A DNA stretch of 64,000 nt, taken from Schmidtea polychroa (taxonomy: Eukaryota). This document shows, piece by piece, positions 1 through 64,000 of the stretch. The position numbers were made by a program, and so were the translations under genes. How positions within the stretch are numbered: position 1 is the stretch's first letter; each line of letters starts with the position of its first letter. The stretch spans positions 104,904,001 to 104,968,000 of the forward strand of contig CM097886.1 of NCBI GenBank assembly GCA_044892525.1, read 5' to 3'. The notes under the pieces are model-generated. The model worked only from the letters and a program-made list of their open reading frames with translations, ran no database searches and was not told the origin of the DNA.

Positions 1-971
1 CAATTGCATACATAATTACTTGAAAATTTAATTCCTGAATAAATATAAAAATTTAAATTCACCGCTTTGAGGTGATAAGTAAATGACTATCACGTCATCA
101 TTTAAAACAAATATTTAATAATATAACTTAATTTATTAATTTAAGTTAAAGATTTATTACTTTAATTTATTATAAAATTTTAATTTTGCACTAACTTAAT
201 TTATTAATTTGGGTTAAAGATTTATTACTTTAATTTATTATAAAATTTTAATTTTTCCGATGGAATATTAGTTTTAGGCTAAATTAATATAAGATTAAAA
301 TTTAGACTAGTTGCAAATTTTCGTGGAATGGTGTGATAAGGCGGTCTAGGTAGCTTGTCGGGATAGGTTGACAGAGTGGACCAGACGCGATGAGCATTTA
401 AACCATAATTAAGTAGGGCAATGGACAACTTTAGGTAACGAATCTCATTTAGATTTCAGACGCAAGGAGATCCAACGAAGACGGAAAAGTTGACCCATCT
501 TCAGGGAAGGTAGGACAGATTGACCCATGAATAATGATGATTTATACGAATGGTGGGGTGGGCTGACACCGTGGAAGAATACAAGACACGTTAACAGGTT
601 ATCGGGAGCACTATCCGACGACAGGGACCATGTAAAGCGGACATAAACCTTCTAACGGTAGTCCGTGAACCCAAAGGAGTGTTCGACAATTACAGTGCAA
701 GCAGTGCGCTCACTTTTTGCGAGCACTCACCCTCTTGATACAGTACCAACGTTGATCGCTCAACGGGTATCAAGCGGTAAACAATGTTGTATCTTGGGTT
801 ACGCTGGTAACAGCACTAAAGAGCAAAATATTTGATCATCAGTAACCCACCAATACTCTCTTTGCATATGTTAGATGACAGGGGCAGGCCCATTAACACA
901 TTTGTTGTAACAAGTGACTAAAGGACTGGGTCAAACAAATTCAGAGTGAATGTATATAGTGATTATGTTAT

Positions 972-1255
972 AGTGGTTATGAGTAGATAGATTGGGTACC
1001 GCTGGCACAGGGCACTGCTGGCACAGGGTACGGCTAGAACACCTACCCCGACTGGAAAATTTGTCTCGTATGACTCATCAAGGTCATTTAAACAAAGGCA
1101 ATGGCTCATTTGATGACTCATCCAGGTCGAATGACTCATCCTATGACTCCGCAAGGTCAAGTTTTCAAGGTCATTTAAACAAAGTCCATGACTCATCAAG
1201 GTCATTCCAAGGTCGTATGACTCATCCAGAATCATTTTCAAGGTCATATGACTAT
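972..1255 (+). repeat. Terminal-like segment beginning AGTGGTTATGAG with an array of ATGACTCAT (AP-1-type) motifs
   Basis: At least 5 exact TGACTCA plus variants within ~190 bp. The same segment recurs at 34362-34645 and 35431-35937. Confidence 0.75.
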
Positions 1256-1394
1256 TTTATTATTATATTTTAAAATATTATTTTTTCAAGGACAAAATTT
1301 TTTATCAAGTCACACTTTTTTTTTAAATTAAAATTGACAGAGTTCCCGACATTATTGTATGATGGCTAATTTTATAGCCCAATGCAAGACCATT

Positions 1395-2082
1395 NNNNNN
1401 NNNNNNNNNNNNNNNNNNNNNNNNNNNNNNNNNNNNNNNNNNNNNNNNNNNNNNNNNNNNNNNNNNNNNNNNNNNNNNNNNNNNNNNNNNNNNNNNNNNN
1501 NNNNNNNNNNNNNNNNNNNNNNNNNNNNNNNNNNNNNATACATGGCAATGATTTTATTATAAGATAACGCCAATCAAACATTCTTTTCACAATTAATTTC
1601 GACAGTTTTCCTCTCATAATTAGGTGGGATATTAATGATTTTAATAATTAATGATTTTAAACAAATTTAATTATATATAAAAAATTTTTTTCATTTAAAA
1701 AAAAAATATATTAGTTTTTGAAAATTTTAACTCTTCAAATTTAATATAATAATTTAAAAAATTTTTATTAACTATTTAATTTAACACAACAATCAATACA
1801 TACAATACACAAAAGCCTATTAAAAAAAACTCAACACACAAGTATTTACTGCATTCTACACATTAATTTTCGGATTCAATGAATTATTATATCCCACCTT
1901 ATGATGACAGGAAAACTGTCGAAATTAATTGTGAAAAAAATGTTTNNNNNNNNNNNNNNNNNNNNNNNNNNNNNNNNNNNNNNNNNNNNNNNNNNNNNNN
2001 NNNNNNNNNNNNNNNNNNNNNNNNNNNNNNNNNNNNNNNNNNNNNNNNNNNNNNNNNNNNNNNNNNNNNNNNNNNNNNNNNN
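1395..2082. other. N-runs (1395-1537, 1946-2082; also 34785-35027, 59636-59819, 63400-63625)
   Basis: Lengths vary (137-243 nt) and the flanks recur, which suggests a masked repeat rather than scaffold gaps. Confidence 0.6.
1538..1945. mobile_element. Two oppositely oriented fragments of the Penelope-like 3' end, with degenerate hammerhead copies
   Basis: 1538-1690 is the reverse complement of ~54320-54475. 1880-1945 matches 54375-54440 but has CTTATGA instead of CTGATGA. Confidence 0.75.
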
Positions 2083-2852
2083 ACTCCGAGTTTATCCGAC
2101 AAAATATTCTGTCCCCCTATGAGTATTTGTCGTAAGGGTACTGCTCACGCTCAACGCAAGGGTATTGTTTCTGTCTAATACAATTATTCAGAAGAGAAAT
2201 TTTCTCAATTTTATTTACTTTAAAGCGAAATATCGCCGAGAGAAAAAAATTAGGGAAAGTGTAATTTGTACTCTGCACATGATTTTTGCATGAGTCCTAT
2301 TCAAATGAAATATTACAAGTTATTATTGTTCAAACATAGCTAAACGTTAATTTATATTGGCAAATAATAAGTTGGAATTAATGCCATCGAATTTGTATGA
2401 GACTTTGATTTTTGATCAAAATATAATTAATTTTCCTTGGGTCGAATAGAATTTATGTCATAAAAGAAACTAACAAACTTCAAAAATGGTTAGTTTAGAT
2501 AAATGTTAATACATTGTTTACTAAAATAGATGTTCGATCGAGAACTAAACTATGATTCACTTACAATAAGAAATTGGTAAGTAATGTAGATAATAGTTGC
2601 TATGAATTAAAAATAAAGAGAAAGAAGAAGAGATTTAACTTCAATTGAACAAGTTTTTGCACAATACGAAGAATTATGAGAGTAAATTGTTTGCATTTGC
2701 AGTCTTATTGATAAACATTACAGTAGAAAATAGTTTTTCCATTTCACAAACAAAGTAACCAATCAAATTATCGATATTAACTTGGAAAAAATAAAATACT
2801 TCAATTTATAAAAGAAAATTTAAATATTTAAAATTTAACATCAATATACATT

Positions 2853-3125
2853 ATGATAATGAAAATGATAAAAAATAATATTTTCCTGTTCTTAGCAAGT
2901 ATTTTAATAAATTTGGCAAGTGGAACAACTGAAACAATCAAAACAAATAACATTAGACAAATTGTAATAAATCATACAATATTTCAAACCAAATATATTT
3001 TGATTTTTATTGCACTTCTTGTTGGATTGTGTTTTATAGTACTTCCAATCAAAAGGTTTTTATGTATACTAATTTTATTGGCAATAGTGCATAAAGGTTT
3101 CGAATTGTATGAAAATAGTATGTAA
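2853..3125 (+). CDS. Possible small membrane protein (signal peptide + hydrophobic segments)
   Basis: 90-aa ORF with N-terminal hydrophobic stretch and two further hydrophobic segments. No family recognised; may be an AT-rich chance ORF. Confidence 0.25.
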   Translation: MIMKMIKNNIFLFLASILINLASGTTETIKTNNIRQIVINHTIFQTKYILIFIALLVGLCFIVLPIKRFLCILILLAIVHKGFELYENSM

Positions 3126-3992
3126 AAAAGGTAATACGTCATAGCAAACGATATCGAAATTCGTCCAAATACAAATACATTATTTATGATAAATACTTAA
3201 ATTACATTAGTTACTAATATTATTAAGGTGATAAATTTTTTAAATTAAATTTATATTCTTCTACATTTTAAACAATCTCACTATTCAGATAATTTAAATT
3301 TTTATTAAATAAGTTTATTTTAATTTTTAATTTAATACTTTTTCAATTGCATAAAATATTTAAGAAATCTCAAAATTCATTTTAAACCTAAAATTTGAAA
3401 AATAAAAGAAATTGTAATTAATTAAATTATAACTTTATTAATTTTTGTTGGTAACATTAGCGATGATCAGAACAATTTAGACCAACATTTTCTTGTATTA
3501 TATTGTATTAATTATTAAACATGTATATAGAACATGTATATTCAGTCAACGTATATAGAATAAAGTTTATTTTACACAAAAATACACAAAAATTAAACTT
3601 TTTCAATATACACATATCTTATTTAAATTTCTTTTAAATTGCATTCAAACTTCTTAATTTTTAATTTTCAAAAATTATTTCATAGAAATTCTTTTACCTA
3701 TTCTAGTTTCTTCATAATTACAAACGCATTTTAATAAATTTTCCATTTCACTTATATGCTCGATTATTGGCGTTATCTGAAATCTATTTATCTTCTTAGC
3801 TCAGAACAGACTGAAATCTTTCTAAATTAACGAGTTTATTAAATATTGAATTTCATCTGTCCATTCTCTTCCATACTCTCTTTGCATATGTTAGATGACA
3901 GGGGCAGGCCCATTAACACATTTGTTGTAACAAGTGACTAAAGGACTGGGTCAAACAAATTCAGAGTGAATGTATATAGTGATTATGTTATA

Positions 3993-3996
3993 GTGG
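3993..3996 (+). other. Target-site duplication GTGG (second copy 34362-34365)
   Basis: The empty-site paralogue at 961-985 reads ttataGTGGttatgag with a single GTGG. Confidence 0.93.
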
Positions 3997-4535
3997 TGTT
4001 GGCGTATGTGGAGAAGAGAGAAAAATATGCATGCCTTTCCATCACACCTATCAAGCATCATCACTCCGTTATACATTTTCTACACATACTCCAGATGATT
4101 GATCGCATATTCCCACATATGAGCCCATGGTGATGTTCCATGTTGGTGCTGCTCACACGGGTCGGAAAAGGTTAGCAGGTGAGCCCCTGCCTTAGGACTA
4201 CTCCTAACCCTGTCTCGGTTCGGGTCCTACGGTGCCTTAGAAGGTCTTACCCACATACATGCGTATCACTCGGTCTGATCCTGGTCCAAAGGAACAACCT
4301 TCAACCCTAATTACCTTCATTCCGCAGCATTATCTCATCTACTCTAATTGCACAAACAAATGTATGAAAACTTGACAAAACTGAAATCAAACAGAAAATT
4401 TTATTGACACTGAAACGATAAAAATATCATTACCACTAACAGATCAACAGCAGTCAAAAATATATAACATTAGCAGAATTCACAAGGTAATTTACAACTC
4501 GATGAAGAAAAAATCAAGCTCAATTGTACGTCGCG

Positions 4536-5297
4536 TTAGACAAAGTCATCCCCACCTGCAAGCATCTCATCTATGTCGACCGGTAATCGGCTATCTACAA
4601 TATATTTGATGCCCCCGGCCGGAACAATGCGGAAGACTTCTTTCGAGGGGATTGAATGGGTGGACGATATTTCTTGGATTTTTGATTGCGCCGCCGATAA
4701 GGACGCCTCGAGTGCTGTCATCGCATCTCGGCGTTTTTGATTCTTCTCGGCTCGAGTTGGCCGTTTCCGTTTGCGAGGTGGCAGATTATCTCCTACAGCC
4801 GTGGTGACACTAGATGCCACGAGAATTGGAGCCAGAATTGGGTCCGAAGGACCGCCTACCTTTGGCTGATGGCCTGACAACACTGGGGCTGGAATGGGCG
4901 GCAGTTGTGAGCCGTGCCCCTGACAGTTCGAGCTGGAAGATGTAGAAGACTGGTGGTGAAGGGGAAAGACATTCATCCCATCCAGAACGGGAAATTCTCG
5001 CACCCGCTTCGCCAGTTCTGCCTCCGTATATACTTTATGGAGGGCTTCTGATTGTGCTTTGATAGTGAGCCGCTGGCAACGGCTTTCCTCTAGCAGGCTG
5101 TCCCTGCAATGCTCCAATCGGAGAATTTTCTTGCGTTCCTCTTTCATTTGTGGCGGGGAGAACCACGTTCCTTCATAGAGATCAATTCTCTTTTTGAGAG
5201 CCCCGATATATAAGTGAAGTTGGGCGATATCCGCGTTCTTGTCCGCACAAGAAAAACACGGGCGAAGTTCTTTGGCGTTGTTGTACGATGTAGCCAT
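4536..5297 (-). CDS. LTR-encoded 253-aa protein (copy in 3' LTR), unknown function
   Basis: N-terminal CxxC and coiled coil, a Pro/Ser-rich linker and a basic NLS-like PPRKRKR...KRR. A TTTTCTAG acceptor-like site lies directly before the ATG. Confidence 0.65.
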   Translation of the reverse strand: MATSYNNAKELRPCFSCADKNADIAQLHLYIGALKKRIDLYEGTWFSPPQMKEERKKILRLEHCRDSLLEESRCQRLTIKAQSEALHKVYTEAELAKRVREFPVLDGMNVFPLHHQSSTSSSSNCQGHGSQLPPIPAPVLSGHQPKVGGPSDPILAPILVASSVTTAVGDNLPPRKRKRPTRAEKNQKRRDAMTALEASLSAAQSKIQEISSTHSIPSKEVFRIVPAGGIKYIVDSRLPVDIDEMLAGGDDFV

Positions 5298-6483
5298 CTA
5301 GAAAATCAATCATTGTTTATGTTTACTCGAAAAACCTCTATCAGTGCGATAAAAATCAAATTTTGGGGCATGGTTTTGGAGTTTTATCAAACATACCACC
5401 CAACAATGACCCACAGACCTCTTCATCCATCTCTATTCGCAGTCATTCAGTTGCAAGCATTCAAATCTCTTCACCTGATTCGTGTAAATTAAGAAAAGCA
5501 AACGGGGATTTCATGCACAAAATTCTCCCTCTCTAAACCTCGCCCTTTGGATTTGTTTTCGGATGGGACAATTCCCAGGTAAAGCTCGTCTTTTACTTTA
5601 TTCCCTTCAACCTTGTTCCCCTTAGTATATTTTTATTTAAAAATTTGCCGATATCATTATGGCAATCCGTCGATGTAGGCGTACCTAAAATTACAGAGAA
5701 ATAATTCACGGCGACGGAATAGATTATTTATGTTTTTATCTCGTTCAAAATTATGGAATTGATCATGTAATCAGTTGAAAATTCAGCTCTAAATCTACAT
5801 CTAATTAATTCCAATAACGCGTCGAAATCGTCGTCATGGAAAACGTTTACTTGTGATTATGCATTATGACTGAATGTGTAGGTGTGTCATTACTCCTGGT
5901 GGTATCTGTAACTGTATGTTGGCTATCACCGCGAATGATGGTTTATGCTGTTATGAGAAATTATTATATATCGAGTTGTGTAGGGGAAATCCATTCCTTT
6001 ACTTCATCCTATTATCTCGCTGTTCTAGAAAAGTTCATATTATCATGCCGCTATTACATCACCAAAAATCGTGGATTTACTTTTACACTGCCCTATGTAG
6101 ACTTGACTGTGGTGTGCGTGTGTATGTGCATTCTCAAGTCGGAATAATATGGGTTGCGTAATAGATTCCTCAAACAAGCAGCCGTAGACGAATCGGAAAG
6201 TCAGATTAATCAATCTGAGTAGGCGACAAATTAGTAGATTATTGAGTAAGCTCGATGTTATTATCTAATTCTCTTTCACGATATTAATTCAGGCCAATGA
6301 CTATCAGCTTATCCATTTGACATTTCTCCAGAAAACCGACACGTTATCTCTTTCTCTAGGACATTATCCGCTATCTCCTGTCGACTAACTCTACGCTGGC
6401 TAATGTAAATCAACTGATTTCGTTATCGTTGGCAACTATTGCCTGCGAGCTCGAAGTGAGGATTTTGATAATTTCACTGCAAG

Positions 6484-6843
6484 ATGTTTACTTTCCTGTC
6501 AGCGAGAGATTTTTTATCACTGGCATCGGCGATTCAAGGACGACAGTTCCATCGTAAGAGTACATCGATAATGGATGTAGCCGCTAACGTTTTGACGGCA
6601 CAAATCAGACAGAGCCTTGCAAATGCAGTACGTTGCAGAAAAATCGTTGGATTTACTCGCAATCTATGGTCAACACTGTTCTTTCCCAACTACGTCGATC
6701 GAAAGGCTGAATATCATGAAAAATTTTCTCCTAGCTATGTGGATTATTATCGAATCAGTATGAACGTCAATGCCAATCTCGATCTGAATTATCTGCATTC
6801 GAAATTTAAATCATCTCTACAACTATTGGAAATCTCGGTGTGA
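6484..6843 (+). CDS. Antisense LTR ORF, 119 aa, unknown (second copy 32620-32979)
   Basis: ATG-initiated with protein-like composition. No motif recognised. Confidence 0.3.
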   Translation: MFTFLSARDFLSLASAIQGRQFHRKSTSIMDVAANVLTAQIRQSLANAVRCRKIVGFTRNLWSTLFFPNYVDRKAEYHEKFSPSYVDYYRISMNVNANLDLNYLHSKFKSSLQLLEISV

Positions 6844-7607
6844 CTAACTGAACCGATGGTACGCTCTATGGACGATCGCGCTTGATGAAGGAAATTTCAC
6901 TTCCCAACTGGATTTTCCACCTACTGAGTTTCTTCACCCCTCATGACACACCCAAGAAGGCATTCATTGCTGCCACCTTCTTGCACCGTCATGAGGGACC
7001 AATCAACTCGTTTCCATTCAATTAAATCAACAATAAAATAATCAAAATGAATGATGGGTAAATGCATAAATAAAATTTACCCGGCGACCATATCATTTGG
7101 ACTCCAAGTATGATGTTGCTCATCCTACATAATCGAAACCTCATCGTCTCCTTGGTGGATCTCTAATATGACAACTACCACTCTCTGTAAATATCGCATT
7201 CGCATTTCAGCATGTTCGTGATTTCTTATGAAGACCAACCTTCTACTGTGGTGGTTCTCTACCGCAGTACAATTCCAACTCGTCCACATCATACTGGGAG
7301 TTCTCAGATGGTACAGTCGCCGGCACCATGAAGAAAGGCAGCTTTTCATTTAAATAAATTTATTGTATGAAATTGTTTTTATTATATTTATAACCATTAA
7401 CGAAATTAAACTAACAACCATAAATAAAGCAACTGTCGAGACATACCTTGAGTTTCGAAAACTGGAGTTAAATCGGTTGAATTTAAAATTTGTCCTGAAT
7501 AGATTTGTGGTTTGGCCTCTATATATTCCTTCCTCGGTTTGGTTTGGTAGTCTCTGAACTAGTTCGCTGTAGGATAATTTAGTCAAAGGTTCCGAAATCT
7601 GTAAAGT

Positions 7608-7677
7608 CTGTAGAATATTTTTTAAAAGTGGTCATAACGAACCAAAGTTTACCTGTAGAATATTTTTTAAAAGTGGT
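7608..7677. repeat. Two 25-bp direct repeats in the LTR (CTGTAGAATATTTTTTAAAAGTGGT), U3-side enhancer candidate
   Basis: Exact copies at 7608-7632 and 7653-7677, mirrored in the other LTR (+26136). Confidence 0.6.
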
Positions 7678-8456
7678 ACTCTACAGATATTTTCCGTTCC
7701 TTATATATTATTTTTCGTCCAATCAGGACACGACTTGTTTGTATTTTTACTATTTATTATTATTTTTATGTTTTTTATTATAATATATTAGATTTTAATG
7801 ACTTAACTTATTTCTTATTATTATTTTATTTATTTTCTTATTTTTATTATTTTCCTCCTATTTTTCCTGTGGATTTATTGCTACTTTATTGTAATATAAT
7901 TTTTTGTTTTAATTAGACTTAAAGATAGTTTTATTTTTATTTATTTCTTAAATTTCTCGTTTATTTGTTGTCACTTTTTTACTTATTCTATTCTATTTCA
8001 TCTGCTGGGTCCTAAATCGCTTTATTTCTAAATCTTAAGGGGTTTATTGGGTTTTATTTAGTTTGTTTTACTTATTCTTATTCTCTTATTGATATTTTAT
8101 TGTTCCTTTTTGATTTATTAGTGGGAATTTGATGGTACTTTATATTTTTATTTTATTTCGTTTATTTTTCAAGGATTACTTTTCTATTCGCTCCAGTTTT
8201 CGAAACTCCGCGTTTTAGCCCAACAAATCACTCCGGGGCCCGTTAAAATTGCGCCCCGCAATTCACATAATATCATACATTTAAATCATACCTTCTTTCG
8301 GCATAACAACTAATTTCACGGTCAACATTCACACAACCATAAAATTAAAATAACTAAATAATACTTTAATTAAACAGATAAAAGGACAAATATAAGCAAG
8401 CAGTAGCCACTTTAGGTGACCGGATTTATACACACAAAGTTTATGAATGGTCGATG

Positions 8457-9092
8457 TCACATGATCTCAAGGTTCGGAATGTTATTACTGTCTTGGTTGG
8501 TTGAATTCTGGGTCGGATGGCTGGTTGAAGTTGTTATCGTGGGGAGCTGGATTGTAACAGGCATTTGGTCAGGAGATAGATTTTGTTGCATTTGGTCGGG
8601 TGGGTTTGGTTGTTGAAAATGTACTGCTCGTTTATGTTTATTTTTCGGTCGTGGGTTCTTTCTTTCGTGTTTCTCGGATAGTGACTGGTTTCTTCTCCAT
8701 GTTCGATGAATATCATACGCTTTCCAGATGACTAGTGCGCAGATGATAAGGGTTTCACTGATGGTAGCATAGAGTAAGACTTGACTTTCTTTTACTTCCT
8801 TCTTCCCGATGATTTCCTTCAAGGATTGTTGGGTGGTTTGTTCTTGTAAGAGAATTTCGAGCTGTTCGATTTTTTGGGTTTGTAGGTGGAGTTGCATTTG
8901 AAATTTTTTCCAGACGGCTTTGTTCCAGCATTGTTTCGGGATGTTGTTGGAGAGCTTTCTTTCGCTTTTCAGTTTGGTTAACGGGTTTTGCTGTTTCTCG
9001 GGATTCTCCCAGAGTGTTGGGATTGGCTGCCACATGGGTATTCCGTTTATCGCTATCATCATTATTGTCACCAGGGTTGCTCCGAACCACAT
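8457..9092 (-). CDS. Accessory type I membrane protein (signal peptide, coiled ectodomain, TM, tail)
   Basis: MWFGATLVTIMMIAING signal-like N-terminus; hydrophobic VLLYATISETLIICALVIW followed by basic residues. Confidence 0.7.
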   Translation of the reverse strand: MWFGATLVTIMMIAINGIPMWQPIPTLWENPEKQQNPLTKLKSERKLSNNIPKQCWNKAVWKKFQMQLHLQTQKIEQLEILLQEQTTQQSLKEIIGKKEVKESQVLLYATISETLIICALVIWKAYDIHRTWRRNQSLSEKHERKNPRPKNKHKRAVHFQQPNPPDQMQQNLSPDQMPVTIQLPTITTSTSHPTQNSTNQDSNNIPNLEIM

Positions 9093-9147
9093 ACTACTAT
9101 ACGAAAATTTTTATTTACAATTATTTACATTGATCATTCATCTTTAA

Positions 9148-9849
9148 TTATTGCCGGGTTTTCTTTTTACGGGTTTTCTTGGATGTTCTCATCACTCTCG
9201 TTTCTGCTTTTATTACTCGTTTTCTTAATTCGGGTAGTACTTTTAATTGTTTGTCTCTTTCGTCTAACTGTTGCTTTAGGGTTATTATTTTTTCTTTTAG
9301 TGCTTTTATTTCTTGTGTTGCTCTTTCGAGGTTTTTATGGTTCATTATCTGTAGAAAATCATTTTCCCTTTCCCCGTCTTCTTCGTTGTCTATTTCCTGG
9401 TATTTGTTGTTCATTCGTCTCATTATCTCACATTCTTTCTGTTTTTGGTGTAGTTGGAGTTGTAACTCTTTCAGGCTTTCTTGGTGTTTCCGTGCCTCGG
9501 TTTTCCAATAGTCACTAATCACTTCGTCGGCCTTTCGACTGGCCCTCTCCTGCCATAATTCTTCCGCGATCTTTTCCCAATTTCTCCCTCGCTTTCTTTG
9601 CTCGTGAAGCCATTCGTTTTCTTCCTCTACTTCTTTCTTTACTTCTTCTAACAAGATATATTCTCTTTTCAATACTTTAATCATTTTTCGATTATCTCTC
9701 CACCTTTCTACTAATCTTTCGTTTTCCTGTCTCTCTTCTTGTAATTCTTCCTTGATAGTTTTCTTCCTCTCCACTTCATCAACTTCAATTTCTCCCTCTT
9801 CTAACTCGATTATAGATGTTATGATGGGTTGTCCGTTTTCAGTGTTCAT
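9148..9849 (-). CDS. Accessory coiled-coil protein, 233 aa
   Basis: E/K/R/Q-rich heptad pattern and a basic C-terminus. Same strand as the polyprotein. Confidence 0.7.
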   Translation of the reverse strand: MNTENGQPIITSIIELEEGEIEVDEVERKKTIKEELQEERQENERLVERWRDNRKMIKVLKREYILLEEVKKEVEEENEWLHEQRKRGRNWEKIAEELWQERASRKADEVISDYWKTEARKHQESLKELQLQLHQKQKECEIMRRMNNKYQEIDNEEDGERENDFLQIMNHKNLERATQEIKALKEKIITLKQQLDERDKQLKVLPELRKRVIKAETRVMRTSKKTRKKKTRQ

Positions 9850-10023
9850 TTTCTATAATATATACATAATTAATAATTGCGCTACAGTGCGTCTTATACT
9901 TATACATTTATATGTTATTTTATAATCAGGGTTACAGTCCCTTTCATACTTTTACTGTACCATTAATTTTTTTGGTTGGGATACAGGTCCCGATTTTTAT
10001 ATTTTTTATCTTTCCTTTTATCT

Positions 10024-11061
10024 TTATACAAAGGTCTCTTCCTTGCCTACATATCCTTCATCGCTTTCTACTGACATTTGTAATTGGAGTGCGATGGGAT
10101 CAAATGGGATGTAGTACCGGGGAATCTGCGCTCTAAGTTCTTGGACTTCGTCTCTTAGCGCTCTTGACACATTGAGTTCCTCGTCCAATAGGTAGGTTAA
10201 ATACCTAGTTTCGTCATCCCGTACTTCTATCTGTTTTTCTAATTCTTCCGCCTTTTCGCCGTTCTCCCATTTCTTGATCTCCTTTTCGAGGTTCTTGATA
10301 TTTTCATCATACATCTTCCTCTCGTTTTCTAATTTCTTATTCTTACCGGCTAGCACTATATTCCTTTGTTCTAGTGCCCCTTTGTAGCCGTTATTGTCTC
10401 TTTCGAGGTCTGTCACCTTATTTACGAGTTCGACGATTCTACCTGACTGTTGCAGGATCATCTCTTCCATGGCGGTATTCTCTTGTTCCTTTATAGACAA
10501 TTTCATGGCTAGATGCCTTTCAAATTCCATGGCCTTGGTCTGCCAGGTTTGACTTCGTGCCGCTATTTTCCTGAGCCTTCTTAGCTCTTCTCTCTGATCA
10601 AGGTTTTCCTCCCATTTCCCTTGTTCACTTTCGTATTCCAATTTCTGAGGTAATTCTCTCATCTCTGTTTTGATTTCCCGATGTTGTCTTTTCCACTTTC
10701 TGGCTTCTGCCAAGAGTTGACGAGATTTCCTTTCCTCTTTTTGTTTTTCCATCTCTCGTTTTTTATTCTCGTCCGTCAGTCTTTTTCTCGATTCCTGTAC
10801 CAATTGTTTTAAGTAGTGACCGTGAGCTTCCTGTCGCGTATTTTCTAATGCTGCCCACTTGGCGGCTCTCTTACAGGCCTCTGCCTCTGCTCGTAAATTT
10901 TGCACCAACCACTGAAATTGGTGGTTTTCCCATTCCCTTGCTTCTTCAAGGTAGTTTCGTGTCTTATTTGCTAATTGCGCCATCACTTTGGCCCATCTTT
11001 CTCGGTGTACTCCATTGATTTTTATTTCATGGTTTGGGGCTTCCGTTCGTTCTTGTGTCAT
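10024..11061 (-). CDS. Accessory coiled-coil protein, 345 aa
   Basis: Long helical E/K/R-rich ORF on the same strand. Confidence 0.75.
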   Translation of the reverse strand: MTQERTEAPNHEIKINGVHRERWAKVMAQLANKTRNYLEEAREWENHQFQWLVQNLRAEAEACKRAAKWAALENTRQEAHGHYLKQLVQESRKRLTDENKKREMEKQKEERKSRQLLAEARKWKRQHREIKTEMRELPQKLEYESEQGKWEENLDQREELRRLRKIAARSQTWQTKAMEFERHLAMKLSIKEQENTAMEEMILQQSGRIVELVNKVTDLERDNNGYKGALEQRNIVLAGKNKKLENERKMYDENIKNLEKEIKKWENGEKAEELEKQIEVRDDETRYLTYLLDEELNVSRALRDEVQELRAQIPRYYIPFDPIALQLQMSVESDEGYVGKEETFV

Positions 11062-11279
11062 CTTATCTGAATAACGAGATTATCAACTCAACGTCTCACA
11101 TTTATATTTGTTCTATTATTTATTTATTGTTACGAATATAGGTGGGTTGGGATTTTTCGAGGTTTTCCGCTTAAATTTACCTTTAGTAGATTTGGGGTTT
11201 TTCTACACTAGTATATAATATTTTACTGGATATATACGCCGATATTTACAATTTATTATATACAAAATTATTCGTCTCC

Positions 11280-12668
11280 CTACTCAGTCCTACTCTTCCC
11301 ATCTCGCCTCACCGCTATTTTTATATATATAGTGTCGTTTCTCGTCATATCCTCTACTTTCCGCTGTAGGATGAAATTCGGTGCTCCGGTTGCTGGTCCT
11401 TCTTCTTCCAATGGCCTTTGATAACATACAAGGTTTCCTGCTGTATGGAAACTCTGTTCATGTATACTTTGATAGTTCATCATTGCGAGATCTATTTTTG
11501 CTTTGAACGGCCATTCTATTAACTCGTCGTATAGCCCTTTGCATATCAAGAAGAATATTGAGAAATGTGTTCCGTGCGCACTCCCGTCCCCATTGGGATA
11601 TGCTTTCATTTTCATCTTATATCCGTTTTTCCATGAGTAGAATGCTGGACTTAATAATGTCGTATCCTTTCCATTTCTCGCTCTCTGCATTTTCTCCTTT
11701 ACTTCCGTTATTTTCCATATGTATGGAGCCGTTGGTATCAATTCATTGAGGTTCATTTCACTTACCTTTTGGTGTAGTTCCTTCACCATTTTGTTGCTAG
11801 TTTCTACTAGATCTTTCTGTATCTTTGTACTTAGTCTTGCCTCTTCGAATGCTTCTTTCTCTTGCAATAATTCTTTTACCAACGTTTTTAGCGAAATTAT
11901 TTCCTTTTCCAAATTTTCGGTTTTCCTTTCATTTTCTTGTAATACCGTTGACCACATTTCTGCGTGTGTTGATACGTTCTCTGCTAGATGTTGGGGTAGT
12001 TCTCCTCGGTGTAGTTGTTTCTGACATCCCCATTTTCCTAACACACACATTATCTTTTTCCTTTCACATTCTTTCAGATGTTGAGCGAGTTTTATTACTC
12101 CGGTTTTATCGCATTTGTTGGGACATTCTCCTCTGAATTCTGCGCACACTTTTTCCTCTTGTACGTTATGATGTTGACTCATTAGTTGCCTCCAGGTGTC
12201 GGTTTCTCCGCAATATTCACATTTTTCTAGCCTTTCTTTGCATCGACTTTGATGTTCTGCTTCTTCACTGGCTTTAATCTCTTCTTGGCAACGTTCGCAG
12301 TGACTGACTTTATACTCACACTTCTCCATATGTTGCCTCACTTCCCATATCACTCCTCGCCAATTACATGGGGTGTTTTTACATCCTAGGTTTGCATTCA
12401 ACATATCTTTTACAGCTGCTTTATCTTCGTTTGTATCTCCCAAACTTGTTATCATTGTTTCTTTGCATACTGGGCACCATTGTGGTCCCTTCTTTATTAT
12501 TTCTTCCACACATCCTTTACACATTCTACATCCGCATCTGGTTTGGTGAGGTTCTTTTAATAATCCTTTGCATATTCCACACTTCACATGGTCATGTATT
12601 CGAATTGTGGTGGATTTTCTGACTTGTTCGACAATTTCTTTGAATTCCTCTCGTTGTCGCTTATCCAT
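11280..12668 (-). CDS. traf-like: Full-length intronless TRAF-family protein (RING - TRAF Zn fingers - coiled coil - MATH/TRAF-C)
   Basis: RING CGICKGLLKEPHQTRCGCRMCKGC...CPVC; Zn fingers C.N..C.W.G...H...C.Y; TRAF-C motifs YIWKI, SPAFYS..GYKM..KAYPNGDG..GTHFSIFF, WPF, FI. Confidence 0.95.
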   Translation of the reverse strand: MDKRQREEFKEIVEQVRKSTTIRIHDHVKCGICKGLLKEPHQTRCGCRMCKGCVEEIIKKGPQWCPVCKETMITSLGDTNEDKAAVKDMLNANLGCKNTPCNWRGVIWEVRQHMEKCEYKVSHCERCQEEIKASEEAEHQSRCKERLEKCEYCGETDTWRQLMSQHHNVQEEKVCAEFRGECPNKCDKTGVIKLAQHLKECERKKIMCVLGKWGCQKQLHRGELPQHLAENVSTHAEMWSTVLQENERKTENLEKEIISLKTLVKELLQEKEAFEEARLSTKIQKDLVETSNKMVKELHQKVSEMNLNELIPTAPYIWKITEVKEKMQRARNGKDTTLLSPAFYSWKNGYKMKMKAYPNGDGSAHGTHFSIFFLICKGLYDELIEWPFKAKIDLAMMNYQSIHEQSFHTAGNLVCYQRPLEEEGPATGAPNFILQRKVEDMTRNDTIYIKIAVRRDGKSRTE

Positions 12669-12756
12669 TTCTATAATTATATATATACATATATTCGTTA
12701 CTGGTACATTCTCGTATTTTTATTTACAATTATTTACATGTTGTTTTGGGTCATAT

Positions 12757-13140
12757 TTATTGACTGGAAGAGTCGGCCTCTTGTCCGCCCTCTTCCCTAC
12801 TGGTTAACCATTCTGACCAGTCTTCTATCTCTTCTCTTTCCATTTCTTCAGCGATTCTCATTAACTCTTCCTCCTGTCCCTGACTGTACCGCAATATTCG
12901 CTCTATTTCCCGCTGCATTTGTTCTATCTTCATTCGCTGATCTTCGATTATTCTTACATAACTGAAGCCTTTATTTAAACTTTCGACTAAGCTTCTTTGT
13001 GCAGCGAGTCCTTGTTCCTGTAAATTCGAAATCACTTGAGTTAACATTGCACATTGCTGCTTCCACATCTCCTCGGTTGTCGTACTGTGGTTTACTTCAT
13101 CGTTTATTCGCTCCATTCTTAATTTATTTACACTTTTCAA
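12757..13140 (-). CDS. Accessory small coiled-coil/acidic protein (first ATG at 13116)
   Basis: 127-aa ORF directly downstream of the polyprotein stop, with heptad pattern and acidic C-terminus. Confidence 0.55.
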   Translation of the reverse strand: MKSVNKLRMERINDEVNHSTTTEEMWKQQCAMLTQVISNLQEQGLAAQRSLVESLNKGFSYVRIIEDQRMKIEQMQREIERILRYSQGQEEELMRIAEEMEREEIEDWSEWLTSREEGGQEADSSSQ

Positions 13141-13284
13141 CCCTTATCTAATTTTAGTTTTATGTTAATTGTCCCCATCATTATATAATATTGATACCGC
13201 GCTTATATAGAGATATAGAATACTGTTATATAAATACATATAATGTACTTACTTTTTACAATCTATATACAGTCATAATCCTTT

Positions 13285-16200
13285 CTATATTTGTGAGTTT
13301 GGAGGGCGCTGAGCATTCCAGGCCTCCACCCACTGTTCCTGCTTGATATTACTTGGTCTCTTTACCTGATGTTGAAAATTTCTGATTCTGGCCATCTCCA
13401 GTTCTCCGCGATGCCGTCTATCTTTGATTATTTTTATGGTTCCCCCCATTATGATTAAAAATGCCCCTGCTATTATTATACCGCTGATCCACATCATCTG
13501 TTTCATGCTTATGATTTCCGCTTTTTCCTTGTTCGTTATTGTTGGTATTGCCTCTGTGCTTTTTAGATTACCACCTTTGTCATTTCCTTTTATCATTCCT
13601 CGTATTCTTGCTATTTCTTCGTTCATGCCTTCCTTTGCCATTTTTTGTATTTTCTCCATCTCTTCTTCTGACACGTAATTATCTTGATATTTCTCACTAG
13701 TTTTCTTGCGCTTTTCTTCCTCTTCTTTCTCATCGTTGCTTTTTCTTTTCTTCCCTCTTTTCCCAGGGTATCGTCGACATTCTCTCGCTGTATCGTTTCT
13801 CCAGATGCATACTGTGTATTCTTTTGGAGGTTGTTGCTGTGTTACATATTGTAGATAGTCTTCACCCGGTCCTAATCTTGAAATGCAGACTTTGTGTTCT
13901 TTTCTTGGCTGGAGTTGCGTTATCACTACCTCACCTCCTTTTCTCAGGTGTACCTCCTTCCCTTTGACTTTAGTTATTCTCTTCCCGTCTCGATTCCGGT
14001 ATGCTTCTTGTATTCTTACTTCCGTTATCGGTTCTGTATCTTCATTTATTAATACTAGTCTCCGATATGCTCTCGACATACATCTTCCTAGTATGCACCT
14101 TTCTTTTAGATCCCATTCTTCTTTTAAATCCCATTGTTGCTCTCGTACTTGCTTCTTCTTTTCTTGCTTTAGTTCCTTCTCCTTGTTATCTTTGTTTTCC
14201 GTTTCCTTGGCTTCTTTTATCGTTCTCATTCCACCGTGGGCTGTTATCATTTCTACCATTGTTAGTATGAGTATCATTACCATCATATTTGTCTCCATTT
14301 CCTTGTTGGTAAAAAGTAGGCATACCCTCTGTTTCCCATTATTCGTCTTTTCCTCTTCCTTTGTTCGGCTTCCCGGTTTATTTTCCTCCTTTTTTATACC
14401 TGAGTCGTTATTCCCTTGATTATTCTCCTCTGATTTCTCTTTCTCTCCATTCCCGTTTCGACCTTGTTCATTATTATCATCGTCTTTATCGTCTTTATCT
14501 CCCCCGCTGTCGTTTGAAATGTCGTCCTCGACATTTATGTCGTTCAATAATCTGCGATATGCTGTTAACACTCTATTTCTTGCTAATTTCGCTTCGAATT
14601 CGAACTCCCTTCTGCCTGTTGCTGCATGTCTCTTTCTATTCCATTCTTTTACTAATTCTCTTAATTGTATTCGACGATGTTTTCCGATTCGCTTTTGTTC
14701 GTTTTGATTTTGCGTAAATTTGAGGTCTTCTCTGTTCAATACGATCATTATGATTTTCGGAGTTCCTCCTTTTGTCAGCGTATTTTTAACCATGGCATTT
14801 TCCCCGTTTTCATAGAACTCATTTATGTTTATTGCATATGTATTACTTTGTGGTATTTTCCATGTTAGCAACAACTTCATGGCTTCTAAGTTCTTCCGTA
14901 TCGTGTTCCATTGGAACTGTGACGTGTTTTTACAGATATTTTCTACCTCAGTTCTTGTAGCATTTTTACGAATGAATCTAATCATTTCTAAGTTTGGTTG
15001 TATTGTTGCCCAATCCATGCTAGAATTTCCTTCGTTTGATATTTCGTCAAGTCTCGAACCTGATTGGTGTAGTATGTGTAAAGTTTTCGGGTGTATATTT
15101 GTTATTGCTGCATACATCATTGCTGTTTCTCCTTGTTCGTTTTTTGCATTTGATTCTTCTCCGAAGTCTCTAAGAATTCTTATGATGGTTATTGCTCTGT
15201 TTTCTTTTGCTGCTAAAATGGCTTGTTGTAATGGTGTTCTTGAATCTTTTGTTGGTAAGGTGAATGCTAGTGGTATGAATGTTTTTATTTTACCTATGTC
15301 TAGATTTGTGGTCTGATCTCTTGCGTAGGTGTGTACTGTTTTGGTTATTTTTGCTAGTATCGCTTCATCGGATAGATCTTGCATTTCTTCAAAGAATACT
15401 TCTTTAGCCTTACGTACTACTATCTCTTGGTCGGAGTTTATTGTCTTTGGTTTACTTGTTGTTGCTATATCGGTTATTGTTTGATCGACTTGTTCCTCAG
15501 ACTCTCTTGCTTTTACTTTCTTCATTTTTATCTTTTTCTTGTTCGAACTGTTAATGCGTTCCTCTGCCGTTAGAACTTGGATAATACTTAGGTAGTTTTC
15601 TCGAATGTTGTTCATAGTTTCCATCATCTGTAAAACACTCACGGTTTCCCAAAACTTTACTTGTACTTTATCGGTAAATTGAGATATGGCTTTTTCGAAG
15701 TTGGTAATTCGTTTTCTGATTAGTTGTTCGTCTTTGTGATTTGAAAACTTTATGCCACGTTGTAGTAGTTGATTTGGGATCTCGAATAGGTGATGTCCCC
15801 TCATCGCTTCTCTCATCAAGGTGTTTTCTCCTTTGGTAAATGTTTCGTTTATATCTACCATGTAATCGTTTTTGATCGGGTTTCTCCACGAAATTAGTAT
15901 TCCAGTAATTGTTATTAATTTCTCTTTGATTGCAGTTAATAACCCGTCATACATGTTTCCTATCTCCCTATTATCCTCGTATGATAATAGATCTACTAAG
16001 ATTATGAAGGCTTCCGTACTTTTCCCTTCGATTGCCTGGTGTAGTGCGTTTTTCTGGTTGTGATCTTGTGTGGTTATCTTTGACCCAGTTTCGAGTAATG
16101 CGATGATAATATCTTTAGCTTTATCCCGATTGGCTGCTATCATTAGTGGGGTGTAACCTTGGTTATTTTCTTGATCCGTCGAAATGTTACAGTCGCGGAA

Positions 16201-19200
16201 TGCTTCAATTGTCTCTAGTATTTGTTCATTATAACCAACCTTTAAAAGTTTGTGTAGTGGTGTATCTCCGTAGTGATCTGTGATTGTGAATAATATGGGC
16301 CATTGACTTTTAACTACCCTGAGCAATGGGTGTGTTCTTTCTCGGTTTGCATAGTTTTCTATCATTGTTAGCAGACCTCCCAATATTTCAAAATCTAATC
16401 TGTCTTTTGCCCATCCGGGCATTTTAGCTTTTACTTCCTTTATGATTTTGTCGGCTTCTGATGGTTGTAACCCCAATCGATTACCTGTTGGTTCGTTTAC
16501 TTGCTGTAACATATTTATTCTGTACGTTTGTGATCTTGTCGTTAATGTACGTCCTTCTGGCTGACTGGTGGCGGTTTTCGGAATTGGCTTACATCGTGCA
16601 ACATTTACGTATATTGGCCTTGTGAAGGGATTGTTCACCAATCGTACTCTTACGTTAGTTTCTCCGACGAATAAAATCTCATACGGACCTTTACCGTTTC
16701 GTTGTAATTTTTTAGTGGTTCCTGGAATTAATTCTGGGGTTTCGATCATCACCCAATCACCTGTTTGAAATGTATGTTGTTTGACGTTTTTCTTTCTATC
16801 GTGCAAGTCTTTGTAACTCTCTTGATAAAATTTTATATTCAGTCCTGCAGTTTCCCAGATTTCCTGCATTCTTTCCTTGAACTTTGTTACGTAATCGTCT
16901 ATTTCCATGTATTGTGATATCGGTGGCTGATACTCCAAATCCATTGGCATATTACATTCTCTACCGTACATCAATTTGAATGGACTCATCTTTGTGGACG
17001 CGTGAATCGACATTCTGTAAGCCATTAAACATAATTTTATATACTCGTCCCAGTCTCGTTGATGACGATCGACATAATTTGATAACATTTGAATCAATGT
17101 TCCATTGAATCTTTCTGTCATACCATTAGTTTGTGGATGATACGGTGATGTTCTTAATTTTGCAATCTTGAAGTAATTGGTTACTTCGCTCATTATTTCA
17201 CTCATGAAATTTGTCCCTTGATCAGTCAGTATCTGTTTCGGCGTTCCATACCGGCAACATATTTCCTCGACTAATATTTTCGCGATTGTTTTTGCTTTCT
17301 GGTCTGCCATAGCGAATGCTTCGGGAAATTTAGTCAGATAGTCCGTGATCACCAATATGTAAATATTCCCTCTATCTGATTCCGGAAGTGGACCGACTAC
17401 GTCCATTGATATCATTGTCATTGGTTCTGCCGGTACTGGCATTGGCTTTAACGGTGCTTTCCATTTCGTTCCCGTGTTTTTTCTGGTCGCGCAAGTTATA
17501 CAGTTCTTTACCCATTCCGTTACGTCTTCGGATAGCGTAGGCCAGAAGTATTTTTGTTTCATCCGTGCCAACGTCTTTTTTGATGACATATGTCCTCCGA
17601 GTCTTCCGTCATGATATTGCGTTAGCAAATCTTTACGTCTATTCTCGGGAATGCACATCAGCCTTTTTTCGCCATCCATTATCAACAACCAATCTTTTTC
17701 TATTATATATCGATGTCGATGTTTATCCATATGCTCTTTCAATTTTTGATCTTTCTCATATACCTCTGCTTTCCCTGTTTTTACATATTCGATTATTTGT
17801 TTCAACTCTACATCCTCTTGTTGGTCTTTCCGTAATTGACAAAAATCTAAATCTTCCGCTATCATCAGACATATTCGTTGCGTTTCGTGATCTACTAGGT
17901 CTGGAAAAATAAATCTGGACATACAATCTGCATTGGCATTTGCTCTTCCCGCTTTGAATTTTATGAACGGTGAATATTCTTGTAACTGCATTGCCCATCG
18001 CATCAACCTACTTGAAGCTTCCTTGTGCTGTCCGAGCCATACTAATGGTTGATGATCCGTTGTGATACATATTTCGTGTCCCCATAACAAATATCGAAAA
18101 TGTTTAATCGCTTGTATAATTGCTAACGCTTCTCTCTCGGTTACGGAATAGTTTTTCTCATGCTTTTTAAACGTTCTACTGTAGTATCCGATCACTCTTT
18201 CTTTTCCTTCCTCGTCGAGTTGTCCCAATATTGCTCCGGCTGCATATCCACTTGCATCTGTCGCTAACAAGAACGGTTTCTTGAAATCAGGATGTACTAG
18301 TATTGGAGCTTCAATTAATTTATCTCGTAGTGTTTCGAATGCTTTTTGCTGTTCTGCACCCCAAATAAATGAGATATCTTTTTTCACCAATTCTTGGATT
18401 GGTTTCGCAATACCTGCATAGTTTTTGATGAATTTACGATAATATCCGCATAATCCGAGAAATTCTTGAACTTGGGTGACAGTTTTTGGTGCTGGACATG
18501 TTTTTATTTTTTCTATGTTTCTGGGATCTGGTTCTTTGCCTTTTGCTGACACTATGTGTCCTAAGAACGTAACTTTTTCTTTTGCCCAATCACATTTGGA
18601 TGGTTTAAGCTTCAATTTCCATTGTCGTAATCGGATGAACACGTTTCTAATGTCTTCCAAATGTTGTTCGAAAGTTGCTGAATATATTAATAAATCATCA
18701 ATATATACCATACATTGCTTGATCCCGTGTGTGACAAAATTCATACATCTCTGAAATGATGCTGGGGCATTGGTCAGTCCAAACGGCATTTTCCTGAATT
18801 GGTATAGATCTCGGCCCAATGTGAATGCTGTTTTCTCTTTGTCTTCCTCCTTGACTTTGATCTGCCAATATCCACTTTTCAGATCTAAAGATGTAAAATA
18901 TGCGGCCCCCTGTAACATAAGTAACATCTCATTGATATCTGGTAACGGGTATGTGTCTCTTTTTGTTACTGCATTTAGTTTCCGATAATCGATACAGAAT
19001 CTCTGAGTACCGTCTTTTTTCTTCACCATGACTACTGGAAATTGCCATGGCGAACAACTTGGTTCGATCACTTGTGCATCTAGCATTTTTTGTACCTCTG
19101 CTTCGGCTATCTCTTTTTGCTTTTCTGCTAGTTTGTATGGTCGTAACGCAATTGGGGTTTCGTCTATTAATGGTATTGCGTGTAATGTAACATCGCATGC

Positions 19201-22200
19201 TCCCAAATCTAGATCCGAAATTGCGAATATATCTTTATATTCTATCAATAATTGTTGAAGTCTTTCCTTTTCTTTTTCCGTTAGCAAGGTGCTATCAATT
19301 ATCCATAATTCGTCAGCTTTCGTTGTTTCGTTGGTGATTTTTGGTAATTCGATGTCTATCATGGGTGTCAATCTACCCAATCTTTCATTTTCATATATGA
19401 TCTTGTCTTCTTCCTCGAAATTTGTGATGTTAATTGGTATTTCCCCTTCTTCATTTATTGTTATTATTTCTCTTGCTAATGGTAATTCTCGTCGTTTTTC
19501 GAATGATTTGCTTGGCTCGAAGATGGCTTCTCCTTCCATTCCTGTATCCACTTTTATTTGACATATCATTTGTGATTTTGCTGGTACAATTATTTTCTCC
19601 GGACATCTAATTATTGCGTTCATCTTGCATATTCTACCCATTTTATCTTTTAGACACATGGTTGTTAAATCGATTACTACTTCCTTGAACAATTCCGGCA
19701 TTAAATCCGTTCCGATTATACATGGTTCACTCAGTTTGGGTATTACTGCTAGATACGTTTCAATTTCATTATCTTGATATCGTAACGTAGTCCACCATCT
19801 TCCTACTACGTCTACGGTTTCTTTACTGCAGGCAATAATATGGATAGTTGTTTGTTCGATGTCTTTCCAACATTTACTGGGTATTTGGTTTATTGCTATT
19901 GCTGATACGTTTGCTCCGGTATCTATCATTGCGCTTGTCTCTTTCCCATTGATTTGGATCATGACTGTTACTGCCGCGCCTCCTGGTGAACTCATTACTG
20001 CTATGGTTCTTACGTCATCAGCTTGATCTACACTTTTCGTTCTTCGGGTTGGCATATAGTTCATTCCTGGTTGACTTGGTAACTGTGGATACATATTTTG
20101 TGTCATGGTCAAAGCTGTTTGTTGTCCAATGATATCTGGTGGTATATAACTTGCGTTGGCTATCCAGGTATTTGTTTTTTCTTTCTCCCAATATGGCGCT
20201 GTTTCTATTGGCTTTTCATTCGGGTTTCTACTTGGATATGGATATTTGTCATTCCCATTGTCGTCATCATCACTATCGCTGCTGTTTGATCGATTCCTAA
20301 ATCTGTCTAAGAATTTTGGTTTGTTCTTCTTTAATTGCGCTCTCGTTGCTTCATCATACATCGTTTTCCGAAATCGTCTGCCAACTTCCTCATCTGTCCC
20401 TTTTATTTTTGTCAGTATTTTGATTAATCGTTTTATTCTGTGTATATCTTTAGAATGACCGTGCAACACCATTGTTTTTGCCAAAAATGGTAGAAAACCT
20501 ACTATCAACTTCCAATTTACTTTCTTTTCTCTCTTATAGATATCAAAACACGCTAACATTTGAGTTAATATTACTCTGACAATCTGAATAATTAAGATGA
20601 TTCCTAATATTCCTGCCATCATTTGACCGAACACTAGAAATCTTCCCCACATTGCTTTCATCATGTTTGACGTGGCTTGTTGGAAATGATCCGGTGATAA
20701 TAATAGTTCATAGTTGGGACTTGATTGGAAATTCGTTCCCCCAGTTATGGTAACCATATTTGATAAAATGGATTCCCGTCTTGCTGGGAATAATACGTTT
20801 AATCGTGCCGTTTCTAAATCCTCTGGTGAGTACATACCAGCCTTTGACACATCAATTGGTTTGAAATCCTGTTCTGTTGCAAGCTCTATTAATCCAAACT
20901 TTTTAGGTTCTTGCACTTCTACTTTTAACGGTAACATTATCCATTTCCCATCGGGTTTTTTATATAATGGCCCGTATGCATTTGAACAGTTAAAGGTGTT
21001 CGGATAAAATCCAATTGGGTTCATAATTCTGGTGACGGGTTGAACGAATCTGTTCCGCCCTTTGTAACTAATTTCTAATTCGTTTGCACATTTCCCTGGT
21101 GGAATTGTGGGTTTTCTTGGCAGTCGTGCAAATGTCTTGGTACATGCATATGTATACATTACCTCTCCCACCATTCTGCCAAAATGTCCATCCGGTAACG
21201 GGAGTGATGGCATTGTGTTATCTGGGTGTGTTATTGCGATGGCTAATTTTGTTTTTAGTATTTCTTTATTCAATGAACAGTCATTTTGTATAAGATCGTA
21301 ATATACTTTTTGCATTGTCGTTTGTCCTCGGTGGAACAAGAAGTCCATCTTATTATTGGCATACAGGTACAATTTTATGTCCTCCGTTGCTACCTTTCCC
21401 ACTGCTCGGTCTATTACTTGCCTTGACATGTAGATACCTGCGTAGTTCGTTCGATATACTATACTGTCACATTTGGTGGTCTCTTTCTCTCTGATAAATC
21501 TCATACCGATATCTGGGTCATCTGTAATTAATGCCGTTGGTGTTTTTTGGGTTGTGAGTCTCTTTTCTTTGGGGGATGGCGGAACTGGTTTCCCATTTCG
21601 CATCCTTACGTTTCCATTCTCTTCATCGTCATCTTCGTTTTCATAAATTTCTCCTTTTACTTCATTGAACAAAGCACTTTTTAACAATTGGAGTCGGCAT
21701 TTTTGGGTGTTGGCTTCATATATTATAGTCGAAATTCCCGTTCTACACACGTTTTCCGTAGCTCTGCATGCTGGGTTGGTTTTCATTTGATAATTATTTG
21801 CGTCGAATTGCGCTTCGTACTCCTTCAACTCCACTGTGTAGGACTCAATTACTACTACCCCGGATATTACCTCCCCTCTGATCGTATATGTGCCTCCGTT
21901 ACAGGATCCATCGGTTGATTTTACTCGTCCGGCTACATAGATACTTTCCGTCTTGATCATTCCGCTTTGTCCGTGTATTGTCACTCCATCCCGGATTCTC
22001 ATTGCTCCGGTTCTAAAAAGCTCTTTGCAGTCTTCTCGTTGTATAGGTACTATTTCTTTATCTAATCCGGGTAGTATGAGAGTTGAATAAGAATATTGTC
22101 CACAATAATATGCCAACACTTTCTTTGATATTACGCATTCTCTAGCTTGTGTTCGGATAAAATCTGATTCTTGATATACGTGATAGGAAACTTTCTTCTT

Positions 22201-25200
22201 TACTATATCTAGTTTATTCGGAGATGCTTGTCTGCATTCCTCTATATCTCTCAGGGAGTATTTTTCTCTTAATACCGAATTGTCACAGTCGTAGATTGTA
22301 AATCCAGCTGCTCCGCTGGTACAGAGCATCCATATCATCATGGTCATCATTAGTGAATTAATCGACGCTTTTCTGCTGGCTGGGTCCTTTAATGGCAATT
22401 CCCATTCTAGCTCGTTTAATAATTTTTTCAACCTGATTTGCATTGATCTCTCTTGCTCGTTTTTTCGTGGTGCTTGTATGAGTCTTTTCCACCCTCCGGC
22501 ATGGATAATATGTGGTTCGATTGTACTTTCAATGATTGTAACTGTCATTTCTACATGATTTGCGAATTGTTTGTTAGGTATTTTTCTCGCTGCTAATCCC
22601 ATCAAATTGTACATTAGATACGTTAACACTACTAAATGATGTTCGTCGTCGTTTGCGTTTAGAGTTAATTGTTCGATTACTCTTCTTGTCTCTTCCCAAT
22701 CGGTTTTAGTGGTTTTTGTCTTTTCTTTGATTAATTTTGGAATTATTCCGGATATTGTATTCCATAGCTGTCTGGCATGCACGCTTGCTACTTTTCGTTG
22801 CCATAACCGTCTCAATTGCGGGTTTGTTATTATTAACATATCTTTTACCAGCTCCCGTATCCATTTTTCACCTCTCTCGATTGTTGGTTGAGCCTCTTTT
22901 AGATCCCACACTATTTTATCCAATTTCTCTAATCTGACTTGTCCTTGTTCTTGTTTCAACTGTTCTCTGGTTTTGAATTCTGGTTTTTCTCCTTGCTTCT
23001 TGGGCCTCCCTTTTGCCCGTTTTTCCATCATTGTTCCAGCTTCTCTTGTCTTTTCGTAATTCGGGTTTCTCTCGTTATCTGTTCTTGGCAATGAGCTATC
23101 GTTGTTTCTCAGCCACTCATTCCATTCGTCTATTATTTTGTCTGTTTGACCTTCCGGTGTTACTCTTGTTGGTCCGTTTTGTTTTTGGAATTGTTCGTCG
23201 GTTTCGGTTTCTGTCGTATTATCGATAATTTCCTCAATACTCAACTTACCCGGTTGTTGATAACTAGTTGACGGCTGGCTTGTTGTCCAAATCTCTGCCC
23301 CTGTCGGCCATCTCACTAGTATTGGCGATCTTTCTCCCGCTCCTTCATCGCTGTCTTCCAATATGATCTCTTCGATTTCTTCAGTTTCGTTCGATTTACT
23401 CGCCGCTTTGTCAGGGCTTGGTGTACTCAAGCTACCTTTCGTAGGTTTATCGGATTTACTTTTCTTTTTGATTGGTTTTCCCAATGTTTCTGCCATTGTC
23501 AATACATTGATCTCCCCTAATCTCATGGGTGTTATTCCGACGTCTGCATTATCATCTAATGATTTTCCGAATAGTTGTAGGTGAAATGGAGTTTCGTAGG
23601 CCAATTTCTTTTTTAACTCTCTGATCTTTGTTGTTGGATGCACATCTATATCCTCGATGCTCTTGTCGGGATATTTGACTCGGATACGATATCTTTCTTG
23701 GGTATCTTGTGCCCATTCTTGATTTCTCCATTTTCTAATAATTTGTTCTAGCTGTTCTGGATACCATTCGTTATACTGTCGGTATTCTTCTATCGCCTTC
23801 GCCATCTCTCTTAGATTGTGGATATTTTCTGATGTCTTTAGTATGATGGTAGCTAATGCTACTACTTGTCGCTTTTGATTTTTTGCTCCCATTGCTAAGA
23901 TATCACCTAATTGTTTGTATCTTTCCTTCTCTTCTCGTTCTCTCGCTTCTTTTGCCTCTTCACCGTCTATGTCGGCGTATTCGCGTTCCTTCTTTCTCAT
24001 CGCATGAATATGCCTGATTTCGGTTTCACTTTCTGACGTAACATCCGTTTCGCTTGCGTTGTCCGATATCGATTCCATTTCGTCCTCTTCGTATTTTGGA
24101 GGTTCATCTTCCTCTTCTGCTGATTCACTTCCTATCTCGCCAATGTCTGTTTCTACGAAAATCCCTTTCCTGATTTCCCATTCTTTGTTTTCCGCATTCC
24201 ACATCCTTTCCCATGGAGTTCGTCTGCAAGATCTGGTACTCAGTTTCTTTATTTTTCCTTGAAGCTCTTTTTCCTTTAGCCATTGTTGATGAATTTCAAT
24301 TATCTCCACTGATTTTTGGTATAGCGTTTTCATCCTGTCTCTTATCTCTTTCTGGTATGTTACATCTCTTGTTCGAAATTCGTCCATGGGCAATATTCTA
24401 ATGATTTGATGATTATCCCACATTCCCATTTCACTTAACGAGGTATCGTCTTCAGCCCGTAGTATTATTTTATCGTACATCATGACTACGTCATCTATCA
24501 TACCATCGCTGCTCTCGCTTCGAACTTTTTCCGTTATTTCTTGGTTTATCTTTGATACTAAATCGTCCACCGTATTCTGGTTGCTCATTTTTATTCGTCG
24601 TTTCTCCTCGTTTGGTAACCATATGGTTATTTCCAATTTCTGCGGTTGCGTTTCTTTTAATCTTCCGTATTTGTGGATCAAATTTATGGTTCTCCAATCA
24701 CTCATTCGGAGTAATTCTGTATCTCGCAGTCGGCTCATTAGTTCATGCATGTCGGGAGTTCGTCTTGTTATGAGCAAATCCCAGTTATCTTCAACTTGTT
24801 CTTGGATTTGTTTGATTAATTTATCTAGATTTCGTCTTAGAGTGCATTGTTTTAGTTGCTCCAACTTCAGCTTGATATTAAAGTCATACTCGGCCTTGGC
24901 GTCTTTAGCCCATTCGTGAATATTTGCTGGTTGCTTCTCTTTATGCAACTTCAATATTTGAGTTTCTCCTGGCCAGATCAATGCATCTATTAGGTGCATG
25001 TCTGGTTTGATCTGTTCTCCTTGATATTGATACAGGTATTCTTTCTTTCTCGAGCTGCCCAAATGTTCTCTTATCCAATCGAAAAGCTCGTCTGTAACTG
25101 CATTTTTTATCCATATTCTCTCGAGTCCTTTACTCGTTCCGATTTTTATTACATAGCGTGTTGTCTCTGCTTGTTTCATTTTTTCCATGTACTTCTTTAT

Positions 25201-27159
25201 TATCCTCTTTTCCTCGTTTGGTATTAGATCTTTTTCGTTTCTTTCTAGTTTCATTATCTTTTGTATGAAGCGTCTGTATGGTATAATGTCAATGAAATCC
25301 TGGTTTCTTACTACCACTGGAAGTATTTCTTTTACTTGTTTTATCGCTTCTTCTCTTTCTTTTCTCAATTTCATCTCGATATTCTCATCTTCACTTTCGC
25401 TTGTCACATCGCTTTCACTCTCATCTTCATCTGCTCCGATCTTTTCTCTTAGTTGGTCGATGTTTTCATTTAACTGTAACATTTCTCCACCAAGGCTACT
25501 CACATAATCCTCATCGTCATCTGTTGACAACACCTTCTTTGTTGTCCTCATCATATTAATTCGCAAATTTCTCATTCTTGGTACTTTCCTTAGCTTTTTG
25601 TTCTCGAATATCGTTAGCTCCTCTGAGTCTAATTCTTGTATCATATCATGATTTAGATGATTAATCTGTTTTTCCTTTTTGTTATTTTCTGCTTCTGCTT
25701 CTGGTTTTGATTTCTCATTTTCCCTTTCGATTTTATCTTTTATCTTTTTCCAGAATATTTTCTGAATTCTCTGATTTCCTTTTAGCGGTGTTGTTGGAGT
25801 TTCTTGGTTAGCTGTTGTAATCGTTTCTTTCGGTTTCTCTGGTTCGCTCACAGGTACAACTCTTGGATTTTTACCGTAATTGTAACAATATTGCTCTTTT
25901 ATCTCTTTTACCATTCTCATCATATTTATTCGTAATGGTTGTTCTTGTCGCTGCTGAATTCGTTCTCTTTTTATTCTCTCTTCTTCAGCTTGTAGTCTCT
26001 GCCATTCTTGTGCATGTTGTTGCACTTCATAATTGTTAAGATTCTCGGTACTCCTCATCATGCGTATGTTCTGGGTTTGTTGTGGTACTTGTTCTTGTCT
26101 CGGTCTCATCATTTGTTGCATCATCTGCTTCATTTGTGAAATTTCTTGCATCACATTCATTTGCTTTCCCTCACTGGGGTTACTTTGTCGTTGCGGATTT
26201 GGTGCATAATTATTATTTCGTTGTGGTGGTCGTTGTTGTTGGCCCCTTTCGCGACAGTCTCTTGAGATGTGACCTGGTTGACCACAGTTAAAACATCCTC
26301 TCAATTGACATATATTTTCCGTGTGTCCTCGTCGTCCACACCTATTGCAATTGGCGTTTCTATAACAGTCTCTATCCCAATGCCCTGGTTTACCGCATGT
26401 TCGGCATTGTTTGTTATCGTTCGTATTTCGTCGATTATTAAAGTTGTTCCCATTGTTCGAGTTGTTGCGTTCACTGTTATTTCCATTTGATCGTCCTTGT
26501 GGTGGTTTGAAAATTTGATGCGCACCGGGTATAAACTGATTCATTTTTGGTTCATGATTGTTGTTCTCTCCATTTTCAGTTTTTACCGTTGCTGTTGCGA
26601 TTCTTCCCTCCTCTTGCATGACATTCATTTGTGCCGGGAGGTGAAGTTCGCATCTCGTGGCCCAATCTATGGCCTCCTCTAGTGTTTTACACATTTGACA
26701 TCCCACCGAGGCTCTTACCTCCTCTCGGCGTAGTCCTTCTATGAAATAACCAATTAAATTTTCCTCCGGCAAGTTTCCGTTCATGGCCTTCTTTGCCAAT
26801 CTTCGCAATTCGCTTGCGTATAACGTTATTGATTCATTTGCTCTTTGTTTTCTACTCGCTAATTCTCCTAGGGCTTGATTTATTGGTTTGCTGGCTCCGA
26901 AAGTTTTTCTCAAAAATGTTTTGATGTTTTCCCAATTGTCCAGCTTCGTATTTCTTTCTTTAGCTTCTAAGTACACTTCTAATGCGCTATCGCATAAAAA
27001 CAACGGCATCCGTTTACTAATTGCTTCGGACGTCCATCCACACACATCGATATAGACTTCAAAATTGGTTATGAACGTTGCCAACTTGTTCGCATTCCCG
27101 TTGAATGGCTCGCCTCTAAATTTTTCTTTATACTCGTCGGTTTTTACCCCATTCGTCAT
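13285..27159 (-). CDS. 4,624-aa Gag-Ubl-Bcl2-Env-PR-RT-RH-IN-ankyrin-membrane polyprotein
   Basis: One uninterrupted ORF with all catalytic motifs intact: DTG, YIDD, RNase H DAS...E...D, and integrase HHCC and D,D35E. Confidence 0.97.
   Translation of the reverse strand: [4624 protein letters not shown]
13430..14290 (-). other. C-terminal membrane module: second signal-like segment, FN3-like ectodomain, TM anchor
   Basis: [34 protein letters not shown] resembles FN3 strand F; [19 protein letters not shown] followed by KIIKDRR. Confidence 0.55.
14960..16290 (-). other. Two clusters of ankyrin repeats
   Basis: [18 protein letters not shown]...[40 protein letters not shown]. Confidence 0.85.
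16600..17700 (-). other. int: Integrase (HHCC, DDE core, GPY/F)
   Basis: H....GGH...C..[37 protein letters not shown]. Confidence 0.96.
17915..18290 (-). other. RNase H domain
   Basis: [33 protein letters not shown] and NANADCMSR. Confidence 0.95.
18400..19170 (-). other. rt: Reverse transcriptase domain (Ty3/Gypsy)
   Basis: [51 protein letters not shown] and YIDD (18694-18705). Confidence 0.97.
19640..19975 (-). other. pro: Aspartic protease domain
   Basis: [19 protein letters not shown] (DTG at 19915-19923) and the IIGTD motif. Confidence 0.95.
20460..22355 (-). other. env: Env: internal signal peptide + class III (chuvirus G / herpes gB-like) fusion glycoprotein + TM
   Basis: [23 protein letters not shown]...YSL.DIEEC...C.I.....YYCG; later DC..NKEIL...LA....P......[39 protein letters not shown]. 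This Cys pattern is the one I recall for chuvirus-type glycoproteins. Confidence 0.8.
22474..22870 (-). other. Bcl-2-like domain
   Basis: Helical region ending [14 protein letters not shown], which resembles the BH2 consensus L..WI...GGW. BH1 is degenerate. Confidence 0.6.
23494..25160 (-). other. Three ubiquitin-like (beta-grasp) domains: ~24940-25160, ~24388-24640, ~23494-23695
   Basis: Each ~70-85 aa shows the beta-beta-alpha pattern (I.V.....T..I.V....T...L...I), then an L.Y/F.G..L.D...L motif and a terminal I.L strand. Confidence 0.55.
26255..27159 (-). other. gag: Gag domain: capsid-like region and three CCHC zinc knuckles (26255-26406)
   Basis: [28 protein letters not shown] and [14 protein letters not shown]. 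The upstream region has retrotransposon-gag-like [18 protein letters not shown]. Confidence 0.92.
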
Positions 27160-28376
27160 GATTGGTTCTTGAAACGTTATTATTTCTTTTAAATTTTCCA
27201 GCGATGTAGCTAAACTATGGACGGATAATTCTTCTGTTGACCCGGTTAGATTGTTTGTTATATCGGATAGGCTTTCTCTGCTTCTGGATCGACTGGGCGT
27301 ATGTCCGGCTGTGGGGTTTTCTTGATCGTATATCGGTGTTTTGTGGGGTCTTTTTGCTCCTTGTGATATTCCTCTCTGATGTCTAAATGATCGTCCTCTT
27401 TTGAGTTGGTCTAATTCGTCTCCTGAAAATAATACGTCTCCTGGCTTACTTGAAGATCTAAGGTTGGGTTTATCCGTGTTTCTTTCTTACTCTTTCCTGG
27501 CTTTTCACGTGGATTTTCTACGGTTAGCGTCTGCTGAATTGGTCGAGTTCGGTTCTGATATTGTTTTCCTTTGTGCGGGTTCTGAATTGCTTTTCCTGGG
27601 TTGTTTGTATATTCTCTGGATTCCTTTTGAGCTGGTTCTGAATTGACTTGGTTGGATTGATGTCTACAATGAAAAAATGATATCGTGTTGCATTTGCTTA
27701 CACGAATCAATCATTCCTTTTTACCACATTCAAGCACAGACACCGTTTTTGGGCCTCTGTTATGCTTCTCTTCCTTTCCCCTTACAATTCTTCGTGGAGT
27801 ATAATTACCCATCAACCCATATTTTTCGTCGATTTTAAATTATCTATTTGGGGTAGTAACAATTATCTATATAGTCGCATAAATTATCTATAGTTATCAT
27901 TTATAATATCGATAGGTCGTTGTCAGTTACTGCTTATTACCCCCCATATTTTCCTTAATCCTTTTACGCGGTTCCGCTTATTCAGTTAATCCTTTATCTC
28001 TATTCCCCTTATTTGGTTCTACTCTGTAACCAAAACAAAATTCGTTTAACCGGTTTAAACCAAAAAAATTCTGTAGAACTTTGTCTACCTATCTGGGATC
28101 CCCTTTAATTAATTAATTATTTCCTCTTTGGTTCATCATCTATTCATACTTATTCTTTGTTTCTATTATTCCTAATTCATTTTCCTTTTCCGTTTCTCCT
28201 TCTTCACTAGAAGAATTTTACTATCATCTTTTACGAGCTCGTTTAATCCTTTCTAAATTCAAATTCCATATTTCAAACTCAATTTGCTTCTAGCTAGCTT
28301 TAATATTCTATCTCACTAGTAATTTAAATGTTATCAACTTGTAGCTTAAATGCTATCTCACTATTACTTTAGGCCT

Positions 28377-28592
28377 TTACGACTGGCTGGCACTTTTCAA
28401 CAGCTCAATCTTCATTATCTTGACCGGTTGGACTATTCAACAACTCGATCTTACGACTGGCTGGCACTATTCAACAGCTCAATCTTCTTCTCCTGACCGG
28501 TTGGAGTATTCAACAACTCGATCTTACGACTGGCTGGCACTATTCAACAGCTCAATCTTCTTCTTTTGACCGGTTGGACTATTCAACAACTC
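28377..28592. repeat. 3 x 73-74-bp tandem repeat in the 5' leader, each built from two ~37-bp subunits
   Basis: Units start TTACGACTGGCTGGCAC at 28377, 28451 and 28524. Confidence 0.9.
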
Positions 28593-29190
28593 GGCCTTAA
28601 TATCTCCGACTATGCATGCTTCTACTACTTTCTCCCCTTTTATTCTAACCTACCATTTTCTCAAATTTTACCTTTTACTTTGTCGACCTAATCTTTACCG
28701 CTTTGGAATGTTTCCCCTTTCCCCCCTTGCTCAAAACGCAAAACGATCGCATTGATCCATTTCTACATTGGTATGGTGATCAGCCATACCGCAGAAACTT
28801 TTCAATATTCGCGATGGTACCTCGCCTTACATCCCTTACTCGGGGTGATCGGTTGTCCCTTCCCAAACGGTTCCAATATCGTACCTCCCGAAGGTGGCTC
28901 GGTTTATTCCCCCTTTAACCCTATGATGGGACTAGTTCCACTTTAAATAATCAATTTAAATTTTTAAAATGCCCTTTCTTCATGGTGAAAATTATAACAA
29001 CACAAATCAATTTATAACCTCGTATAATGAAATGAATACACAAAAAGGATTTATTAGTTATTTACTCCACATTACAGATAATATATGCTATCATTATAAA
29101 CATTACCGAATTAAATCAGAACAAAAATATCAAAATGTTTAGTCTAATTGTTAATCATCCAATTTCCTTCACCGAGCAACGATCGCGTGC

Positions 29191-29670
29191 CTAACTGAAA
29201 TAGATTGTGTGCTTCTCTTTTATTACACATGTGCACATAGAACAACGGATTAAATTGGCGGCGCATTCGTCACAATTACTAAGGTGCCCACAAGGTAGAA
29301 TCAGAGTTTTGACAGGTCGCATCTTGCAAATGTTACAAATTCTCAAGGCCGCTGCTTTCTCTACTATTGATGTTCGTATCCGCTGAGACAGAGTTTTGAC
29401 TTGTTCGCGTATCCTCACATATTCGATGTTCAGAGCGGGGTCGTCGAGTCGTTGCTGCATCCATTGGTAATGGGTAGACAAGTCAGTGTTGGTAGTTGTT
29501 GATCCTAATCTGTCGGTTAGAAAGTTTTGTTTGGATATCAGCGGTGCGTTGTGGCGTTGTTGCTCTAAGAGTTCTATTTGTTTCAGTTTCTCTCTTAATA
29601 TCTTTATCGAATCATTTTCTATGTCGATGAATCTGCTTAGCTGTTGTAGATGTTTTCTAGCTTCCGACAT
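29191..29670 (-). CDS. Coiled-coil + C-terminal IAP/Mdm2-type C3HC4 RING protein (putative E3 ligase)
   Basis: CNICKMRPVKTLILPCGHLSNCDECAANLIRCSMCTCVIKEKHTIYFS. The terminal RING plus hydrophobic tail is typical of IAP-like RINGs. No BIR domain. Confidence 0.88.
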   Translation of the reverse strand: MSEARKHLQQLSRFIDIENDSIKILREKLKQIELLEQQRHNAPLISKQNFLTDRLGSTTTNTDLSTHYQWMQQRLDDPALNIEYVRIREQVKTLSQRIRTSIVEKAAALRICNICKMRPVKTLILPCGHLSNCDECAANLIRCSMCTCVIKEKHTIYFS

Positions 29671-30107
29671 ATCTAAATGAAGGTGTTGTTATTATTTTGT
29701 TCCTGCTGGTATTAACAATAATATTATTATGTTTGTATTTAATATTCGTTGACTTTTATGTGTTAGTGTTTTAACTTTTGTATTTTATTCGATCTTTGAA
29801 ATTCCTCTTTCATATTTTTTCGCTTTAATCATTTACTTTCTTTCGTCCCCCCTTTTATTTTAACCAGTTAATATTAACTACAATAACTAATTCCCGTTTT
29901 CTTTTCTCATCATGCCTCATCACATTCATTCCAACTCATTTAGGTTCGTTTCATTCACCACATACTCTATTTCAAACTCAGACAGTTCGTATCATTTCAT
30001 TGCGCTATAATTCGTTTCAGCCCCGATTCCATTCTTATCATAATTAATTAGATTGTTAATCTAACACATCATAACACAAAAATAGACAATCAAACAAATC
30101 ACTGTAA

Positions 30108-30125
30108 ATCCCGGCTGAGCCCCCA
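30108..30125 (-). promoter_or_regulatory. Primer-binding site, tRNA-Pro type (TGGGGGCTCAGCCGGGAT)
   Basis: Matches the classical tRNA-Pro PBS TGGGGGCTCGTCCGGGAT at 16/18 positions. Starts 7 nt after the 5' LTR. Confidence 0.85.
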
Positions 30126-30132
30126 AAAATCA

Positions 30133-33100
30133 TGTTGGCGTATGTGGAGAAGAGAGAAAAATATGCATGCCTTTCCATCACACCTATCAAGCATCATCAC
30201 TCCGTTATACATTTTCTACACATACTCCAGATGATTGATCGCATATTCCCACATATGAGCCCATGGTGATGTTCCATGTTGGTGCTGCTCACACGGGTCG
30301 GAAAAGGTTAGCAGGTGAGCCCCTGCCTTAGGACTACTCCTAACCCTTTCTCGGTTCGGGTCCTACGGTGCCTTAGAAGGTCTTACCCACATACATGCGT
30401 ATCACTCGGTCTGATCCTGGTCCAAAGGAACAACCTTCAACCCTAATTACCTTCATTCCGCAGCATTATCTCATCTACTCTAATTGCACAAACAAATGTA
30501 TGAAAACTTGACAAAACTGAAATCAAACAGAAAATTTTATTGACACTGAAACGATAAAAATATCATTACCACTAACAGATCAACAGCAGTCAAAAATATA
30601 TAACATTAGCAGAATTCACAAGGTAATTTACAACTCGATGAAGAAAAAATCAAGCTCAATTGTACGTCGCGTTAGACAAAGTCATCCCCACCTGCAAGCA
30701 TCTCATCTATGTCGACCGGTAATCGGCTATCTACAATATATTTGATGCCCCCGGCCGGAACAATGCGGAAGACTTCTTTCGAGGGGATTGAATGGGTGGA
30801 CGATATTTCTTGGATTTTTGATTGCGCCGCCGATAAGGACGCCTCGAGTGCTGTCATCGCATCTCGGCGTTTTTGATTCTTCTCGGCTCGAGTTGGCCGT
30901 TTCCGTTTGCGAGGTGGCAGATTATCTCCTACAGCCGTGGTGACACTAGATGCCACGAGAATTGGAGCCAGAATTGGGTCCGAAGGACCGCCTACCTTTG
31001 GCTGATGGCCTGACAACACTGGGGCTGGAATGGGCGGCAGTTGTGAGCCGTGCCCCTGACAGTTCGAGCTGGAAGATGTAGAAGACTGGTGGTGAAGGGG
31101 AAAGACATTCATCCCATCCAGAACGGGAAATTCTCGCACCCGCTTCGCCAGTTCTGCCTCCGTATATACTTTATGGAGGGCTTCTGATTGTGCTTTGATA
31201 GTGAGCCGCTGGCAACGGCTTTCCTCTAGCAGGCTGTCCCTGCAATGCTCCAATCGGAGAATTTTCTTGCGTTCCTCTTTCATTTGTGGCGGGGAGAACC
31301 ACGTTCCTTCATAGAGATCAATTCTCTTTTTGAGAGCCCCGATATATAAGTGAAGTTGGGCGATATCCGCGTTCTTGTCCGCACAAGAAAAACACGGGCG
31401 AAGTTCTTTGGCGTTGTTGTACGATGTAGCCATCTAGAAAATCAATCATTGTTTATGTTTACTCGAAAAACCTCTATCAGTGCGATAAAAATCAAATTTT
31501 GGGGCATGGTTTTGGAGTTTTATCAAACATACCACCCAACAATGACCCACAGACCTCTTCATCCATCTCTATTCGCAGTCATTCAGTTGCAAGCATTCAA
31601 ATCTCTTCACCTGATTCGTGTAAATTAAGAAAAGCAAACGGGGATTTCATGCACAAAATTCTCCCTCTCTAAACCTCGCCCTTTGGATTTGTTTTCGGAT
31701 GGGACAATTCCCAGGTAAAGCTCGTCTTTTACTTTATTCCCTTCAACCTTGTTCCCCTTAGTATATTTTTATTTAAAAATTTGCCGATATCATTATGGCA
31801 ATCCGTCGATGTAGGCGTACCTAAAATTACAGAGAAATAATTCACGGCGACGGAATAGATTATTTATGTTTTTATCTCGTTCAAAATTATGGAATTGATC
31901 ATGTAATCAGTTGAAAATTCAGCTCTAAATCTACATCTAATTAATTCCAATAACGCGTCGAAATCGTCGTCATGGAAAACGTTTACTTGTGATTATGCAT
32001 TATGACTGAATGTGTAGGTGTGTCATTACTCCTGGTGGTATCTGTAACTGTATGTTGGCTATCACCGCGAATGATGGTTTATGCTGTTATGAGAAATTAT
32101 TATATATCGAGTTGTGTAGGGGAAATCCATTCCTTTACTTCATCCTATTATCTCGCTGTTCTAGAAAAGTTCATATTATCATGCCGCTATTACATCACCA
32201 AAAATCGTGGATTTACTTTTACACTGCCCTATGTAGACTTGACTGTGGTGTGCGTGTGTATGTGCATTCTCAAGTCGGAATAATATGGGTTGCGTAATAG
32301 ATTCCTCAAACAAGCAGCCGTAGACGAATCGGAAAGTCAGATTAATCAATCTGAGTAGGCGACAAATTAGTAGATTATTGAGTAAGCTCGATGTTATTAT
32401 CTAATTCTCTTTCACGATATTAATTCAGGCCAATGACTATCAGCTTATCCATTTGACATTTCTCCAGAAAACCGACACGTTATCTCTTTCTCTAGGACAT
32501 TATCCGCTATCTCCTGTCGACTAACTCTACGCTGGCTAATGTAAATCAACTGATTTCGTTATCGTTGGCAACTATTGCCTGCGAGCTCGAAGTGAGGATT
32601 TTGATAATTTCACTGCAAGATGTTTACTTTCCTGTCAGCGAGAGATTTTTTATCACTGGCATCGGCGATTCAAGGACGACAGTTCCATCGTAAGAGTACA
32701 TCGATAATGGATGTAGCCGCTAACGTTTTGACGGCACAAATCAGACAGAGCCTTGCAAATGCAGTACGTTGCAGAAAAATCGTTGGATTTACTCGCAATC
32801 TATGGTCAACACTGTTCTTTCCCAACTACGTCGATCGAAAGGCTGAATATCATGAAAAATTTTCTCCTAGCTATGTGGATTATTATCGAATCAGTATGAA
32901 CGTCAATGCCAATCTCGATCTGAATTATCTGCATTCGAAATTTAAATCATCTCTACAACTATTGGAAATCTCGGTGTGACTAACTGAACCGATGGTACGC
33001 TCTATGGACGATCGCGCTTGATGAAGGAAATTTCACTTCCCAACTGGATTTTCCACCTACTGAGTTTCTTCACCCCTCATGACACACCCAAGAAGGCATT

Positions 33101-34361
33101 CATTGCTGCCACCTTCTTGCACCGTCATGAGGGACCAATCAACTCGTTTCCATTCAATTAAATCAACAATAAAATAATCAAAATGAATGATGGGTAAATG
33201 CATAAATAAAATTTACCCGGCGACCATATCATTTGGACTCCAAGTATGATGTTGCTCATCCTACATAATCGAAACCTCATCGTCTCCTTGGTGGATCTCT
33301 AATATGACAACTACCACTCTCTGTAAATATCGCATTCGCATTTCAGCATGTTCGTGATTTCTTATGAAGACCAACCTTCTACTGTGGTGGTTCTCTACCG
33401 CAGTACAATTCCAACTCGTCCACATCATACTGGGAGTTCTCAGATGGTACAGTCGCCGGCACCATGAAGAAAGGCAGCTTTTCATTTAAATAAATTTATT
33501 GTATGAAATTGTTTTTATTATATTTATAACCATTAACGAAATTAAACTAACAACCATAAATAAAGCAACTGTCGAGACATACCTTGAGTTTCGAAAACTG
33601 GAGTTAAATCGGTTGAATTTAAAATTTGTCCTGAATAGATTTGTGGTTTGGCCTCTATATATTCCTTCCTCGGTTTGGTTTGGTAGTCTCTGAACTAGTT
33701 CGCTGTAGGATAATTTAGTCAAAGGTTCCGAAATCTGTAAAGTCTGTAGAATATTTTTTAAAAGTGGTCATAACGAACCAAAGTTTACCTGTAGAATATT
33801 TTTTAAAAGTGGTACTCTACAGATATTTTCCGTTCCTTATATATTATTTTTCGTCCAATCAGGACACGACTTGTTTGTATTTTTACTATTTATTATTATT
33901 TTTATGTTTTTTATTATAATATATTAGATTTTAATGACTTAACTTATTTCTTATTATTATTTTATTTATTTTCTTATTTTTATTATTTTCCTCCTATTTT
34001 TCCTGTGGATTTATTGCTACTTTATTGTAATATAATTTTTTGTTTTAATTAGACTTAAAGATAGTTTTATTTTTATTTATTTCTTAAATTTCTCGTTTAT
34101 TTGTTGTCACTTTTTTACTTATTCTATTCTATTTCATCTGCTGGGTCCTAAATCGCTTTATTTCTAAATCTTAAGGGGTTTATTGGGTTTTATTTAGTTT
34201 GTTTTACTTATTCTTATTCTCTTATTGATATTTTATTGTTCCTTTTTGATTTATTAGTGGGAATTTGATGGTACTTTATATTTTTATTTTATTTCGTTTA
34301 TTTTTCAAGGATTACTTTTCTATTCGCTCCAGTTTTCGAAACTCCGCGTTTTAGCCCAACA
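30133..34361 (-). repeat. 5' LTR (4,229 bp)
   Basis: Near-identical to 3997-8225; I saw one substitution (ccctgtctc ~4212 vs ccctttctc ~30348). Followed on the - strand by the PBS. Confidence 0.97.
30672..31433 (-). CDS. LTR-encoded 253-aa protein (copy in 5' LTR)
   Basis: Translation identical to 4536-5297. Confidence 0.65.
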   Translation of the reverse strand: MATSYNNAKELRPCFSCADKNADIAQLHLYIGALKKRIDLYEGTWFSPPQMKEERKKILRLEHCRDSLLEESRCQRLTIKAQSEALHKVYTEAELAKRVREFPVLDGMNVFPLHHQSSTSSSSNCQGHGSQLPPIPAPVLSGHQPKVGGPSDPILAPILVASSVTTAVGDNLPPRKRKRPTRAEKNQKRRDAMTALEASLSAAQSKIQEISSTHSIPSKEVFRIVPAGGIKYIVDSRLPVDIDEMLAGGDDFV

Positions 34362-35430
34362 GTGGTTATGAGTAGATAGATTGGGTACCGCTGGCACAGG
34401 GCACTGCTGGCACAGGGTACGGCTAGAACACCTACCCCCGACTGGAAAATTTGTCTCGTATGACTCATCAAGGTCATTTAAACAAAGGCAATGGCTCATT
34501 TGATGACTCATCCAGGTCGAATGACTCATCCTATGACTCCGCAAGGTCAAGTTTTCAAGGTCATTTAAACAAAGTCCATGACTCATCAAGGTCATTCCAA
34601 GGTCGTATGACTCATCCAGAGTCATTTTCAAGGTCATATGACTATTTTATTATTATATTTTAAAATATTATTTTTTCAAGGACAAAATTTTTTATCAAGT
34701 CACACTTTTTTTTAAAATTAAAATTGACAGAGTTCCCGACATCATTGTATGATGGCTAAATTTATAGCCCAATGCAAGACCATTNNNNNNNNNNNNNNNN
34801 NNNNNNNNNNNNNNNNNNNNNNNNNNNNNNNNNNNNNNNNNNNNNNNNNNNNNNNNNNNNNNNNNNNNNNNNNNNNNNNNNNNNNNNNNNNNNNNNNNNN
34901 NNNNNNNNNNNNNNNNNNNNNNNNNNNNNNNNNNNNNNNNNNNNNNNNNNNNNNNNNNNNNNNNNNNNNNNNNNNNNNNNNNNNNNNNNNNNNNNNNNNN
35001 NNNNNNNNNNNNNNNNNNNNNNNNNNNTCCGAGTTTATCCGACAAAATATTCTGTCCCCCTATGAGTATTTGTCGTAAGGGTACTGCTCACGCTCAACGC
35101 AAGGGTATTGTTTCTGTCTAATACAATTATTCAGAAGAGAAATTTTCTCAATTTTATTTACTTTAAAGCGAAATATCGCCGAGAGAAAAAAATTAGGGAA
35201 AGTGTAATTTGTACTCTGCACATGATTTTTGCATGAGTCCTATTCAAATGAAATATTACAAGTTATTATTGTTCAAACATAGCTAAACGTTAATTTATAT
35301 TGGCAAATAATAAGTTGGAATTAATGCCATCGAATTTGTATGAGACTTTGATTTTTGATCAAAATATAATTAATTTTCCTTGGGTCGAATAGAATTTATG
35401 TCATAAAAGAAACTAACAAACTTCAAAAAT

Positions 35431-35937
35431 AGTGGTTATGAGTAGATAGATTGGGTACCGCTGGCACAGGGCATTGCTGGCACAGGGCTTTGCTGGCACA
35501 GGGTACGGCTAGAACACTTACCCCTGACTGGAAAATTTGTCTCGTATGACTCATCAAGGTCATTTAAACAAAGACAATGACTCATCTGATGACTCATCCA
35601 GGTCGCATGACTCATCCCATGACTCCGCAAGGTCAAGTTTTCAAGGTCATTTAAACAAAGTCCATGACTCATCAGTAGGTAGATGGGAGCCCGCTGGCAC
35701 AAAGACCTATGACTCATCACCTTTCAGTGATGACTCATCGATTGATGACTCGTCGTGTAGAGAGTGAGTCAGGGGTCACGTGGGTGTATCATATGTGTGT
35801 GTGTATGACTCATGGTCTTTGTTCTACAACGGTTCAAACCCATCATGTCGGGTGAAAAGCATGAGTCATATATATTTTTCAAAACAAAGACATGTAACCC
35901 CCCCCCATAATAGCAAAAAATTTTTATGACTCATATT
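35431..35937 (+). repeat. AP-1-motif-rich terminal segment; candidate left end of the outer Polinton-like element
   Basis: Begins AGTGGTTATGAG exactly where the duplicated flank (2487/35430) is interrupted. About ten TGACTCA/TGAGTCA motifs; runs into the satellite that resumes at 51099. Confidence 0.55.
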
Positions 35938-36181
35938 AGTAGTGGTTATAAGACCCTCACAGACACAACCCTCCTGGTTAAAGCTGCTTCCAAACACTTA
36001 ATATATACTAATAACACCCCTAATTTTTACACTTTTAACTCTTTTAGACCCCTTATTTTTAACACAAAAAAGCCGAGGGTTTTTGTTTTCAAGCCCTATA
36101 AACATAAGAAAAAAGGAGAAGAGATGGAATTTAGCAAACTACCAAAGGGGTTATGTCCGTGAGGGTCTTATAACCACTACT
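35938..36181 (+). repeat. Left terminal 244-bp module with its own 23-bp inverted ends
   Basis: AGTAGTGGTTATAAGACCCTCAC (35938-35960) and its reverse complement (36159-36181). Confidence 0.9.
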
Positions 36182-36877
36182 TATAGCATTGTGTTGGCAA
36201 GCCGCCAAGTTGGCAAAATGCTAACTAAAATTATAAATATTTTAAAAATCTTAATCTTGATGTCTTGAAGAATAAAAAAATTTATGAAATAGTAAAACTG
36301 CTCTGAGAGGACAGTGGTATTTTTTTTTCACTGTCCTCTCAACAGTTTTTTTGATACGGATCATTTTCAACCTCTTTCGTTTATCAAATCTCTTCCAATA
36401 TACAAGCTGGCTAGACTCATACATCAGAATCAATTCGATAATAGCAGCCTTATTATTGGTGTTTTAAGCGTGCTGCTCGAAAGTACAAATGAATTCGAAA
36501 GCGAATCCGAAAGAGGTCCGAAAACAACTGAGAAACATTTCGAAATAAATGTGCACATTATGGGATCGATCCGGCGTGTGTTCGAAAGACTGGTGGCGAT
36601 AAATACCGGTTCACCACAACACCCCGTTTCAATAATTTTTTTTTTCATATTTATGTTTAAAAATTAATTAATTAATAAAAAAATAAAATAAATAAAATAA
36701 AATATAAATCTAAGATACCCACACTATTATTTTCAAATTTTTAATATTATTTTATGTTGAAAAAAAACTAACCTCAGATGTGATTTGAACCACTAGCATT
36801 TGAACCACTATGTCAGTCTAGCCCACTGCGCTATCGGTGTTCGAATTTTTGTTATTTTTTAAAATTTTATTATAAAA

Positions 36878-38170
36878 ATGAATAATATAAATCTCAAAAT
36901 TCAAGAAAAAAATAAATTAAATCTTGATTATAATAAAGAATTTACTCATGAAATCAAGAAAAATGATGTACTTAAAATCTCGCCAACTTCGGGATCTATT
37001 GCAAACTTAAATCGTAGGGGAGATATAGTTTTTCAATCTCTTCAAACATCAAACCCTATAGATATTTGTAATGCCAAATTATATTATAAAATTGAATTAG
37101 AAATTGAAGCAAACAAAGATATAACCCTAGAAAATAATTTCTTTCCAAATTTATTCTCCAACATGAGATTAAAACTAGGATCATCAGAAATTGAAACTGT
37201 TTTGCATCCAGGAGTATATTCTACAATGTTAAATTTTATTTTGACTGGTTGTGATTATAAAAACGAATATGGTGAATTAACAGGTTGGATTCCTGACACT
37301 AATAAAGGGGATTTAGATAAAGATGGTTTAGATATAAATTATGGTTATTATAAAAGAGCTGAACTTTATAAATCTAAAAAATTTGAGGGTTATTTTGAAT
37401 TAAAACACTTGTTTGGATTCCTTCAAAACTATAATCGTATACTTCATAATGTTTTTATAGAATTAGTTTGTAATAGACTAGAAGGTGATAAAAGATTGTT
37501 CTATGGAGCGGCAGATACAAAAGCTAAATTAAAATTATCAACACTTGAATTACATATACCTGAATGGACATTAAATCCACATTCTGAAATCAAACTCCTT
37601 GAAAGATTAAATTCCAACAAGTCTATAAATGTAAATTATTTAAATAGAATCTGTAGTGAATTTAGTATGACAGAGGGTTCAACATATTCTATAAAGGTAG
37701 CAAATTTAGCATACCGACCAAGATATATCTTGATTGGATTCAAAGAACTAGATTCATCTTTCCAAAAAAATAACAACTTGTTTATTCAAAAGATTGGAGA
37801 TGATAATTTAAAAACAATCCAAATTCAATTAAATAGTTCTTATTATCCAATAAATAGAATGGAATTTAATATTGAAAATAATGAAAACATATTCCCATAT
37901 CTAAATTATATTGAAACATGTTATGATTTCAAAGTTGAACCACAATTAAGTTTAGAAGATTTCAAAAATTTATATTCTATATTTTGTATAAATGTTTCAG
38001 ACCAAGATGATCGCCTAGCCATAAATAATGTTGATGTTACACTTCATGTAACAAAGGATTCTAATTTTAAAGCTAAAGTATATACATTAATATTAGAAGA
38101 AAAGAAAATAGAAATGAAATTATATGGTGGAAAGATTTCAATTATTGAAAATGTTAGGGGAGATTCTTAA
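36878..38170 (+). CDS. Polinton major capsid protein (PY, double jelly-roll)
   Basis: LNRRGDIVF, ENNFFPNLFS..RLKLGSSEIE...PG motifs; size 430 aa; Polinton context. Confidence 0.8.
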   Translation: MNNINLKIQEKNKLNLDYNKEFTHEIKKNDVLKISPTSGSIANLNRRGDIVFQSLQTSNPIDICNAKLYYKIELEIEANKDITLENNFFPNLFSNMRLKLGSSEIETVLHPGVYSTMLNFILTGCDYKNEYGELTGWIPDTNKGDLDKDGLDINYGYYKRAELYKSKKFEGYFELKHLFGFLQNYNRILHNVFIELVCNRLEGDKRLFYGAADTKAKLKLSTLELHIPEWTLNPHSEIKLLERLNSNKSINVNYLNRICSEFSMTEGSTYSIKVANLAYRPRYILIGFKELDSSFQKNNNLFIQKIGDDNLKTIQIQLNSSYYPINRMEFNIENNENIFPYLNYIETCYDFKVEPQLSLEDFKNLYSIFCINVSDQDDRLAINNVDVTLHVTKDSNFKAKVYTLILEEKKIEMKLYGGKISIIENVRGDS

Positions 38171-38187
38171 TATTTTAACATTTTAAA

Positions 38188-39573
38188 ATGTCTTTAAATA
38201 AATATTGGAGATGTGAAACTTGTAATTGTCAAGTTACAAGACATCATAAAGCAAGCCATCTTAAAACTAAAAAACATACAGGAGGTGACCTAATTCCACG
38301 AGCTGGAGGCGATTTGCAATCTTCAAAAACAACATCTTCAATATTAAAACCTTTTACTACAGAAAAATATCCAGGTGAAAGACATTTATTTAAACACAAC
38401 TATACTGGACCAGGAACACGTCTAGATATTAGATTAGATGAAAATAATAATCCCAAACAAGGAGAAGAACCAATAAATAGAATTGATCAAGCAGCTTTAA
38501 AACATGATATTGCATACAATTCAGAAGATCTTAGAGATAGACATGTTGCAGATGTGAATTTAATACATGATTTAAATAGTATCCAAAATCCATCAACCCA
38601 AGAAAAGATTCAAAGAGCTCTAGTTAAATTAGCAATGAAAGGTAAGATTTTCATAGGCGCAGGACTTGGGCACCCCTACCCTAGAATAGCAAAAGATGTT
38701 GCTAATAAAAAGATCCTCGAACAAGCAGACGCTGAATCCAAGACTGATTCTTTTAAAAGCTTATTAATTCCAACAGAATCAGAAATAAAATATGCTAATG
38801 AATTACACCATGAATTTAGAAAATATAAAAAATATTTAAAAGTTCAAGTACATGTAAAAGATCAAACATGGTCTGCAGATTTAGTCTTTATGCCAACCAA
38901 ATCATCAGACCCTGAAAAATATAAAATAATTTTAACTGTAATAGATTTATATACAAGATTTGCTTTTGCAAGGTGTTTAGAAAATAAAACAGGATATTCT
39001 ATTACAGAAGCATTTGAAAATATATTTGAACAACATCAAAGAATTCCAAAATATTTATGGTGTGATAAAGGAACAGAATTTTATAACAAAGTTTTTACAA
39101 AGTTTTTAAATGAAAATGATATTAAATTATATTCAACAGAAAACGAAGGAAAAGCAGTCGTATTTGAAAGATTAAATAGAACATTAAAAAATAAAATGTG
39201 GAAATATTTTACTGCTATTGGAAAACAAAAATGGAATAATGAATTGTTACAAAAGATTGTAAATGAATATAATAATGATGTACATAGTTCTATAAAATCA
39301 ACACCTTTAAATGCTTCCTTGAATCCTTTGGAACTCATAAATCCTGTTGAAAATGATGTTTTTGAAAAACCAAAGTTTAAAATTGGTGACCGAGTAAGAA
39401 TATTTAAATACAAAAATAAATTTGAAAAAGGATTCACAGCAAAATGGACAAATGAAATTTTTATTATAAATAAAATACATTATGCAACTCCAATAACATA
39501 TAGCATCATTGATTTAAATAATGAAAAAATATTAGGTAGATTTTATAATAATGAACTACAGAAAACAAGTTAA
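38188..39573 (+). CDS. int: Zn finger - parvovirus-type phospholipase A2 - retroviral-type integrase fusion
   Basis: HNYTGPGT...DQAALKHDIAY (PLA2 Ca loop and HD); WSADL, CDKGTEF, ERLNRTLK core; PKFKIGDRVRI..FEKG...WT.EIF C-terminal domain. Confidence 0.9.
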   Translation: MSLNKYWRCETCNCQVTRHHKASHLKTKKHTGGDLIPRAGGDLQSSKTTSSILKPFTTEKYPGERHLFKHNYTGPGTRLDIRLDENNNPKQGEEPINRIDQAALKHDIAYNSEDLRDRHVADVNLIHDLNSIQNPSTQEKIQRALVKLAMKGKIFIGAGLGHPYPRIAKDVANKKILEQADAESKTDSFKSLLIPTESEIKYANELHHEFRKYKKYLKVQVHVKDQTWSADLVFMPTKSSDPEKYKIILTVIDLYTRFAFARCLENKTGYSITEAFENIFEQHQRIPKYLWCDKGTEFYNKVFTKFLNENDIKLYSTENEGKAVVFERLNRTLKNKMWKYFTAIGKQKWNNELLQKIVNEYNNDVHSSIKSTPLNASLNPLELINPVENDVFEKPKFKIGDRVRIFKYKNKFEKGFTAKWTNEIFIINKIHYATPITYSIIDLNNEKILGRFYNNELQKTS

Positions 39574-40406
39574 AACAAACTTTTCCATATTTCAGCTTCT
39601 TCTCTATCCAAATAAATATAATTATATTTTTCTCTCCAATGATTATCAACAAACATATCAAACATATTCTTATCAGGTTCAACATTTGAAAATAAATCAT
39701 TATAAATCATATTCTTATCACGCTTATCTAATTTAAAAAATATAAAACAATTAGAATTATTTCTTATAGAGTTTTTATCTAAAGCATAATAAGTTTGAGA
39801 TATATAAATAACATTACAATTATTATGTCGGCCTCGTGTAAAGTAACTCTTTTGAATTTCTTGATTTTTCATGTTGACAACATCATCAAATATAACTAGA
39901 TTCTTTTTATTTTTAGGAAATAAATCACAATGTAAAACATCTTCGGGTTTATTAGAGAATAAAACTTGAATCGCCCCTGCTTGCCCCTGCCCCTCACAAA
40001 TATAATCATTTTTATTATTAATATCTGATTCTAAAATCTTTTCCTTATACCAATCAACCATATCACAAGTTTGAAAAACTTCTTCAGGACACCTATGTTG
40101 ATTTTTAAAAATATCAATTATTGCTTTTTTAGTTAATTTATTTTCAAATCCACATTTCAAAAGTTGTAATTCTGGTTGATTTATGGTTGTAGAATAAAAG
40201 ATTAAATTATTATAATCTAAAAAACCATCTTCAAGCAACATTCTCAAAAGAAGTACATTCTTTCCACATACAGAAGAACCAACAATTAATAATCTAAAAT
40301 TATCTGGAAATACTTTATTATTAAATTTAAATTTATTTCTATTTAAAATTGGTTTCCAAATATCCATTTTATTTATTTTAAAATGACAACTGAAGAATCT
40401 TTGCAA
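39570..40406 (-). CDS. A32/FtsK-type packaging ATPase
   Basis: LLIVGSSVCGKN (aberrant Walker A), LVIFDD (Walker B) and FTRGRHNNCNVIYISQ. Confidence 0.9.
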   Translation of the reverse strand: MQRFFSCHFKINKMDIWKPILNRNKFKFNNKVFPDNFRLLIVGSSVCGKNVLLLRMLLEDGFLDYNNLIFYSTTINQPELQLLKCGFENKLTKKAIIDIFKNQHRCPEEVFQTCDMVDWYKEKILESDINNKNDYICEGQGQAGAIQVLFSNKPEDVLHCDLFPKNKKNLVIFDDVVNMKNQEIQKSYFTRGRHNNCNVIYISQTYYALDKNSIRNNSNCFIFFKLDKRDKNMIYNDLFSNVEPDKNMFDMFVDNHWREKYNYIYLDREEAEIWKSLF

Positions 40407-40972
40407 GAATTAATAAATTCAAATAAAAATAAATCAGTAGTAATTGATGGTAAAAAATATTTTATTGGAAACATGTAAAAGAACAAGTTAAAAAGAAGTT
40501 AAAAGAGCAAGCTCAACATATAGGGAGTTCCTCCAAATCCGGAGGTATTCTTCCATTAGCTGTTTTAATACCTGCAATCATTGCTGGTTTATCAGGTGCT
40601 GCTGGAATAGCTGGAGGAATTGCAACTACAGTTCAAAAAGCTAAAGAATCTCAAAAGACAGACCTAGAAAAAGAAAAACTACAAACTGAAATCGATTCAA
40701 TGAAGAAGGTAGGGCAAGCTAAAGGGGGAGTGTCCGTTGGAAAGGGTCTCTATCTTAATCCATATCAGGGGAGTTCCTCTCAGGGGACTCTGTCCGAAGG
40801 TCAAAAGTCTCAGGGGAGTTCCTCTCAGGGGACTCTGTCCAAGGGAAAGGGCCTTTATCTTGATCCTTATAAAGGCCGTGGTTTAAATGATTTTTTAAAA
40901 AATCAAATTTCATCATCTGAATCTTTATCTTCAAAAGATAAAGATGATTTAAAAAAATATGTAAATCTTTAA
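40383..40972 (+). pseudogene. Membrane-lytic / protein VI-like structural protein, frameshifted near 40460
   Basis: GGILPLAVLIPAIIAGLSGAAGIAGGIA amphipathic segment is in frame with 40700-40972; repeated GKGLYL.PY motifs. The ATG at 40383 joins only if one T is added in a T-run. Confidence 0.65.
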
Positions 40973-41077
40973 AGAATGGATGCCTTTGTAAAATTGGAGG
41001 AACTCCACAGAATAATGGTAAAGGATTGTATTTAAAACCTTGGAAGGAACTATGATACCATTTTTGATACCATTAAA

Positions 41078-41938
41078 ATGGTATATGAAGAAAGATTAGC
41101 ACTTTTAAAAAAATTACAATCAGAACAAGATAAATATAATAAAAAAGATACAACACAACATGCTGAATCTATAATATTAAATGAGGTAATCCAACAACAA
41201 CAAGGACCAACAATTAAAGCTATAGAGGGACTTTAAACAACCCCTGGGAACCTGACCTCTGAACTTAAAGCTATAGAACCTTCTAAAAAGGAATTACCAA
41301 GATTAGTAGGAAAAAAACGTAGAAATACTATTGATTTAGAAGAAGATGTATTTCTTTCAAGATTAACACCCCATAAGACTCCAATTAATTTTAAAATTAA
41401 TACATCACTAGCTCCATCAATTATACCTACTATAGGTTATGATCCTAGAGGTTTTCAAACAATAACAATTAATAATCAAAAATTTTATATATATTTAAAT
41501 TCAGAAAATAATCCAGCGATTATTTCAACAAATACTTTTAGGAATAGAGAGCGTGTAGACATTGAACTTTCAGATGATTTTCATGGATTACTTTGTGGAT
41601 ATCCTTCAGATGATGTCAAGAAAGAAGAAATTGATAAATATTTAAACTTAATAAAATTAATAAATGGTAGCCCTAAAGCAAAACATATTCAAGATTTAAA
41701 GAAATATAGAGGTGGAGATAAAACAGGTCCTCAAATTCAAATCATTGAAGAACCCAAGGGAGAGGGATTCAGTGGGGATCCAAACCCTATAAATCTTTTT
41801 ATTGAATTAAGAAAACTATTAGCAGCTAAAAAAGCAGGACATAATAATTTAGATTCTGATATTTTAAAGATTTCTAAAGATTTGTTAAAACAAGGAATAA
41901 TTTCAAAAGATAAATTTAATAAATATACGAAGTTATAA
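41078..41938 (+). pseudogene. Conserved Polinton protein with in-frame TAA at 41234
   Basis: The frame stays open after the stop and ends LRKLLAAKKAGHNN...L.KQGII, a motif I recognise from Polinton proteins. Confidence 0.6.
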
Positions 41939-41974
41939 ATACGAAGTTATAAATACAAAGTTATAAAATATAAA

Positions 41975-42427
41975 ATGACTAATCCTTCAATATTAGATTT
42001 TTTAAAAACATTTGGAATAAATGTAAAAACACATTTCAATTTAAAAGATTATGCAAATTATTTAAATTTAAAAATAAAAATATTAATGAATGATGAATTG
42101 TCGAGTCTGGAAGACACCTCAAAGAAACGAAGTCCCCTGAATATAATAATCAATTATCAAAATTCAAATGAAAAAGGATCTCATTGGGTTTGTATATATA
42201 ATAAATCTATATACTTTGATTCTTTTGGGATTAAACCTACTAAAGAAATTGAAGACTATCTCTCAAAGGGAGATTATGCTTTTAATTCTTTACAAGTTCA
42301 ACCTAATAATACTAAAATATGTGGTACTTTAAGCTTATATGTTTTGTATAGATTAAATAAATCCAAAGGAGAAGGTTTCACTTCCTTAATCCAAGTAATT
42401 TATAATGATTTAAAATCTCTACTATAA
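41975..42427 (+). CDS. Adenain-like cysteine protease
   Basis: GSHWVC, YFDSFG, Q.Q.....CG catalytic His/Asp/Gln/Cys pattern. Confidence 0.92.
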   Translation: MTNPSILDFLKTFGINVKTHFNLKDYANYLNLKIKILMNDELSSLEDTSKKRSPLNIIINYQNSNEKGSHWVCIYNKSIYFDSFGIKPTKEIEDYLSKGDYAFNSLQVQPNNTKICGTLSLYVLYRLNKSKGEGFTSLIQVIYNDLKSLL

Positions 42428-42429
42428 AA

Positions 42430-43170
42430 ATGGAAGACAATTTAAAAAAAATGGCAAACATAATGTCAGATAAATATTCAAGAAGTTTATTAATAAATTC
42501 AAAAGAATCAGACTTTACTATAAATTTTGAAGATTCAATAAATTTAGATCAAGATTTAAATTATGAATTAGGACTCTTGTGGTTTAGCTGTTTTAATACT
42601 ATTTTTAATATAAATAATAATAATAATAAATTTATTATAGTTAAGAGTGATATTAAACCTAGTATTATAACAATCGAACCAGGATCATATGAAATACCAG
42701 ATTTAGCTAAAACAATTCTAAAAGAAACAAATGGAGAAGTAGAAATAAAAGCAGATGTAAAAACTTCAAAATGTATTACAACTTTAAAAAATGTTGGACT
42801 TACTGTTACTAAATCTAGTTTCTTTCATACTATTATAGGTTTTGAAGCCAGAGCTTATGGCACCAACCATTCACCTATTAAATCTAAAAATATTATACAA
42901 TTAACAAATACAAATTGTATAAATATAGAGTGTGATTGTATAATGGGATCATATAATAATGGTAAACATGCAAATATTTTATATTCCTTTCCTTCTAATA
43001 CCGTGGGAGTTGGATTTAAAATAGTTGAAAGAATGAATCCCCCAAATTATTTACCATTATGTAGAAAAAATATAATGGATATTAGTTTTAGAATTGTTGA
43101 TGAAAATGGGAAATTAATTAGTTTTAATGGAGAAAAGATTTCAATGTGTTTACATTTGAAACAAGTCTAG
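42430..43170 (+). CDS. Minor capsid / penton protein (PX)
   Basis: YELGL, NTIFNI, PGSYEI, INIECDCI.GSY.NG....ILYSF and RIVDENGKLI.FNGE motifs. Confidence 0.8.
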   Translation: MEDNLKKMANIMSDKYSRSLLINSKESDFTINFEDSINLDQDLNYELGLLWFSCFNTIFNINNNNNKFIIVKSDIKPSIITIEPGSYEIPDLAKTILKETNGEVEIKADVKTSKCITTLKNVGLTVTKSSFFHTIIGFEARAYGTNHSPIKSKNIIQLTNTNCINIECDCIMGSYNNGKHANILYSFPSNTVGVGFKIVERMNPPNYLPLCRKNIMDISFRIVDENGKLISFNGEKISMCLHLKQV

Positions 43171-43202
43171 AGGAACTTCTAAGGATTTTTATTACTATAA
43201 AA

Positions 43203-44240
43203 ATGAATTATGCTAATTATAATAAGTTTGGATTATATAATGGTGGATTAAAAGATGAAGATGTTTTATCTCTTACAGAAAAGAGATATATTAATGAAAG
43301 AGGTGATTCAATGAAAGGAGATTTAAATTTAAATGGACACAAGATAAAAGAATTATCTTTACCAACTGATGAAGGCGATGCAGTTAATAAGAAATATGTA
43401 GATGATATTAATACCCCAGCATTAAAAAGGATAACGGCAAACGAACGTTTTTTAAATAGTATATATTCCGCGGTTGGCAAATTCTACGAGAAAATGACTG
43501 AAGGTTTTGAGTTTTTTAAACTCAAATTTCAAACCCAGTTAAATGAAGAAGCTAAAAAGATAGCTGAACATAACAAAAAGATAACTGAAGAAACTCAAAG
43601 GTTAACTGATACAAGGCTTAAAGATAAACAAATTATAGATAATAAAATTAATACAATATATAATATAATAAATGAGATGATTACATCATTTAATAAAAGA
43701 ATTTCAAATTTAGAGTCTCATGGAACACATATTAACACCACACATAGTATTAGAAAAAGAGCTGCTGAATTAGAACAGAATAAAACATTATTACCCCATA
43801 CATATAAACATTTTATAGAACCAACTTCAATAACAACAAATAGTAAAGAATGGAGTGTTTTTATGGTTGTAAAGATTATTAATCCTTATTTCTATTTATT
43901 TGATGATGATGGTGAAACAGTGAAATGGTTTGTGAAATGTGATAATAATAGTAAGTTTGAAAAGGGTGATGTTATAATGACTGGTTATGATTTACCACAC
44001 GGATATTGGCATAATAAAACTAATTCACATAAAAGCCAAGGAATACATAAAACTAAAAGTAAGAATATTATTTTTAAAAGCATACTTGTACAATATATAG
44101 ATTTAATATTTTATGAAAAAAAGGTTGATTTTGATGAAGTTCGTAAAGCATTGATGGAATTGTATAAAGATATTCTCTCAACACGAGGTTCTTATGATTT
44201 GCGAGCATTGGTGCCAGGTAATAAAGTCATGTTTTTTTAA
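43203..44240 (+). CDS. Fibre-like protein
   Basis: GDSMKGDLNLNGHKIKELSLPTDEGDAVNKKYVD (phage-fibre-type repeat), then a coiled coil and a beta-rich head. Confidence 0.55.
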   Translation: MNYANYNKFGLYNGGLKDEDVLSLTEKRYINERGDSMKGDLNLNGHKIKELSLPTDEGDAVNKKYVDDINTPALKRITANERFLNSIYSAVGKFYEKMTEGFEFFKLKFQTQLNEEAKKIAEHNKKITEETQRLTDTRLKDKQIIDNKINTIYNIINEMITSFNKRISNLESHGTHINTTHSIRKRAAELEQNKTLLPHTYKHFIEPTSITTNSKEWSVFMVVKIINPYFYLFDDDGETVKWFVKCDNNSKFEKGDVIMTGYDLPHGYWHNKTNSHKSQGIHKTKSKNIIFKSILVQYIDLIFYEKKVDFDEVRKALMELYKDILSTRGSYDLRALVPGNKVMFF

Positions 44241-44255
44241 TTAATTATTATTAAA

Positions 44256-44834
44256 ATGGAAGAAGTAAGAGAAGAAAAAATTTACCCAGAATTGAGATCA
44301 AGATATTATTCTCCCTCAGCTCCCACAGAACTTGAAATTATGAGAGTAAAAGAATTTAAATCAGAAACCTTACATTTACAAGATTTATTAAAGCATTATA
44401 AAAAAATTAAAAATAGATGGAATAAAGGGAATACAGTTTTAAAAGTTGTAGGTTATTCTTTAGGATTTGCATTTGCAATATTAACAGTTATTTTACCTAT
44501 AACTTTACCAGTTTTAACAATTGCACCTGTAATACTTGGAAGTATTTCAGTAGCTGATGGTTTCTTAACTGAAATAGTTTCACTATCTTATACTTCTAAA
44601 AAGAAAAGTTTATATCGTGAAGTTTGTTTATTAATAGAATTAGGAATCTCTAAATTATTTTTATTTCAATTAAAAGCTTTGGAAGATGGAATCTTAACTG
44701 ATGATGAAATAATGAAATCAAATCAAATAATACAAGATATTAAAAATAATATTAATAGATTAAAAAGTGCTAATGTTATAACTAATGAATATTCTAAAAA
44801 AATTAAACGAGAGAAATGGTTGAAGAATTCTTAA
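44256..44834 (+). CDS. Small membrane protein with central hydrophobic hairpin
   Basis: VVGYSLGFAFAILTVILPITLPVLTIAPVILG segment; 192 aa. Confidence 0.6.
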   Translation: MEEVREEKIYPELRSRYYSPSAPTELEIMRVKEFKSETLHLQDLLKHYKKIKNRWNKGNTVLKVVGYSLGFAFAILTVILPITLPVLTIAPVILGSISVADGFLTEIVSLSYTSKKKSLYREVCLLIELGISKLFLFQLKALEDGILTDDEIMKSNQIIQDIKNNINRLKSANVITNEYSKKIKREKWLKNS

Positions 44835-44981
44835 TTTTATAAATATAAAAATGGATGCATTTTTAAAAAAAAGTAGATCAAGTTGCTATAGTTGATACTT
44901 CTAAATTAAATTTGTAAAATGTTGGGTACTTCAGAATGACTTTCAGATTCTACTATGAGAAGAATAAGAAATGATTGAGGA

Positions 44982-45329
44982 ATGGGTTCTCCTTTTAGAC
45001 ATGCTGTTAAAAGTAAAAAGAAAGGGGTTGTTAATAAAAAGAATAAGGGTGAAACCAAACCTCCACCCGGTGAAACATTAGCAGGAAAATCTTTTTATTG
45101 TACAGATTGTTCAAAAGTTTTTAAATCTAGTAAATCTTCTCAGAATCATGTTTGTAAATCAAAAGATACTCTGGCCTCTGGGAACCTGACTTCTGGGGCT
45201 TCGCGACCTTCCGGGAATATATATATAGCATCTTTAATAATAAAAATCTTAAATCTGGAGGTCATTCTTAAAGGCATTCGGAAGATCATTCTGAGGAGGA
45301 AGAAGTTGAAACAAGTAAAAAACAATTAA
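44982..45329 (+). CDS. Basic C2H2-like Zn-finger protein (possibly frameshifted)
   Basis: FYCTDCSKVFKSSKSSQNHVC. Confidence 0.45.
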   Translation: MGSPFRHAVKSKKKGVVNKKNKGETKPPPGETLAGKSFYCTDCSKVFKSSKSSQNHVCKSKDTLASGNLTSGASRPSGNIYIASLIIKILNLEVILKGIRKIILRRKKLKQVKNN

Positions 45330-45383
45330 ATGATATTTAGAAGGGGTCGCTGAAAAGGAAAACTTAAAATTTTCGAGTATAAA

Positions 45384-45764
45384 ATGGATTGCGATTCAGT
45401 TGTTGCGATAATTAGTGAAGAACCTGAAATGCAAGAAGAATGTGTAAAGCTTTTAACAGAATTTAATAAACAAAGTATGGGAACTCAAGTTGATTATGGT
45501 AGACAAGCAATTGTTTATCGTGTTGGACAAGACGAAATATTAAAGAGATTGATGAATAGGACTGTTGATCTTCGTCTGGAAAATAAAGGATTAAAGGAAG
45601 AGAATGAATATCTATTTCGAAATGCTACTTTAGTTAATAAAAGTTTTATAGAATCTATGCATGGAAAACACATATTATTAAGTAATTCTAATGCTGTTCG
45701 GGATGAAGAAATGAGGATGGAAATCGAGGAGTTAATACGAAGACCAATACCAAAGATATTATAA
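45384..45764 (+). CDS. Hypothetical coiled-coil protein, 126 aa
   Basis: ATG-initiated ORF with heptad pattern. Confidence 0.45.
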   Translation: MDCDSVVAIISEEPEMQEECVKLLTEFNKQSMGTQVDYGRQAIVYRVGQDEILKRLMNRTVDLRLENKGLKEENEYLFRNATLVNKSFIESMHGKHILLSNSNAVRDEEMRMEIEELIRRPIPKIL

Positions 45765-45941
45765 TTAATATAAAAACCCCAATAATAAAAATTATTATAT
45801 TTCTTAGTCTACAAAGTTTTAAATAACATTCGTCAACAGCATCATATAATTTTTTAGTTTTGTTTATGAGTTCTTTATTTTTTGAATATCTTAAATTAAT
45901 TGTCGACATTTTATACATTTAAAAATCAAATATCATTAGTT

Positions 45942-48900
45942 TCAGTCATGGTTGAACTGGACCTTCTCTAACACCTGAAGGCTTTTCCTATGGGATTCGA
46001 AAGCATTATCACTTAGACCTTGAATATATTCAGGATCAGTATTAAAATAATCAAGTTCTATAGGTATTGATTTTTGAACTTTATTATATAGAGGTTTTTG
46101 GGGAATGTTTAATTTAAAATATTCATCCTTTGGGTAAACTCTTCCGGGGTAAATGATTTCAACTTTACTAAGTTGAACATCTGTTATGTTTGTACCATAG
46201 AGATCATTCAATCTTGCAAGTTTTTTTATTATTGGGATTAAATCATTTCCAATTGGAAGAGTTGTTTTTAAATCACTTAGAATAAATCTTTTATCATCAT
46301 AATTTGATAGTGATATCTTGGCTGATTCTTGCTGATACATATCATGCTTCACGGATTTAAGTTGATGTACCTCTTCTATTTTATCTAGAGAATCTTTATT
46401 TAGAGCGTCTTTATAATCTTGATGAGTGATTTTCTTGGATACTGATTTTTGTATCCCTTTGCATTTGTTGTCTTTAAGGGTTTTTATATCAGAGGTCCTT
46501 AATGGTCCTTCAAATGTATAATCTATTTCATCTCTAACCATATATATTTTTGTTTCTGTCAGACTCTCGATCATTTCAAGTGAATATTGTTTCGCTCTAA
46601 TAAATATAGCACCAGTTATTGGAGTATTTGGTTTTTCATCTTTGAATGTGAATAATTCACCGGATGAATTTATTAGTTTTGAAAGCATGGGGTTTTCAGA
46701 TATTTCTTTTTTTACATCTATACCATATATTTTTAAAAACATACTATCTGTATCCATTGCATGTAAGGATATTCGATCACCAAAGTATGGTACTAGAACA
46801 TCATAATAGGTTTCATACATTTGCAATTTTGATAATTCTAAAATAGCGAAGCCTATAAAGATTGGTTTATTATAAGTTTTTTGGTTATTTTGAATTTCAA
46901 TTGCTACAAGGTTCTTTGAGAATACTTCGGCATTTTTAAACGTTGGTTTTCCAAGCATTCTATTATATCTTGCAAAGTCTTTGGGGGTATTTGATAGAAG
47001 ACCTATTCGAGCATACTTGTCAATATTTTCCATAGTCTTACCAAAGACTGCGTTGTTTAAAAGTTTATAAATCATATCAAGAAAAGCATTACCTTGTCTT
47101 TTTGCTTCATTTCTCTTCTTAATATTTCCTTCTATAAAATTTTTCATAAATGGTGCTTGTCGGAATTTTATAATACTGTGAACTTTTTTAAATATCATTC
47201 CATGAGAGATGAAAAATTGTAGAAGCCTATAATGACAAAGATAAAACTTTACACCTTTTTGGTTGCAAAGAAGTTTCCTTGCAGGGGGTCTATTTTGACC
47301 GATTTGCCAATCTGAAAGTTCACTGATATCAATCTTTCTTCTTACAGGAGCAAATGGGAAATTCCTAGTTGAAGATTTTATTTCATCTGGGTACTCAAGA
47401 TCACACTCTATAAAATATCCAAAATCTGCATCTTTTTCAGTTGATAATATTTCATTTAAAAGATCTTCTAGTTTATCTTTTTCTTTAGGAATATCAACCC
47501 AGGAGAACTCACCAATTGGTAAATATTCAGTCATTACACCCCCATATAGAGCCGTTGCATCAAGATAAAATATTTCACATGGATTTGTTAAACATTCTTT
47601 TATAAATTTAGAGTCTCCTGGGTTTTCTATTACTATATAGTCTTCATCTATATCTTTAAAGAATTTTCTATAAACAGCTAATGGATTGTTTGCTGTTATC
47701 TCTCTATCTCCCATTACAGAGGAAATACCTCCTCTAATATTATGTTTAATTACATTAAACATATTAAGATCAGTTAATAGTTCTATAATTTTATTTCTTG
47801 TTTCTACATCTTCTTCCGTCCATATATTATATAACATTATATCCCAAGCTAAAGCGGGTGCTGTTATATAATTATAGGGTTTTAATTCAAAGGCTTTACA
47901 GAAACCTTCGAAGCAGTCTGCTAAAATATAAACATCAAGGGATAAATACATGTCGGTATATTCTCCAAGGTTTTGACAGTTGAATAATTGATACATTTTA
48001 TTTGCTCGAGAATATTCTTGATCTGTAATATTTGATTGTCGAAGCACTGAAGAGAAGTGGTCTTTAGGTGGTATTGCTTCATTATATTTATCAAATGAAT
48101 CAATATAATCATATGGATATATTCCTTTTGCTAAACATGTTGGATATTCTTCCAAGGGAATGTTATTTTTTATCAAAACATGCTCTGTTGTATATTTAAA
48201 ATCTTCTGGTTTCATTGTTTTAGCTATTCCATCTAAGGACATTCCTAGAAAATTTAGAGAATCTATAAATTTTAAACAACCATATTGTACACATTTATAT
48301 TTTTCTTTTGTAAGTCCTATAACCTTGAAAGAATTTTTAGCATTTGCTGCTAGATGTTTTATAAATAAATGTATATCATATCCAAAAAGATTATGAAATA
48401 TAACTGGTATAAATTTAGGTTTTTTACAATTTATGTTACAGTTTGTATGAGCTGCTCCTCTATAATTATTTAATTTTTTAAAATGATCATGATCTGGTAC
48501 TTTTATATTTTGAGTTTCATTATTCGGAGTTTGCCTTTCATGAAACATTCTTTGTTCTTCTTCTTCCAAAGACTCAGTATTCAAGGGGACTGTGTCCATA
48601 GACTCCATATTCAAGGGGACTGCGTCCATAGACTCCATATTCAAGGGGACTGCGTCCATAGACTCCGTATTCTCAAAGAGTTGATCCTCAAAGAATTGAT
48701 CCTCAAAGAGTTGATCCTCAAAGAGTTGATTCTCAAAGAGTTGATTCTCAAAGAGTTGATTCTCAAAGAGTTGATTCTCAAAGAGTTGATTATCAAAGAG
48801 TTGATTCTCAAAGAGTTGATTCTCAAAGAGTTGATTCTCAAATGGTTGTTTACACATCCAACATTTTGAAGCATTTTTATATTCTTCCCATTGTTCAATT

Positions 48901-50735
48901 GAAAAATTTATTTTATAATCTGTTTTTAATATTTTAAATAATTCATGTTCTAAATCATTTACATTTTTACTAAAATGATTTAGAACATCTTCTGGAGAGG
49001 TTCCTCTATATGAATATTCTTTAGATTCTATAAGTTCAGGGTAATTACTTTTAAATAATAATTTATAAGCAGATGGTACTTGTTTGGTTAATTTTATTGT
49101 ATAAGATTTTTTATTTAACTTTAGAAAGTTTTTCATACTCTCCCATGGCAGTCTTGGTGACTTTGGGGAATAATCATACCAAGAATCTGATAAATTATTA
49201 TTTTCTATTATTTTTAAATATTCTTTTTCTAAATCAAGCTTTATATTTATTGCTTCAAAGTCTCCATATATTACACCTATTGATTCTAATAAATTTGAAA
49301 AATTTTTAAAGTTTATGTCTGATTTTGTGGGCATTTTAATTAATGCTGGTTGGTTCTTCTCACATAATCTTTCATGCATAATCATTGCGTTTTTAGATGT
49401 TGAATAGTGAAGACATCTTTTACAAGTTGTTCCGCCTCTAATTAGAGTTCTTGTGCGCATAAAACTTTGAAAGTTTTTTATTAGAATATAGTGTTGTTTC
49501 CCTTCTGGGGTTTCTTCTTCATCTTGCTCTATAACTTGTTCATCTTCATTAAAAACATATTCCCCACATTCTTGATCTTGTCCTGTGCCCTCTTCTAATA
49601 TTAAAAGATATATTTCTCTATTTTTGTCTTGTTCTAATAATTCTTTATTTGAAATATAAATTGGTATAATACGTTTCTTAAAATCTTCTTTATCTAGAGC
49701 ATATTCATAAATATTAAGTTTAATATTATTTAAATTTTCAAATGTTGGAATGTCTTCAATTTTCATTGGATGTTTAAATCCTTCAGGATATATTAATTCA
49801 TTTTCATTTTGTTTATAATTAGAAACCCTTTGGGGATTCCTTGCTTGAGGATGCAAGTGTGCAAGTATTGACCATTGAAAACATTTGTTATCACTATTCT
49901 GTACATTTATAACATAGATGGAGGGGAATGGTGTGCGAATAAAAGATTTAGGATTTGGGGGTGCTGCTCTCCAATATTCAATTTCTATAGATTGAAAAGA
50001 ATAGAATCTTAAATTTGATTCTCCCAATTCTTGTTCTACAACCTCTTGTTGCTCTTCCATCTCTTCAGTCAAATCCTTGATGATTTTATTTATTCCCTTT
50101 GTTGAGAATAAATATTTAAAAGATGTTTCGATGTTAGAATCTAGAGGGGTTGTGCCTGCTTCTTCTCCTCTCCAATATTTTACCAAGATTCTAACTTTAT
50201 ATTTTATAACGTTGAATCTTGATCGACTAAATTTTTTTCGAGCATTGTCCATTGAATTTTTTATGTTTTGTTTATTTTTTCTTATATAATCTAAGAGTGA
50301 AGAGGAAAACATTTGTTCTCCAAATATATCTGTATGGTTGGAGTTGTCCCAATTATATTTTTCTTTTTCAATGTGTTCAGGTTCTTCCTCAAAATCTTCT
50401 TCAGACTCAGAATCTCTTTTAGGTATTGGTTGTTTGTTCTCTATAGCACATTTTTTTACATGTTTTAAAAAATAAGATTTTATATTAAATTTTGATTTAC
50501 ATATAGGACATTCAAATTTTTCTCTATTTTTAGGAACTCCAATACAACTTTCAAAATGTTTATCATATCCTGAAAGTAAATATCTAACTTTACATTTAGT
50601 ACAAATTTTTGAATTTGAATTATCAAGTCTATTTATTTTTAATAAATGGTCTTTTGATTTTTGGTGTGATAGTAGTGCGGTTTTATTTTTAAAATTTTTT
50701 TTGCAAATAGTACAATTATAAATATTAGAATTCAT
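45942..50735 (-). CDS. polB: Protein-primed B-family DNA polymerase (pPolB) with N-terminal Zn fingers/terminal-protein region
   Basis: YGDFE (ExoI), FHNLFGYD (ExoII), LDVYILAD (ExoIII), LDATALYG, KLLNNAVFGKTMEN and MDTDS. Confidence 0.96.
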   Translation of the reverse strand: MNSNIYNCTICKKNFKNKTALLSHQKSKDHLLKINRLDNSNSKICTKCKVRYLLSGYDKHFESCIGVPKNREKFECPICKSKFNIKSYFLKHVKKCAIENKQPIPKRDSESEEDFEEEPEHIEKEKYNWDNSNHTDIFGEQMFSSSLLDYIRKNKQNIKNSMDNARKKFSRSRFNVIKYKVRILVKYWRGEEAGTTPLDSNIETSFKYLFSTKGINKIIKDLTEEMEEQQEVVEQELGESNLRFYSFQSIEIEYWRAAPPNPKSFIRTPFPSIYVINVQNSDNKCFQWSILAHLHPQARNPQRVSNYKQNENELIYPEGFKHPMKIEDIPTFENLNNIKLNIYEYALDKEDFKKRIIPIYISNKELLEQDKNREIYLLILEEGTGQDQECGEYVFNEDEQVIEQDEEETPEGKQHYILIKNFQSFMRTRTLIRGGTTCKRCLHYSTSKNAMIMHERLCEKNQPALIKMPTKSDINFKNFSNLLESIGVIYGDFEAINIKLDLEKEYLKIIENNNLSDSWYDYSPKSPRLPWESMKNFLKLNKKSYTIKLTKQVPSAYKLLFKSNYPELIESKEYSYRGTSPEDVLNHFSKNVNDLEHELFKILKTDYKINFSIEQWEEYKNASKCWMCKQPFENQLFENQLFENQLFDNQLFENQLFENQLFENQLFENQLFEDQLFEDQFFEDQLFENTESMDAVPLNMESMDAVPLNMESMDTVPLNTESLEEEEQRMFHERQTPNNETQNIKVPDHDHFKKLNNYRGAAHTNCNINCKKPKFIPVIFHNLFGYDIHLFIKHLAANAKNSFKVIGLTKEKYKCVQYGCLKFIDSLNFLGMSLDGIAKTMKPEDFKYTTEHVLIKNNIPLEEYPTCLAKGIYPYDYIDSFDKYNEAIPPKDHFSSVLRQSNITDQEYSRANKMYQLFNCQNLGEYTDMYLSLDVYILADCFEGFCKAFELKPYNYITAPALAWDIMLYNIWTEEDVETRNKIIELLTDLNMFNVIKHNIRGGISSVMGDREITANNPLAVYRKFFKDIDEDYIVIENPGDSKFIKECLTNPCEIFYLDATALYGGVMTEYLPIGEFSWVDIPKEKDKLEDLLNEILSTEKDADFGYFIECDLEYPDEIKSSTRNFPFAPVRRKIDISELSDWQIGQNRPPARKLLCNQKGVKFYLCHYRLLQFFISHGMIFKKVHSIIKFRQAPFMKNFIEGNIKKRNEAKRQGNAFLDMIYKLLNNAVFGKTMENIDKYARIGLLSNTPKDFARYNRMLGKPTFKNAEVFSKNLVAIEIQNNQKTYNKPIFIGFAILELSKLQMYETYYDVLVPYFGDRISLHAMDTDSMFLKIYGIDVKKEISENPMLSKLINSSGELFTFKDEKPNTPITGAIFIRAKQYSLEMIESLTETKIYMVRDEIDYTFEGPLRTSDIKTLKDNKCKGIQKSVSKKITHQDYKDALNKDSLDKIEEVHQLKSVKHDMYQQESAKISLSNYDDKRFILSDLKTTLPIGNDLIPIIKKLARLNDLYGTNITDVQLSKVEIIYPGRVYPKDEYFKLNIPQKPLYNKVQKSIPIELDYFNTDPEYIQGLSDNAFESHRKSLQVLEKVQFNHD
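48577..48845 (-). repeat. In-frame coding minisatellites in pPolB: ~12 x 15 bp (LFENQ) and ~3 x 30 bp (NMESMDAVPL)
   Basis: Directly visible in DNA and translation. Lies between CWMC and DHDH of the EndoVII-like Zn module. Confidence 0.93.
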
Positions 50736-50854
50736 TTTTAAAAAAATTTTTTTTATTGGATGGGGTGTTTTTAAGATTTATAAAATATTTATAATTTTAG
50801 TTGGCACCGTGCCAAGTTAGCAGCTTGCTAGAAGGCGGCTTGCTATAAGGCATA

Positions 50855-51098
50855 AGTAGTGGTTATAAGACCCTCACGGACATAACCCTTTTGGTAGTTT
50901 GCTAAATTCCATCTCTTCTCCTTTTTTCTTATGTTTATAGGGCTTAAAAACAAAAACCCTCGGCTTTTTTTTGTTAAAAATAAGGGGTCTAAAAGAGTTA
51001 AAAGTGTAAAAATTAGGGGTGTTATTAGTATATATTAAGTGTTTGGAAGCAGCTTTCAACAGGGGGGTTGTGTCTGTGAGGGTCTTATAACCACTACT
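50855..51098 (-). repeat. Right terminal 244-bp module (inverted copy of 35938-36181)
   Basis: Near-identical reverse complement. Weaker TIR similarity continues ~80 bp inward. Confidence 0.9.
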
Positions 51099-51470
51099 CA
51101 TACTTTTTCAAAATTTTTCTAAGTCAAAACAAAGACATGTAAGAAATAGCAAAAAATTTTTATGACTCATACTTTTTCAAAATTTTTCTAAGTTAGAACA
51201 AAGACATGTACCCCCCCCCCTACCCCCTTGCAAAAAATTTTTATGACTCATACTTTTTCAAAAATTTTCTAAGTCAAAACAAAGACATGTAACCCCCCCC
51301 CCTAGTAAAAAAATTTTTATGACTCATACTTTTTCAAAATTTTTCTAAGTCAAAACAAAGACATGTAACCCCCCCCCCCATAGCAAAAAAAAAATTTTTA
51401 TGACTCATACTTTTTCAAAATTTTTCTAAGTTAGAACAAAGACATGTAACTCCTAGCATTAATTTTTATG
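51099..51470 (+). repeat. ~70-80-bp satellite (5 units) containing ATGACTCAT and C-runs
   Basis: Unit tcatactttttcaaaatttttctaagt(c/t)a(a/g)aacaaagacatgta(c)n..gcaaaaaatttttatgac. Polinton 1 is inserted in it. Confidence 0.88.
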
Positions 51471-52660
51471 AATCATTATTATTATTTCAAAATATTACTA
51501 TAATAATTAATATTATTATTATTGATATTAATACTATTTAAATTATTTTTATTATTAAACATCCTTAGTATTATTTTTTAAAATTATTGAATGACTTTAA
51601 TATTGCATCTGAATTGCATCTTTCTTTATTAAACTTGCAACTGTATTGCCGTTGTCTTTCTTAATCATATATTATTTTTTTTTCTAACCTATTATCTTTC
51701 AATTTATTTAAATATTATTATTATTATTATTATTAATATTATTATTATTATTATTAATATTATTTTTTTCTAAATCAATAACAAATAACTGATTAAAAAT
51801 TTATTGATTAAAAAATCTATTAAAAACTAAGAGCAAGACTTGCACGTTCTAATCTCCATATTGGAGAATAAATATTGTTTTGGTCCACTTTGAATTCTAA
51901 GTTAGAACAAAGACATGTATCCCCCCCTCTATTTTTAAATTTTTTATTATATATATTTTTTTCAAACAATTTTAGTTTCTAATTATTATTATTTCAAAAT
52001 ATTATTAATATTATTATTAATATTATTACTATTTAAATTATTATTATTATTAAACATCCTTAGTATTATTAATATTATTTTTTAAAATTATTGAATGACT
52101 TTAATATTGCATCTGAATTGCATCTTTCTTTATTAAACTTGCAACTGTATTGCCGTTGTCTTTCTTAATCATATATTATTCTTTTTTCTAACCTATTATC
52201 TTTCAATTTATTTAAATATTATTTTTATTATTATTATTAATATTAATATTATTATTATTAATATTATTTTTTTCTAAATCAATAACAAATAACTGATTAA
52301 AAATTTATTGATTAAAAAATCTATTTAAAACTAAGAGCAAGACTTGCACGTTCTAATCTCCATATTGGAGAATAAATATTGTTTTGGTCCACTTTGAATT
52401 CTAAGTTAGAACAAAGACATGTATCCCCCCCCTCTATTTGTAAATTTTTTATTATATATATTTTTTTCAAACAATTTTAGTTTCTAATTATTATTATTTC
52501 AAAATATTATTAATATTATTATTGATATTATTACTATTTAAATTAGTATTATTATTATACATCCTTAGTATTATTAATATTATTTTTTAAAATTATTGAA
52601 TGACTTCAATATTGCATCTGAAATGCATCTTTCTTTATTAAACTTGCAACTGTATTGCAG
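51430..52660 (+). repeat. ~470-500-bp AT-rich tandem units (left inverted-repeat arm)
   Basis: AAGTTAGAACAAAGACATGTA recurs at ~51428, ~51899 and ~52403. Confidence 0.85.
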
Positions 52661-52819
52661 CGGTCTTTGTTAATCATATATTTTCTATCCTTATTTGTGT
52701 TAGCAAGGGTCATTATATAATAACTTATACAAATTATTATTAAAACAACCAATGAAAGCCATACACATAAATGGTATAAATAAAATGAAAAACAAAAAAA
52801 AATCATATTTCATTTAAAA

Positions 52820-53333
52820 ATGAACGCGGAAATAATTGAAATTTAGACGGAGTGGTATCAAATGAAAGGGGAGGTGAATTAATCACAAATATTCAAATTC
52901 TCGTGGATGAAGCCATGAAAATTTACAGAAGGAATCCCGTCGATTTTTCGTGGATCCTCACAAGGAAAACCATAAATGCAAAGGAAAATGCATTTAAAAG
53001 CATATTTTATTCCTTATTTGAAAATATGAAGTGGTCACGGGTCATCGTGGCTTTCTTATACATGAAAATTATTTTACAAAGATCTGAAGAGAACTATGAA
53101 AGATACTTTCAATGGTCTGTACAGGTATGTGTATATATATATATATATATTTTTAAAATAATATCTAGATAATTCAAAATGAAATTTCGCCATGGGTATC
53201 AGAAAATGGATCCTGGAATGTCATTAATGAAATTGTTGAAAAACGAAAATCTCAAGACAAGACAAAATTAATTTTAATAATGTTTGGAATTACTGTATGT
53301 TGTTTTTCTATAAAATATATTTTTAAAAAGTAG
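52820..53333 (+). pseudogene. bcl2-like: Intron-containing Bcl-2 family gene (intron 53125-53168), with lesions
   Basis: Exon 1 has BH1-like LFENMKWSRVIVAFLY. A phase-0 44-nt GT-AG intron follows. Exon 2 has BH2-like ISPWVSENGSW, then a TM anchor LILIMFGITVCCFSIKYIFKK after a 1-nt frameshift. Confidence 0.75.
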
Positions 53334-53680
53334 TACTTCTTTTATTCTTTAATATTGTAAAATAAAAAAAATTTTAATCTTTATTATTTATTACACTATA
53401 ACATTCGCATTCCTCGTCACCACATTTATTATCTTTATTTGTTTCTTCATCATTGTTCATATTTTTGTCATATTGTGCATCATCCGATATATGATTATAT
53501 ATTTATTCCGGTCATTTCTAATATTTTTTCGGCTAAATACTTTATCAGATCATCTATAAAAATAATTAAAAAAAAAATAATAATATTAATAATTTAATAA
53601 TTAATAAATAATAATATTAATAAATAATAATATTAATAAATAATAATATTAATAAAATAATAATATTAATATTTGTTGAG

Positions 53681-54193
53681 GTGTGTGAGTCTGATGAGTT
53701 AAATAAATTAAATAGTGTGAGCAAGGATGATGAGCCTAAATTTGTGTTAGTATTGCCGTACTCAGAAGGTTTTAAGGATTATAAAGTGAAGATAAGAAAG
53801 CAGTTAGGGAATTTAAACTATAGGATAGTGTCAACTTCATGGAAAGTACGCAATATGTTTATTAATAAGTCAAAGACTCCGGTTGAATTGTGTTCCGATC
53901 TCGTTTATCAGTTGTCATGTAATGGGTGTAATGCCACATACATTGGAGAGACTTCCCGTCATCTCTGTATTCGAGCTCGAGAACATTGTAGACCGAAGTC
54001 TTTGACCCATATTGGTGAGCACAATAAGGGCTGTAAGATTAAAATAGGTATGTCTGATTTTAAAATTTTATTAAAAAACTTTGATAATTATTGGGAACGT
54101 GTGATTTGTGAGGCGTTGTTGATAAAATCATTGAATCCGAAAATTAATGTGCAGAATGCTGTAAATACTTGTGTGTTGAGTGTTTTTAAATAA
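53681..54193 (+). CDS. Penelope RT C-terminus + GIY-YIG endonuclease (fragment)
   Basis: VY..SC..C...YIGET motif with the CCHH pattern typical of PLE endonucleases. Confidence 0.88.
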   Translation: MCESDELNKLNSVSKDDEPKFVLVLPYSEGFKDYKVKIRKQLGNLNYRIVSTSWKVRNMFINKSKTPVELCSDLVYQLSCNGCNATYIGETSRHLCIRAREHCRPKSLTHIGEHNKGCKIKIGMSDFKILLKNFDNYWERVICEALLIKSLNPKINVQNAVNTCVLSVFK

Positions 54194-54387
54194 GCTTTTG
54201 TGTATTGTATGTATTGTTTGTTGTGTTAAATTAAATAATTGATAAAAAATTTTTAAATTTTTAAATTATTAAATTAAATTTTAAATGTTAAAGTTTTTAA
54301 AAAAAAAATAATATTTTTATAAAATAAAAAATTTTTTATATATAATTAAATTTGTTTAAAATCCTTTATTTAATAAGTATTATATCC

Positions 54388-54426
54388 CACCTGATGATGA
54401 CAGGAAAACTGTCGAAATTAATCGTG
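54388..54426 (+). ncRNA. Minimal type I hammerhead ribozyme
   Basis: CAC-CUGAUGA-U-GACAG(GAAAA)CUGUC-GAA-AUU/AAU-C^-GUG: intact core, 5-bp stem II, palindromic stem III, 3-bp stem I. Confidence 0.85.
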
Positions 54427-54832
54427 AAAAAAATGTTTGATTGGCGTTATCTTATAATTAAATCATTGCCATGTATGTTTAACTATTTATTAATAATAAA
54501 ATACCTTTTTCATTTAAAGTAGACATTTTATGTATTTTATGTATTATGTGTCTTTGTTTATTTGCATGTTTATTGCACATGTCTTTATGTTATTCATGTG
54601 ATGACTTAGTCATCTCTTTGTTAAAAATACTCATCATTTCCTTGTTTAAATTTAGTAGTCATGTCTTTCTAATTTACATGCTATTTATTTTTTCTAACCA
54701 ATCACAATTCTGATTGGTCAATTTTATCATTTCACTAAATACTCAATTTCGATTGGTCGGTGAGTAAATCTTTTTGTTTTGATATTATGTATAATCATTA
54801 CTTTTAATTTCACTTTTAGAAAATTTCAAAAT

Positions 54833-57800
54833 ATGAACAAGCAAATATTCATGACTAAAGAAGAAGAATTGATTTCGCGAAAAAGTAAATTTATTATTTT
54901 TATTTTTAAACTTGAATTTATTATTATGTTTTAGGAAATGTTTGTCGCTTTTTCATTGGGAATCCGAAAAAAGCTCGTTTAGGAAACATACAGCAAAGCA
55001 AAATTTATTTAATTTTTAAAATTTTATTAATATTTTCCTATTAGATGTTTTAGCTTCAACTTCCGCTTCTATTCGATCCAATTTTTTGCCTGTGGATATT
55101 GATGAAGGTAAATTATTATTACTATTCAAAATATATATATATATATATTCAGAAAACAACCAAAATGTACCCAACAAATCTCCCAGGAATGACAAAAAAG
55201 AAAAATATTTAATGAACAATGCCATTCAAAAACCAAACATGCCCAATATTTCGACAAATGCCAAACAAAAATTAACCAACAAGTCTCGCAGGAAGAACAA
55301 AAAAGAAAAATGTAAGTGTTTTCAAATTGAAATATGTGATTCGAATAATTTATTTATTAATTATGATATATATATTTTAAAGTAATTTATATTTTAGTTT
55401 TTATTACGTTTTTATAAAATAATAACTGTTTTCCAATTGAAATATATGATTAGAATAATTTATTTAATAATTATGATATATATATTTTCAAGTAATTTAT
55501 ATTTTAGAATTTATTATGTTTTTATAAAATAATAACTGTTTTCCAATTGAAATATATGATTAGAATAATTTATTTAATAATTATGATATATATATTTTAA
55601 TGTAATTTATATTTTAGAATTTATTATGTTTTTATAAAATAATAACTGTTTTCCAATTGAAATATGTGATTCGAATAATTTATTTAATAATTATGATATA
55701 TCTTTTTTCAAGTAATTTATATTTTATTACTTTTTATAAAATAAATAATTCAAAATAATTATCGATTTTTTTTTTAAATTATTTTATTTGGAAAAATTTA
55801 CATTTTAATAATATTTTTGAAAATAAATTTCATAATAGTTATCAACTTAAATAATAAAAACATTTAATGAAATAGTTAAAACCGATAAAAAAATTATAAC
55901 AAATTCTGAGGAAACTGAAATTATTGCACCAGAACCTATAGCAATTACTGAGGTTATAATAATTTCTGATGACGATGAAAATGTACAAGAAGAAGAAGAA
56001 TATGGAGCTGAAGATCACGAGGGAGACCGTAGAGAAGATAGGCCAGAAGATGGTGGAGAAGATGGAGCTGAAGATCGTGGAGAAGATGGTGCTGAAGATG
56101 GGCCAGAAGATGGTGGAGAAGGCCTTGGAGAAGATGAATAAAATTTACCAGTGATCGAATATGATTTGAATCGATTGCATAGAGTAATAAAATTAAACAT
56201 TGAAAGATATAATATGAATACCATTGAATTACCAGTTCCTATTTTACTTGCATTGAGAAATGCTTTAAACGAACTCGGTCACGCAAAAATCCAATTTGGG
56301 GTTAATGTGGAATTTATTAAAGATGGAGGCACAAAAACTGCGTGGATTTCCAATAAAGCAACAGAATATTCAGAAACATTCCTTGAGCAAGGTATTAAAA
56401 AATTATACGAAAAAATAAATGTTCGAACTGTTGCGGGAAGCAGTTGGATTGTGAACAAAGTGTTAGAAATAATTTTCACTGTCACAAAATATCATCCAAT
56501 AAGTAGGCTAAGCGGACATAGCTACTTGAAGACACCAGCGACTTTAGCTAATAAACATGCTATAGTTAATATTAAAAATACGGATAATTTATGCTTTCTT
56601 TATAGCATACTTTGTATTAAAAATTTGGATGTAATTCGAACAAATAGGCAACGAGTTGAGAATTATGCAGATTATATGGATCAATTGATGTATGATGAGG
56701 AAGATTTTCCTATGCAGTTATCTAACATAAGGAAATTCGAGCGAATTAATCCAGGACTGGCAATCAATGTTTTCAGTTACACTTGCACAAATGTTTTGAA
56801 CATCGATGAAAATGATGAGGAAACCGTTTTTAAACATCCGAATTTGGATATAATACATCGGACTAAAGTAGAGGGCGTAGCACCGATCTATTTGCTAATG
56901 TTGGAAGAAGGTGAAAAGTTTCACTATACTGCTGTTACTAATATGCAGCGGTTAATGAATTGTCATGAGAAGGAAGATTGCCCAGTTCGGATTCAGTGCA
57001 AATGGTGCGAAACATGTCTGAATGGCTTTAGAAAAGATATGGCTTTTGAAAAACACAAAGTAATTTGCAGAAAAAATATGCTCGGTACTACAATGTACAC
57101 GATGCCTCAAAATAAAGATTTGGTATTTAGTGATTGGTCCAAAACAGTCACTCCACCATATGTTATTTACGCCGATTTCGAGGCGATCTTACCCGATGAT
57201 GAAATACATCATCAAATTCATTTACCAATAGCAGTGGGGCTGTTGTTGATAAATAATTTCACTGGGGTAAGTCAATACCATCAATTTATTGGGCCGGAAT
57301 GTATTGTGGAGTTTTTGGCAAAAATTGAACAACTGGGGCAGCAAGTAGTTTTGCCATACTATTATAGAAATGCAAGGAAAACAATGATAATGTCAGCAGC
57401 AGAACGGATAGCATATAATAGGGCGCGAGTGTGTTATCTGTGCAATAAAAGAAAATATTTAGTCAGAGATCATGACCATTTTACGGGCGAATATTTGGGC
57501 GCAGCATGCAATGACTGCAATTTATCAAGACAAATAAGATATTTATTACCGGTAGTATTTCATAATCTGAAAGGATATGACTTACACCATATTTTGAAAT
57601 ACGGACTCAATGAATTTACACATTGGTCCTTAAATTGTATTCCAACAACAACGGAAAAATTTTTATCATTGATGGTGAGAATAAAAAACTTAACCGTGCG
57701 TTTCATTGACAGTTTGCAGTTTGTCAATGATTCGTTGGCAAAAGCGGTTAAGACATTGAGTGGATTACCGCTAACTCGTTCAGTATTTGGTGGAACATTG

Positions 57801-59458
57801 GTAGAAACAAAAGGGATTTTCCCTTATAATCATGCGAAAAGCTTAGAAATTTTGGAAAACACAACAGAATTGCCACCGATTTGGGAAAAAGTAACACAAG
57901 AAGAATATCAGAAAGCACTGGAAATTTGGGAAGAAACCGGTTGTCAAAATTTACTGGATTACATGAAAATATATTTGAAGCTGGACGTGTATTTACTGGC
58001 CGACGTATTCCAGCAGTTTCGAGCAAGATCAATAGCGCACAATAAATTGGAGCCACTAAATTTCTTTGGTATTCCCGGAATGAGTTGGGCATCGGCACTC
58101 ATGACGCTAAGGGAACCCATCGAGCTTTTAGTCGACATCGAAATGTACAATTTTTTCGATGGAGGTATACGTGGTGGTCTCACATTTGTGAATAAACACT
58201 ATGCAGTGTCGTCAGAAAACACTGAGTTGTTGTATATCGACATCAACAACTTATACGGCTGGGCATTGAGTCAAAAATTGCCATGTAAAAATTTTAAATG
58301 GATACTGGAGGAATCGGATTTGGAATCGATTTTGGAACAATGTGTGAATCAAGATTTAGAAACATTGGATTATGGCTATACCATGGAGGTGGACATGGAA
58401 ATTCCAGATGATTTACACGACAAATTCGATGATTTCCCAATCGGTGCAGAGAAGATGAAAGTGAATAAAGTCGAAAAGTTAATGCTAACACATTTACCAA
58501 AAACAAACTATGTTTTACATTGGCGACTCCTGAAAATGTACATGTCATTGGGTGTACAAGTGGAGAAGATACACCGGGCAATAAAATATGAGCAAAAATG
58601 TATCTTTAAGAACTATATAGATACGAATACACAATTGCGGGCAAATTCAACAAATGCTCTGGATAAAAACTACTACAAGTTATTGAACAATAGCTTGTAT
58701 GGCAAAACAGTAGAAAATTTAAAGAAGCGGTTGAATCTGAGGCTGTGCAACAAACAATCAAAAATGGAAACTTATGCCTCAAAGCCCACATTTAGGAGGT
58801 CGATCAAAATAGCAGATGATCTGATAGCAGCAATATTGAATATGGAAACTGTATGTTTAGATAGGCCAAGTTACATTGGGCAAAGTGTACTTGACTTATC
58901 CAAACTTAGAATGTATGAATTGCACTATGTAGAACTGGAGAAGTATGCAGTATAGATATTTTAGCAGGGGACACGGATAGTTTTTTCCTGGAATGTAAGA
59001 ATGTGAAGTTGAGAACACAATTACTTCCAGCCATGATTGCCGATAATTTATTGGATACAAGCAATTATGATCCGACAGACCCTTTGTACAATCAAAACTT
59101 GGATTCAGTTATAGGGAAATTCAAGGATGAAAATAAAGGTAAAAAATATAAAGAAATGATATTTCTAAGACCCAAGTGCTATAGCCTCTTGAATGAAGAT
59201 AATGATACAACAAATAAGGCAAAAGAGGTAAATTTAGAGGATAGTATTATAAATCATCAATCATATGTAGATTGTTATAATGGTATGGAAATACCGCCAA
59301 TTCCTCAAAGTAATATAAGCACTAGAAATCATCAGCTTTTCACTATAAAAAATAATAAGGTTGCATTAACAAATACTGATGATAAAAGGGTCTGGGTTGC
59401 TATAAATAAAAGTCATGCATATGGGCATTATGCAGTAAATTGGCGGGCTCCTATTTAA
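54833..59458 (+). pseudogene. polB: Spliced pPolB gene of element 2 (exons 54833-54884, 54935-54997, 55045-55107, 55153-55311, 55876-59458), with TAA at 56139 and a frameshift near 58950
   Basis: YADFE, FHNLKGYD, LDVYLLAD, DINNLYG, KLLNNSLYGKTVEN; GDTDS lies in the shifted frame. The four upstream introns are all phase 1 and keep the frame. Confidence 0.75.
55321..55748 (+). repeat. 110-bp tandem repeat (~3.9 copies) inside predicted intron 4
   Basis: TTC(A/C)AATTGAAATAT starts at 55321, 55431, 55541 and 55651. Confidence 0.9.
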
Positions 59459-59504
59459 CAACCAGGTTCACAAGAACTTATATATAATCGGTAAAAATTA
59501 TTAA

Positions 59505-59583
<79 letters not shown>
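59505..59583. repeat. (TAT)n microsatellite
   Basis: Direct reading. Similar tracts at ~51715-51765 and ~62395-62468. Confidence 0.95.
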
Positions 59584-60082
59584 GTTTCAGTAGTATCATC
59601 AGTTTAAATTTCTACAGATTATTTCAAACCCGATTNNNNNNNNNNNNNNNNNNNNNNNNNNNNNNNNNNNNNNNNNNNNNNNNNNNNNNNNNNNNNNNNN
59701 NNNNNNNNNNNNNNNNNNNNNNNNNNNNNNNNNNNNNNNNNNNNNNNNNNNNNNNNNNNNNNNNNNNNNNNNNNNNNNNNNNNNNNNNNNNNNNNNNNNN
59801 NNNNNNNNNNNNNNNNNNNCTATCAGCGAGTCGTGTTTGCCCTGATAACTTGTTATGTTGCTCAATGGTATTATTATTATTATTTTAGAATTTTAGTTTT
59901 ATTCACCACAGTGCTTTCAATTTGAGAACGAAAAAACGGTGCTCTTTAGGGTCCCAAATATTGATTGTAAAAAAAAAAACTTTGAGAATGTGTAACGGTC
60001 CTCTTTAGGGCTATAATTTGAGAATGTGTAACAGTCCTCTTAGGGCTATAATTTATGATTGTATAAAATAAAAAGCATTTAT

Positions 60083-60430
60083 TTAAACAGATAAATAATC
60101 AATAGCCCCCAATAAACATTGTTGATACGCGCAATTTAGATGAGTTCCATAAATACAGTGAATATTTTCTGGGATTTTCCGAATGGTTTTGAATTGATAC
60201 AATATTAATCGTAAATTCGGGAAGCTTTTCTTTAGTTTTTGATACTTTCTTTCATCGATAACATAGAAAATACTTTCATTTTTTATTGTTTTCAAATATT
60301 CTTCGTGAAATTTCGAATTAATGTAAACACAATGTATAGGCTCTAAAATATTATTCACATCCATAATACATAATTCAGTAACAGTATCAAATAGAATATC
60401 AATGAAAAAACAAGTCATTTTAAAAAACAT
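60083..60430 (-). CDS. Hypothetical protein of element 2
   Basis: ATG-initiated 115-aa ORF directly downstream of the protease; no motif recognised. Confidence 0.4.
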   Translation of the reverse strand: MFFKMTCFFIDILFDTVTELCIMDVNNILEPIHCVYINSKFHEEYLKTIKNESIFYVIDERKYQKLKKSFPNLRLILYQFKTIRKIPENIHCIYGTHLNCAYQQCLLGAIDYLSV

Positions 60431-60434
60431 TTAT

Positions 60435-60836
60435 TTAGTAATGTTTATACATTAGCCAAGCAAGACAATGTTGACCACATGTTTGAGTCAATGGATGTTG
60501 AAACTGAATTTTGTTGTATTCAATAGGACCACCATATAAGGTTAGTTTTTTGATCAAAAGAGTAATATAATAGAAACCCATAGGTTCGAAAACATATACG
60601 TTATCGGGCTTCTTATAGACTGCAATCCAGTGTTCTCCACCAAGAGTAGACGAATCAGTGTTGACAATAATGGGTTTTTTTTTAAATAGGGGATTTTATC
60701 TAATGGGTACACTCCAACAAACTTATTTCACAGAATTTGATAACCAATTCGATTAACCTGAACAGAATGATTATAATAATAACATTAGTTATTAAAAACT
60801 TACTCCATGACAAGCTAATTTCTTTCTTTACTTCAT
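60435..60836 (-). pseudogene. Adenain-like cysteine protease (not in ORF track), with predicted intron 60758-60803, stops and a frameshift in an A-run
   Basis: Manual translation gives KFVGVYPLDKIP / PIIVNTDSSTLGGEHWIAVY...FEPMG...NKIQFQHPLTQTCGQHCL. Confidence 0.8.
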
Positions 60837-60854
60837 TTATGATCAATAAAAAAA

Positions 60855-61242
60855 ATGTTTGTTCAAACCAACAATGCGGAAACAAACCTAAAGCGAAAAA
60901 CATACTATTATATTTTTCAAAACTGGAAAATGTTGAATAATGGGTTGTAAAGCTACAATAATTACGAATGATTTGCAGTATAAAAATACAAATATAGTGT
61001 TACAATAAATTACCGTTACTATAGATCTGGGAAAATGTATTAATTTATACAAATTGAGTAAACAAACCAATTGCATGTTCGAACCAGAATTATTTCCAGC
61101 TTTGAGATATATAAAATATAACCCTATGTGTGTCAATGTGTTTTCGAGTGGAAAAGTTGTTGTGTTAGGGCTTAGAAATTTAGGTTACATCTCATTCGTT
61201 GATAATTTAGTAAAGGATATCATAAGATTGGTTGAGAAATGA
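60855..61242 (+). pseudogene. tbp-like: TATA-binding-protein-like gene with in-frame stops
   Basis: One frame reads HTIIFFKTGKC*IMG...LQ*ITVTIDLG..INL..L...FEPELFPAL......CVNVFSSGKVVVLG, matching both TBP repeats (TALIFSSGK; YEPELFPGL...IFVSGKVVLTG). Confidence 0.75.
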
Positions 61243-61301
61243 TTGGTTGAGAAATGATACTTATTATGGTTATCAAATACGATAATTCATTTTTTTTCAC
61301 C

Positions 61302-61669
61302 ATGAATAATCTTACTGAAAATGGTATTTTATAATTAATTATTTTCAATTTTATCATTTATATTTAGAAAAGTTGATGTCGATTTTGTTAATGAAAATGG
61401 ATGAATTATATCCAAAAATATGTTCAGATCTGATGTGTTGCGCGCCGGAGATTCTTCCATTCCGAATTAAGATGGCAACAGGAATCAATCTAGTTGAAAT
61501 CCTACAAAAGCATTTGAATACAATCGACAATGATTTGCCTATTATTGTGCATCCAGGAGTTTGCGCTTATGAGTGCGATGCATGCATGGATCGTCTTCGC
61601 GTTTATCATATTTGGGTTTTACATGCGGAACTACGCAAAAACCACTTCAGTTCCATTGTTGATCTATAA
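61302..61669 (+). CDS. Two-exon hypothetical protein (intron 61324-61367)
   Basis: ATG exon of 22 nt, a 44-nt GT-AG phase-1 intron, then joins ORF 61373-61669 in frame; contains CxxCxxC. Confidence 0.55.
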
Positions 61670-61994
61670 TAAATGTTTTTATGTTTTGTAATGTTTTATT
61701 ATTTGTTACATAAATTGTAAATTTAATTAGGTTGACAATTTTTATTAGTATTAAGTTATTTTATAATATTAAGAATTTTTATAGTGTAATAAATTGTTTT
61801 ATATTATTAAACCATGCAACACTTAAACAAGGCAAAGGCAACACAAATGCACGATTCTGATTGGCCGACCTTTGTTATAAATAAACAATGCTCTTTTTAT
61901 TAATCATAATTTCAAAATGAATAAGAAAATAAGTGAAAACAAAATTGTTGAGAAACCTGCTCTACAACCAGAGTAACTTTTCCATAATTTCAAA

Positions 61995-62330
61995 ATGTAT
62001 TTCCTAAAAGATCCGATGGAAATAAAGTTAACGAATCCTGTCAAGTTATGCAAAACTCTTTATCCCCATCTTATGGCAACTTTGTCAACAGAAGATGTTG
62101 AAGTTTTAAAGAAATTGTTTACGAAAATCAATAACAATATCCAAGTAACGAATACAGTGTTTTTCAATGTTCGTCAAGCTCGATTTTATGATGCATTTCA
62201 AGAAATTATATTCAAGGAGAATAAAAACTGGTATGTCACAATAAAGATTCAAGGATTCAAAGTAGACCAAAACAATATTTATTCTCCAATATGGAGATTA
62301 AAACGTGCAAGACTTGCTCTTGGTTTTTAA
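61995..62330 (+). CDS. Hypothetical protein, possibly an OB-fold ssDNA-binding protein
   Basis: C-terminal V.IKIQG......SPIWRL strand pattern is reminiscent of viral SSBs; weak. Confidence 0.35.
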   Translation: MYFLKDPMEIKLTNPVKLCKTLYPHLMATLSTEDVEVLKKLFTKINNNIQVTNTVFFNVRQARFYDAFQEIIFKENKNWYVTIKIQGFKVDQNNIYSPIWRLKRARLALGF

Positions 62331-62403
62331 TAGATTTTTTTTTAATCAATAAATTTTTAATCAGTTATTTGTTATTGATTTAGAAAAAATAATAATAATA
62401 ATG

Positions 62404-62468
<65 letters not shown>

Positions 62469-63341
62469 TTGAAAGATAATAGGTTAGAAAAAAAAACATA
62501 TGATTAAGAAAGACAGCGGCAATACAGTTGCAAGTTTAATAAAGAAAGATGCAATTCAGATGCAATATTAAAGTCATTCAATAATTTTAAAAAATAATAT
62601 TAATAATACTAAGGATGTTTAATAATAATAATAATTTATATAGTAATAATATCAATAATAATATTAATAATATTTTGAAATAATAATAATTAGAAACTAA
62701 AATTGTTTGAAAAAAATATATATAATAAAAAATTTACAAATAGAGGGGGGGGGGGGGGGGGATACATGTCTTTGTTCTAACTTAGAATTCAAAGTGGACC
62801 AAAACAATATTTATTCTCCAATATGGAGATTAGAACGTGCAAGTCTTGCTCTTAGTTTTTAATAGATTTTTTAATCAATAAATTTTTAATCAGTTATTTG
62901 TTATTGATTTAGAAAAAAATAATATTAATAATAATAATAATAATATTAATAATAATAATAATAATAATATTTAAATAAATTGAAAGATAATAGGTTAGAA
63001 AAAAAATAATATATGATTAAGAAAGACAACGGCAATACAGTTGCAAGTTTAATAAAGAAAGATGCAATTCAGATGCAATATTAAAGTCATTCAATAATTT
63101 TAAAAAATAATACTAAGGATGTTTAATAATAAAAATAATTTAAATAGTATTAATATCAATAATAATAATATTAATTATTATAGTAATATTTTGAAATAAT
63201 AATAATGATTCATAAAAATTAATGCTAGGAGTTACATGTCTTTGTTCTAACTTAGAAAAATTTTGAAAAAGTATGAGTCATAAAAATTTTTTTTTGCTAT
63301 GGGGGGGGGGGGGGGGGGTTACATGTCTTTGTTTTGACTTG
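62255..63341 (-). repeat. Right inverted-repeat arm
   Basis: Reverse complement of the 51346-52400 units. Confidence 0.85.
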
Positions 63342-64000
63342 TTAAAGTAAATTGTTAAAGTATTATTTTAAATTTCTCCAGATTATTTCAAACCCGATTN
63401 NNNNNNNNNNNNNNNNNNNNNNNNNNNNNNNNNNNNNNNNNNNNNNNNNNNNNNNNNNNNNNNNNNNNNNNNNNNNNNNNNNNNNNNNNNNNNNNNNNNN
63501 NNNNNNNNNNNNNNNNNNNNNNNNNNNNNNNNNNNNNNNNNNNNNNNNNNNNNNNNNNNNNNNNNNNNNNNNNNNNNNNNNNNNNNNNNNNNNNNNNNNN
63601 NNNNNNNNNNNNNNNNNNNNNNNNNTCCGAGTTTATCCGACAAAATATTCTGTCCCCCTATGAGTATTTGTCGTAAGGGTACTGCTCACGCTCAACGCAA
63701 GGGTATTGTTTCTGTCTAATACAATTATTCAGAAGAGAAATTTTCTCAATTTTATTTACTTTAAAGCGAAATATCGCCGAGAGAAAAAAATTAGGGAAAG
63801 TGTAATTTGTACTCTGCACATGATTTTTGCATGAGTCCTATTCAAATGAAATATTACAAGTTATTATTGTTCAAACATAGCTAAACGTTAATTTATATTG
63901 GCAAATAATAAGTTGGAATTAATGCCATCAAATTTGTATGAGACTTTGATTTTTGATCAAAATATAATTAATTTTCCTTGGGTCGAATAGAATTTATGTC

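Follow-up and report, generated by a model that had tools for sequence, protein, structure and literature searches.

The window, a 64,000-nt stretch of Schmidtea polychroa DNA, holds an element at 3997..34361 on the minus strand (30,365 nt), bounded by long terminal repeats (LTRs) with TG...CA ends. The two LTRs differ by one mismatch (4212/30348) and zero gaps. The target-site duplication (TSD), GTGG, is 4 bp long, and an empty site with a single GTGG was seen in a duplicated host stretch at ~956-1000. The primer-binding site (PBS), read 30125-30106, is complementary to the 3' end of genomic tRNA-Pro(TGG) genes, and its offset of 7 nt from the LTR recurs in 11/11 sibling loci where a PBS was found. 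On inspection, the sequence ahead of the 3' LTR showed no purine-rich PPT. The internal region carries an open reading frame (ORF) at 13285-27159 that encodes 4,624 aa in the order Gag-cargo-Env-Pol, with the catalytic motifs of protease (PR; DTG), reverse transcriptase (RT; YIDD), RNase H (RH) and integrase (IN; HHCC and D,D35E). Seven additional sense ORFs of 119-462 aa accompany it (Table 1). The PR-RT-RH-IN order, TG...CA ends, short TSD and tRNA PBS are Ty3/gypsy (Metaviridae) traits. An earlier note on this DNA had described near-identical LTRs, the TSD, the PBS, the catalytically intact ORF and at least seven accessory ORFs, all of which we recovered. We conclude that the element is a complete, intact and very recent retrovirus-like insertion.

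Table 1. Features of the element, in its own 5' to 3' order (positions are those of the window)
Feature	Position	Strand	Remarks
5' LTR	30133..34361	-	4,229 nt; TATA-like site near 33836-33844
Candidate 5' splice donor AAG/GTATGT	33582, in 5' LTR		predicted from sequence, as is the promoter
253-aa ORF in LTR	4536..5297; second copy 30672-31433	-	preceded by TTTTCTAG/ATG
PBS for tRNA-Pro(TGG)	30106..30125	-	7 nt inward from LTR end
159-aa ORF	29191..29670	-	coiled coil and IAP-type C-terminal RING; dN/dS 0.27
Gag	26245..27159	-	capsid (residues ~17-175) and CCHC knuckles; Pfam Retrotrans_gag, zf-CCHC
Three helical and ubiquitin-like modules	23482..25368	-	dN/dS 0.04-0.06
Bcl-2-like domain	22450..22947	-	BH2 GGW kept, BH1 NWGR lost; dN/dS 0.04
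Signal-peptide-like hydrophobic stretch	22303..22353	-	between Bcl-2-like domain and Env; read by eye
Env	20455..22302	-	Monjiviricetes-type fusion glycoprotein, PF24664 E 2.7e-72; dN/dS 0.04
Pol	16555..19992	-	protease, dUTPase-like spacer, RT, RNase H, integrase; dN/dS 0.00-0.12
Two ankyrin-repeat blocks	14980..16272	-	after integrase; Pfam Ank_2 E 1.4e-15; dN/dS 0.05-0.08
Predicted type I membrane protein, polyprotein C-terminus	13285..14298	-	dN/dS 0.13-0.19
119-aa accessory ORF	12757..13116	-	charged, no family; dN/dS 0.09; Burro1-type homologue
TRAF, 462 aa, intronless	11280..12668	-	full architecture; dN/dS 0.12
345-aa coiled-coil-like ORF	10024..11061	-	no Pfam match; dN/dS 0.08; Burro1-type homologue
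233-aa coiled-coil-like ORF	9148..9849	-	dN/dS 0.26
211-aa ORF	8457..9092	-	signal-like N-terminus, coil, TM, tail; dN/dS 0.39 (8 copies)
3' LTR	3997..8225	-	4,229 nt; GTGG target-site duplication at flank

Gag (dN/dS 0.03-0.07) showed no matrix-like segment ahead of the capsid in a Pfam-based reading. The spacer between PR and RT has a weak Pfam dUTPase match (E 0.13) in the expected place. Env lies in frame between gag and pol and, to judge by its sequence family, is probably gB-like (class III by literature). Its ectodomain has 14 Cys and is followed by a TM segment at residues 2180-2198; the furin site R-x-K/R-R is absent, and Env gave zero matches in the PDB, whether by sequence or by profile. 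The signal-like stretch before Env falls below the threshold of a hydropathy scan and has an aligned counterpart in the Burro1-type family; signal peptides throughout the element were read by eye. At the polyprotein C-terminus, a signal-like stretch (again by eye), an all-beta, putatively FN3/Ig-like domain (predicted structure, pLDDT 71), a TM segment and a short tail form a layout common to sister families.

Taken singly, only the third ubiquitin-like (Ubl) module matched Pfam ubiquitin (E 0.0056); a profile of five modules, sister families included, matched ISG15/ubiquitin at E 1.4e-7. The Bcl-2-like domain alone reached Pfam E 0.033, and a profile built with sister families matched Bcl-2/Bcl-xL at E 1.4e-4 (hhalign 94%), 6/8 sister rows in that alignment having been chosen for a Bcl-2 match or being members of that family. 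The structural model of this domain is of low confidence (pLDDT 46), its top Foldseek matches being Bcl-xL (E 0.087). A phmmer search with Ubl3 and the Bcl-2-like domain against 1.84 billion representatives returned 0 matches, Atlas searches gave no match at ≥0.9, and a single-sequence PDB search with the cargo region gave zero matches. On the profile evidence, we regard both domains as real but remote homologues. NWGR, the BH1 motif of the BH3-binding groove in anti-apoptotic Bcl-2 proteins, can be seen in the PDB sequences of the profile comparison and is missing from 9/9 aligned rows of the element domain (DDEHH in the window; NRD, DKE and DRD in sister families). Hence, the Bcl-2-like and ubiquitin-like assignments of the earlier note hold as remote homologies, the former with its BH1 motif gone.

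Among the accessory ORFs, the TRAF comprises RING, zinc fingers, coiled coil and MATH and matches TRAF3 at E 1.1e-29; this match is strong, as are those of the ankyrin repeats, the fusion glycoprotein and the IAP-type RING. The 159-aa ORF has a clear RING (Pfam zf-C3HC4_3 E 2.9e-8; XIAP RING E 1.3e-8), but BIR is absent by Pfam, and the protein therefore does not carry the defining IAP domain. The 253-aa ORF has a dN/dS of 0.18, with several comparisons saturated. A 119-aa ORF on the plus strand of the LTR is unlikely to be a gene, since its dN/dS is 0.75 and stops interrupt it in 2/4 copies. The 211-aa ORF would be the third predicted membrane protein of the element. A YAG stands 0-5 nt ahead of the ATG in 6/7 accessory ORFs and is kept in matched siblings. 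Over 8300-13300, four contig-only runs, none recorded as RNA, showed no GT-AG joints. Because the genome itself has an A-run at 9967, a poly(A)-like end there was treated as internal priming.

Could this be the cargo of an infectious metavirus with a poxvirus-like toolkit, in which a BH3-binding vBcl-2 and an IAP block mitochondrial apoptosis while TNFR/TLR-NF-kB signalling is shut down? All the named domain types are present and under selection, a sister family has a true BIR-RING IAP, and in poxviruses, Bcl-2-fold proteins that lack BH motifs act as inhibitors of innate signalling. However, with BH1 NWGR missing throughout the alignment and the RING of the window's family free of BIR, the evidence points away from a simple anti-apoptotic story. 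The TNFR/TLR-NF-kB target that the earlier note had named is also doubtful, because the relevant part of PMC13563047 found no clear NF-kB homologue in Schmidtea mediterranea and that of PMC7958881 reports canonical TLR as absent. We consider this reading quite unlikely.

The family is abundant: among 1,050 candidates, 40/40 scored copies were 95-100% identical over 2 kb, and a frame of ≥4,600 aa was found in 68/150 scored copies, hence at least 68 such copies exist. All cargo modules have dN/dS of 0.04-0.39 against 8-13 sibling copies at dS 0.08-0.79, in pairs that always include the window copy, with partners drawn from top-scoring copies and one probable duplicate. The earlier note had proposed cargo conservation and dN/dS in sibling copies as a check, and the cargo proved conserved. 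We conclude that purifying selection acts on every sense module and that the family is abundant and actively spreading. Such selection shows that the modules matter to the element; it is silent on their action upon the host. If the cargo were instead passive baggage that a very active element had transduced and kept spreading, the mosaic of accessory region and LTRs between subfamilies (74% vs 92-94% identity) would fit. That idea is highly improbable and largely refuted by the dN/dS values, by a TRAF ORF that is stop-free in 86/92 scored copies, and by cargo that is also present in a family of only 35-65% identity.

A sister family (L069-L073 in G000) combines MATH in frame with an accessory TRAF and a BIR-RING IAP, in agreement with the published Burro1 list. 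Its RT-RNase H is 88% identical to that of the window element, and the two form a joint clade (100/100). The related elements P0001-P0003 have Env and Pol and gave no Bcl-2 or ankyrin matches; therefore, the cargo is not required lineage-wide. Do the Ubl, RING, TRAF-trimer, coiled-coil, ankyrin and Bcl-2-fold modules serve mainly the element's own assembly, by tethering Gag to membranes, driving budding or controlling how the polyprotein is turned over, and affect host signalling little? In all G000 families examined, the Bcl-2-like domain occupies the same position, directly ahead of the Env signal; a matrix-like segment is missing from Gag, and Ubl precedes Env even in distant relatives. Nevertheless, the TRAF has its full architecture and closely resembles signalling TRAFs, the MATH domains of the elements belong to three distinct lineages when placed among host TRAFs (a single clade is not rejected, p-AU 0.13), and the sister family has its BIR-RING IAP. 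Assembly as the main role is an unlikely account.

The polyprotein repeats an R/Q-I/M-N/C-M/V motif, chosen after sight of the sequence, 8 times, compared with a mean of 0.43 over 2,000 shuffles (max 4). Its occurrences lie at the CA, NC, PR, RH/IN and IN/Ank borders and are kept in siblings, and a slightly relaxed form occurs 8 times in the Burro1-type polyprotein. The two compact families tested, represented by four stretches (L038, L053, L058 and L059), do not have it. The repeated motif between modules is likely a protease site.

By its layout, the window element belongs to the Burro family, the giant Ty3/gypsy elements of planarians; its sequence kinship is probable, as assessed via the domain list of published elements and the sister family matching Burro1. 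Here the earlier note was right: this is a Burro-type element with a fusion glycoprotein and host-derived death and ubiquitin modules. It has the >30 kb length, multi-kb LTRs, a ~4,600-5,100-aa ORF that begins with Gag and its CCHC knuckles, an in-frame env flanked by the BCL2-like domain and the protease, and TRAF, Ubl and ankyrin. As described in the Burro section of PMC6431247, Burro1/GYPSM1 and Burro-2 to -4 of Schmidtea mediterranea and a Dugesia tigrina element likewise exceed 30 kb, with one huge ORF (4,873 and 5,140 aa, vs 4,624 here), the order Gag-Ubl-BCL2-env-PR-dUTPase-RT-RH-IN-ankyrin (the dUTPase match being weak here) and very high copy number. That section also lists BIR and MATH/TRAF, the latter including an accessory ORF. 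The Dugesia tigrina element shares the accessory-ORF TRAF without an in-frame MATH, although its TRAF lies upstream of the polyprotein and ours downstream. The window element differs from published Burro in having no BIR, three Ubl modules and a BIR-less IAP RING in the 5' leader (PMC6431247); Burro1/GYPSM1 itself has in-frame MATH and BIR, both missing here and both present in L069-L073. Compared by description only, the window element may be one of Burro-2 to -4.

The same 2019 review called Burro elements likely integrated proviruses and proposed, leaving it untested, that they meddle with apoptosis and ubiquitination (PMC6431247). Because it gives the same layout, Env and TRAF included, together with that proposal, the novelty claimed for the strategy is not supported, by the refuting condition that the earlier note had set for itself. 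PMC13524379 describes six GAG-ENV-POL gB-type elements in Schmidtea mediterranea (Smed_errantivirus_1-6); these Platyhelminthes HSV/gB-type errantiviruses resemble ours in Ty3/gypsy pol, a gB-like env between gag and pol with flanking signal and TM, a furin site that is not conserved, and many intact copies. The main text of that paper makes no mention of Burro, Bcl, accessory or fibronectin, and the parts covered give no PBS tRNA for the six. Likewise, the Burro section of PMC6431247 is without the C-terminal membrane protein, the protease-like motif, the 7-nt PBS offset and dN/dS data. In the literature searched we found no description of the lineage-wide C-terminal signal/beta-sandwich/TM protein, the inter-module motif or the 7-nt PBS, though the Grohme 2018 figures or supplement may already show the TM domains, the PBS or the element family.

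We think it probable that a young Burro copy replicates much like a complex retrovirus and that its selected, host-derived cargo likely damps stress and death signalling in the producing cell. The anatomy, copy abundance, selection and domain homologies given above are the observed base of this explanation. tRNA-Pro would prime reverse transcription, and integrase would trim a long (~7-nt) end and make the 4-bp duplication. Internal signal peptides may switch topology, leaving Gag-Ubl-Bcl-2 cytosolic and anchored, Env in the ER lumen, Pol-Ank cytosolic and the last domain luminal again. The element protease would then cleave the putative sites and release each module, while the seven accessory ORFs would be translated from spliced RNAs. 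TRAF could serve as adaptor and RING as E3 ligase, with the TRAF-TAK1/TBK1-MAPK stress axis and not canonical NF-kB as their target. For the Bcl-2 fold, which has lost BH1, a role as scaffold or membrane tether is more likely than one as a classical BH3 trap. Env would yield enveloped particles that may spread from cell to cell within the animal. In planarians, responses to infection, wounding and foreign nucleic acid involve TRAFs, TAK1, XIAP and TBK1, according to the relevant parts of PMC4993586 and PMC13563047.

A stronger version is tentative and rather doubtful. In it, Burro elements would be live planarian retroviruses whose enveloped particles infect from cell to cell through a two-part entry system, a gB-like fusogen and a lineage-wide C-terminal attachment protein. 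Their polyprotein would cleave itself and, together with spliced accessory RNAs, supply effectors (TRAF, RING, Ubl, ankyrin and Bcl-2-fold) that reprogramme the stress and death response running through TRAF-TBK1/TAK1. If true, a DNA-virus-like accessory strategy would be at work in an LTR element. Large DNA viruses use baculovirus IAP and poxvirus Bcl-2-fold and ankyrin proteins for host control. By analogy, the captured domains may be of similar kinds, but the window cargo, known here from sequence alone, belongs to an endogenous LTR element and is partly built as polyprotein modules. Counting against the damping explanation above, BURRO1 RNAi failed to rescue smedwi-2 knockdown animals, as reported in part of PMC8532177.

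For the question raised in the 2019 review, purifying selection on every cargo module adds the sequence-level part that had been missing, and the likely cleavage borders define expressible units. Planarian TRAF counts come from transcriptomes (121 MATH domains and 282 contigs, in the sections of PMC6109357 and PMC7586133 concerned). With hundreds of intronless element TRAFs, such counts therefore need a check for element origin; if the stronger version holds, element-borne TRAFs would be part of the counted expansion. A separate host TRAF cluster lies on contig C2.

The element's paired LTRs of 4,229 nt differ by one mismatch and no gaps, and the insertion is therefore very recent. Its target site duplication is GTGG, and the empty site is preserved in a duplicated host stretch near 956-1000. 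The genome's own tRNA-Pro(TGG) genes match a 20-nt primer-binding site (PBS); its start is 7 nt from the LTR in all of the 11 sibling loci where a PBS was located. We looked in the element for a purine-rich PPT and saw none. The main open reading frame (ORF) encodes 4,624 aa and is accompanied by seven other sense ORFs. An earlier note had described near-identical LTRs, a target site duplication, a PBS, this ORF and at least seven accessory ORFs, all of which we confirmed. The primer tRNA genes form a long tandem array with 475-nt spacing from G000:C1:130901009 (locus L089), with 1,555 pattern matches across the genome. The insertion site is a locally duplicated host repeat, which has more copies within the window and in both adjoining stretches.

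Pfam identified Gag, CCHC, PR, RT, RNase H, integrase and ankyrin repeats in the polyprotein and placed a Monjiviricetes fusion glycoprotein between Gag and protease (E 2.7e-72); the Pol catalytic motifs are present. An ORF of 462 aa encodes a complete TRAF (TRAF3, E 1.1e-29; TRAF6 RING-zinc, E 2.7e-14), and a 159-aa leader ORF carries a C-terminal XIAP-like RING (E 1.3e-8); Pfam found no BIR in this leader ORF. The TRAF, IAP-type RING, ankyrin and fusion glycoprotein cargo named in the earlier note is present. A ubiquitin-like (Ubl) profile built from three window and two sister modules matched ISG15 and ubiquitin (E 1.4e-7); taken singly, only the third module matched Pfam ubiquitin (E 0.0056).

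The Bcl-2-like module was upheld as a remote match. By itself the domain gave E 0.033. A nine-row alignment of element domains matched structures of Bcl-2/Bcl-xL with E 1.4e-4, and it matched further Bcl-2 domains encoded in the genome at 94%; this support is partly circular because some rows were chosen for having a Bcl-2 match. The BH2 GGW is retained, and the BH1 NWGR is missing in all nine rows. The predicted model was poor (pLDDT 46), but Bcl-xL gave the top Foldseek matches (E 0.087).

Was the architecture new? PMC6431247 lists MATH_TRAF, BIR, ankyrin, BCL2-like, Ubi/SUMO-like and dUTPase domains in Burro, with env between gag and pol, and mentions an element of Dugesia whose TRAF lies in an accessory ORF. 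It also treats Burro elements as likely proviruses and suggests meddling with apoptosis and ubiquitination. The earlier note had named a prior description of the full architecture, Env and TRAF included, as a refutation; since PMC6431247 gives that architecture, the claim of novelty falls. Passages of PMC13524379 describe six S. mediterranea elements of the GAG-ENV-POL gB type, and part of PMC8532177 reports BURRO1 RNA in the intestine after PIWI loss.

A sister family in the same genome has a 4,791-aa frame, an in-frame MATH domain, an accessory TRAF and a BIR-RING IAP; its domain list is that published for Burro1. The window element and this family are 88% identical in RT-RNase H and grouped at 100/100 in a tree of 16 rows, made with partial matches excluded and without outside reference sequences. 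At least two further compact lineages, with frames of ~3,050 and ~3,330 aa, read Gag-(Ubl)-Bcl-2-Env-Pol without ankyrins; in three polyproteins of 3,036-3,865 aa, Env precedes Pol and there is no Bcl-2 match. We conclude that the element is an intact, well-preserved new member of the published Burro family, an assignment that we regard as nearly certain. Its host is probably a planarian. Compact sister families carry another accessory ORF, DEDD exonuclease-like by eye (L058:2177-4342, L063:7768-9225), for which Pfam gave no significant match. Two of the related polyproteins, P0001 and P0002, have three aspartic-protease-like domains each, one of them after integrase; the P0001 cluster comprises 21 nearly identical members, and where contig data exist, the contigs measure 15.8-16.9 kb.

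To follow the cargo in sibling copies, we searched the genome (781 Mb), scoring the top-scoring subset of candidates for each probe. A 2-kb pol probe gave 1,050 candidates, and 40 of 40 scored copies were 95-100% identical. Of the 92 matches scored for the TRAF ORF (among 2,023 candidates), 86 had no stop; of the 150 scored for the Bcl-2-like domain (among 858), 68 had it inside a frame of 4,600 aa or longer. We then compared the window pairwise with parts of 13 copies, one probably a duplicate contig; the pairs are non-independent and some are saturated. dN/dS was 0.03-0.07 for Gag, 0.04-0.06 for Ubl, 0.04 for Bcl-2-like, 0.04 for Env, 0.00-0.02 for PR/RT/RH/IN, 0.05-0.08 for ankyrin and 0.13 for the C-terminal protein. 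Accessory values were 0.12 (TRAF), 0.27 (RING), 0.09 (ORF119), 0.08 (ORF345), 0.26 (ORF233) and 0.39 (ORF211); LTR ORF253 gave 0.18 and an antisense LTR ORF 0.75. By these ratios, 0.00-0.39 across the sense modules, their neutral decay, which the earlier note had offered as a refutation, is excluded. Siblings L003, L017, L020, L023, L026 and L029 are 92-94% identical in pol and 74-85% in the accessory region and LTR blocks, mosaics that point to recombination between subfamilies.

The earlier note had named TNFR/TLR-NF-kB signalling as a target. Planarians have no canonical TLRs according to sections of PMC7958881, and no clear NF-kB homologue was found in S. mediterranea according to sections of PMC13563047, which argues against that target. 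According to passages of PMC4993586 and PMC13563047, planarian responses to infection and wounding involve TRAFs, TAK1, XIAP and TBK1; this axis is the more likely target. In a tree with host TRAFs, the element MATH domains split into three apparent lineages, and a single clade was not rejected (p-AU 0.13). For at least some of the cargo, a host-directed role seems fairly probable; cell-to-cell infectivity is possible but somewhat less likely than not.

How might the polyprotein be expressed? By eye, residues 1603-1619 and 4288-4307 are signal-peptide-like hydrophobic stretches; a hydropathy scan flagged only TM segments 2180-2198 and 4560-4578. With such internal signal peptides, the polyprotein would thread through the ER, and the Env signal could anchor Gag-Ubl-Bcl-2, standing in for a matrix domain. 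The motif [RQK][IMV][NC][MVAL][MLI], a pattern picked after inspection, occurs 8 times in the polyprotein versus 0.43 in shuffles. Its sites coincide with borders between modules and are conserved in siblings; the Burro1-type family has the motif as well, and the four compact-family stretches tested do not. It is likely the protease site. At its C terminus the polyprotein carries another predicted type I membrane protein, whose domain is all-beta (model pLDDT 71), and the signal-beta-TM layout also ends the polyproteins of sister families and P0001/P0002. We would guess at an attachment role beside the fusogen.

A YAG lies 0-5 nt upstream of the ATG in 6 of 7 accessory ORFs and the LTR contains a canonical donor, suggesting spliced accessory RNAs. 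A 105-nt GT...AG stretch after the canonical donor (33478-33582 and 7342-7446) is exactly missing from both LTRs of one sibling insertion and its duplicate contig (L008, L011), a single event that could reflect either the retrotransposition of an RNA after splicing or a deletion at AAG microhomology.

Features of the window, with coordinates
Feature	Coordinates	Details
LTR element	3997-34361	minus strand
Host repeat at insertion site	853-2487, 3873-3996, 34362-35674, 63626-64000	
Polinton/Maverick-like element	35900-51100	inverted repeats near 35934-36254 and 50771-51102
Its double jelly-roll capsid	36878-38170	
Its integrase with phospholipase A2-like domain	38188-39573	
Its A32 ATPase	39570-40367	
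Its protein-primed PolB	45942-50735	
Second inverted-repeat-bounded element	51347-63340	arms ~1 kb, 95% alike
PolB + endonuclease VII ORF in second element	56214-58955	

Elsewhere in the genome, multi-copy Bcl-2-like ORFs (L049, L050-L052) have endonuclease VII, PolB-like and integrase ORFs in their neighbourhood, which suggests the presence of Bcl-2 domains in Polinton-like elements too.

Follow-up and report, generated by a model that had tools for sequence, protein, structure and literature searches.

A giant Burro-like retroelement of Schmidtea polychroa in which a common LTR leader is probably spliced to an acceptor before each accessory gene

The closest described systems are the Burro (GYPSM1) elements of dugesiid planarians, which exceed 30 kb and encode a single, very large polyprotein whose env part lies between gag and the protease; they carry ankyrin repeats, and a TRAF/MATH domain is present either within the polyprotein or on an accessory ORF (PMC6431247). 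They are among the largest retroelements known, with copy numbers in the thousands, and in planarian cells they are targeted by PIWI (PMC6431247, PMC8532177). The mode of expression of the Burro accessory ORFs is not described in the literature searched, including the available part of PMC6431247.

Our analysis of the window (the whole 64,000-nt stretch of DNA) shows a young Burro-like Ty3/gypsy element of 30,365 bp on the minus strand, at positions 3997-34361, whose ends are as follows:

30133..34361, minus strand: 5' LTR, 4229 bp, with TG..CA ends and a 4-bp target-site duplication
3997..8225, minus strand: 3' LTR, in which the LTR ORF occurs again (start 5297)
30108..30125, minus strand: primer-binding-site-like stretch, similar to the tRNA-Pro site that PMC10309623 gives for Cer1

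The two LTRs differ by one mismatch. The element resembles Burro as described in PMC6431247 in size (about 30 kb with multi-kb LTRs, here 4229 bp), in the order of its single gag-env-PR-RT-RH-IN polyprotein, in its ankyrins and in its MATH/TRAF cargo, here carried by the accessory ORF 12668-11280. A Pfam search of the present copy gave no match to BIR or Bcl-2 at E 0.01; Bcl-2 is weakly matched in compact relatives. A tRNA gene search and an Rfam search gave no match.

The element contains eight minus-strand, ATG-started ORFs of at least 100 aa, of which seven are accessory (fractions are loci in which the AG is kept):

30672..31433, minus strand: LTR-encoded ORF, 253 aa; TAG directly before the ATG; 23/24 loci
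29191..29670, minus strand: RING-finger ORF, 159 aa; TAG 2 nt upstream; 21/21 loci
13285..27159, minus strand: polyprotein from its first Met, 4624 aa; gag, CCHC, fusion glycoprotein, protease, RT, RNase H, integrase and ankyrins
12757..13116, minus strand: 119-aa ORF; AAG 1 nt upstream; 30/30 loci
11280..12668, minus strand: TRAF-like ORF (RING and MATH), 462 aa; TAG 2 nt upstream; 30/30 loci
10024..11061, minus strand: 345-aa ORF without a Pfam match; YAG 5-6 nt upstream
9148..9849, minus strand: 233-aa ORF without a Pfam match; TAG 3 nt upstream; 42/42 loci, some copies being counted twice
8457..9092, minus strand: 211-aa ORF containing two hydrophobic segments; TAG 1 and 4 nt upstream; 24/24 loci

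The preliminary description reported a YAG within 0-5 nt upstream of six accessory starts, and all six contexts are present as quoted (starts 9092, 9849, 11061, 12668, 29670 and 31433/5297); it left out the seventh accessory ORF, at 13116. Thus a YAG ends 0-5 nt upstream of six of the eight starts, the two without one being the polyprotein first Met (27159) and the 119-aa ORF; among the accessory starts alone, six of seven have a YAG and one an AAG. The chance rate of a YAG per position is 0.13-0.18 under three null models, which gives P = 1.1e-4 to 6.2e-4 for six of eight. We rely on this null alone; TNYAG and score-based nulls gave smaller values of P, and the TNYAG pattern was chosen after the sites had been inspected. 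As a control, a YAG precedes only 1 of the 12 starts, Polinton-type and other, in the rest of the window (Fisher p 0.004).

Of 65 host introns, 6 had ambiguous boundaries and were set aside; the remaining 59 served to build an acceptor model. Under this model the six sites rank 4, 8, 25, 33, 41 and 61 among the 2137 AGs and score at the 12th-76th percentile of host acceptors (four of the six at the 12th-22nd); three better-scoring AGs precede no ORF. At start 9092 the AG farther upstream (9097, rank 25) is better than the one originally quoted (9094, rank 138). The invariance of the AGs is weak evidence, because the copies compared are 84-98% alike. At the 345-aa ORF there is a C/T exchange at -3, with 19 CAG and 6 TAG (25 aligned of 30 loci). 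Upstream ATGs lie 16-40 nt before five of the seven accessory starts, on the 5' side of the AG.

The promoter-proximal part of the LTR has the following layout:

33655..33661, minus strand: TATA-like box, recognized from the sequence, its copies and the same layout in a second family
33583..33633, minus strand: predicted ATG-free leader exon, ending at the major donor (intron start 33582)
33478..33582, minus strand: 105-nt GT..AAG intron, missing with exact boundaries from both LTRs of one other insertion; an AATAAA lies inside it at 33500
30434..30541, minus strand: AATAAA (30541), the acceptor with the highest score in the element (30517) and two candidate donors, at 30450 and 30434

Transcription would begin near 33633, judging from the position of the TATA-like box. 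The donor at 33582, 79 nt past that box, ranks 2 of 1031 GTs under the host-derived model; its GT is kept in 30/30 loci, which were picked by a pattern that includes the GT. The precise loss of the 33582-33478 intron has a chance expectation of at most about 0.01, and other large deletions in the copies are microhomology joins without GT..AG ends. The loss is a single insertion (a third match has the same flank), and its AAG acceptor, 105 nt from the donor, is weak (rank 106), with 3 nt of microhomology. The rank of the donor and this precise loss, in one insertion, indicate that the promoter-proximal donor has been used. A second candidate donor, at 33216, was rejected (score -1.2, non-coding exon, no junction copy). 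Either AATAAA, at 33500 or at 30541, may mark the R/U5 border.

The best reading of these findings, which we consider probable, is splicing in cis from the LTR leader. A transcript from the LTR promoter would begin with a predicted ATG-free leader exon of about 50 nt, which would be joined through the one major donor (33582) to the acceptor before each accessory ATG, so that ordinary cis-splicing would yield one messenger per gene. Since six of the seven extra genes have such an acceptor and one genomic copy lacks an intron that begins exactly at the predicted donor, one messenger per gene is likely. Scanning would be blocked without splicing, because there are 131 ATGs between the promoter and the polyprotein acceptor, in addition to the ATGs upstream of the accessory starts. 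Against this reading, the distance to the acceptors is as much as 24 kb, and the donor would have to bypass many competing sites on the way. The preliminary description had proposed a set of subgenomic mRNAs cis-spliced from one LTR donor; a strong promoter-proximal donor, its conserved layout and one intron loss support this indirectly, but pattern searches of the genome found no copy of a leader-to-accessory junction. Few such copies are expected, because the RNAs would be without the primer site. Shortened copies considered as fossils of subgenomic splicing (13 breakpoints in 8 loci, including six large deletions) were rejected, none having GT..AG ends. In contigs from four runs (three guessed to be RNA, one unknown) on 8230-13400, none of the joints and loose ends listed is at an acceptor, with 337 further loose ends beyond the listing; two of the runs guessed to be RNA extended over 14 and 3 of the 30 bins, and these contigs are evidence neither way. 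A poly(A)-like end at 9967 is on a genomic A-run, with similar ends inside coding sequence, and was set aside as internal priming.

The polyprotein was originally contrasted with the accessory genes as having an ATG that lacks an adjacent acceptor. This is literally true of its first Met, but it is misleading, since an acceptor lies about 500 nt upstream in both families:

27160..27664, minus strand: polyprotein acceptor (27664) and the ATG-free 504 nt that follow it, including an in-frame extension (27420-27160) under coding constraint

The acceptor is at -504 in the present family and at -499 in the second, with ATG-free stretches of 534 and 526 nt, respectively, behind it. The extension (about 100 codons, without an ATG) could start at a candidate ACG at 27480 or after a candidate acceptor at 27423. 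The polyprotein is therefore probably no exception to the rule: it too appears to need an acceptor, so the contrast is probably wrong, and the annotated start is probably off by about 100 codons. In the cis-splicing reading the gag-env-pol messenger would be made in the same way as the others; being spliced, it would be without the primer-binding site and would thus differ from the packaged genomic RNA. Homologue searches with the polyprotein N-terminus found nothing. A 27-nt intron at 27449-27423 was rejected as shorter than the host minimum of 40. An ATG mini-exon (30516-30451) feeding the polyprotein was also rejected, its donor being kept in only 12/25 loci. The neighbouring donor at 30434 is kept in 25/25 loci, but it is not singled out, because among the 317 GTs examined there are dozens that satisfy the phase test as well.

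The second family, whose proteins are 27-68% alike to these and whose cassette DNA has next to no similarity (one 26-nt match), shows the same acceptor pattern. A YAG is found within 0-3 nt at 6 of its 11 sense ORFs of at least 95 aa (7 of 11 if one second Met is included; P 3e-3 to 4e-4). Two of its LTR types, with differing leaders, have GTAAG donors 78 and 87 nt past the TATA box, so that the TATA/donor layout is common to three LTR types; these donors have scores of only 1.1 and 2.3, and an ATG is present in one leader. Pattern searches found no intron loss in this family. Two further env-bearing relatives have a CAG 2-3 nt before the first ORF after the polyprotein.

The cassette spacers (55-218 nt) contain a conserved motif:

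9112..13271, minus strand: ten TGTAHATA motifs (13271, 13132, 12738, 12728, 12689, 11264, 11250, 9866, 9129 and 9119), all within the five cassette spacers

These PUF-type motifs are strictly on the sense strand (10 versus 0), and a TGTAHATA is present 13-18 nt past 9 of 11 internal cassette stops. We infer that they are likely PUF-protein sites that act on messengers whose 3' tails are long, and such a stop-proximal motif may tie the element to DjPum, a stem-cell regulator (PMC5855632).

The same spacers bear on an unlikely alternative, in which the 3' cassette forms an operon: cleavage and polyadenylation would follow each ORF, and the downstream gene would acquire the host spliced leader at the AG, alone or beside cis-splicing. 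Planarians do trans-splice (PMC10899757), the spacer lengths fit the criteria for flatworm operons, and flatworm acceptors are often common to cis- and trans-splicing (PMC12582326); several spacers have TGTA and then AATAAA, and in one spacer of the second family a long A-run stands behind the TGTA motif. On the other hand AATAAA, although present in four of the five spacers, is not enriched (6 versus 5.3 in shuffles; 7 versus 6.2 in a second test) and has been lost in copies at two of them, and the spacers are A-rich where host 3' ends are T-rich. A strong donor right after the promoter would be unexpected at a trans-spliced 5' end, and the AUG that ends the flatworm leader (PMC9851317) would be in frame at only two of the seven accessory starts; at 27423, too, it would be out of frame. 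The spliced-leader alternative raised at the outset thus appears less likely than cis-splicing. A fuller version, in which the UGUA/PUF-type signal past the stops directs cleavage, the host spliced leader caps the downstream genes and translation of the polyprotein begins, on an RNA spliced separately, at a codon other than AUG, seems just as improbable.

Still less likely are internal promoters for each accessory gene, as in foamy viruses, with each AG ending a short 5' UTR intron. Local spacer donors (13252, rank 3; 11180, rank 5; 29836; 9949) and a TATA-like box near 13205 are in its favour, but the 55-nt and 88-nt spacers are too short for a promoter, an exon and an intron of the host minimum, and the one-strandedness of the spacer motifs argues against it. 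Very improbable, finally, is a reading in which the AGs reflect chance or a habit of translation context and the ORFs are read from one RNA by re-initiation or internal entry, the motif aiding re-initiation. The fixed distance of the motif behind the stops and the head-to-tail cassette are in its favour, but it leaves the YAG statistics, the C/T exchange at -3, the second family and the intron loss unexplained, and there are upstream ATGs within the spacers.

In the adenovirus major late unit and in complex retroviruses a common leader is joined to alternative acceptors just before start codons, and the proposed joining of a common leader to acceptors before starts would make the element like them. 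The literature searched contains no demonstration of common-leader splicing in a Burro-type element. The cassette resembles flatworm spliced-leader operons in that its genes share one strand, lie within 300 nt of one another and, where downstream, are each preceded by an acceptor (PMC12582326), but here internal poly(A) signals show no enrichment, and the promoter has a cis donor behind it. Cer1 of C. elegans is also a Ty3/gypsy element with a tRNA-Pro-type primer site and a spliced accessory messenger (CERV) whose acceptor precedes the initiator ATG; that messenger, however, encodes one five-exon product sharing exons with gag (PMC10309623), whereas the present element has an array of separate single-exon genes. 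The foamy viruses likewise have their major donor inside the LTR upstream of the AATAAA and make pol from its own spliced RNA (PMC3694450), and the LTR may function like a foamy LTR. The element is nevertheless no foamy virus: those are Retroviridae with an internal promoter for the accessory genes (PMC3694450), driven by Tas, and with separate gag, pol and env, whereas this is a Ty3/gypsy element with seven or more acceptors and a single polyprotein in which env precedes the protease. From Burro itself it differs in having TRAF in a five-gene cassette after the polyprotein and an ORF inside the LTR. The model supplies exact junction coordinates that are open to testing. If it is true, one LTR leader would serve eight or more messengers, a scheme as elaborate as that of a complex retrovirus, and complex-retrovirus-like expression would have been reached independently on a Ty3/gypsy backbone.

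The genes considered here belong to a single LTR element on the minus strand (3997-34361), flanked by a 4-bp target-site duplication and carrying LTRs of 4229 bp each that differ by one mismatch. We class it as Burro-like and not as a foamy virus; its gene order matches that of the planarian Burro elements in the part of their description consulted (PMC6431247), which makes a planarian host likely.

Genes of the Burro-like element, in gene order
Start 31433, minus strand: ORF inside the LTR, first
Start 29670, minus strand: RING ORF, second
Minus strand: polyprotein of 4624 aa, with gag, CCHC knuckles, viral fusion glycoprotein, protease, RT, RNase H, integrase and ankyrins
Starts 13116, 12668 (TRAF), 11061, 9849 and 9092, minus strand: five ORFs 3' of the polyprotein (the cassette)

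A TRAF search of the genome scored 92 close matches out of 2023 candidates. The stretch that separates the RING ORF from the polyprotein holds three tandem repeats of 73 nt (28341-28611), whose copy number differs between insertions, and each LTR contains an antisense ORF of 119 aa (32620-32979 and 6484-6843) with no Pfam match.

We think it probable that these genes are expressed by cis-splicing from one LTR leader, a predicted ATG-free exon (33583-33633); its junctions with the accessory ORFs (those other than the polyprotein) are predicted. The six AG-before-ATG contexts quoted in the preliminary description are all present as given. Among all sense ORFs of at least 100 aa in the element, six of eight starts have a YAG 0-5 nt upstream (chance rate 13-18% per start; P of 1.1e-4 to 6.2e-4), as does only one of 12 control starts elsewhere in the window. 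ORF 13116, previously omitted, has an AAG, which host introns also use: the 59 introns (of 65 inferred in ten dynein genes) behind our host splice models end in 30 TAG, 18 CAG, 9 AAG and 2 GAG (the GAG cases are probably miscalled boundaries). Lengths of these introns are bimodal, 30 of 59 being 40-58 nt and most others 0.5-4.5 kb (loci L139-L158). By the host model the six sites are in the top 3% of 2137 AGs, yet at the 12th-76th percentile of host acceptors, and higher-scoring AGs occur with no ORF behind them. The accessory AGs are kept among element copies, with CAG/TAG exchange at ORF 11061 (19 CAG and 6 TAG in 25 aligned loci); this conservation alone is weak evidence, because the copies are closely related.

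A second giant element family in this genome (four insertions read in 10-kb pieces, ORF counts from one copy) has proteins 27-68% identical to those of the window element, and the cassette DNA common to the two is one 26-nt match. In six of its 11 sense ORFs of at least 95 aa a TAG ends 0-3 nt upstream of the start codon, and a seventh qualifies through its second Met (P of 3e-3 to 4e-4 for these counts). The last ORF has AAG, and the polyprotein and two LTR frames are among those without the pattern. CAG lies 2 and 3 nt upstream of the first ORF after the polyprotein in two compact relatives with env; most of their other ORFs, which belong to other repeats or are broken frames, were excluded from the count. 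In the second family (L170-L185) MATH also lies inside the polyprotein, the cassette has its own TRAF gene besides a second RING gene, and one internal region is common to two LTR types.

Downstream of a TATA-like box at 33661, no ATG occurs before the donor at the end of the leader, and this donor ranks second among 1031 GTs by the host model. Two LTR types of the second family, whose leaders differ, have GTAAG donors 78 and 87 nt downstream of the TATA box; these donors score below the window donor, and one of the leaders contains an ATG. A genome search for LTRs whose leader is not followed by G found three matches, versus 68 with an intact donor, and all three lack exactly 33582-33478, GT through AAG. 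They represent one event, since two of them are the paired LTRs of a single insertion and the third is a duplicate sharing its flank. None of 30 other LTR loci has a deletion of at least 15 nt within 2.3 kb, which bounds the chance expectation of such a precise loss at about 0.01; the remaining large deletions among copies are joins at microhomology. These sequences are most simply read as reverse transcripts of an RNA from which splicing at the LTR donor had removed the intron. The loss points to likely use of this donor, not to its pairing with accessory acceptors. An AATAAA inside the lost intron is kept in 30 of 30 loci, and this order recalls the foamy viruses, in which the donor lies upstream of the poly(A) signal (PMC3694450, in the portion consulted). 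In the region 30541-30434 the element's best acceptor is 24 nt downstream of an AATAAA and 67-83 nt upstream of two donors; the region may serve at once as poly(A) site and as internal exon.

Leader-to-accessory junctions were not seen in pattern searches of genomic copies. The acceptors might instead serve a spliced-leader operon, which we regard as unlikely. Internal promoters are somewhat less likely still. Re-initiation or chance, with the above P values against the latter, is the least credible explanation.

The polyprotein ATG was earlier said to lack an acceptor, which holds for the first Met; as an exception to splicing it is probably wrong, given the acceptor at 27664. The nearest ATG upstream of this Met is 534 nt off, just past that acceptor (526 nt in the second family, with an acceptor at about 499), and the preceding frame is open for 109 codons (103 in the second family). 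Across 21 copies the last 261 nt before the Met are free of indels and carry 22 changes, of which 15 are synonymous and 7 non-synonymous and 15 fall at third positions; gag is alike (28 and 10), and frame-shifting indels are present directly upstream. The second-family extension has 6 and 2 such changes. This coding-type pattern in both families makes translation of the ATG-less extension likely. Its candidate starts are the ACG at 27480, invariant in 22 of 22 sequences, or an ATG exon joined through the weak acceptor at 27423; a search for such an exon gave no candidate that stands out. The 131 ATGs between promoter and polyprotein acceptor make scanning of unspliced RNA hardly possible.

Ten sense TGTAHATA motifs occur in 26 kb, all within the five cassette spacers, and none on the opposite strand (shuffles: mean 0.64, ten reached in 0 of 2000); the second family has 7, versus 0.69 in shuffles. 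Of the 11 internal cassette stops, 9 have their first motif beginning 13-18 nt downstream, a placement seen at none of 7 other element stops and none of 21 other genomic 3' ends (mostly TRAF-like paralogues). The motif matches the PUF consensus UGUANAUA (PMC5855632, as excerpted), is absent where only a short 3' tail is predicted, and may protect or control long-tailed messengers; a proposed analogue is the shield close to the stop codon in Rous sarcoma virus (PMC4764554, PMC5580461). A role in poly(A) formation is the rival; AATAAA shows no enrichment. Two spacers (12756-12717 and 9147-9108) have an identical stretch of ~24 nt with a doubled TGTAAATA motif.

Plus-strand contigs (8230-8358, one presumed-RNA run) end in an A-run at 8358 and are either antisense RNA or internal priming. 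A Polinton/Maverick-type element (35934-51102) has 251-nt inverted ends and capsid, integrase, ATPase and polymerase B genes; its starts mostly have A-rich TATAAA(A) or TAAA upstream, not AG. Another polymerase B gene (56214-58955), which also has a match to endonuclease VII, lies between long inverted repeat arrays (51347-52686 and 62252-63340).

In the portions consulted of the literature on Burro, Schmidtea, planarian and errantivirus splicing, the original Burro paper aside, we found no account of leader splicing in Burro-like elements. The expression proposed here would work similarly to foamy-virus and Cer1 splicing, with a larger gene array in the window element.

Follow-up and report, generated by a model that had tools for sequence, protein, structure and literature searches.

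The window analysed here, a stretch of 64,000 nucleotides of Schmidtea polychroa DNA, contains a giant LTR retroelement in which all long ORFs lie on the minus strand. Between its two LTRs, on the same strand as the polyprotein, an uninterrupted frame of 462 codons runs from ATG to stop and encodes a TRAF protein. The features of the locus are listed below, with positions counted from the first letter of the window.

3997-34361, minus strand: the whole LTR retroelement, 30,365 bp, Burro-like giant Ty3/Gypsy-type, with all listed frames intact (delimited by the LTRs and a 4-bp duplication)
3993-3996 (left) and 34362-34365 (right), no strand: target-site duplication GTGG (sequence)
973-976, no strand: paralogous empty site, both flanks joined via one GTGG without the element (self-comparison)
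30133-34361, minus strand: 5' LTR in element orientation, 4,229 bp, with a 253-aa ORF at 30672-31433 (self-comparison of the window)
3997-8225, minus strand: 3' LTR, 4,229 bp, with the same 253-aa ORF at 4536-5297 (self-comparison of the window)
30107-30125, minus strand: primer-binding-site-like stretch that starts with TGG, 7 nt inside the 5' LTR edge (sequence reading)
29191-29670, minus strand: leader ORF, 159 aa, with a C-terminal IAP-type RING (Pfam zf-C3HC4_3, E 3e-8; XIAP/cIAP RING domains, E about 1e-8)
13285-27159, minus strand: polyprotein ORF, 4,624 aa, without stops or frameshifts (Pfam)
26725-27006, minus strand: Gag (Retrotrans_gag, residues 52-145; Pfam)
26254-26406, minus strand: three CCHC knuckles (residues 252, 271 and 289; motif reading)
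20533-22356, minus strand: in-frame fusion glycoprotein of mononegavirus type (residues about 1602-2209; Pfam Monjiviricetes_fusion, E 3e-72)
19690-19965, minus strand: protease (Pfam)
18550-19026, minus strand: RT (Pfam)
17974-18363, minus strand: RNase H (Pfam)
17134-17652, minus strand: integrase (Pfam)
15073-16215, minus strand: ankyrin repeats in the end part of the polyprotein (Pfam)
12757-13140, minus strand: accessory ORF, 127 aa, first ATG at 13116, charged and helical-looking, no family match
11280-12668, minus strand: TRAF accessory gene, 462 aa (Pfam, PDB search, alignment, AlphaFold, Foldseek)
12465-12581, minus strand: RING within the 462-aa TRAF ORF
11964-12383, minus strand: zinc-finger region within the TRAF ORF
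11748-11975, minus strand: coiled coil of 76 residues within the TRAF ORF
11304-11723, minus strand: TRAF-C/MATH within the TRAF ORF
10024-11061, minus strand: accessory ORF, 345 aa, coiled-coil-like, no family match
9148-9849, minus strand: accessory ORF, 233 aa, highly charged, no family match
8457-9092, minus strand: accessory ORF, 211 aa, with one hydrophobic stretch, no family match

The two 4,229-bp LTRs have ends of the TG..CA type (TGTTGG..CCAACA) and differ from each other at one base, and the insertion of the element is very recent. Given that the flanks are joined at 973-976 through a single GTGG in a paralogous copy of the site, the whole 30,365 bp represents one insertion. Because the LTRs are almost identical, the intact TRAF frame in this copy is by itself uninformative on selection after insertion. 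The flanks of the element are AT-rich. No tRNA gene that could be paired with the primer-binding-site-like stretch was found in the 64-kb window, nor was any Rfam family.

Six small same-strand ORFs, the TRAF among them, accompany the polyprotein. One of them lies in the leader, and the five downstream of the polyprotein (127, 462, 345, 233 and 211 aa) are separated by spacers of 55-218 nt. Within the polyprotein, the glycoprotein is of the class III Monjiviricetes type, lies between gag and pol, and has a TM-like stretch at residues 2172-2207. For a candidate BCL2-like stretch that precedes the glycoprotein, the PDB search gave no match, and the single-sequence model reached a pLDDT of only 42. 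By Pfam, the MATH domain is absent from the 4,624-aa polyprotein; a possible MATH remnant there was rejected as a gap-rich, 26% match with an E-value of 0.018 in a single comparison and without Pfam support.

The 462-codon frame is far longer than expected by chance, since stop codons should make up approximately 7% of codons at the local base composition, which puts the chance of an open frame of this length at roughly 1e-15. Its product has the full domain order of a TRAF. Residues 30-68 correspond to a C3HC4-type RING (Pfam zf-C3HC4, E 6e-5, 23.3 bits against a curated cut-off of 21), and residues 316-453 match the MATH families TRAF-mep_MATH (E 2e-25) and MATH_2 (E 1e-24). In a sequence search of the PDB, residues 27-159 matched RING-plus-zinc-finger constructs of TRAF6 and TRAF5 with E-values down to 3e-14, and residues 243-454 matched the TRAF domains of TRAF3 and TRAF2 with an E-value of about 1e-29. 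The AlphaFold2 model, built from an alignment with 61 homologues, has a mean pLDDT of 92.9 and consists of RING and zinc-finger modules up to approximately residue 230, a helix at 232-307, and a beta-sandwich at 316-455. The helix is single and continuous with a pLDDT above 90, and it aligns with the coiled coil of the TRAF3 construct 8zuk/1flk. According to the model, a TRAF-N coiled coil is present directly before TRAF-C, and a trimeric state is predicted from this architecture. The top Foldseek matches to the model are the TRAF domains of TRAF2 and TRAF3, with TM-scores (normalised by target length) of 0.82-0.86.

The sequence-only reading had described a complete, intronless and intact TRAF gene between LTRs, with a RING in which a Cys replaces the His ligand, TRAF zinc fingers, a coiled coil and a TRAF-C domain. 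The searches and the model bear out this description, including the position of the gene between the 4,229-bp repeats, with one reservation about the zinc fingers and one about the meaning of the Cys. The Pfam zf-TRAF model found no match in the ORF, even at E<=1, and the zinc-finger call stands instead on the TRAF6/TRAF5 match and on the Cys/His columns between residues 96 and 235, which are invariant or at least 90% conserved in comparison with the homologues and have a pLDDT of 93-97 in the model. In the alignment, all eight RING zinc-ligand columns are filled. The fourth ligand is Cys47, with His at the same column in one fish TRAF, and a Cys at this position is common to every planarian TRAF aligned. 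On this comparison, the Cys-for-His replacement is a trait of the planarian lineage and uninformative about the element.

Conservation of the protein was assessed in the same alignments. Of 53 columns with a conservation of at least 90% in 60 homologues, the TRAF ORF keeps 50, all zinc ligands included. Residue 355 and several residues within the MATH stretch 399-429 differ from those conserved in other TRAFs, as seen in the alignments with both the homologues and TRAF3. Because these conserved MATH positions are altered, canonical binding of receptor peptides is not to be assumed, and the partner specificity of the protein may differ.

We then compared the element with known giant retroelements. 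By its anatomy, it matches the Burro elements of Schmidtea mediterranea (Burro1, which is GYPSM1, and Burro-2 to -4), described as giant Gypsy-like LTR retroelements of more than 30 kb (PMC6431247); in planarian tissues these elements are abundant and transcribed, under the control of PIWI (PMC8532177). The element in the window is 30,365 bp long with 4,229-bp LTRs and the Ty3/Gypsy order PR-RT-RH-IN, and it has a single giant ORF with Gag, CCHC knuckles and a fusion glycoprotein in frame before pol. Of the extra apoptosis/ubiquitin modules listed for Burro elements (MATH_TRAF_C, RING, ankyrin, BIR, BCL2-like, SUMO-like and dUTPase), only some have a counterpart here, namely the TRAF as a separate ORF, the IAP-type RING ORF and the ankyrin repeats. 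In Burro1, ORF1 encodes 4,873 aa, begins with Gag and three knuckles, contains ankyrin repeats, has an env-like fusion glycoprotein of mononegavirus type that sits between gag and pol in the same frame, and holds RING (AIR1), Smc (coiled-coil) and MATH_TRAF_C motifs (PMC6431247). Thus the two elements share a size above 30 kb, multi-kb LTRs, one huge ORF, three knuckles, the glycoprotein, the PR-RT-RH-IN order, ankyrin repeats, a TRAF-derived module and accessory ORFs. They differ in that the RING, Smc and MATH_TRAF_C motifs of Burro1 are inside its ORF1, whereas here a whole TRAF is encoded separately, 3' of pol, and ORF1 is 4,624 aa long and without MATH; in addition, BIR, BCL2-like, dUTPase and SUMO-like domains were undetected by Pfam in the element. 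Similar motifs are stated for Burro-2 to -4, and a Burro relative in Dugesia (Girardia) tigrina has MATH_TRAF_C in an accessory ORF (PMC6431247). The D. tigrina element resembles ours in placing this module on a separate ORF outside the polyprotein. Its accessory ORF lies upstream of a 5,140-aa ORF1 that has two knuckles, whereas in our element the TRAF is downstream of pol, the knuckles number three, and the upstream accessory ORF encodes the IAP-type RING protein.

These comparisons also settle the question of novelty. Planarian giant retroelements with TRAF modules are reportedly recorded in Repbase from 2007 and in Grohme et al. 2018. A TRAF in a retroelement had been put forward from the sequence as a new oddity, which it is not: TRAF modules in planarian giant retroelements are already known, in print between 2007 and 2019, and MATH_TRAF_C has been reported for both Burro/GYPSM1 and the D. 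tigrina relative (PMC6431247). What the element adds is at most a variant of the arrangement, with a full-length TRAF standing alone 3' of pol and an IAP-type RING ORF upstream. The recurrence of TRAF across Burro families is reported in one review (PMC6431247), the only place where we found the link between Burro and TRAF, and our search of the literature found no functional work on a Burro TRAF.

To place the TRAF among its relatives, we searched 1.84 billion cluster representatives, planarian TRAFs among them, with HMMER. The search returned 6,326 matches to the TRAF ORF, none of them more than 41% identical. The best full-length relative, P0002, is 38% identical, and the value of 41% is the best over the N-terminal half. 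Among named proteins, those closest to the ORF are TRAFs of two triclads, Dendrocoelum lacteum and Dugesia japonica, and a neighbour-joining tree (without support values) places the ORF beside P0002, inside the planarian TRAF group. The cellular planarian TRAFs (Dendrocoelum lacteum TRAF-2/-4/-5, Dugesia japonica TRAF-2-like A, and UniParc P0002, P0011 and P0014) share with it the domain order, the Cys as fourth RING ligand and the zinc-ligand columns, and they are its nearest neighbours in the tree. They are only 27-41% identical to it, however, and the TRAF of the window is encoded within an LTR element and has the A-rich codon use of that element. Since the nearest relatives are planarian TRAFs, a host origin is plausible.

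The base composition of the ORF points to a long stay in the element. The TRAF ORF has base fractions of.42 A,.16 C,.24 G and.19 T, with a third-position A of.48 and a GC3 of.36. The polyprotein has a third-position A of.46 and the same GC3 of.36, while the other ORFs of the window have a GC3 of.13-.19, with one at.35, and about equal A and T at third positions. The TRAF is compositionally assimilated to the element. No poly(A) tract and no private target duplication was found around the ORF. The composition shared with the polyprotein, the lack of a poly(A) tract or private duplication, and the retention of 50 of the 53 conserved columns despite the divergence together disfavour a recent capture. 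The data agree with a capture from a planarian TRAF that took place long ago and was followed by what would be long residence under constraint in the element lineage. The earlier proposal of a retro-captured host mRNA is therefore kept in part: the affinity to planarian TRAFs makes a host origin plausible, whereas a recent event is at odds with the absence of a poly(A) tract or private duplication, the element-like composition and the best identities of 38-41%.

Further searches were directed at the distribution of the gene. Exact-sequence look-ups of the TRAF ORF and of P0002 in a gene-position collection found no contig. A word-indexed protein search with the TRAF ORF gave no match, and one with a planarian-TRAF profile gave two proteins only. 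Scans for the TRAF in metagenome contigs and in IMG/VR viral contigs found no relative, and these searches brought up no second copy, transcript or protein record of the ORF. With the RT-IN region as query, distant relatives of the element were found in metagenome assemblies at 49-54% identity, and in these the glycoprotein is also in frame, but the 3' accessory genes differ and are typically an RNase_T-type exonuclease. Among 85 retroelement loci retrieved with the RT-IN region and searched with the TRAF, none (0/85) carries it. As the distant metagenome relatives are without a TRAF, the gene seems to belong to the planarian branch. As a separate observation, two TRAF homologues from the search sit on gene-dense, possibly viral, metagenome contigs.

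The accessory ORFs share a sequence feature that may bear on their expression. Five of the six, the TRAF included, have a YAG 1-8 nt ahead of their first ATG, compared with a background of 21% of the ATGs of the element, in a pattern that was spotted post hoc. This suggests that the upstream YAGs are candidate 3' splice or trans-splice acceptors, of the kind that complex retroviruses and flatworm spliced-leader processing use. A search for a splice donor in the leader found none that was convincing.

Taken together, we consider it likely that the TRAF ORF belongs to a Burro-type element as a resident accessory gene, taken long ago from a planarian TRAF, kept intact, expressed from processed RNA, and acting as a mimic of host TRAFs or E3 ligases. 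On this account, the gene would have evolved intact as part of the element ever since its acquisition. Its expression would most likely proceed via a processed (cis- or trans-spliced) sub-genomic RNA, like that of the neighbouring small ORFs. The protein would most likely mimic host TRAF adaptors or E3 ligases by trimerising through the coiled coil, docking through TRAF-C and acting through the RING and zinc fingers. Where a cell expresses the element, the protein would redirect ubiquitin signalling of the TNFR/TLR type (NF-kB, JNK/p38, cell death), and the IAP-type RING protein and the ankyrin repeats of the element would act alongside the TRAF. What we infer in this scheme is how the ORF is expressed, which partners it binds and whether it activates or blocks signalling.

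Two alternatives concern how the gene came to lie between the LTRs. A host TRAF mRNA could have been copied recently into a single element copy, by template switching or as a nested retrocopy, and have stayed there as a neutral passenger that has so far not decayed. The ORF is intronless, as such an origin predicts, and with one LTR difference in 4,229 bp the insertion is so young that intactness alone tells nothing. However, a recent passenger should not share the composition of the polyprotein and differ from the surrounding genome, nor should it lack an adjoining poly(A) tract or target duplication, and its source should be closer than 38-41% identity among 1.84 billion representatives that include planarian TRAFs. 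The spacing of the TRAF and its upstream YAG are also like those of the neighbouring accessory ORFs, and several Burro families as well as a second genus are reported to carry TRAF modules (PMC6431247), so that we regard this origin as very improbable. Still harder to credit is a host TRAF gene caught between two independent LTR-bearing insertions. Planarians do possess numerous TRAF genes (PMC6109357) and have genomes rich in LTR elements, but the two LTRs here are one base apart and share one 4-bp duplication, and the paralogous empty site joins both flanks, which marks a single arrival of 30.4 kb. Moreover, the sequence between the LTRs is taken up by Gag-to-integrase and small ORFs that all lie on one strand and share an A-rich composition. 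With the empty site for comparison, a host gene between separate elements can be excluded.

A different question is what a resident TRAF would do. Instead of rewiring TNFR/TLR signalling, the TRAF-like protein might serve as an E3 ligase in the element's own cycle, for the ubiquitin handling of Gag or the glycoprotein or for the removal of restriction factors. Such a role would agree with the retention of all RING zinc ligands, with the second RING protein encoded in the leader, with the altered residues in MATH 399-429, which are conserved in receptor-binding TRAFs and whose change is consistent with new partners, and with the Gag-proximal position of the equivalent module in the polyprotein of Burro1 (PMC6431247). 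Against it, the closest matches in both structure and sequence are the receptor-docking TRAF domains of TRAF2 and TRAF3, and the IAP-type RING and ankyrin repeats stand alongside. This pair of modules is typical of death and NF-kB pathway mimicry, and we consider a role confined to the replication cycle unlikely. The preferred reading remains that of a host-TRAF mimic. Because the IAP-type RING leader ORF and the ankyrin repeats indicate the same death/ubiquitin circuitry, the TRAF is predicted to act there as well, where judging from its domains it probably interferes with or competes in TNFR/TLR-type ubiquitin signalling.

A possible precedent for this pathway is the viral TRAF of megalocytiviruses, which acts on death signalling. 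ORF111L of ISKNV binds TRADD and triggers caspase-8-dependent death (PMC3352826), and it is an exception to the rule given in the sequence-only reading, that viruses usually bind TRAFs rather than encode them. By its description, it resembles the TRAF of the window as a virus-encoded homologue with RING, coiled coil and MATH that is related to the TRAFs of the host group (PMC3352826). The differences are that ORF111L, from a large fish DNA virus, has 296 aa and that no zinc-finger region has been described for it (PMC3352826), whereas here the carrier is a flatworm retroelement and the protein has 462 aa and a full zinc-finger array. Accessory genes of complex retroviruses and host genes captured by LTR retroelements offer a second comparison, in that they too are same-strand extra ORFs outside gag-pol, host-derived and probably expressed from processed RNA. 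Six extra ORFs and extra in-frame domains are far more than known retroviruses carry, and unlike acute transduction, which yields replication-defective elements, the capture of the TRAF here appears old and stable.

The element of the window leaves knowledge of the Burro class itself unchanged. As an apparently intact copy, it provides a reference anatomy, with a full-length TRAF that stands alone, a viral fusion glycoprotein in frame and an IAP-type RING protein. Not many mobile elements or viruses carry a whole host adaptor of innate-immunity and cell-death signalling. The copy lends itself to the questions of how elements express such strings of extra genes and how much of the reported TRAF expansion in planarians, roughly 100 MATH/TRAF transcripts (PMC6109357), is element-borne. 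Three truncated UniParc proteins, P0011, P0014 and P0107, share the leader before the RING with the TRAF of the window and may, on this resemblance, be candidates for element-encoded or element-descended TRAFs. It is rather doubtful, in our estimate, that Burro-type elements drive the planarian TRAF family in the sense that a sizeable share of the approximately 100 MATH/TRAF transcripts (PMC6109357) is element-encoded or element-descended. If this were true, an endogenous-retrovirus-like element would repeatedly inject immune-adaptor genes into the repertoire of its host.

On the minus strand of the window, between nucleotides 20533 and 22356, the polyprotein of the Burro-like retroelement includes a fusion glycoprotein of the mononegavirus type, which matches Pfam Monjiviricetes_fusion at E 3e-72 and has a membrane anchor. 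The glycoprotein is in frame within the polyprotein and is flanked by Gag on one side and the protease on the other, and an in-frame fusion glycoprotein has likewise been reported for Burro elements. The same Gag-glycoprotein-protease layout was found in about 16 metagenome polyproteins, which share about 50% identity with the window's polyprotein in the reverse transcriptase-integrase region. A second hydrophobic, membrane-anchor-like stretch lies at the C-terminal end of the polyprotein, past the ankyrin repeats (residues about 4554-4580; window 13420-13500, minus strand).

Four of the metagenome loci with an in-frame glycoprotein (L001, L002, L005, and L008) have either one or two exonuclease ORFs of the RNase_T (DEDD) type 3' of pol, apparently as an accessory gene that is conserved in the metagenome clade. 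In contrast, the window's retroelement is without such an ORF. In two ENA contigs of sample ERZ25039515 (L002:1-6000 and L003:17000-24600), a eukaryote-type retroelement is joined to typical bacterial genes, namely a MacB/ABC transporter, TetR, a luciferase-like gene, and an Mnh antiporter, and these contigs are probably chimeric assemblies.

The sequence into which the retroelement inserted is itself a repeat with at least three copies in the window (972-2487, 34361-35430, and 63626-64000), and for this reason the window also contains the target site in uninterrupted form. Runs of N break up these repeats. To the right of the retroelement lies a Maverick/Polinton-like DNA element (35934-51102), the edges of which are inverted repeats (35934-36254 and 50771-51102) that are 91% identical and enclose four ORFs:

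36878-38170, double-jelly-roll capsid protein
38188-39573, rve integrase with a PLA2-like domain
39570-40406, A32-type packaging ATPase
45942-50735, protein-primed DNA polymerase B of 1,597 aa

Beyond these repeats lies another ORF for a protein-primed DNA polymerase B (56151-58955), which is 934 aa long, carries an Endonuclease VII motif, and may be a piece of a further Maverick-like element.

Each of the two 4.2-kb LTRs of the retroelement contains an identical putative ORF of 253 aa (4536-5297 and 30672-31433, minus strand). Its composition, with a GC3 of.51, differs from that of the internal genes of the retroelement, and its product matched no protein family. In the leader, which separates gag from the 5' LTR, a 73-bp unit is repeated three times in tandem with 94% matches (28377-28593). 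Upstream of gag, a leader ORF of 159 aa (29191-29670, minus strand) encodes a C-terminal IAP-type RING that matches the RING domains of XIAP and cIAP (E about 1e-8). The leader ORF thus counts as the retroelement's second accessory gene of the ubiquitin-ligase-like kind.

Relatives of the 462-aa TRAF protein encoded by the retroelement were found in two settings. Three TRAF-like UniParc proteins (P0011, P0014, and P0107; UPI0006026E5E, UPI000600F2C5, and UPI00060F1ED0) are 39-41% identical to it in the part common to all four, which comprises the N-terminal leader preceding the RING and the RING-finger half. The C-terminal parts of the three proteins have no MATH domain, and they could be element-borne TRAFs that are decayed or mis-modelled. 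Two more distant TRAF homologues, which have 27-28% identity to the retroelement's protein, are encoded on gene-dense metagenomic contigs (L006:2195-3586 and L007:7659-9065). One homologue adjoins a BIR-plus-RING IAP and a dynamin-like GTPase, and the other adjoins a thymidylate kinase and a protein kinase. Both contigs look like putative large DNA viruses that encode TRAFs.

Follow-up and report, generated by a model that had tools for sequence, protein, structure and literature searches.

Organization of the Element

The window, the whole stretch of 64,000 nucleotides that was analyzed, contains a complete LTR retroelement of 30,365 bp (3997..34361) with TG...CA ends and a 4-bp target-site duplication, GTGG; the element and all of its features lie on the reverse strand. 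The 5′ LTR (30133..34361) and the 3′ LTR (3997..8225), each 4,229 bp long, were 99.976% identical in a comparison of the pair, with one mismatch, and they enclose an internal region of 21,907 bp; the element is young, and its family has been amplified recently. The primer-binding site (30106..30125), separated from the 5′ LTR by 7 nt, is complementary to the 3′ end of tRNA-Pro(TGG) and matches this host tRNA over 20 nt; the 40 nt preceding the 3′ LTR, the only stretch inspected there, contained no clear purine run. Paired LTRs, TG...CA ends, a short target-site duplication, a tRNA primer site, and a Pol order of protease, reverse transcriptase, RNase H, and integrase with gypsy-type reverse transcriptase and RNase H characterize the Ty3/gypsy group (Metaviridae), and all were found here. 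The reverse transcriptase had its best PDB match in Ty3 (E 8e-94, vs. 8e-33 for the best retroviral match), and the 14 Pfam families matched by the polyprotein included none of Peptidase_A17, DUF1759, and DUF5641, the signature of BEL/Pao elements; the Gypsy affiliation proposed in a preliminary description of this DNA was thus confirmed.

The internal region is dominated by a single polyprotein ORF of 4,624 amino acids from the first ATG (13285..27159, by ORF scan), within a stop-free frame that extends from 27486 to 13285 and measures 4,733 aa from stop to stop; in other genome copies the open stretch reaches as many as 4,817 codons. Residue numbers used here count from the frame start, and those of the preliminary description are lower by 109. 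Gag (26254..27006), identified by Pfam, consists of a capsid domain (PF03732, aa161-254) and three CCHC knuckles (aa361-411), and stops approximately 1,300 residues before the Env signal; the gap contains ubiquitin-like and Bcl-2-like pieces. The ubiquitin-like stretch (23467..23685) is a weak match to PF00240 (E 0.015, under the curated cut-off), which gave E 1.4e-4 in a sister family. The candidate Bcl-2-like domain with its BH2-like GGW motif (22462..22827) is likewise weak; with a three-sequence profile the best 60 PDB matches all belonged to the Bcl-2 family (E 0.016-0.05), and single-sequence searches of Pfam, Atlas, and PDB gave nothing. On the other side of Env, a basic, low-complexity spacer (19972..20463), probably cytoplasmic, leads from the Env tail to the aspartic protease (19687..19971; PF00077, E 1.1e-07), with its DTG at about 19923 (aa2522). 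A 220-aa insert without a Pfam match separates the protease from the Ty3/gypsy-type reverse transcriptase and RNase H (17974..19026; Pfam and the PDB match), followed by an integrase with H2C2 and core domains (17134..17652) and, 3′ of it, two blocks of ankyrin repeats (15073..16215), both identified by Pfam. The C-terminus is a second predicted membrane protein (13420..14292), recognized by hydropathy as a signal-like stretch, about 245 aa, and a transmembrane (TM) segment; it had no significant match in a Pfam search. Outside the polyprotein, the element carries an upstream accessory ORF with a C-terminal RING (29191..29688; PF13920, E 3e-08), a downstream TRAF-like accessory ORF with RING and MATH (11280..12719; PF21355, E 2e-25), and three more downstream ORFs of 351, 234, and 217 aa (8457..11079), which are also open in another copy and had no significant Pfam match.

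Layout and Conservation of Env

Env (20464..22359) occupies the middle of the 4,733-codon frame, with Gag before and the protease after it. A predicted internal signal sequence (22303..22359, aa1710-1728) ends in GAAG, the putative cleavage site, and FTIYDC begins at aa1729 (window position 22302). The ectodomain (20650..22302, aa1729-2279), recognized by Pfam, profile, and predicted fold, has 551 aa with 14 cysteines and one N-x-S/T sequon only; it is followed by the TM segment and a conserved juxtamembrane hydrophobic tail (20464..20649), which were located by hydropathy and the alignment of relatives, the TM at about aa2280-2317. The signal is Met-rich and stays below a hydropathy of 1.5 in a 19-residue window, whereas the TM reached this value; a second conserved hydrophobic stretch after the TM is short and also remains below the threshold. 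The arrangement of Gag, signal, FTIYDC start, Cys-rich ectodomain of ~550 aa, TM, and protease in one frame had been noticed in the preliminary description, and every part of it was found; the GEV motif reported there as GEV..Y.C is present as well, but with a different spacing, since the sequence is GEVMYTYAC and the conserved form GEV-x-Y-x-x-x-C.

Among the matches listed, a hydrophobic stretch precedes x[YF]DC in 13 of 13 polyprotein relatives, and 10 of 11 stand-alone glycoproteins begin with such a stretch; by its position, the internal signal appears to be the homolog of the signal peptide that opens free viral G. A protease motif lies 3′ of env in 13 of the 14 polyprotein relatives listed, and 13 of the 14 ectodomain cysteines are at least 90% conserved in the alignment of relatives. 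The signal was also considered as the tail anchor of the Bcl-2-like domain; this candidate was rejected, since relatives without a visible BH2-like motif keep the same signal, and since the signal matches that of free glycoproteins.

Across the genome, the Env stretch is stop-free in 70 of 72 scored matches, and for 37 of the 72 the surrounding open frame measures 4,724 aa or more; the intact frame in many copies, together with the matching LTRs and the target-site duplication, rules out an assembly artifact or a nested insertion. In a comparison with 19 other copies, pN/pS was 0.03 for the ectodomain (220 synonymous and 21 non-synonymous distinct codon differences), 0.02 for the protease, and 0.13 for the upstream linker; since the copies were selected for their top scores against this same protein, the values are biased toward low pN. 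Purifying selection acts on the ectodomain as strongly as on the protease.

Predicted Fold and Class of the Glycoprotein

The Monjiviricetes fusion glycoprotein family PF24664 matched Env with E 1.1e-71, a value well outside chance. A profile of 106 relatives, searched against PDB, retrieved 34 sequences at E<=1, all 34 of them herpesvirus gB (best E 0.003); a single-sequence PDB search of Env yielded three chance matches at E > 1. The AlphaFold2 model (pLDDT 90.3) shows domains rich in beta structure and a central helix of 48 residues. In Foldseek searches of this model against PDB, gB accounted for 34 of 34 matches listed (best E 1.2e-13), with a TM-score to solved gB of only about 0.4 and an rmsd near 12 Å; against BFVD, chu-related glycoproteins took the first three places (TMq 0.51-0.66, E 1e-36 to 3e-36), and the best TMq, 0.69, occurred at rank 4. 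The glycoprotein of Tacheng tick virus 4 (Chuviridae) shares 23% identity with Env over 607 columns. The features that mark class III proteins were recovered, as far as the model indicates, in a gB/G-type fold whose central helix is long and whose fusion and PH-like domains are rich in beta structure, and they are accompanied by a conserved cysteine framework, a signal, and a C-terminal TM. Because the model matches chuvirus-like G and herpes gB, Env is predicted to be a class III glycoprotein of this type. The preliminary description had proposed exactly this fold; the family, profile, and structure matches bear it out, and the structural searches led to chuvirus-like G and herpes gB rather than to non-viral extracellular proteins.

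The sole support for the alternative, a class I Env of the baculovirus F type, is the wording of a review whose account of Burro gives the env homology to gypsy Env of the F type, at 96.7% probability (Arkhipova and Yushenova, 2019; PMC6431247). The present fold results say class III instead; no F-type Pfam family was found in Env at E<=10, and every PDB match listed, whether by profile or by fold, was gB. With these matches and those in BFVD, the F-type assignment is refuted, and its residual probability is negligible.

Relationship to Known Elements and Origin of Env

Burro and GYPSM1, for which Grohme 2018 and Jurka 2007 are reportedly earlier sources, provide a known system for comparison. 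As outlined by Arkhipova and Yushenova (2019; PMC6431247), they are giant gypsy-like LTR retrotransposons of Schmidtea mediterranea that exceed 30 kb, with internal regions of up to 25 kb; Burro occurs in very many copies and has a single ORF of 4,873 aa, a Gag with three CCHC knuckles, and an env in frame, with gag before and pol after it, that matches mononegavirus-type fusion glycoproteins. The order given there is ubiquitin/SUMO-like, BCL2-like, env, and then protease, with ankyrin repeats, MATH/TRAF, and a dUTPase-like stretch between protease and reverse transcriptase; a BIR domain is listed for Burro1. The present element resembles Burro in its 30,365 bp, one huge ORF, three knuckles, and many copies, in an in-frame env with a Bcl-2-like piece before (weak, E 0.016) and the protease after it, and in its ankyrin repeats and MATH/TRAF; where Burro has the ubiquitin/SUMO-like domain, the match here stays under the cut-off (PF00240 E 0.015). 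It differs in ORF length (4,624 aa from the ATG vs. 4,873 aa) and in the position of MATH, here in the separate downstream TRAF-like ORF. A BIR domain had no match in the polyprotein or the six other element ORFs scanned, the upstream ORF having a RING; its absence lowers the case for Burro1, and leaves a Burro-type assignment unaffected. The present copy likely belongs to the Burro elements, by architecture rather than by nucleotide identity to a reference.

Elements with a GAG-ENV-POL order are known more widely, and Sacco et al. 2022 is said to be related work cited for them. HSV/gB-type gypsy errantiviruses with this order are described from Nematoda, Bryozoa, and Platyhelminthes; as presented there, they share with the present element a Ty3/gypsy Pol, a gB-type env ahead of pol, multiple copies, and a cysteine-bridged class III ectodomain with a signal before and a TM after it (Chary and Hayashi, eLife; PMC13524379). 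The LTR search described in that study left out pairs more than 14 kb apart, so that an element of the present size would escape LTR calling, and the words “ankyrin,” “TRAF,” and “polyprotein” do not occur in its main text. The G proteins of Chuviridae/Jingchuvirales and other Monjiviricetes (PF24664) share with Env the fold and the cysteine pattern, a signal before an x[YF]DC start, the GEV motif, and a TM with a hydrophobic tail; unlike Env, they are encoded by separate genes in negative-strand RNA viruses and carry their signal at the N-terminus, and identity is only about 23%. BEL/Pao elements with a chuvirus-like glycoprotein, as reported by Dezordi et al. (2020; PMC7642597), are also LTR retroelements with a PF24664-type glycoprotein; they belong, however, to another superfamily, and in the BEL/Pao-linked relative P0067 the glycoprotein follows the BEL C-terminal DUF5641, that is, it lies after pol. 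Herpesvirus gB, the nearest solved structure to the Env model, shares the class III fold at only about 11% identity and a TM-score of about 0.4; in herpesviruses, gB requires partner proteins.

The preliminary description had taken a position of env 3′ of pol as the known state and proposed that this Gypsy lineage had newly and independently acquired a chuvirus G, in a gag-env-pol order not seen before. An exhaustive HMMER search found 990 env homologs; a word-index search found none with the single protein and one with the alignment, blanks that reflect its limited sensitivity, given the HMMER result. Two further families of the same genome also carry Env, at 33-35% identity, and the identity of Env to public Gypsy polyproteins (29-47%) is far higher than to free glycoproteins (21-28%). 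Among free relatives, chu-related glycoproteins come closest in both sequence and fold, and in a quick tree the Gypsy-polyprotein envs stand apart from P0067 and from named chuvirus G, as an independent capture would suggest; yet this tree is unrooted, derives from a quick search only, and comprises 52 sequences of the 118 rows that a length filter kept from 154, omitting the present copy, sister family 3, P0002, P0004, P0010, and P0014 (its label “polyprotein” is wrong for P0108 and missing for P0006 and P0012). Since two more families of this genome and Gypsy polyproteins elsewhere share the env and its layout, any capture is old and shared, and it is not private to the present element. The order and the glycoprotein are already known, published in 2019 and then generalized, and since the same layout is described in both accounts (PMC6431247; PMC13524379) the claim of novelty fails; a capture peculiar to this lineage is highly improbable.

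Proposed Processing of the Polyprotein

In all probability, the env of this giant Ty3/gypsy element, likely a Burro copy, encodes in frame between Gag and protease a predicted class III fusion protein. Flaviviruses and alphaviruses process membrane-spanning polyproteins, and a comparable course can be proposed here. Gag and the accessory domains would be translated first, in the cytosol; the internal signal would thread the ectodomain into the ER lumen, and signal peptidase would cut ahead of FTIYDC, parting Gag from Env. The TM would stop transfer, leaving protease, reverse transcriptase, RNase H, and integrase in the cytosol on the Env tail, from which the element’s own protease would later free Pol. 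Env would then trimerize, the capsids would bud into membrane that carries Env, and entry into other cells, or another compartment, would proceed by class III fusion. The only moderately hydrophobic signal and the single sequon count against this mechanism, and the topology would fail if the second hydrophobic stretch after the TM crossed the membrane and put Pol in the lumen. A parting of Gag and Pol by signal peptidase was described in no paper found in the literature searched, which included few subscription journals.

The preliminary description had also expected equimolar Gag, Env, and Pol, which follows only for the full-length mRNA. Even with a real frame, the polyprotein could be a minor product, with most Env, Gag, or Pol coming in unequal amounts from splicing or frameshifting. 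Gag commonly far exceeds Pol in the output of retroelements, the stretch from Gag to the protease includes four slippery heptamers in frame, and the ORFs downstream in the 22-kb internal region need subgenomic RNAs in any case. The heptamers, however, sit in A-rich sequence, where they may arise by chance, and the frame stays continuous in sister families and in 37 of the 72 copies scored; this reading is rather unlikely. Contigs of run X1, guessed to be RNA, cover 30 of 30 bins with no joint, bearing in mind that contigs cannot show splicing or level.

A folded and selected Env might also serve without cell-to-cell infection, as an ER anchor or assembly factor or in intracellular fusion, with movement confined to the cell; selection would then work via transposition success at whichever step. 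The single sequon fits such a role, and extracellular particles are not described in the accessible parts of the literature searched. A mere anchor, on the other hand, needs no 551-aa ectodomain with 13 conserved cysteines and a full class III fold, and the glycoproteins of free viruses hold the same architecture from end to end, which makes a purely intracellular Env distinctly improbable. The wider proposal, that Burro-type elements are infectious planarian retroviruses with a flavivirus-like membrane-spanning polyprotein, is possible, if doubtful; signal peptidase would sever Gag from Pol, the enzymes would reach the site of budding on the tail of the Env trimer instead of in a Gag-Pol fusion, and the second membrane protein at the C-terminus may be the attachment partner of the class III fusogen.

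Implications

As a discovery the locus is a small one, given that the gene order and the glycoprotein had been reported. The present analysis adds, on a modest scale, the assignment of env to class III rather than to the F type, purifying selection on env equal to that on the protease in a recently moving family, and an internal env signal conserved across diverged relatives. If the proposed processing is true, the enzymes would be packaged via Env rather than via Gag, unlike in textbook retroviruses, and this processing could be studied in the planarian, a tractable animal in which Burro elements are reported to be derepressed upon PIWI knock-down (PMC8532177).

Env Position and Fold

The minus strand carries one stop-free frame from 27486 to 13285 (4,733 codons; 4,624 aa counted from the first ATG), in which Pfam places Gag, CCHC knuckles, the viral fusion glycoprotein family PF24664 (E 2.9e-72), protease, RT, RNase H, integrase and ankyrin repeats in this order. 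At aa1710-1728 lies a hydrophobic stretch whose last residues are GAAG, with FTIYDC directly after it; the minus-strand env ectodomain spans 551 aa with 14 Cys and one sequon, followed by a strong TM at about aa2280-2317 and, downstream, the protease DTG at aa2522. The single frame, the Pfam order and these positions bear out the preliminary description, which had placed env in frame between Gag and protease; signal, FTIYDC start, Cys-rich ectodomain and TM are all present, as is the GEV motif, but its conserved Tyr lies two places past the Val, a spacing that differs from the GEV..Y.C described. The env in this polyprotein is real and well preserved.

At a cut-off of E<=0.001, an exhaustive search with env recovered 990 relatives, led by long polyproteins (29-47% identity). 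Of the 14 long matches examined, 13 show a protease motif 71-331 residues past the TM, and Pfam detects pieces of protease, RT or Gag in this set. Next came stand-alone proteins of about 650-700 aa (21-28% identity), among them the Chuviridae glycoprotein from Tacheng tick virus 4 (23% identity across 607 columns). One Gypsy Env-Pol polyprotein relative, P0007, carries a Flavobacteriaceae metagenome-bin label and is most likely animal DNA.

A 106-sequence profile searched against PDB gave 34 matches at E<=1, every one a herpesvirus gB. When the AlphaFold2 model of env (pLDDT 90.3, pTM 0.69) was searched with Foldseek, the matches listed from solved structures were all gB, at a best E of 1.2e-13 and a TM of about 0.4; against predicted structures of viral proteins, chu-related glycoproteins took the top ranks, with E 1e-36 and TMq reaching 0.69. 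Atlas concurs (score 0.96, with a recognition value under the reliable level). No F-type family was among the Pfam matches of env. The chuvirus/gB-like class III fold proposed earlier is thus upheld, and by its modelled fold env is a class III fusogen with predicted fusion activity.

Env Origin and Maintenance

In a quick 52-row tree, ten Gypsy-polyprotein envs form one group (SH-aLRT 99) that stands apart from the named chuvirus G and one BEL-linked env; a further polyprotein, P0158, sits on a long branch outside it. Since this tree is unrooted and was built from sequences other than the window copy, it supports only an old env common to this Gypsy group, and gives neither donor nor direction for the capture proposed earlier.

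The window copy was compared with the 19 other top-scoring copies, a sample biased toward intact env. The ectodomain has 220 synonymous vs. 21 non-synonymous distinct codon differences, with a pN/pS of 0.03 from simple site counts, multiple hits uncorrected; the corresponding values are 0.02 for protease, 0.01 for the TM region and 0.13 for the upstream linker. Across the 19 copies, the ectodomain contains no stop and no altered Cys; on these figures env is maintained during transposition. Within window 19800-23800, 146-293 of 1,613 codons differ between the window copy and the others, mostly silently, so at least two sub-lineages make up the family; copies with intermediate difference counts may be recombinants.

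Element Structure and Genomic Copies

The minus-strand element (30,365 bp) has TG...CA ends, a flanking GTGG duplication and two LTRs of 4,229 bp each (3997-8225 and 30133-34361) that differ by one base. Despite this near-identity, no clear polypurine tract was found ahead of the 3' LTR at 8226-8265. Ty3 is the closest solved relative of the RT, and the 20-nt primer-binding site matches host tRNA-Pro. This tRNA sits in long 475-bp tandem arrays (G000:C1:130901009 onward, loci L042-L045), and its pattern has 1,555 matches across the genome. Each LTR holds a minus-strand open frame of 253 codons (4536-5297 and 30672-31433) without a Pfam match, likewise open (254) in another copy.

The env query gave 2,859 candidates in the genome, 72 of which were scored; all 72 have 98-100% env identity, 70 are free of internal stops, and in 37 the frame around env stays open for 4,724 codons or more. 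A genome search with a diverged relative as query added two families with the same domain order and 33-35% env identity (L033-L034 and L036-L037); their open frames are shorter (3,334 and 3,565 codons), with the order Gag-ubiquitin-like-Bcl-2-like-Env-Pol. The terminal stretch of the second appears exonuclease-like by eye.

A second predicted membrane protein forms the polyprotein C-terminus (13420-14292, minus strand), with a signal-like stretch, about 245 aa and a TM; it has no Pfam match, and a motif within the 245 aa looks, by eye, fibronectin-III-like. Both sister families also have a signal-like stretch past integrase. On the same strand, a full TRAF-like gene (RING + MATH; 11280-12719) lies downstream of the polyprotein and a RING ORF (29191-29688) upstream. 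The co-occurrence of RING, MATH, Bcl-2-like, ubiquitin-like and ankyrin pieces suggests that the element may interfere with death and immune signalling in the host, as likewise proposed in PMC6431247.

Past the retroelement lies a Maverick/Polinton-type element (35934-51102) with inverted repeats (35934-36184 and 50852-51102), a double jelly-roll capsid, A32 ATPase, protein-primed DNA polymerase, and an integrase that carries a fused phospholipase A2-like domain; a second polymerase ORF follows further along (56142-59458).

Relation to Burro

The element agrees with Burro, as outlined in PMC6431247, in size, ORF, knuckle, env position, ankyrin and MATH; its Bcl-2-like and ubiquitin-like matches are weak. 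Since Pfam found no BIR domain in the element and MATH occupies its own ORF, the element is Burro-type by architecture but not necessarily Burro1. This architecture also suggests a planarian host. The 2019 text ties Burro env to F-type gypsy Env, whereas the fold here is class III. The gag-env-pol order, first regarded as new, is already known from Burro (PMC6431247) and from the gB-type GAG-ENV-POL gypsy elements of Nematoda, Bryozoa and Platyhelminthes, which are not monophyletic according to Chary & Hayashi (PMC13524379), who cite Sacco 2022 for the nematode elements. PMC8532177 reports that PIWI protein loss raises BURRO1 RNA.

Proposed Polyprotein Processing

An x[YF]DC motif is immediately preceded by a hydrophobic stretch in 13 of 13 polyprotein relatives among those listed; of the stand-alone glycoproteins listed, 10 of 11 carry the motif after their N-terminal signal. 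From this shared arrangement we infer that the glycoprotein retained its own signal on becoming internal. Gag and the accessory domains would be translated first, in the cytosol; the internal signal would then start translocation of env and be cut by signal peptidase, and the TM would halt transfer and return Pol to the cytosol. Such a cut and stop-transfer TM would separate Gag and Pol early and leave Pol tethered to the tail of Env until its release by the protease. A second short hydrophobic stretch past the TM, which free glycoproteins also have, would break this model if it crosses the membrane. The equimolar Gag, Env and Pol suggested in the preliminary description would apply only to unspliced RNA without a frameshift exit.

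Follow-up and report, generated by a model that had tools for sequence, protein, structure and literature searches.

In a 64,000-nucleotide stretch of the Schmidtea polychroa genome (hereafter, the window), a Bcl-2-like domain is encoded in frame with, and just upstream of, the predicted signal sequence of a gB/chuvirus-type envelope protein (Env). The question raised by this locus is whether one hydrophobic segment serves both neighbors, delivering Env to the membrane and, once cut by signal peptidase, remaining on the Bcl-2 domain as a C-terminal tail anchor, as the original prediction had it. The reading preferred here, at a probability of roughly 0.55, is that the Bcl-2 domain ends the Gag side of the polyprotein, and that the predicted Env signal would tether the Gag-to-Bcl-2 piece to the ER membrane on its cytosolic side, probably as an anchor for the Gag side in general and not as a Bcl-2-specific tail. 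The features needed for the argument are as follows (positions in the window).

3997..34361, minus strand: Burro-type giant Ty3/gypsy LTR retrotransposon (gag-env-pol), about 30.4 kb
29191..29688, minus strand: accessory RING ORF, next to the 5′ LTR on its inner side (Pfam zf-C3HC4_3, E 3e-8)
13285..27486, minus strand: one open frame of 4,733 codons, first ATG at 27159
22996..23019, minus strand: AT-hook-like basic motif RAKGRPKK, about 45 aa upstream of the Bcl-2 domain
22465..22875, minus strand: predicted Bcl-2-fold domain, aa 1538-1674, eight predicted helices (profiles, predicted model, selection)
22639..22650, minus strand: BH1 position, with DDEH replacing NWGR (profile alignment to host Bcl2-2 and motif table)
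22489..22521, minus strand: BH2 motif IEPHIIHAGGW, ORF aa 1656-1666
22354..22488, minus strand: linker of 45 aa with one predicted helix
22303..22374, minus strand: predicted internal Env signal sequence, with RK n-region, 11-residue core and CTSGAAG c-region (hydropathy); predicted signal-peptidase cut after 22303
20566..22302, minus strand: gB/chuvirus-type Env ectodomain and TM helix (20566-20622) (PF24664, E 2.9e-72; hydropathy)
17134..19965, minus strand: protease, RT, RNase H and integrase (Pfam)
13426..14298, minus strand: second signal-like segment (14230-14298), predicted ectodomain of ~250 aa and TM (13426-13482), after the ankyrin region (hydropathy)
11280..12719, minus strand: accessory TRAF-like ORF (RING, MATH), downstream of the polyprotein (Pfam)

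The element is young. Its two 4,229-bp LTRs (3997-8225 and 30133-34361) differ by 1 mismatch, its termini read TG...CA, and a 4-bp target duplication (GTGG) is present. The ORF runs through Gag, CCHC knuckles, a ubiquitin-like region (a weak match, E 0.021), the Bcl-2-like domain, Env, protease, RT, RNase H, integrase, ankyrin repeats and a C-terminal membrane protein; Pfam matches were obtained for Gag, the knuckles, PF24664, protease, RT, RNase H, integrase and the ankyrins. With a length of about 30 kb, long LTRs and a single ORF holding gag, BCL2, env, pol and ankyrin, the element has the characters of Burro and of GAG-ENV-POL gypsy elements, its kinship to Burro elements being judged from the published description. 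A 216-aa query region yielded 150 scored genome matches at 91-100% identity, from 1,091 candidates. No match to a simple BIR pattern was found in the scanned non-ORF parts of the element, and among the joints listed for the contigs of four runs none fell within 22300-22900, which neither supports nor opposes splicing. The AT-hook-like motif RAKGRPKK is the only GRP[RKP] in the ORF, and such a motif lies upstream of Env in 10/15 rows, with and without Bcl-2; two in-frame Met codons are found a few residues upstream of it (22996-23031). Each LTR holds an identical 253-aa ORF (4536-5297 and 30672-31433), and three more minus-strand accessory ORFs (217-351 aa), coiled-coil-like and one of them with hydrophobic segments, occupy 8457-11079 between the TRAF-like ORF and the 3′ LTR.

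Burro and GYPSM1 are giant gypsy-like LTR elements of planarians (Jurka 2007; Grohme 2018), for which BCL2 is listed and env is placed between BCL2 and protease (PMC6431247). The element in the window has the same order of BCL2 followed in frame by Env; it differs from the described Burro in the TRAF-like ORF downstream of the polyprotein. The BCL2-Env fusion in Burro is thus already published, and because this arrangement is in print, the present analysis adds detail and not a new system, namely evidence from structure and selection that the BCL2 motif of Burro forms a complete fold and has been maintained, a map of its departures from pro-survival Bcl-2 proteins, and a topology, open to testing, for the polyprotein as a whole. 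In the portion of that account concerned with these elements (PMC6431247, section 7), neither an internal signal nor a tail anchor is mentioned, nor that NWGR is lost or that a second signal/TM unit exists. No paper on a tail anchor in Burro was found, though Grohme 2018, Lee 2026, Terasaki 2013 or their supplements may treat it. In GAG-ENV-POL errantiviruses of the HSV/gB type (Chary and Hayashi, eLife 2026; PMC13524379), Env also lies between gag and pol (Platyhelminthes, Nematoda and Bryozoa, with Smed elements listed), and the ectodomain is flanked by a signal peptide and a TM or by two TMs; neither "Bcl" nor "Burro" occurs in the main text of that paper.

The interval singled out in the original prediction (22474..22870) does translate to an entire helical domain (aa 1540-1672), and the BH2-like motif claimed for the end of the bundle, IEPHIIHAGGW, is present there. 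The window copy by itself matches the Pfam Bcl-2 family weakly (E 0.035-0.076, under the curated cut-off), and phmmer of the single domain sequence against the PDB gave no match at E ≤ 10. A profile was therefore made of 16 aligned retroelement sequences, without any cellular Bcl-2, the rows being drawn from other families in the genome and from distant relatives in the protein library (25 matches). This retroelement-only profile matched Bcl-xL at E 3.6e-6, and 14 of the 16 aligned relatives matched Pfam Bcl-2 (PF00452) at E ≤ 1 (best, 8e-7). Two AlphaFold models (pLDDT 71 and 75, the latter with pTM 0.71) were submitted to Foldseek, a comparison that the original prediction had proposed; with both, the top PDB matches listed were Bcl-2-family chains only, the best at E 0.01 and none with either model at E ≤ 0.001. 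The top rows in BFVD were viral Bcl-2 homologues, and those of poxviral proteins were weak (E > 0.1). When aligned with Hydra Bcl-2-4 (6wgz_B) by VIA-align, which re-examined Foldseek's own matches and in which Z values of about 13 can arise for helical bundles, the model gave Z 14.5 and an rmsd of 2.5 Å over 137 aligned residues; the TM from Foldseek was 0.77, and the top VIA rows listed were likewise all Bcl-2-family chains. In the predicted model, eight helices form a bundle about a hydrophobic central one and can be superposed along the full length of the domain, which shares its fold, BH2 and a BH4-like first helix with Hydra Bcl-2-4, Bcl-xL, ASFV A179L and BHRF1. Unlike these, the Burro domain is without NWGR and embedded in a polyprotein, and its identity to cellular and viral pro-survival Bcl-2 proteins is 7-16%; between retroelement families, the fold is retained at 13-27% identity. 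Profile, matches of relatives and overlay thus bear out the Bcl-2-like domain that had been claimed, which, to judge from alignments and models, is a diverged Bcl-2-fold domain.

Conservation of GGW among copies had been named as a test of the original prediction, and GGW was found in 34/34 fetched copies of the window's family, which were chosen by similarity and comprise 11 distinct sequences. In the wider alignment of 16 rows, GGW is present in 11, KFW in four and QGW in one, the tryptophan being invariant (16/16). The BH2 pattern W-x4-GGW is recognizable, the window copy reading H-IIHA-GGW. BH1 is another matter: NWGR is DDEH in the window's family, and across the 16 rows W is found in none, G in 4 and Lys/Arg at the Arg position in 13, the rows without Lys/Arg being those of the window's family. 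A canonical BH3 Gly-Asp was not seen in the domain. The BH1 Gly and Arg matter for BH3 binding, and binding persists, at reduced strength, in a viral protein that has SPGR (PMC9027176). As these two residues matter and NWGR reads DDEH, canonical BH3 binding is doubtful in the window's family on sequence grounds, and more plausible in the sister families; with NWGR lost, any such binding would probably be weak or non-canonical. The domain is under purifying selection. Between subfamilies, its dN/dS was 0.04-0.29 in 6/8 pairs, the other 2 being saturated, and pooled pN/pS was 0.16 for the Bcl-2 domain, 0.27 for the upstream region and 0.09 for signal plus Env (the Env value of the pair L001/L114, at 39% identity and with a likely frameshift, was excluded). 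Two compact families (L104-L106 and L119; open frames of about 3,370-3,520 aa) have KFW in place of GGW, keep the BH1 Gly and have a linker of 30-33 aa. In the L067 copy, the frame exits the linker into unrelated sequence, probably by deletion, and a different hydrophobic segment follows Bcl-2.

A hydrophobic signal had been placed ~40 aa after BH2; the core, LMMTMMIWMLC, begins at aa 1712, 45 residues past the BH2 tryptophan; A-A-G|F-T-I-Y-D-C, where the Env region starts, comes after it. Its position holds, and a cleaved signal serving as a Bcl-2-type tail anchor would be topologically sound. No adaptation for such a role was found. Thirteen Bcl-2-bearing elements were compared with 7 Bcl-2-less ones (Bcl-2 profile score ≤ 1.6 bits), a small set of related rows, using Kyte-Doolittle hydropathy values and a scripted (-3,-1) rule. 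In all 20 elements, the segment lies 19-29 residues before the Env YDC (19-24 in the 7 Bcl-2-less ones). The best 11-residue hydropathy was 2.78 for Bcl-2-bearing (n = 13) versus 3.06 for Bcl-2-less elements (n = 7), that over 19 residues 1.71 versus 1.90, and the uncharged run 13.2 versus 12.3 (p > 0.15 in each case). Small residues occupy -3/-1 at one offset in 10/13 Bcl-2-bearing and 7/7 Bcl-2-less elements; this offset is the best of 11 (17/20 rows, the next reaching 13/20). A basic n-region, a short hydrophobic core and small -3/-1 residues before an ectodomain are the marks of a cleavable signal. Because place, hydropathy and cleavage site are alike with and without Bcl-2, the segment is best read as Env's predicted cleavable internal signal, retained in elements that have Bcl-2 and in those that lack it. 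The claim that one segment serves both domains found no support beyond geometry, the segment being indistinguishable in Bcl-2-less elements; a comparison of 13 with 7 rows is compatible with subtle anchor adaptation.

To reach mitochondria, Bcl-xL needs at least two basic residues on each side of its membrane span (PMC2172731). In the window, RK precedes the core and no basic residue follows it up to the predicted cut, and two basic residues after the span were found in 0/13 Bcl-2-bearing versus 2/7 Bcl-2-less rows. The 19-residue mean of the window segment is 1.40, compared with 1.03-1.44 for the C-terminal tails of standalone Bcl-2 genes (5 control rows, all from the same genome). Since its hydropathy lies in the range of natural tails, the segment could work as a membrane anchor. 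The linker of these standalone genes is 25 aa, versus 45 aa in the window.

Between Bcl-2 and signal, the linker measured 30-51 aa in 12/12 Bcl-2-bearing rows, deep lineages included, while the distance from knuckle to Env was 565-1,320 aa (6 rows). An Env tree of 19 rows, with long branches and a midpoint root (P0005, P0008 and P0016 were omitted for short Env), requires 4 changes in Bcl-2 presence, at least 2 of them forced, and a single Bcl-2 clade was rejected (p-AU 0.005); on these grounds, the adjacency of Bcl-2 and signal is probably old. Four Bcl-2-less elements make up a starred clade that groups beside a Bcl-2-bearing element as its sister (97/97), and they have retained the signal. 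The notion that the signal predates a Bcl-2 insertion was dropped, because the tree favors an old Bcl-2 with losses, or several gains. A linker kept short and an old adjacency would also be given by selection for membrane proximity.

A single frame runs from Gag through Bcl-2, signal, Env, TM, Pol and ankyrins to a second signal-like segment and a final TM, and its four predicted membrane crossings form a consistent topology in which Gag, Bcl-2 and Pol are cytosolic. Given this topology and the conserved (-3,-1) site, the signal would remain, once signal peptidase has cut, as the C-terminal end of the upstream piece. In the preferred reading of a general Gag-side anchor, the signal would insert cotranslationally and be cut after A-A-G, freeing the Env N-terminus in the lumen, and would stay on the upstream piece, holding Gag beside Env at the ER in the manner of flavivirus anchor-C and the HCV core E1 signal. 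In flavivirus anchor-C/prM and HCV core/E1, the cytosolic capsid protein carries at its end the signal of the glycoprotein that follows, and after the signal peptidase cut, a viral protease or signal peptide peptidase (SPP) removes the anchor (PMC7601889). These are RNA viruses without Bcl-2; the processing of Burro is a prediction. Either the element's protease or SPP would then likely trim the piece, leaving Bcl-2 ER-bound for a time or released, and Bcl-2 would likely dampen host cell-death or stress signaling together with the RING, TRAF and ankyrin cargo. The layout of a domain followed by a signal is repeated at the ankyrin end of the ORF; with another signal-like segment and a TM behind the ankyrins, this layout is a general result of the topology of this polyprotein. 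Such a segment and TM after the ankyrins are also found in the relatives P0002 and P0022, and a signal-like segment in P0007. The C-terminal unit itself (13426-14298) is likely a second surface protein; its ectodomain gave no convincing Pfam match, looks FN3-like by eye, and showed no similarity to P0022 by BLASTP.

In Rift Valley fever virus, signal peptidase releases NSm from NSm-Gn-Gc, and NSm resides in the mitochondrial outer membrane via its C-terminal TM (PMC4926171). This TM probably corresponds to the Gn signal. NSm offers a precedent for an alternative that is unlikely but topologically sound: the protease of the element would release Bcl-2 from Gag, the Env signal would stay on as a true tail anchor, and the resulting membrane protein would neutralize host Bak, Bax or BH3 proteins. 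Like the protein envisaged here, NSm is anti-apoptotic, lies ahead of a glycoprotein, is freed by signal peptidase and is held in the membrane by a C-terminal TM; it differs in its small size, a start codon of its own and its mitochondrial destination (PMC4926171, PMC7922539). The Burro domain sits behind ~1,430 residues and is without a basic C-flank. The short linker kept across deep lineages, a hydropathy within the range of natural tails and the whole-domain overlay with BH3-bound pro-survival proteins all speak for this alternative. The segment, however, is no different from Bcl-2-less signals, the linker exceeds the 25 aa of standalone tails in the same genome, and BH1 has W in 0/16 and G in 4/16 rows, with DDEH in the window's family. 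Moreover, with about 1,430 Gag-side residues ahead of it, Bcl-2 could become a free tail-anchored protein only if a protease cut on the N-terminal side of the domain and nowhere beyond it; the N-terminal cut is so far hypothetical, and the anchored piece would otherwise be Gag-...-Bcl-2 and not free Bcl-2. The 40 kb around two host exons yielded no clear BH3 exon of a host Bak or Bax. It is a tentative idea that in an old lineage of enveloped retrotransposons one helix delivers Env and then anchors a protease-freed Bcl-2 that keeps the host cell alive during retrotransposition, and a similarly speculative one, by analogy, that this dual-use helix may be the retroelement counterpart of phlebovirus NSm, conserved via the 30-51-residue spacing. 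If true, a signal peptide would be reused as a tail anchor in a retroelement. According to Lee et al. (Dev Cell 2026, as cited in PMC13465017), an IAP region of Burro1 protects planarian stem cells; if such elements do supply another anti-death factor, bound to the membrane, this would bear on how a transposon buys host tolerance.

The loss of NWGR, together with the TRAF-like and RING ORFs of the element, would also suit a soluble Bcl-2-fold protein, released by a cut within either the linker or the signal, that has a non-apoptotic role alongside the TRAF, RING and ankyrin cargo, for example in innate-immune signaling. Helix-breaking residues are a feature of SPP substrates, and C-T-S-G lies within the signal. 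Poxviral Bcl-2-fold proteins act on innate-immune signaling, and poxviral rows appear in BFVD, weakly (E > 0.1); the analogy is tentative, and the best structural rows are pro-survival Bcl-2 proteins and not of the A52/K7 type. A soluble role is rather improbable. Quite improbable is a stable Env leader made of Bcl-2, linker helix and signal, staying with the spike or binding Gag in a structural assembly role. By eye, the predicted linker helix has look-alikes before the signal in Bcl-2-less relatives, and in-frame Met codons stand shortly before the basic motif, but Met codons are common, Bcl-2 is absent from 7 relatives with an intact-looking Env, and the analogies with foamy viruses and arenaviruses are tentative. 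That the domain is a decaying passenger without function can hardly be maintained: it is lost or absent in several lineages and its motifs are eroded, but purifying selection acts between subfamilies whose synonymous sites are near-saturated, and the fold is kept at 13-27% identity between families.

Other Bcl-2 genes of the same genome were also encountered. A host Bcl-2 gene, 99% identical to Bcl2-2 of S. mediterranea, ends 16 aa past GGW, without a TM; at least 7 near-identical copies of this host Bcl2-2 lie on contig C4 at about 89.9-90.8 Mb (L031-L037). Multi-copy standalone Bcl-2 genes with a C-terminal hydrophobic tail of their own, some with an intron (L046-L060 and L129-L131), adjoin TBP-like, protease-like, ATPase-like and integrase-like ORFs and appear, by eye, to belong to Maverick/Polinton elements. 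Beside the Burro element, the window itself holds, again by eye, Maverick/adintovirus-like gene sets with inverted repeats (36863-50777 and 56142-59458), comprising capsid-like, integrase, ATPase, protease and DNA polymerase B ORFs.

Follow-up and report, generated by a model that had tools for sequence, protein, structure and literature searches.

A broken, spliced Bcl-2-family gene in a decayed pPolB element of the planarian Schmidtea polychroa

A spliced gene of the Bcl-2 family is present in Schmidtea polychroa, in a window of 64,000 nt (GenBank assembly GCA_044892525.1, contig CM097886.1, positions 104,904,001 to 104,968,000 of the forward strand), and this copy of it is a pseudogene. It lies in element B, the second pPolB element of the window, at a distance of 136 nt from the inner boundary of the left inverted arm (Table 1). 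We lean towards the view that it is the decayed remnant of a viral-type Bcl-2 gene carried as cargo by an element of the Polinton lineage, the intact form of which would have encoded a tail-anchored protein of about 165 residues that delayed mitochondrial death. The present state of the case is one pseudogene in one decayed element. We believe it is worth pursuing for its non-canonical, apparently shared intron and for the reduced, TBP-bearing element that holds it.

Table 1. Features of the Bcl-2-like gene, of element B and of the neighbouring elements (window coordinates)
Feature	Coordinates	Strand	Basis or remark
Bcl-2-like stretch of the Burro-type element, polyprotein residues 1492-1557	22489..22686	-	Pfam Bcl-2 E 0.069
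Canonical Polinton A: capsid, integrase, ATPase, pPolB	35938..51098		AGTAGT...ACTACT ends; Pfam
Left inverted arm of element B	51099..52684		~76-nt units, then ~504-nt units
Probable start of Bcl-2-like gene, broken	52820..52846	+	ATG 52820, stop after 8 codons
Exon 1 body, 95 codons, BH3-like and BH1-like stretches	52840..53124	+	Sub-threshold Pfam Bcl-2; 33-41% identity to five database relatives
Intron, 44 nt, phase 0, GT-AG, (TA)n run	53125..53168	+	CAG/GTATGT ... TAG/ATA
Exon 2, 54 codons and stop: BH2 and C-terminal membrane anchor	53169..53333	+	P0003 alignment; hydropathy
Penelope-like GIY-YIG fragment, probable secondary insertion by the Bcl-2 gene	53624..54476	+	Pfam GIY-YIG E 2e-04
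Second intron-bearing gene, predicted	54833..55311	+	Four exons, compatible phases, no stops
pPolB of element B	56142..59458	+	Pfam DNA_pol_B_2 E 8e-34
115-aa ORF	60083..60430	-	Homologue beside TBP/protease in L006, tblastn E 7e-05 to 1e-04; no Pfam family
Adenovirus-type cysteine protease (adenain), two frames, broken	60438..60727	-	Pfam Peptidase_C5 E 1.1e-05; 50% to L006 protease
TBP-like gene, two in-frame stops	60892..61239	+	Pfam TBP E 1e-11; PDB TBPs; 43% to L006 TBP-like ORF
Right inverted arm of element B	62252..63340		Includes 3' end of ORF 61995-62330

Structure and family membership of the gene

The Bcl-2 body from 52840 is read in a different frame from the ATG at 52820, and with the early stop behind this ATG a full protein could not be made from this copy. 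The database relatives P0001, P0003, P0005 and P0006 start approximately 5-10 residues ahead of their match to the first part of the body; because they resemble even the body's first residues, the break has removed the natural N-terminus.

Read without splicing, the frame meets a stop at 53170. The GC content of the intron is 11%, against 34% and 24% in the two exons. Residue 94 of exon 1 aligns with residue 110 of P0003 (exon 1 reaching to 111) and the first residue of exon 2 with residue 112, so that the join is gapless. Among the eight nearby in-frame GT..AG pairs, the one at 53125-53168 has the best donor consensus and the gap-free fit; two others share its acceptor and differ by two codons. 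Exon 2 matched residues 112-155 of P0003 with E 9e-07, and when each exon was compared with P0003 and P0004, none of 2000 shuffles reached the real score in any of the four comparisons. The 44-nt, phase 0 intron by which a sequence-only reading of this DNA had joined the two exons was thereby borne out.

Exon 1 was searched against 1.84 billion representatives, and three proteins were returned: P0001, P0003 (Bcl-2-like) and P0002, which is a TPR protein and was dropped as a relative. A profile search added P0004, P0005 and P0006, giving five matches among 618 candidates. The identity of exon 1 was 41% to P0003 (E 1.5e-06 in the 1.84 billion representatives), 36% to P0005 and 35% to P0006. Exon 1 itself matched the Pfam Bcl-2 family with E 0.0048 and 17.9 bits, under the curated cut-off of 31.4, while P0003 was over the cut-off of PF00452 (E 1.3e-11). 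P0003 (166 aa) and P0004 (170 aa) are both uninterrupted. A word-indexed homologue search with exon 1 gave no homologue (0 of 2 candidates). An HMM of the five relatives missed exon 2, as most of its rows do not have that part, and exon 2 was found (E 1.3e-04) by the profile A2, in which the C-terminal columns were retained. The five relatives and nearly all close pPolB relatives of element B are unnamed ENA/JGI records; the relatives' contigs are 500-1405 nt long and offer no gene neighbourhood.

The predicted model of P0003 (mean pLDDT 85.5) superposed on pro-survival Bcl-xL/Bcl-2, its closest structures, with Z 15.8 and rmsd 2.2 over 131 aligned residues, and Bax superposed within 1 Z unit of these. 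Viral Bcl-2 proteins were matched by Foldseek with this model, and its neighbours in BFVD include BALF1-type proteins. Searching the ESM Atlas with P0003 led to Bcl-2 clusters (0.93-0.95), and with exon 1 to no usable match; the AlphaFold model of exon 1 alone was poor (pLDDT 49). The top solved-structure sequence matches of both exon 1 and the family profile were schistosome Bcl-2 proteins (PDB 3QBR and 7JMT), which keep NWGR and are weak matches (E 0.084 with the single exon 1, 1.1e-04 with the profile). The assignment to the Bcl-2 family is firm, and the fold is established for the relative P0003, not for the window protein.

The BH2 motif and the tail anchor that had been noticed from the sequence were both confirmed in exon 2, where PWVSENGSW is followed by a hydrophobic C-terminus (best 19-aa Kyte-Doolittle mean 2.24). 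For the BH1 motif named alongside them, a BH1-like stretch does stand in exon 1 (LFENMKWSRVIVAF), but its conserved glycine is replaced, with KWSR in place of NWGR. The position holds S or T in all six family members (KWSR, KWSQ, KWTR, QWTR), and NWGR with the invariant glycine, the mark of pro-survival Bcl-2 proteins, is therefore lacking in this gene and throughout the six. The text of PMC8998228 ties changes at the BH1 glycine to an altered or non-functional BH3 groove. With the glycine replaced in six of six members, an anti-apoptotic activity is something that we infer.

Element B within a nest of insertions

Three large elements occupy the window: a Burro-type LTR retroelement, Polinton A and element B. 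The gene had been described as part of a Polinton-like element, and it is indeed inside a pPolB element; this is the second element, B, and not the capsid-bearing Polinton A. Membership of Polinton A was rejected because the gene lies 1.7 kb beyond its right end, and no match to the Bcl-2 family was found in Polinton A. The flanks of Polinton A are 6 nt long and match at five of the six positions. A further piece of one left-arm unit of element B is found at 35872-35937, beyond Polinton A; as Polinton A interrupts this repeat unit, it is the younger and element B the older. One Polinton-type element is thus nested in another (35872-35937 and 51099-51450). The locus is a transposon nest with insertions of different ages, so the co-location of two Bcl-2-like cargoes was rejected as a sign of selection, and the shared locus does not speak for the convergent selection that had been proposed.

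Several other features of this nest were observed. The integrase of Polinton A (38188-39573) has an N-terminal phospholipase A2-like domain (Pfam E 2.7e-09), and a 15-nt tandem repeat within its pPolB (48565-48852) encodes in-frame repeated pentapeptides. Repeats rich in TGACTCA, which we take to be AP-1-like, flank the Burro insertion and fill the left arm of element B (970-1345, 34359-34784, 35429-35870 and 51096-51450), and one of them starts like a Polinton terminus.

The left and right arms of element B are 94.8% identical over 1094 nt and 94.7% over 697 nt, which gives terminal inverted repeats of at least 1.1 kb and 95% identity whose precise outer ends are undefined. The arms belong to element B, for they contain the 3' end of ORF 61995-62330; their ~504-nt units (51347-52684 and 62252-63340) take in the last 24 codons of this ORF. 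No 6-bp target-site duplication of element B was seen by reading, and both outer ends adjoin other repeats.

The pPolB of element B is broken by a frame change near 58946-58958 and by a stop just upstream of 56142. It is 62% identical to unnamed metagenomic pPolBs and 30% identical to that of Polinton A, and no match was found in phage records. A midpoint-rooted tree was built from element B and 45 further sequences; 89 had been eligible among the best 120 of 3945 matches. The one point taken from this tree is that element B falls in a clade of 27 (support 1.0) apart from Polinton A; the pPolB of element B belongs with unnamed metagenomic proteins at 40-68% identity. Eight small ORFs of element B gave one weak match in PHROGs. 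The Penelope-like fragment is 87% identical over 362 nt to window positions 1538-1890.

No integrase was found in element B by Pfam rve or by tblastn with the integrases of Polinton A and L006, a Polinton described below (best E 0.51), nor any capsid or packaging ATPase with the sequences of the same two elements (best E 0.38); a run of 184 N is unread in both searches. No ORF of element B is long enough to be a major capsid gene. It seems that capsid, integrase and ATPase have been lost. Element B has four broken genes (pPolB, protease, TBP and Bcl-2), whereas the neighbouring elements keep open ORFs of 4624 aa and 1597 aa, and this contrast favours true decay over assembly error.

A single copy of element B was seen. 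From 144 pattern matches in genome contigs, 34 pPolB loci were gathered. By identity, none of the 34 is a member of the pPolB clade of element B, all being distant (23-38% pPolB identity), and a Bcl-2 gene was found in none of these distant loci (best E 0.055). One of them, L006 (contig JANOGQ010000345.1), resembles element B in its TBP-like gene (43%), adenain (50%) and pPolB (32%) and in a homologue of ORF 60083-60430. The TBP-like gene, the adenain and the homologous ORF (115 aa and 159 aa) stand together in element B (51099-63340) and in positions 1452-2809 of L006. ORF 61977-62327 of element B did not match a 128-aa ORF of L006 (E 12). Unlike element B, L006 has an integrase, a packaging ATPase and two ORFs of the size of capsid genes (no Pfam match); L006 has no Bcl-2 gene. 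The simplest reading is that element B comes from an L006-like Polinton lineage and has undergone deletion or reduction. L006 and a further locus, L010 (CALNXW010000008.1), are contigs in bacterial MAG records that resemble eukaryotic Polintons and are probably mis-binned; L010 matches the capsid, penton, integrase, ATPase and protease of Polinton A.

Origin of the intron and of the gene

In nearly all bcl-2 genes of animals an intron directly follows the TGG of BH2 (GGW), according to the text of PMC7527217 and PMC8998228. This canonical intron is absent here: AATGTC comes after TGG without a break in the frame, and the animal-wide rule may not hold in flatworms. The intron at 53125-53168 lies 16 codons upstream of the canonical site. 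In P0005 and P0006 the Bcl-2 similarity is lost at the same codon and gives way to low-complexity tails that begin with V, as expected from a gene caller reading into a phase-0 GT intron. P0001 reads E-G-I-Y at the junction, with G and not V, so that two of the three truncated relatives speak for a shared site. Judging from these tails, the intron site appears to be common to the window gene and to P0005 and P0006 at 35-36% identity.

The sequence-only reading had taken the intron to imply either DNA-level capture or later intron gain. As proof of DNA capture it was rejected, because the near-universal BH2 intron is missing and the gene's own intron stands elsewhere; later gain is the part that holds up better. 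With the ancestral BH2 intron gone and a new one present, capture by way of RNA and a later intron gain in the element fit better than capture at the DNA level, and the gene may exemplify how mobile cargo loses and gains introns. Introns have been described in Polinton-like proviruses of dinoflagellates (PMC11957031). The second gene predicted in element B would have introns of 50, 47 (GC-AG) and 45 nt; it is a prediction for which no homologue was found. The next donor after it, at 55312, opens into a 110-nt tandem repeat (55306-55847).

In the reading that we favour, an animal host would have been the distant source of the ancestral gene. As the ancestral BH2 intron is missing, the transfer probably went by way of RNA, and divergence would have produced a small subfamily of tail-anchored proteins of some 165 residues. 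A short intron would then have been gained, fitting an element that is transcribed and spliced in the host nucleus. Adenovirus E1B-19K restrains Bak/Bax-type death, and its gene, like that of element B, is placed close to the left inverted end of a genome with pPolB and adenain. Like E1B-19K, the intact protein, anchored in the mitochondrial or ER membrane, would most likely have held back such death during replication of the element's linear DNA by pPolB; in the present copy of element B the gene would have decayed to a pseudogene. That the gene shares the space between the 95%-identical arms with pPolB, protease and TBP supports its being cargo. The single copy of element B, the 0 of 34 distant pPolB loci with a Bcl-2 gene and the absent context of the relatives weaken it. 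We infer that the gene was regular cargo of the family of element B, and its intact product may well have acted against apoptosis.

A different course of events is that element B took up a divergent host bcl-2 paralogue at the DNA level, together with its intron, in which case P0001 and P0003-P0006 would be host genes or transcripts. The relatives could be host genes of unannotated invertebrates, and P0003 and P0004 could be spliced mRNAs; a site apparently shared at 35-36% identity is what an old host intron would give, and the best solved-structure matches are the schistosome proteins. We nevertheless regard this course as unlikely, if a serious contender, in view of the absent canonical BH2 intron, of the introns of the same size in the predicted gene at 54833-55311, and of the fact that no named host protein appeared among the 618 candidates or in the search of 1.84 billion representatives. 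It is very improbable, by comparison, that a stray host pseudogene dropped into one copy of element B, like the Penelope-like fragment, and was never cargo of the element. A retrocopy would be intronless, reading the sequence showed neither a poly(A) tail nor a flanking duplication, the gene begins 136 nt inside the arm, and the relatives are far removed in sequence from all named Bcl-2 proteins, even if the locus is an insertion nest with a secondary insertion ~300 nt downstream, the gene is broken and no second copy of element B was seen.

The gene may also have been cargo of the element without being a classic blocker of death, its Bcl-2 fold with an altered groove serving autophagy, innate signalling or the antagonising of other Bcl-2 proteins. 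Viral Bcl-2 folds can have non-apoptotic roles; the BH1 variants KWSR, KWSQ, KWTR and QWTR in all six members and the BALF1-type neighbours in BFVD agree with this. Many viral Bcl-2 proteins function without canonical motifs, however, and here the tail anchor and BH2 are retained and the closest structures are the pro-survival Bcl-xL/Bcl-2, though with Bax within 1 Z unit. We consider such a role decidedly unlikely.

Relation to known Bcl-2 cargo and to the Burro retroelement

The idea of Bcl-2 cargo is already in print for both classes of element, the adintoviruses and Burro. Bcl2 and IAP homologues were described in adintoviruses by Starrett et al. (PMC8502044, bioRxiv 10.1101/697771); the text of Fig. 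S2 of PMC8502044 holds three Bcl2 labels, a figure legend names TBP, and the string 'Splic' is absent from its main text. 'Bcl' is absent from the available text of PMC11071308 and 10.64898/2026.10.13.758929. No paper on a planarian element resembling B, or on a spliced Bcl-2 gene carried by a Polinton-like element, came up in our literature search. The Bcl2 of the Branchiostoma lancelet adintovirus (A0A5H3CWZ2, in BFVD) resembles the case of element B in that a Bcl-2-fold accessory gene stands with pPolB, inverted termini and adenain. Its identity to P0003 is 13%, so the two were probably captured separately. Element B differs from the adintoviruses in having a TBP-like gene and in showing no detectable capsid, integrase or ATPase. 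Adenovirus E1B-19K, ASFV A179L, gammaherpesvirus vBcl-2 and the iridovirus Bcl-2 proteins share with P0003 the fold (Foldseek, P0003 model) and the small size; their 9-21% identity does not support common descent beyond the Bcl-2 family. Element B probably adds an independent Bcl-2 capture to the elements of the Polinton lineage, in a pPolB clade otherwise of unnamed records.

A BCL2-like motif has been reported in the planarian Burro giant Gypsy-like LTR retroelements (PMC6431247, citing Grohme et al. 2018). The Burro-type element of the window (3997-34361) has LTRs of 99.98% identity and a 4624-aa polyprotein, and shows the layout of the described Burro, with gag, BCL2-like, env/fusion, PR-RT-RH-IN and ankyrin parts and a separate MATH-TRAF ORF. 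Its domain is embedded in the polyprotein and intronless, in contrast to the gene in element B. The Burro stretch matched P0003 with 31% identity over 62 aa (E 2e-04), and shuffles scored as high in 1 of 1000 against P0003 and in 0 of 1000 against P0004 (BH2 half). Against exon 2 the match was weak (13 of 1000 shuffles as high), no match was found in the PDB, and there was none to exon 1 or P0005, where 679 and 955 of 1000 shuffles, respectively, scored as high. By the comparison with exon 1, the gene has no specific kinship with the cargo of the retroelement. As the likeness is confined to the BH2 half and is of family level, these comparisons suggest that the Bcl-2 cargoes of Burro and of element B are likely separate captures.

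If other copies of element B carry an intact, cell-protecting gene, planarian mobile elements would offer two separate RNAi-testable handles on stem-cell death. A bolder view, which we hold to be quite unlikely, is that element B represents a family of linear DNA replicons without capsid or integrase, derived from a TBP-bearing Polinton lineage and persisting in flatworm cells with spliced genes, a TBP of their own and a Bcl-2 subfamily that gains introns; together with Burro, two unrelated elements would then have independently seized the death pathway of the same, long-lived stem cells.

Further genes were observed in the Burro-type element. Separate ORFs on the minus strand (11280-12668 and 29191-29670) encode a TRAF-like protein (RING and MATH) downstream and a RING protein upstream of the polyprotein, and several unannotated ORFs lie at 8457-11061.
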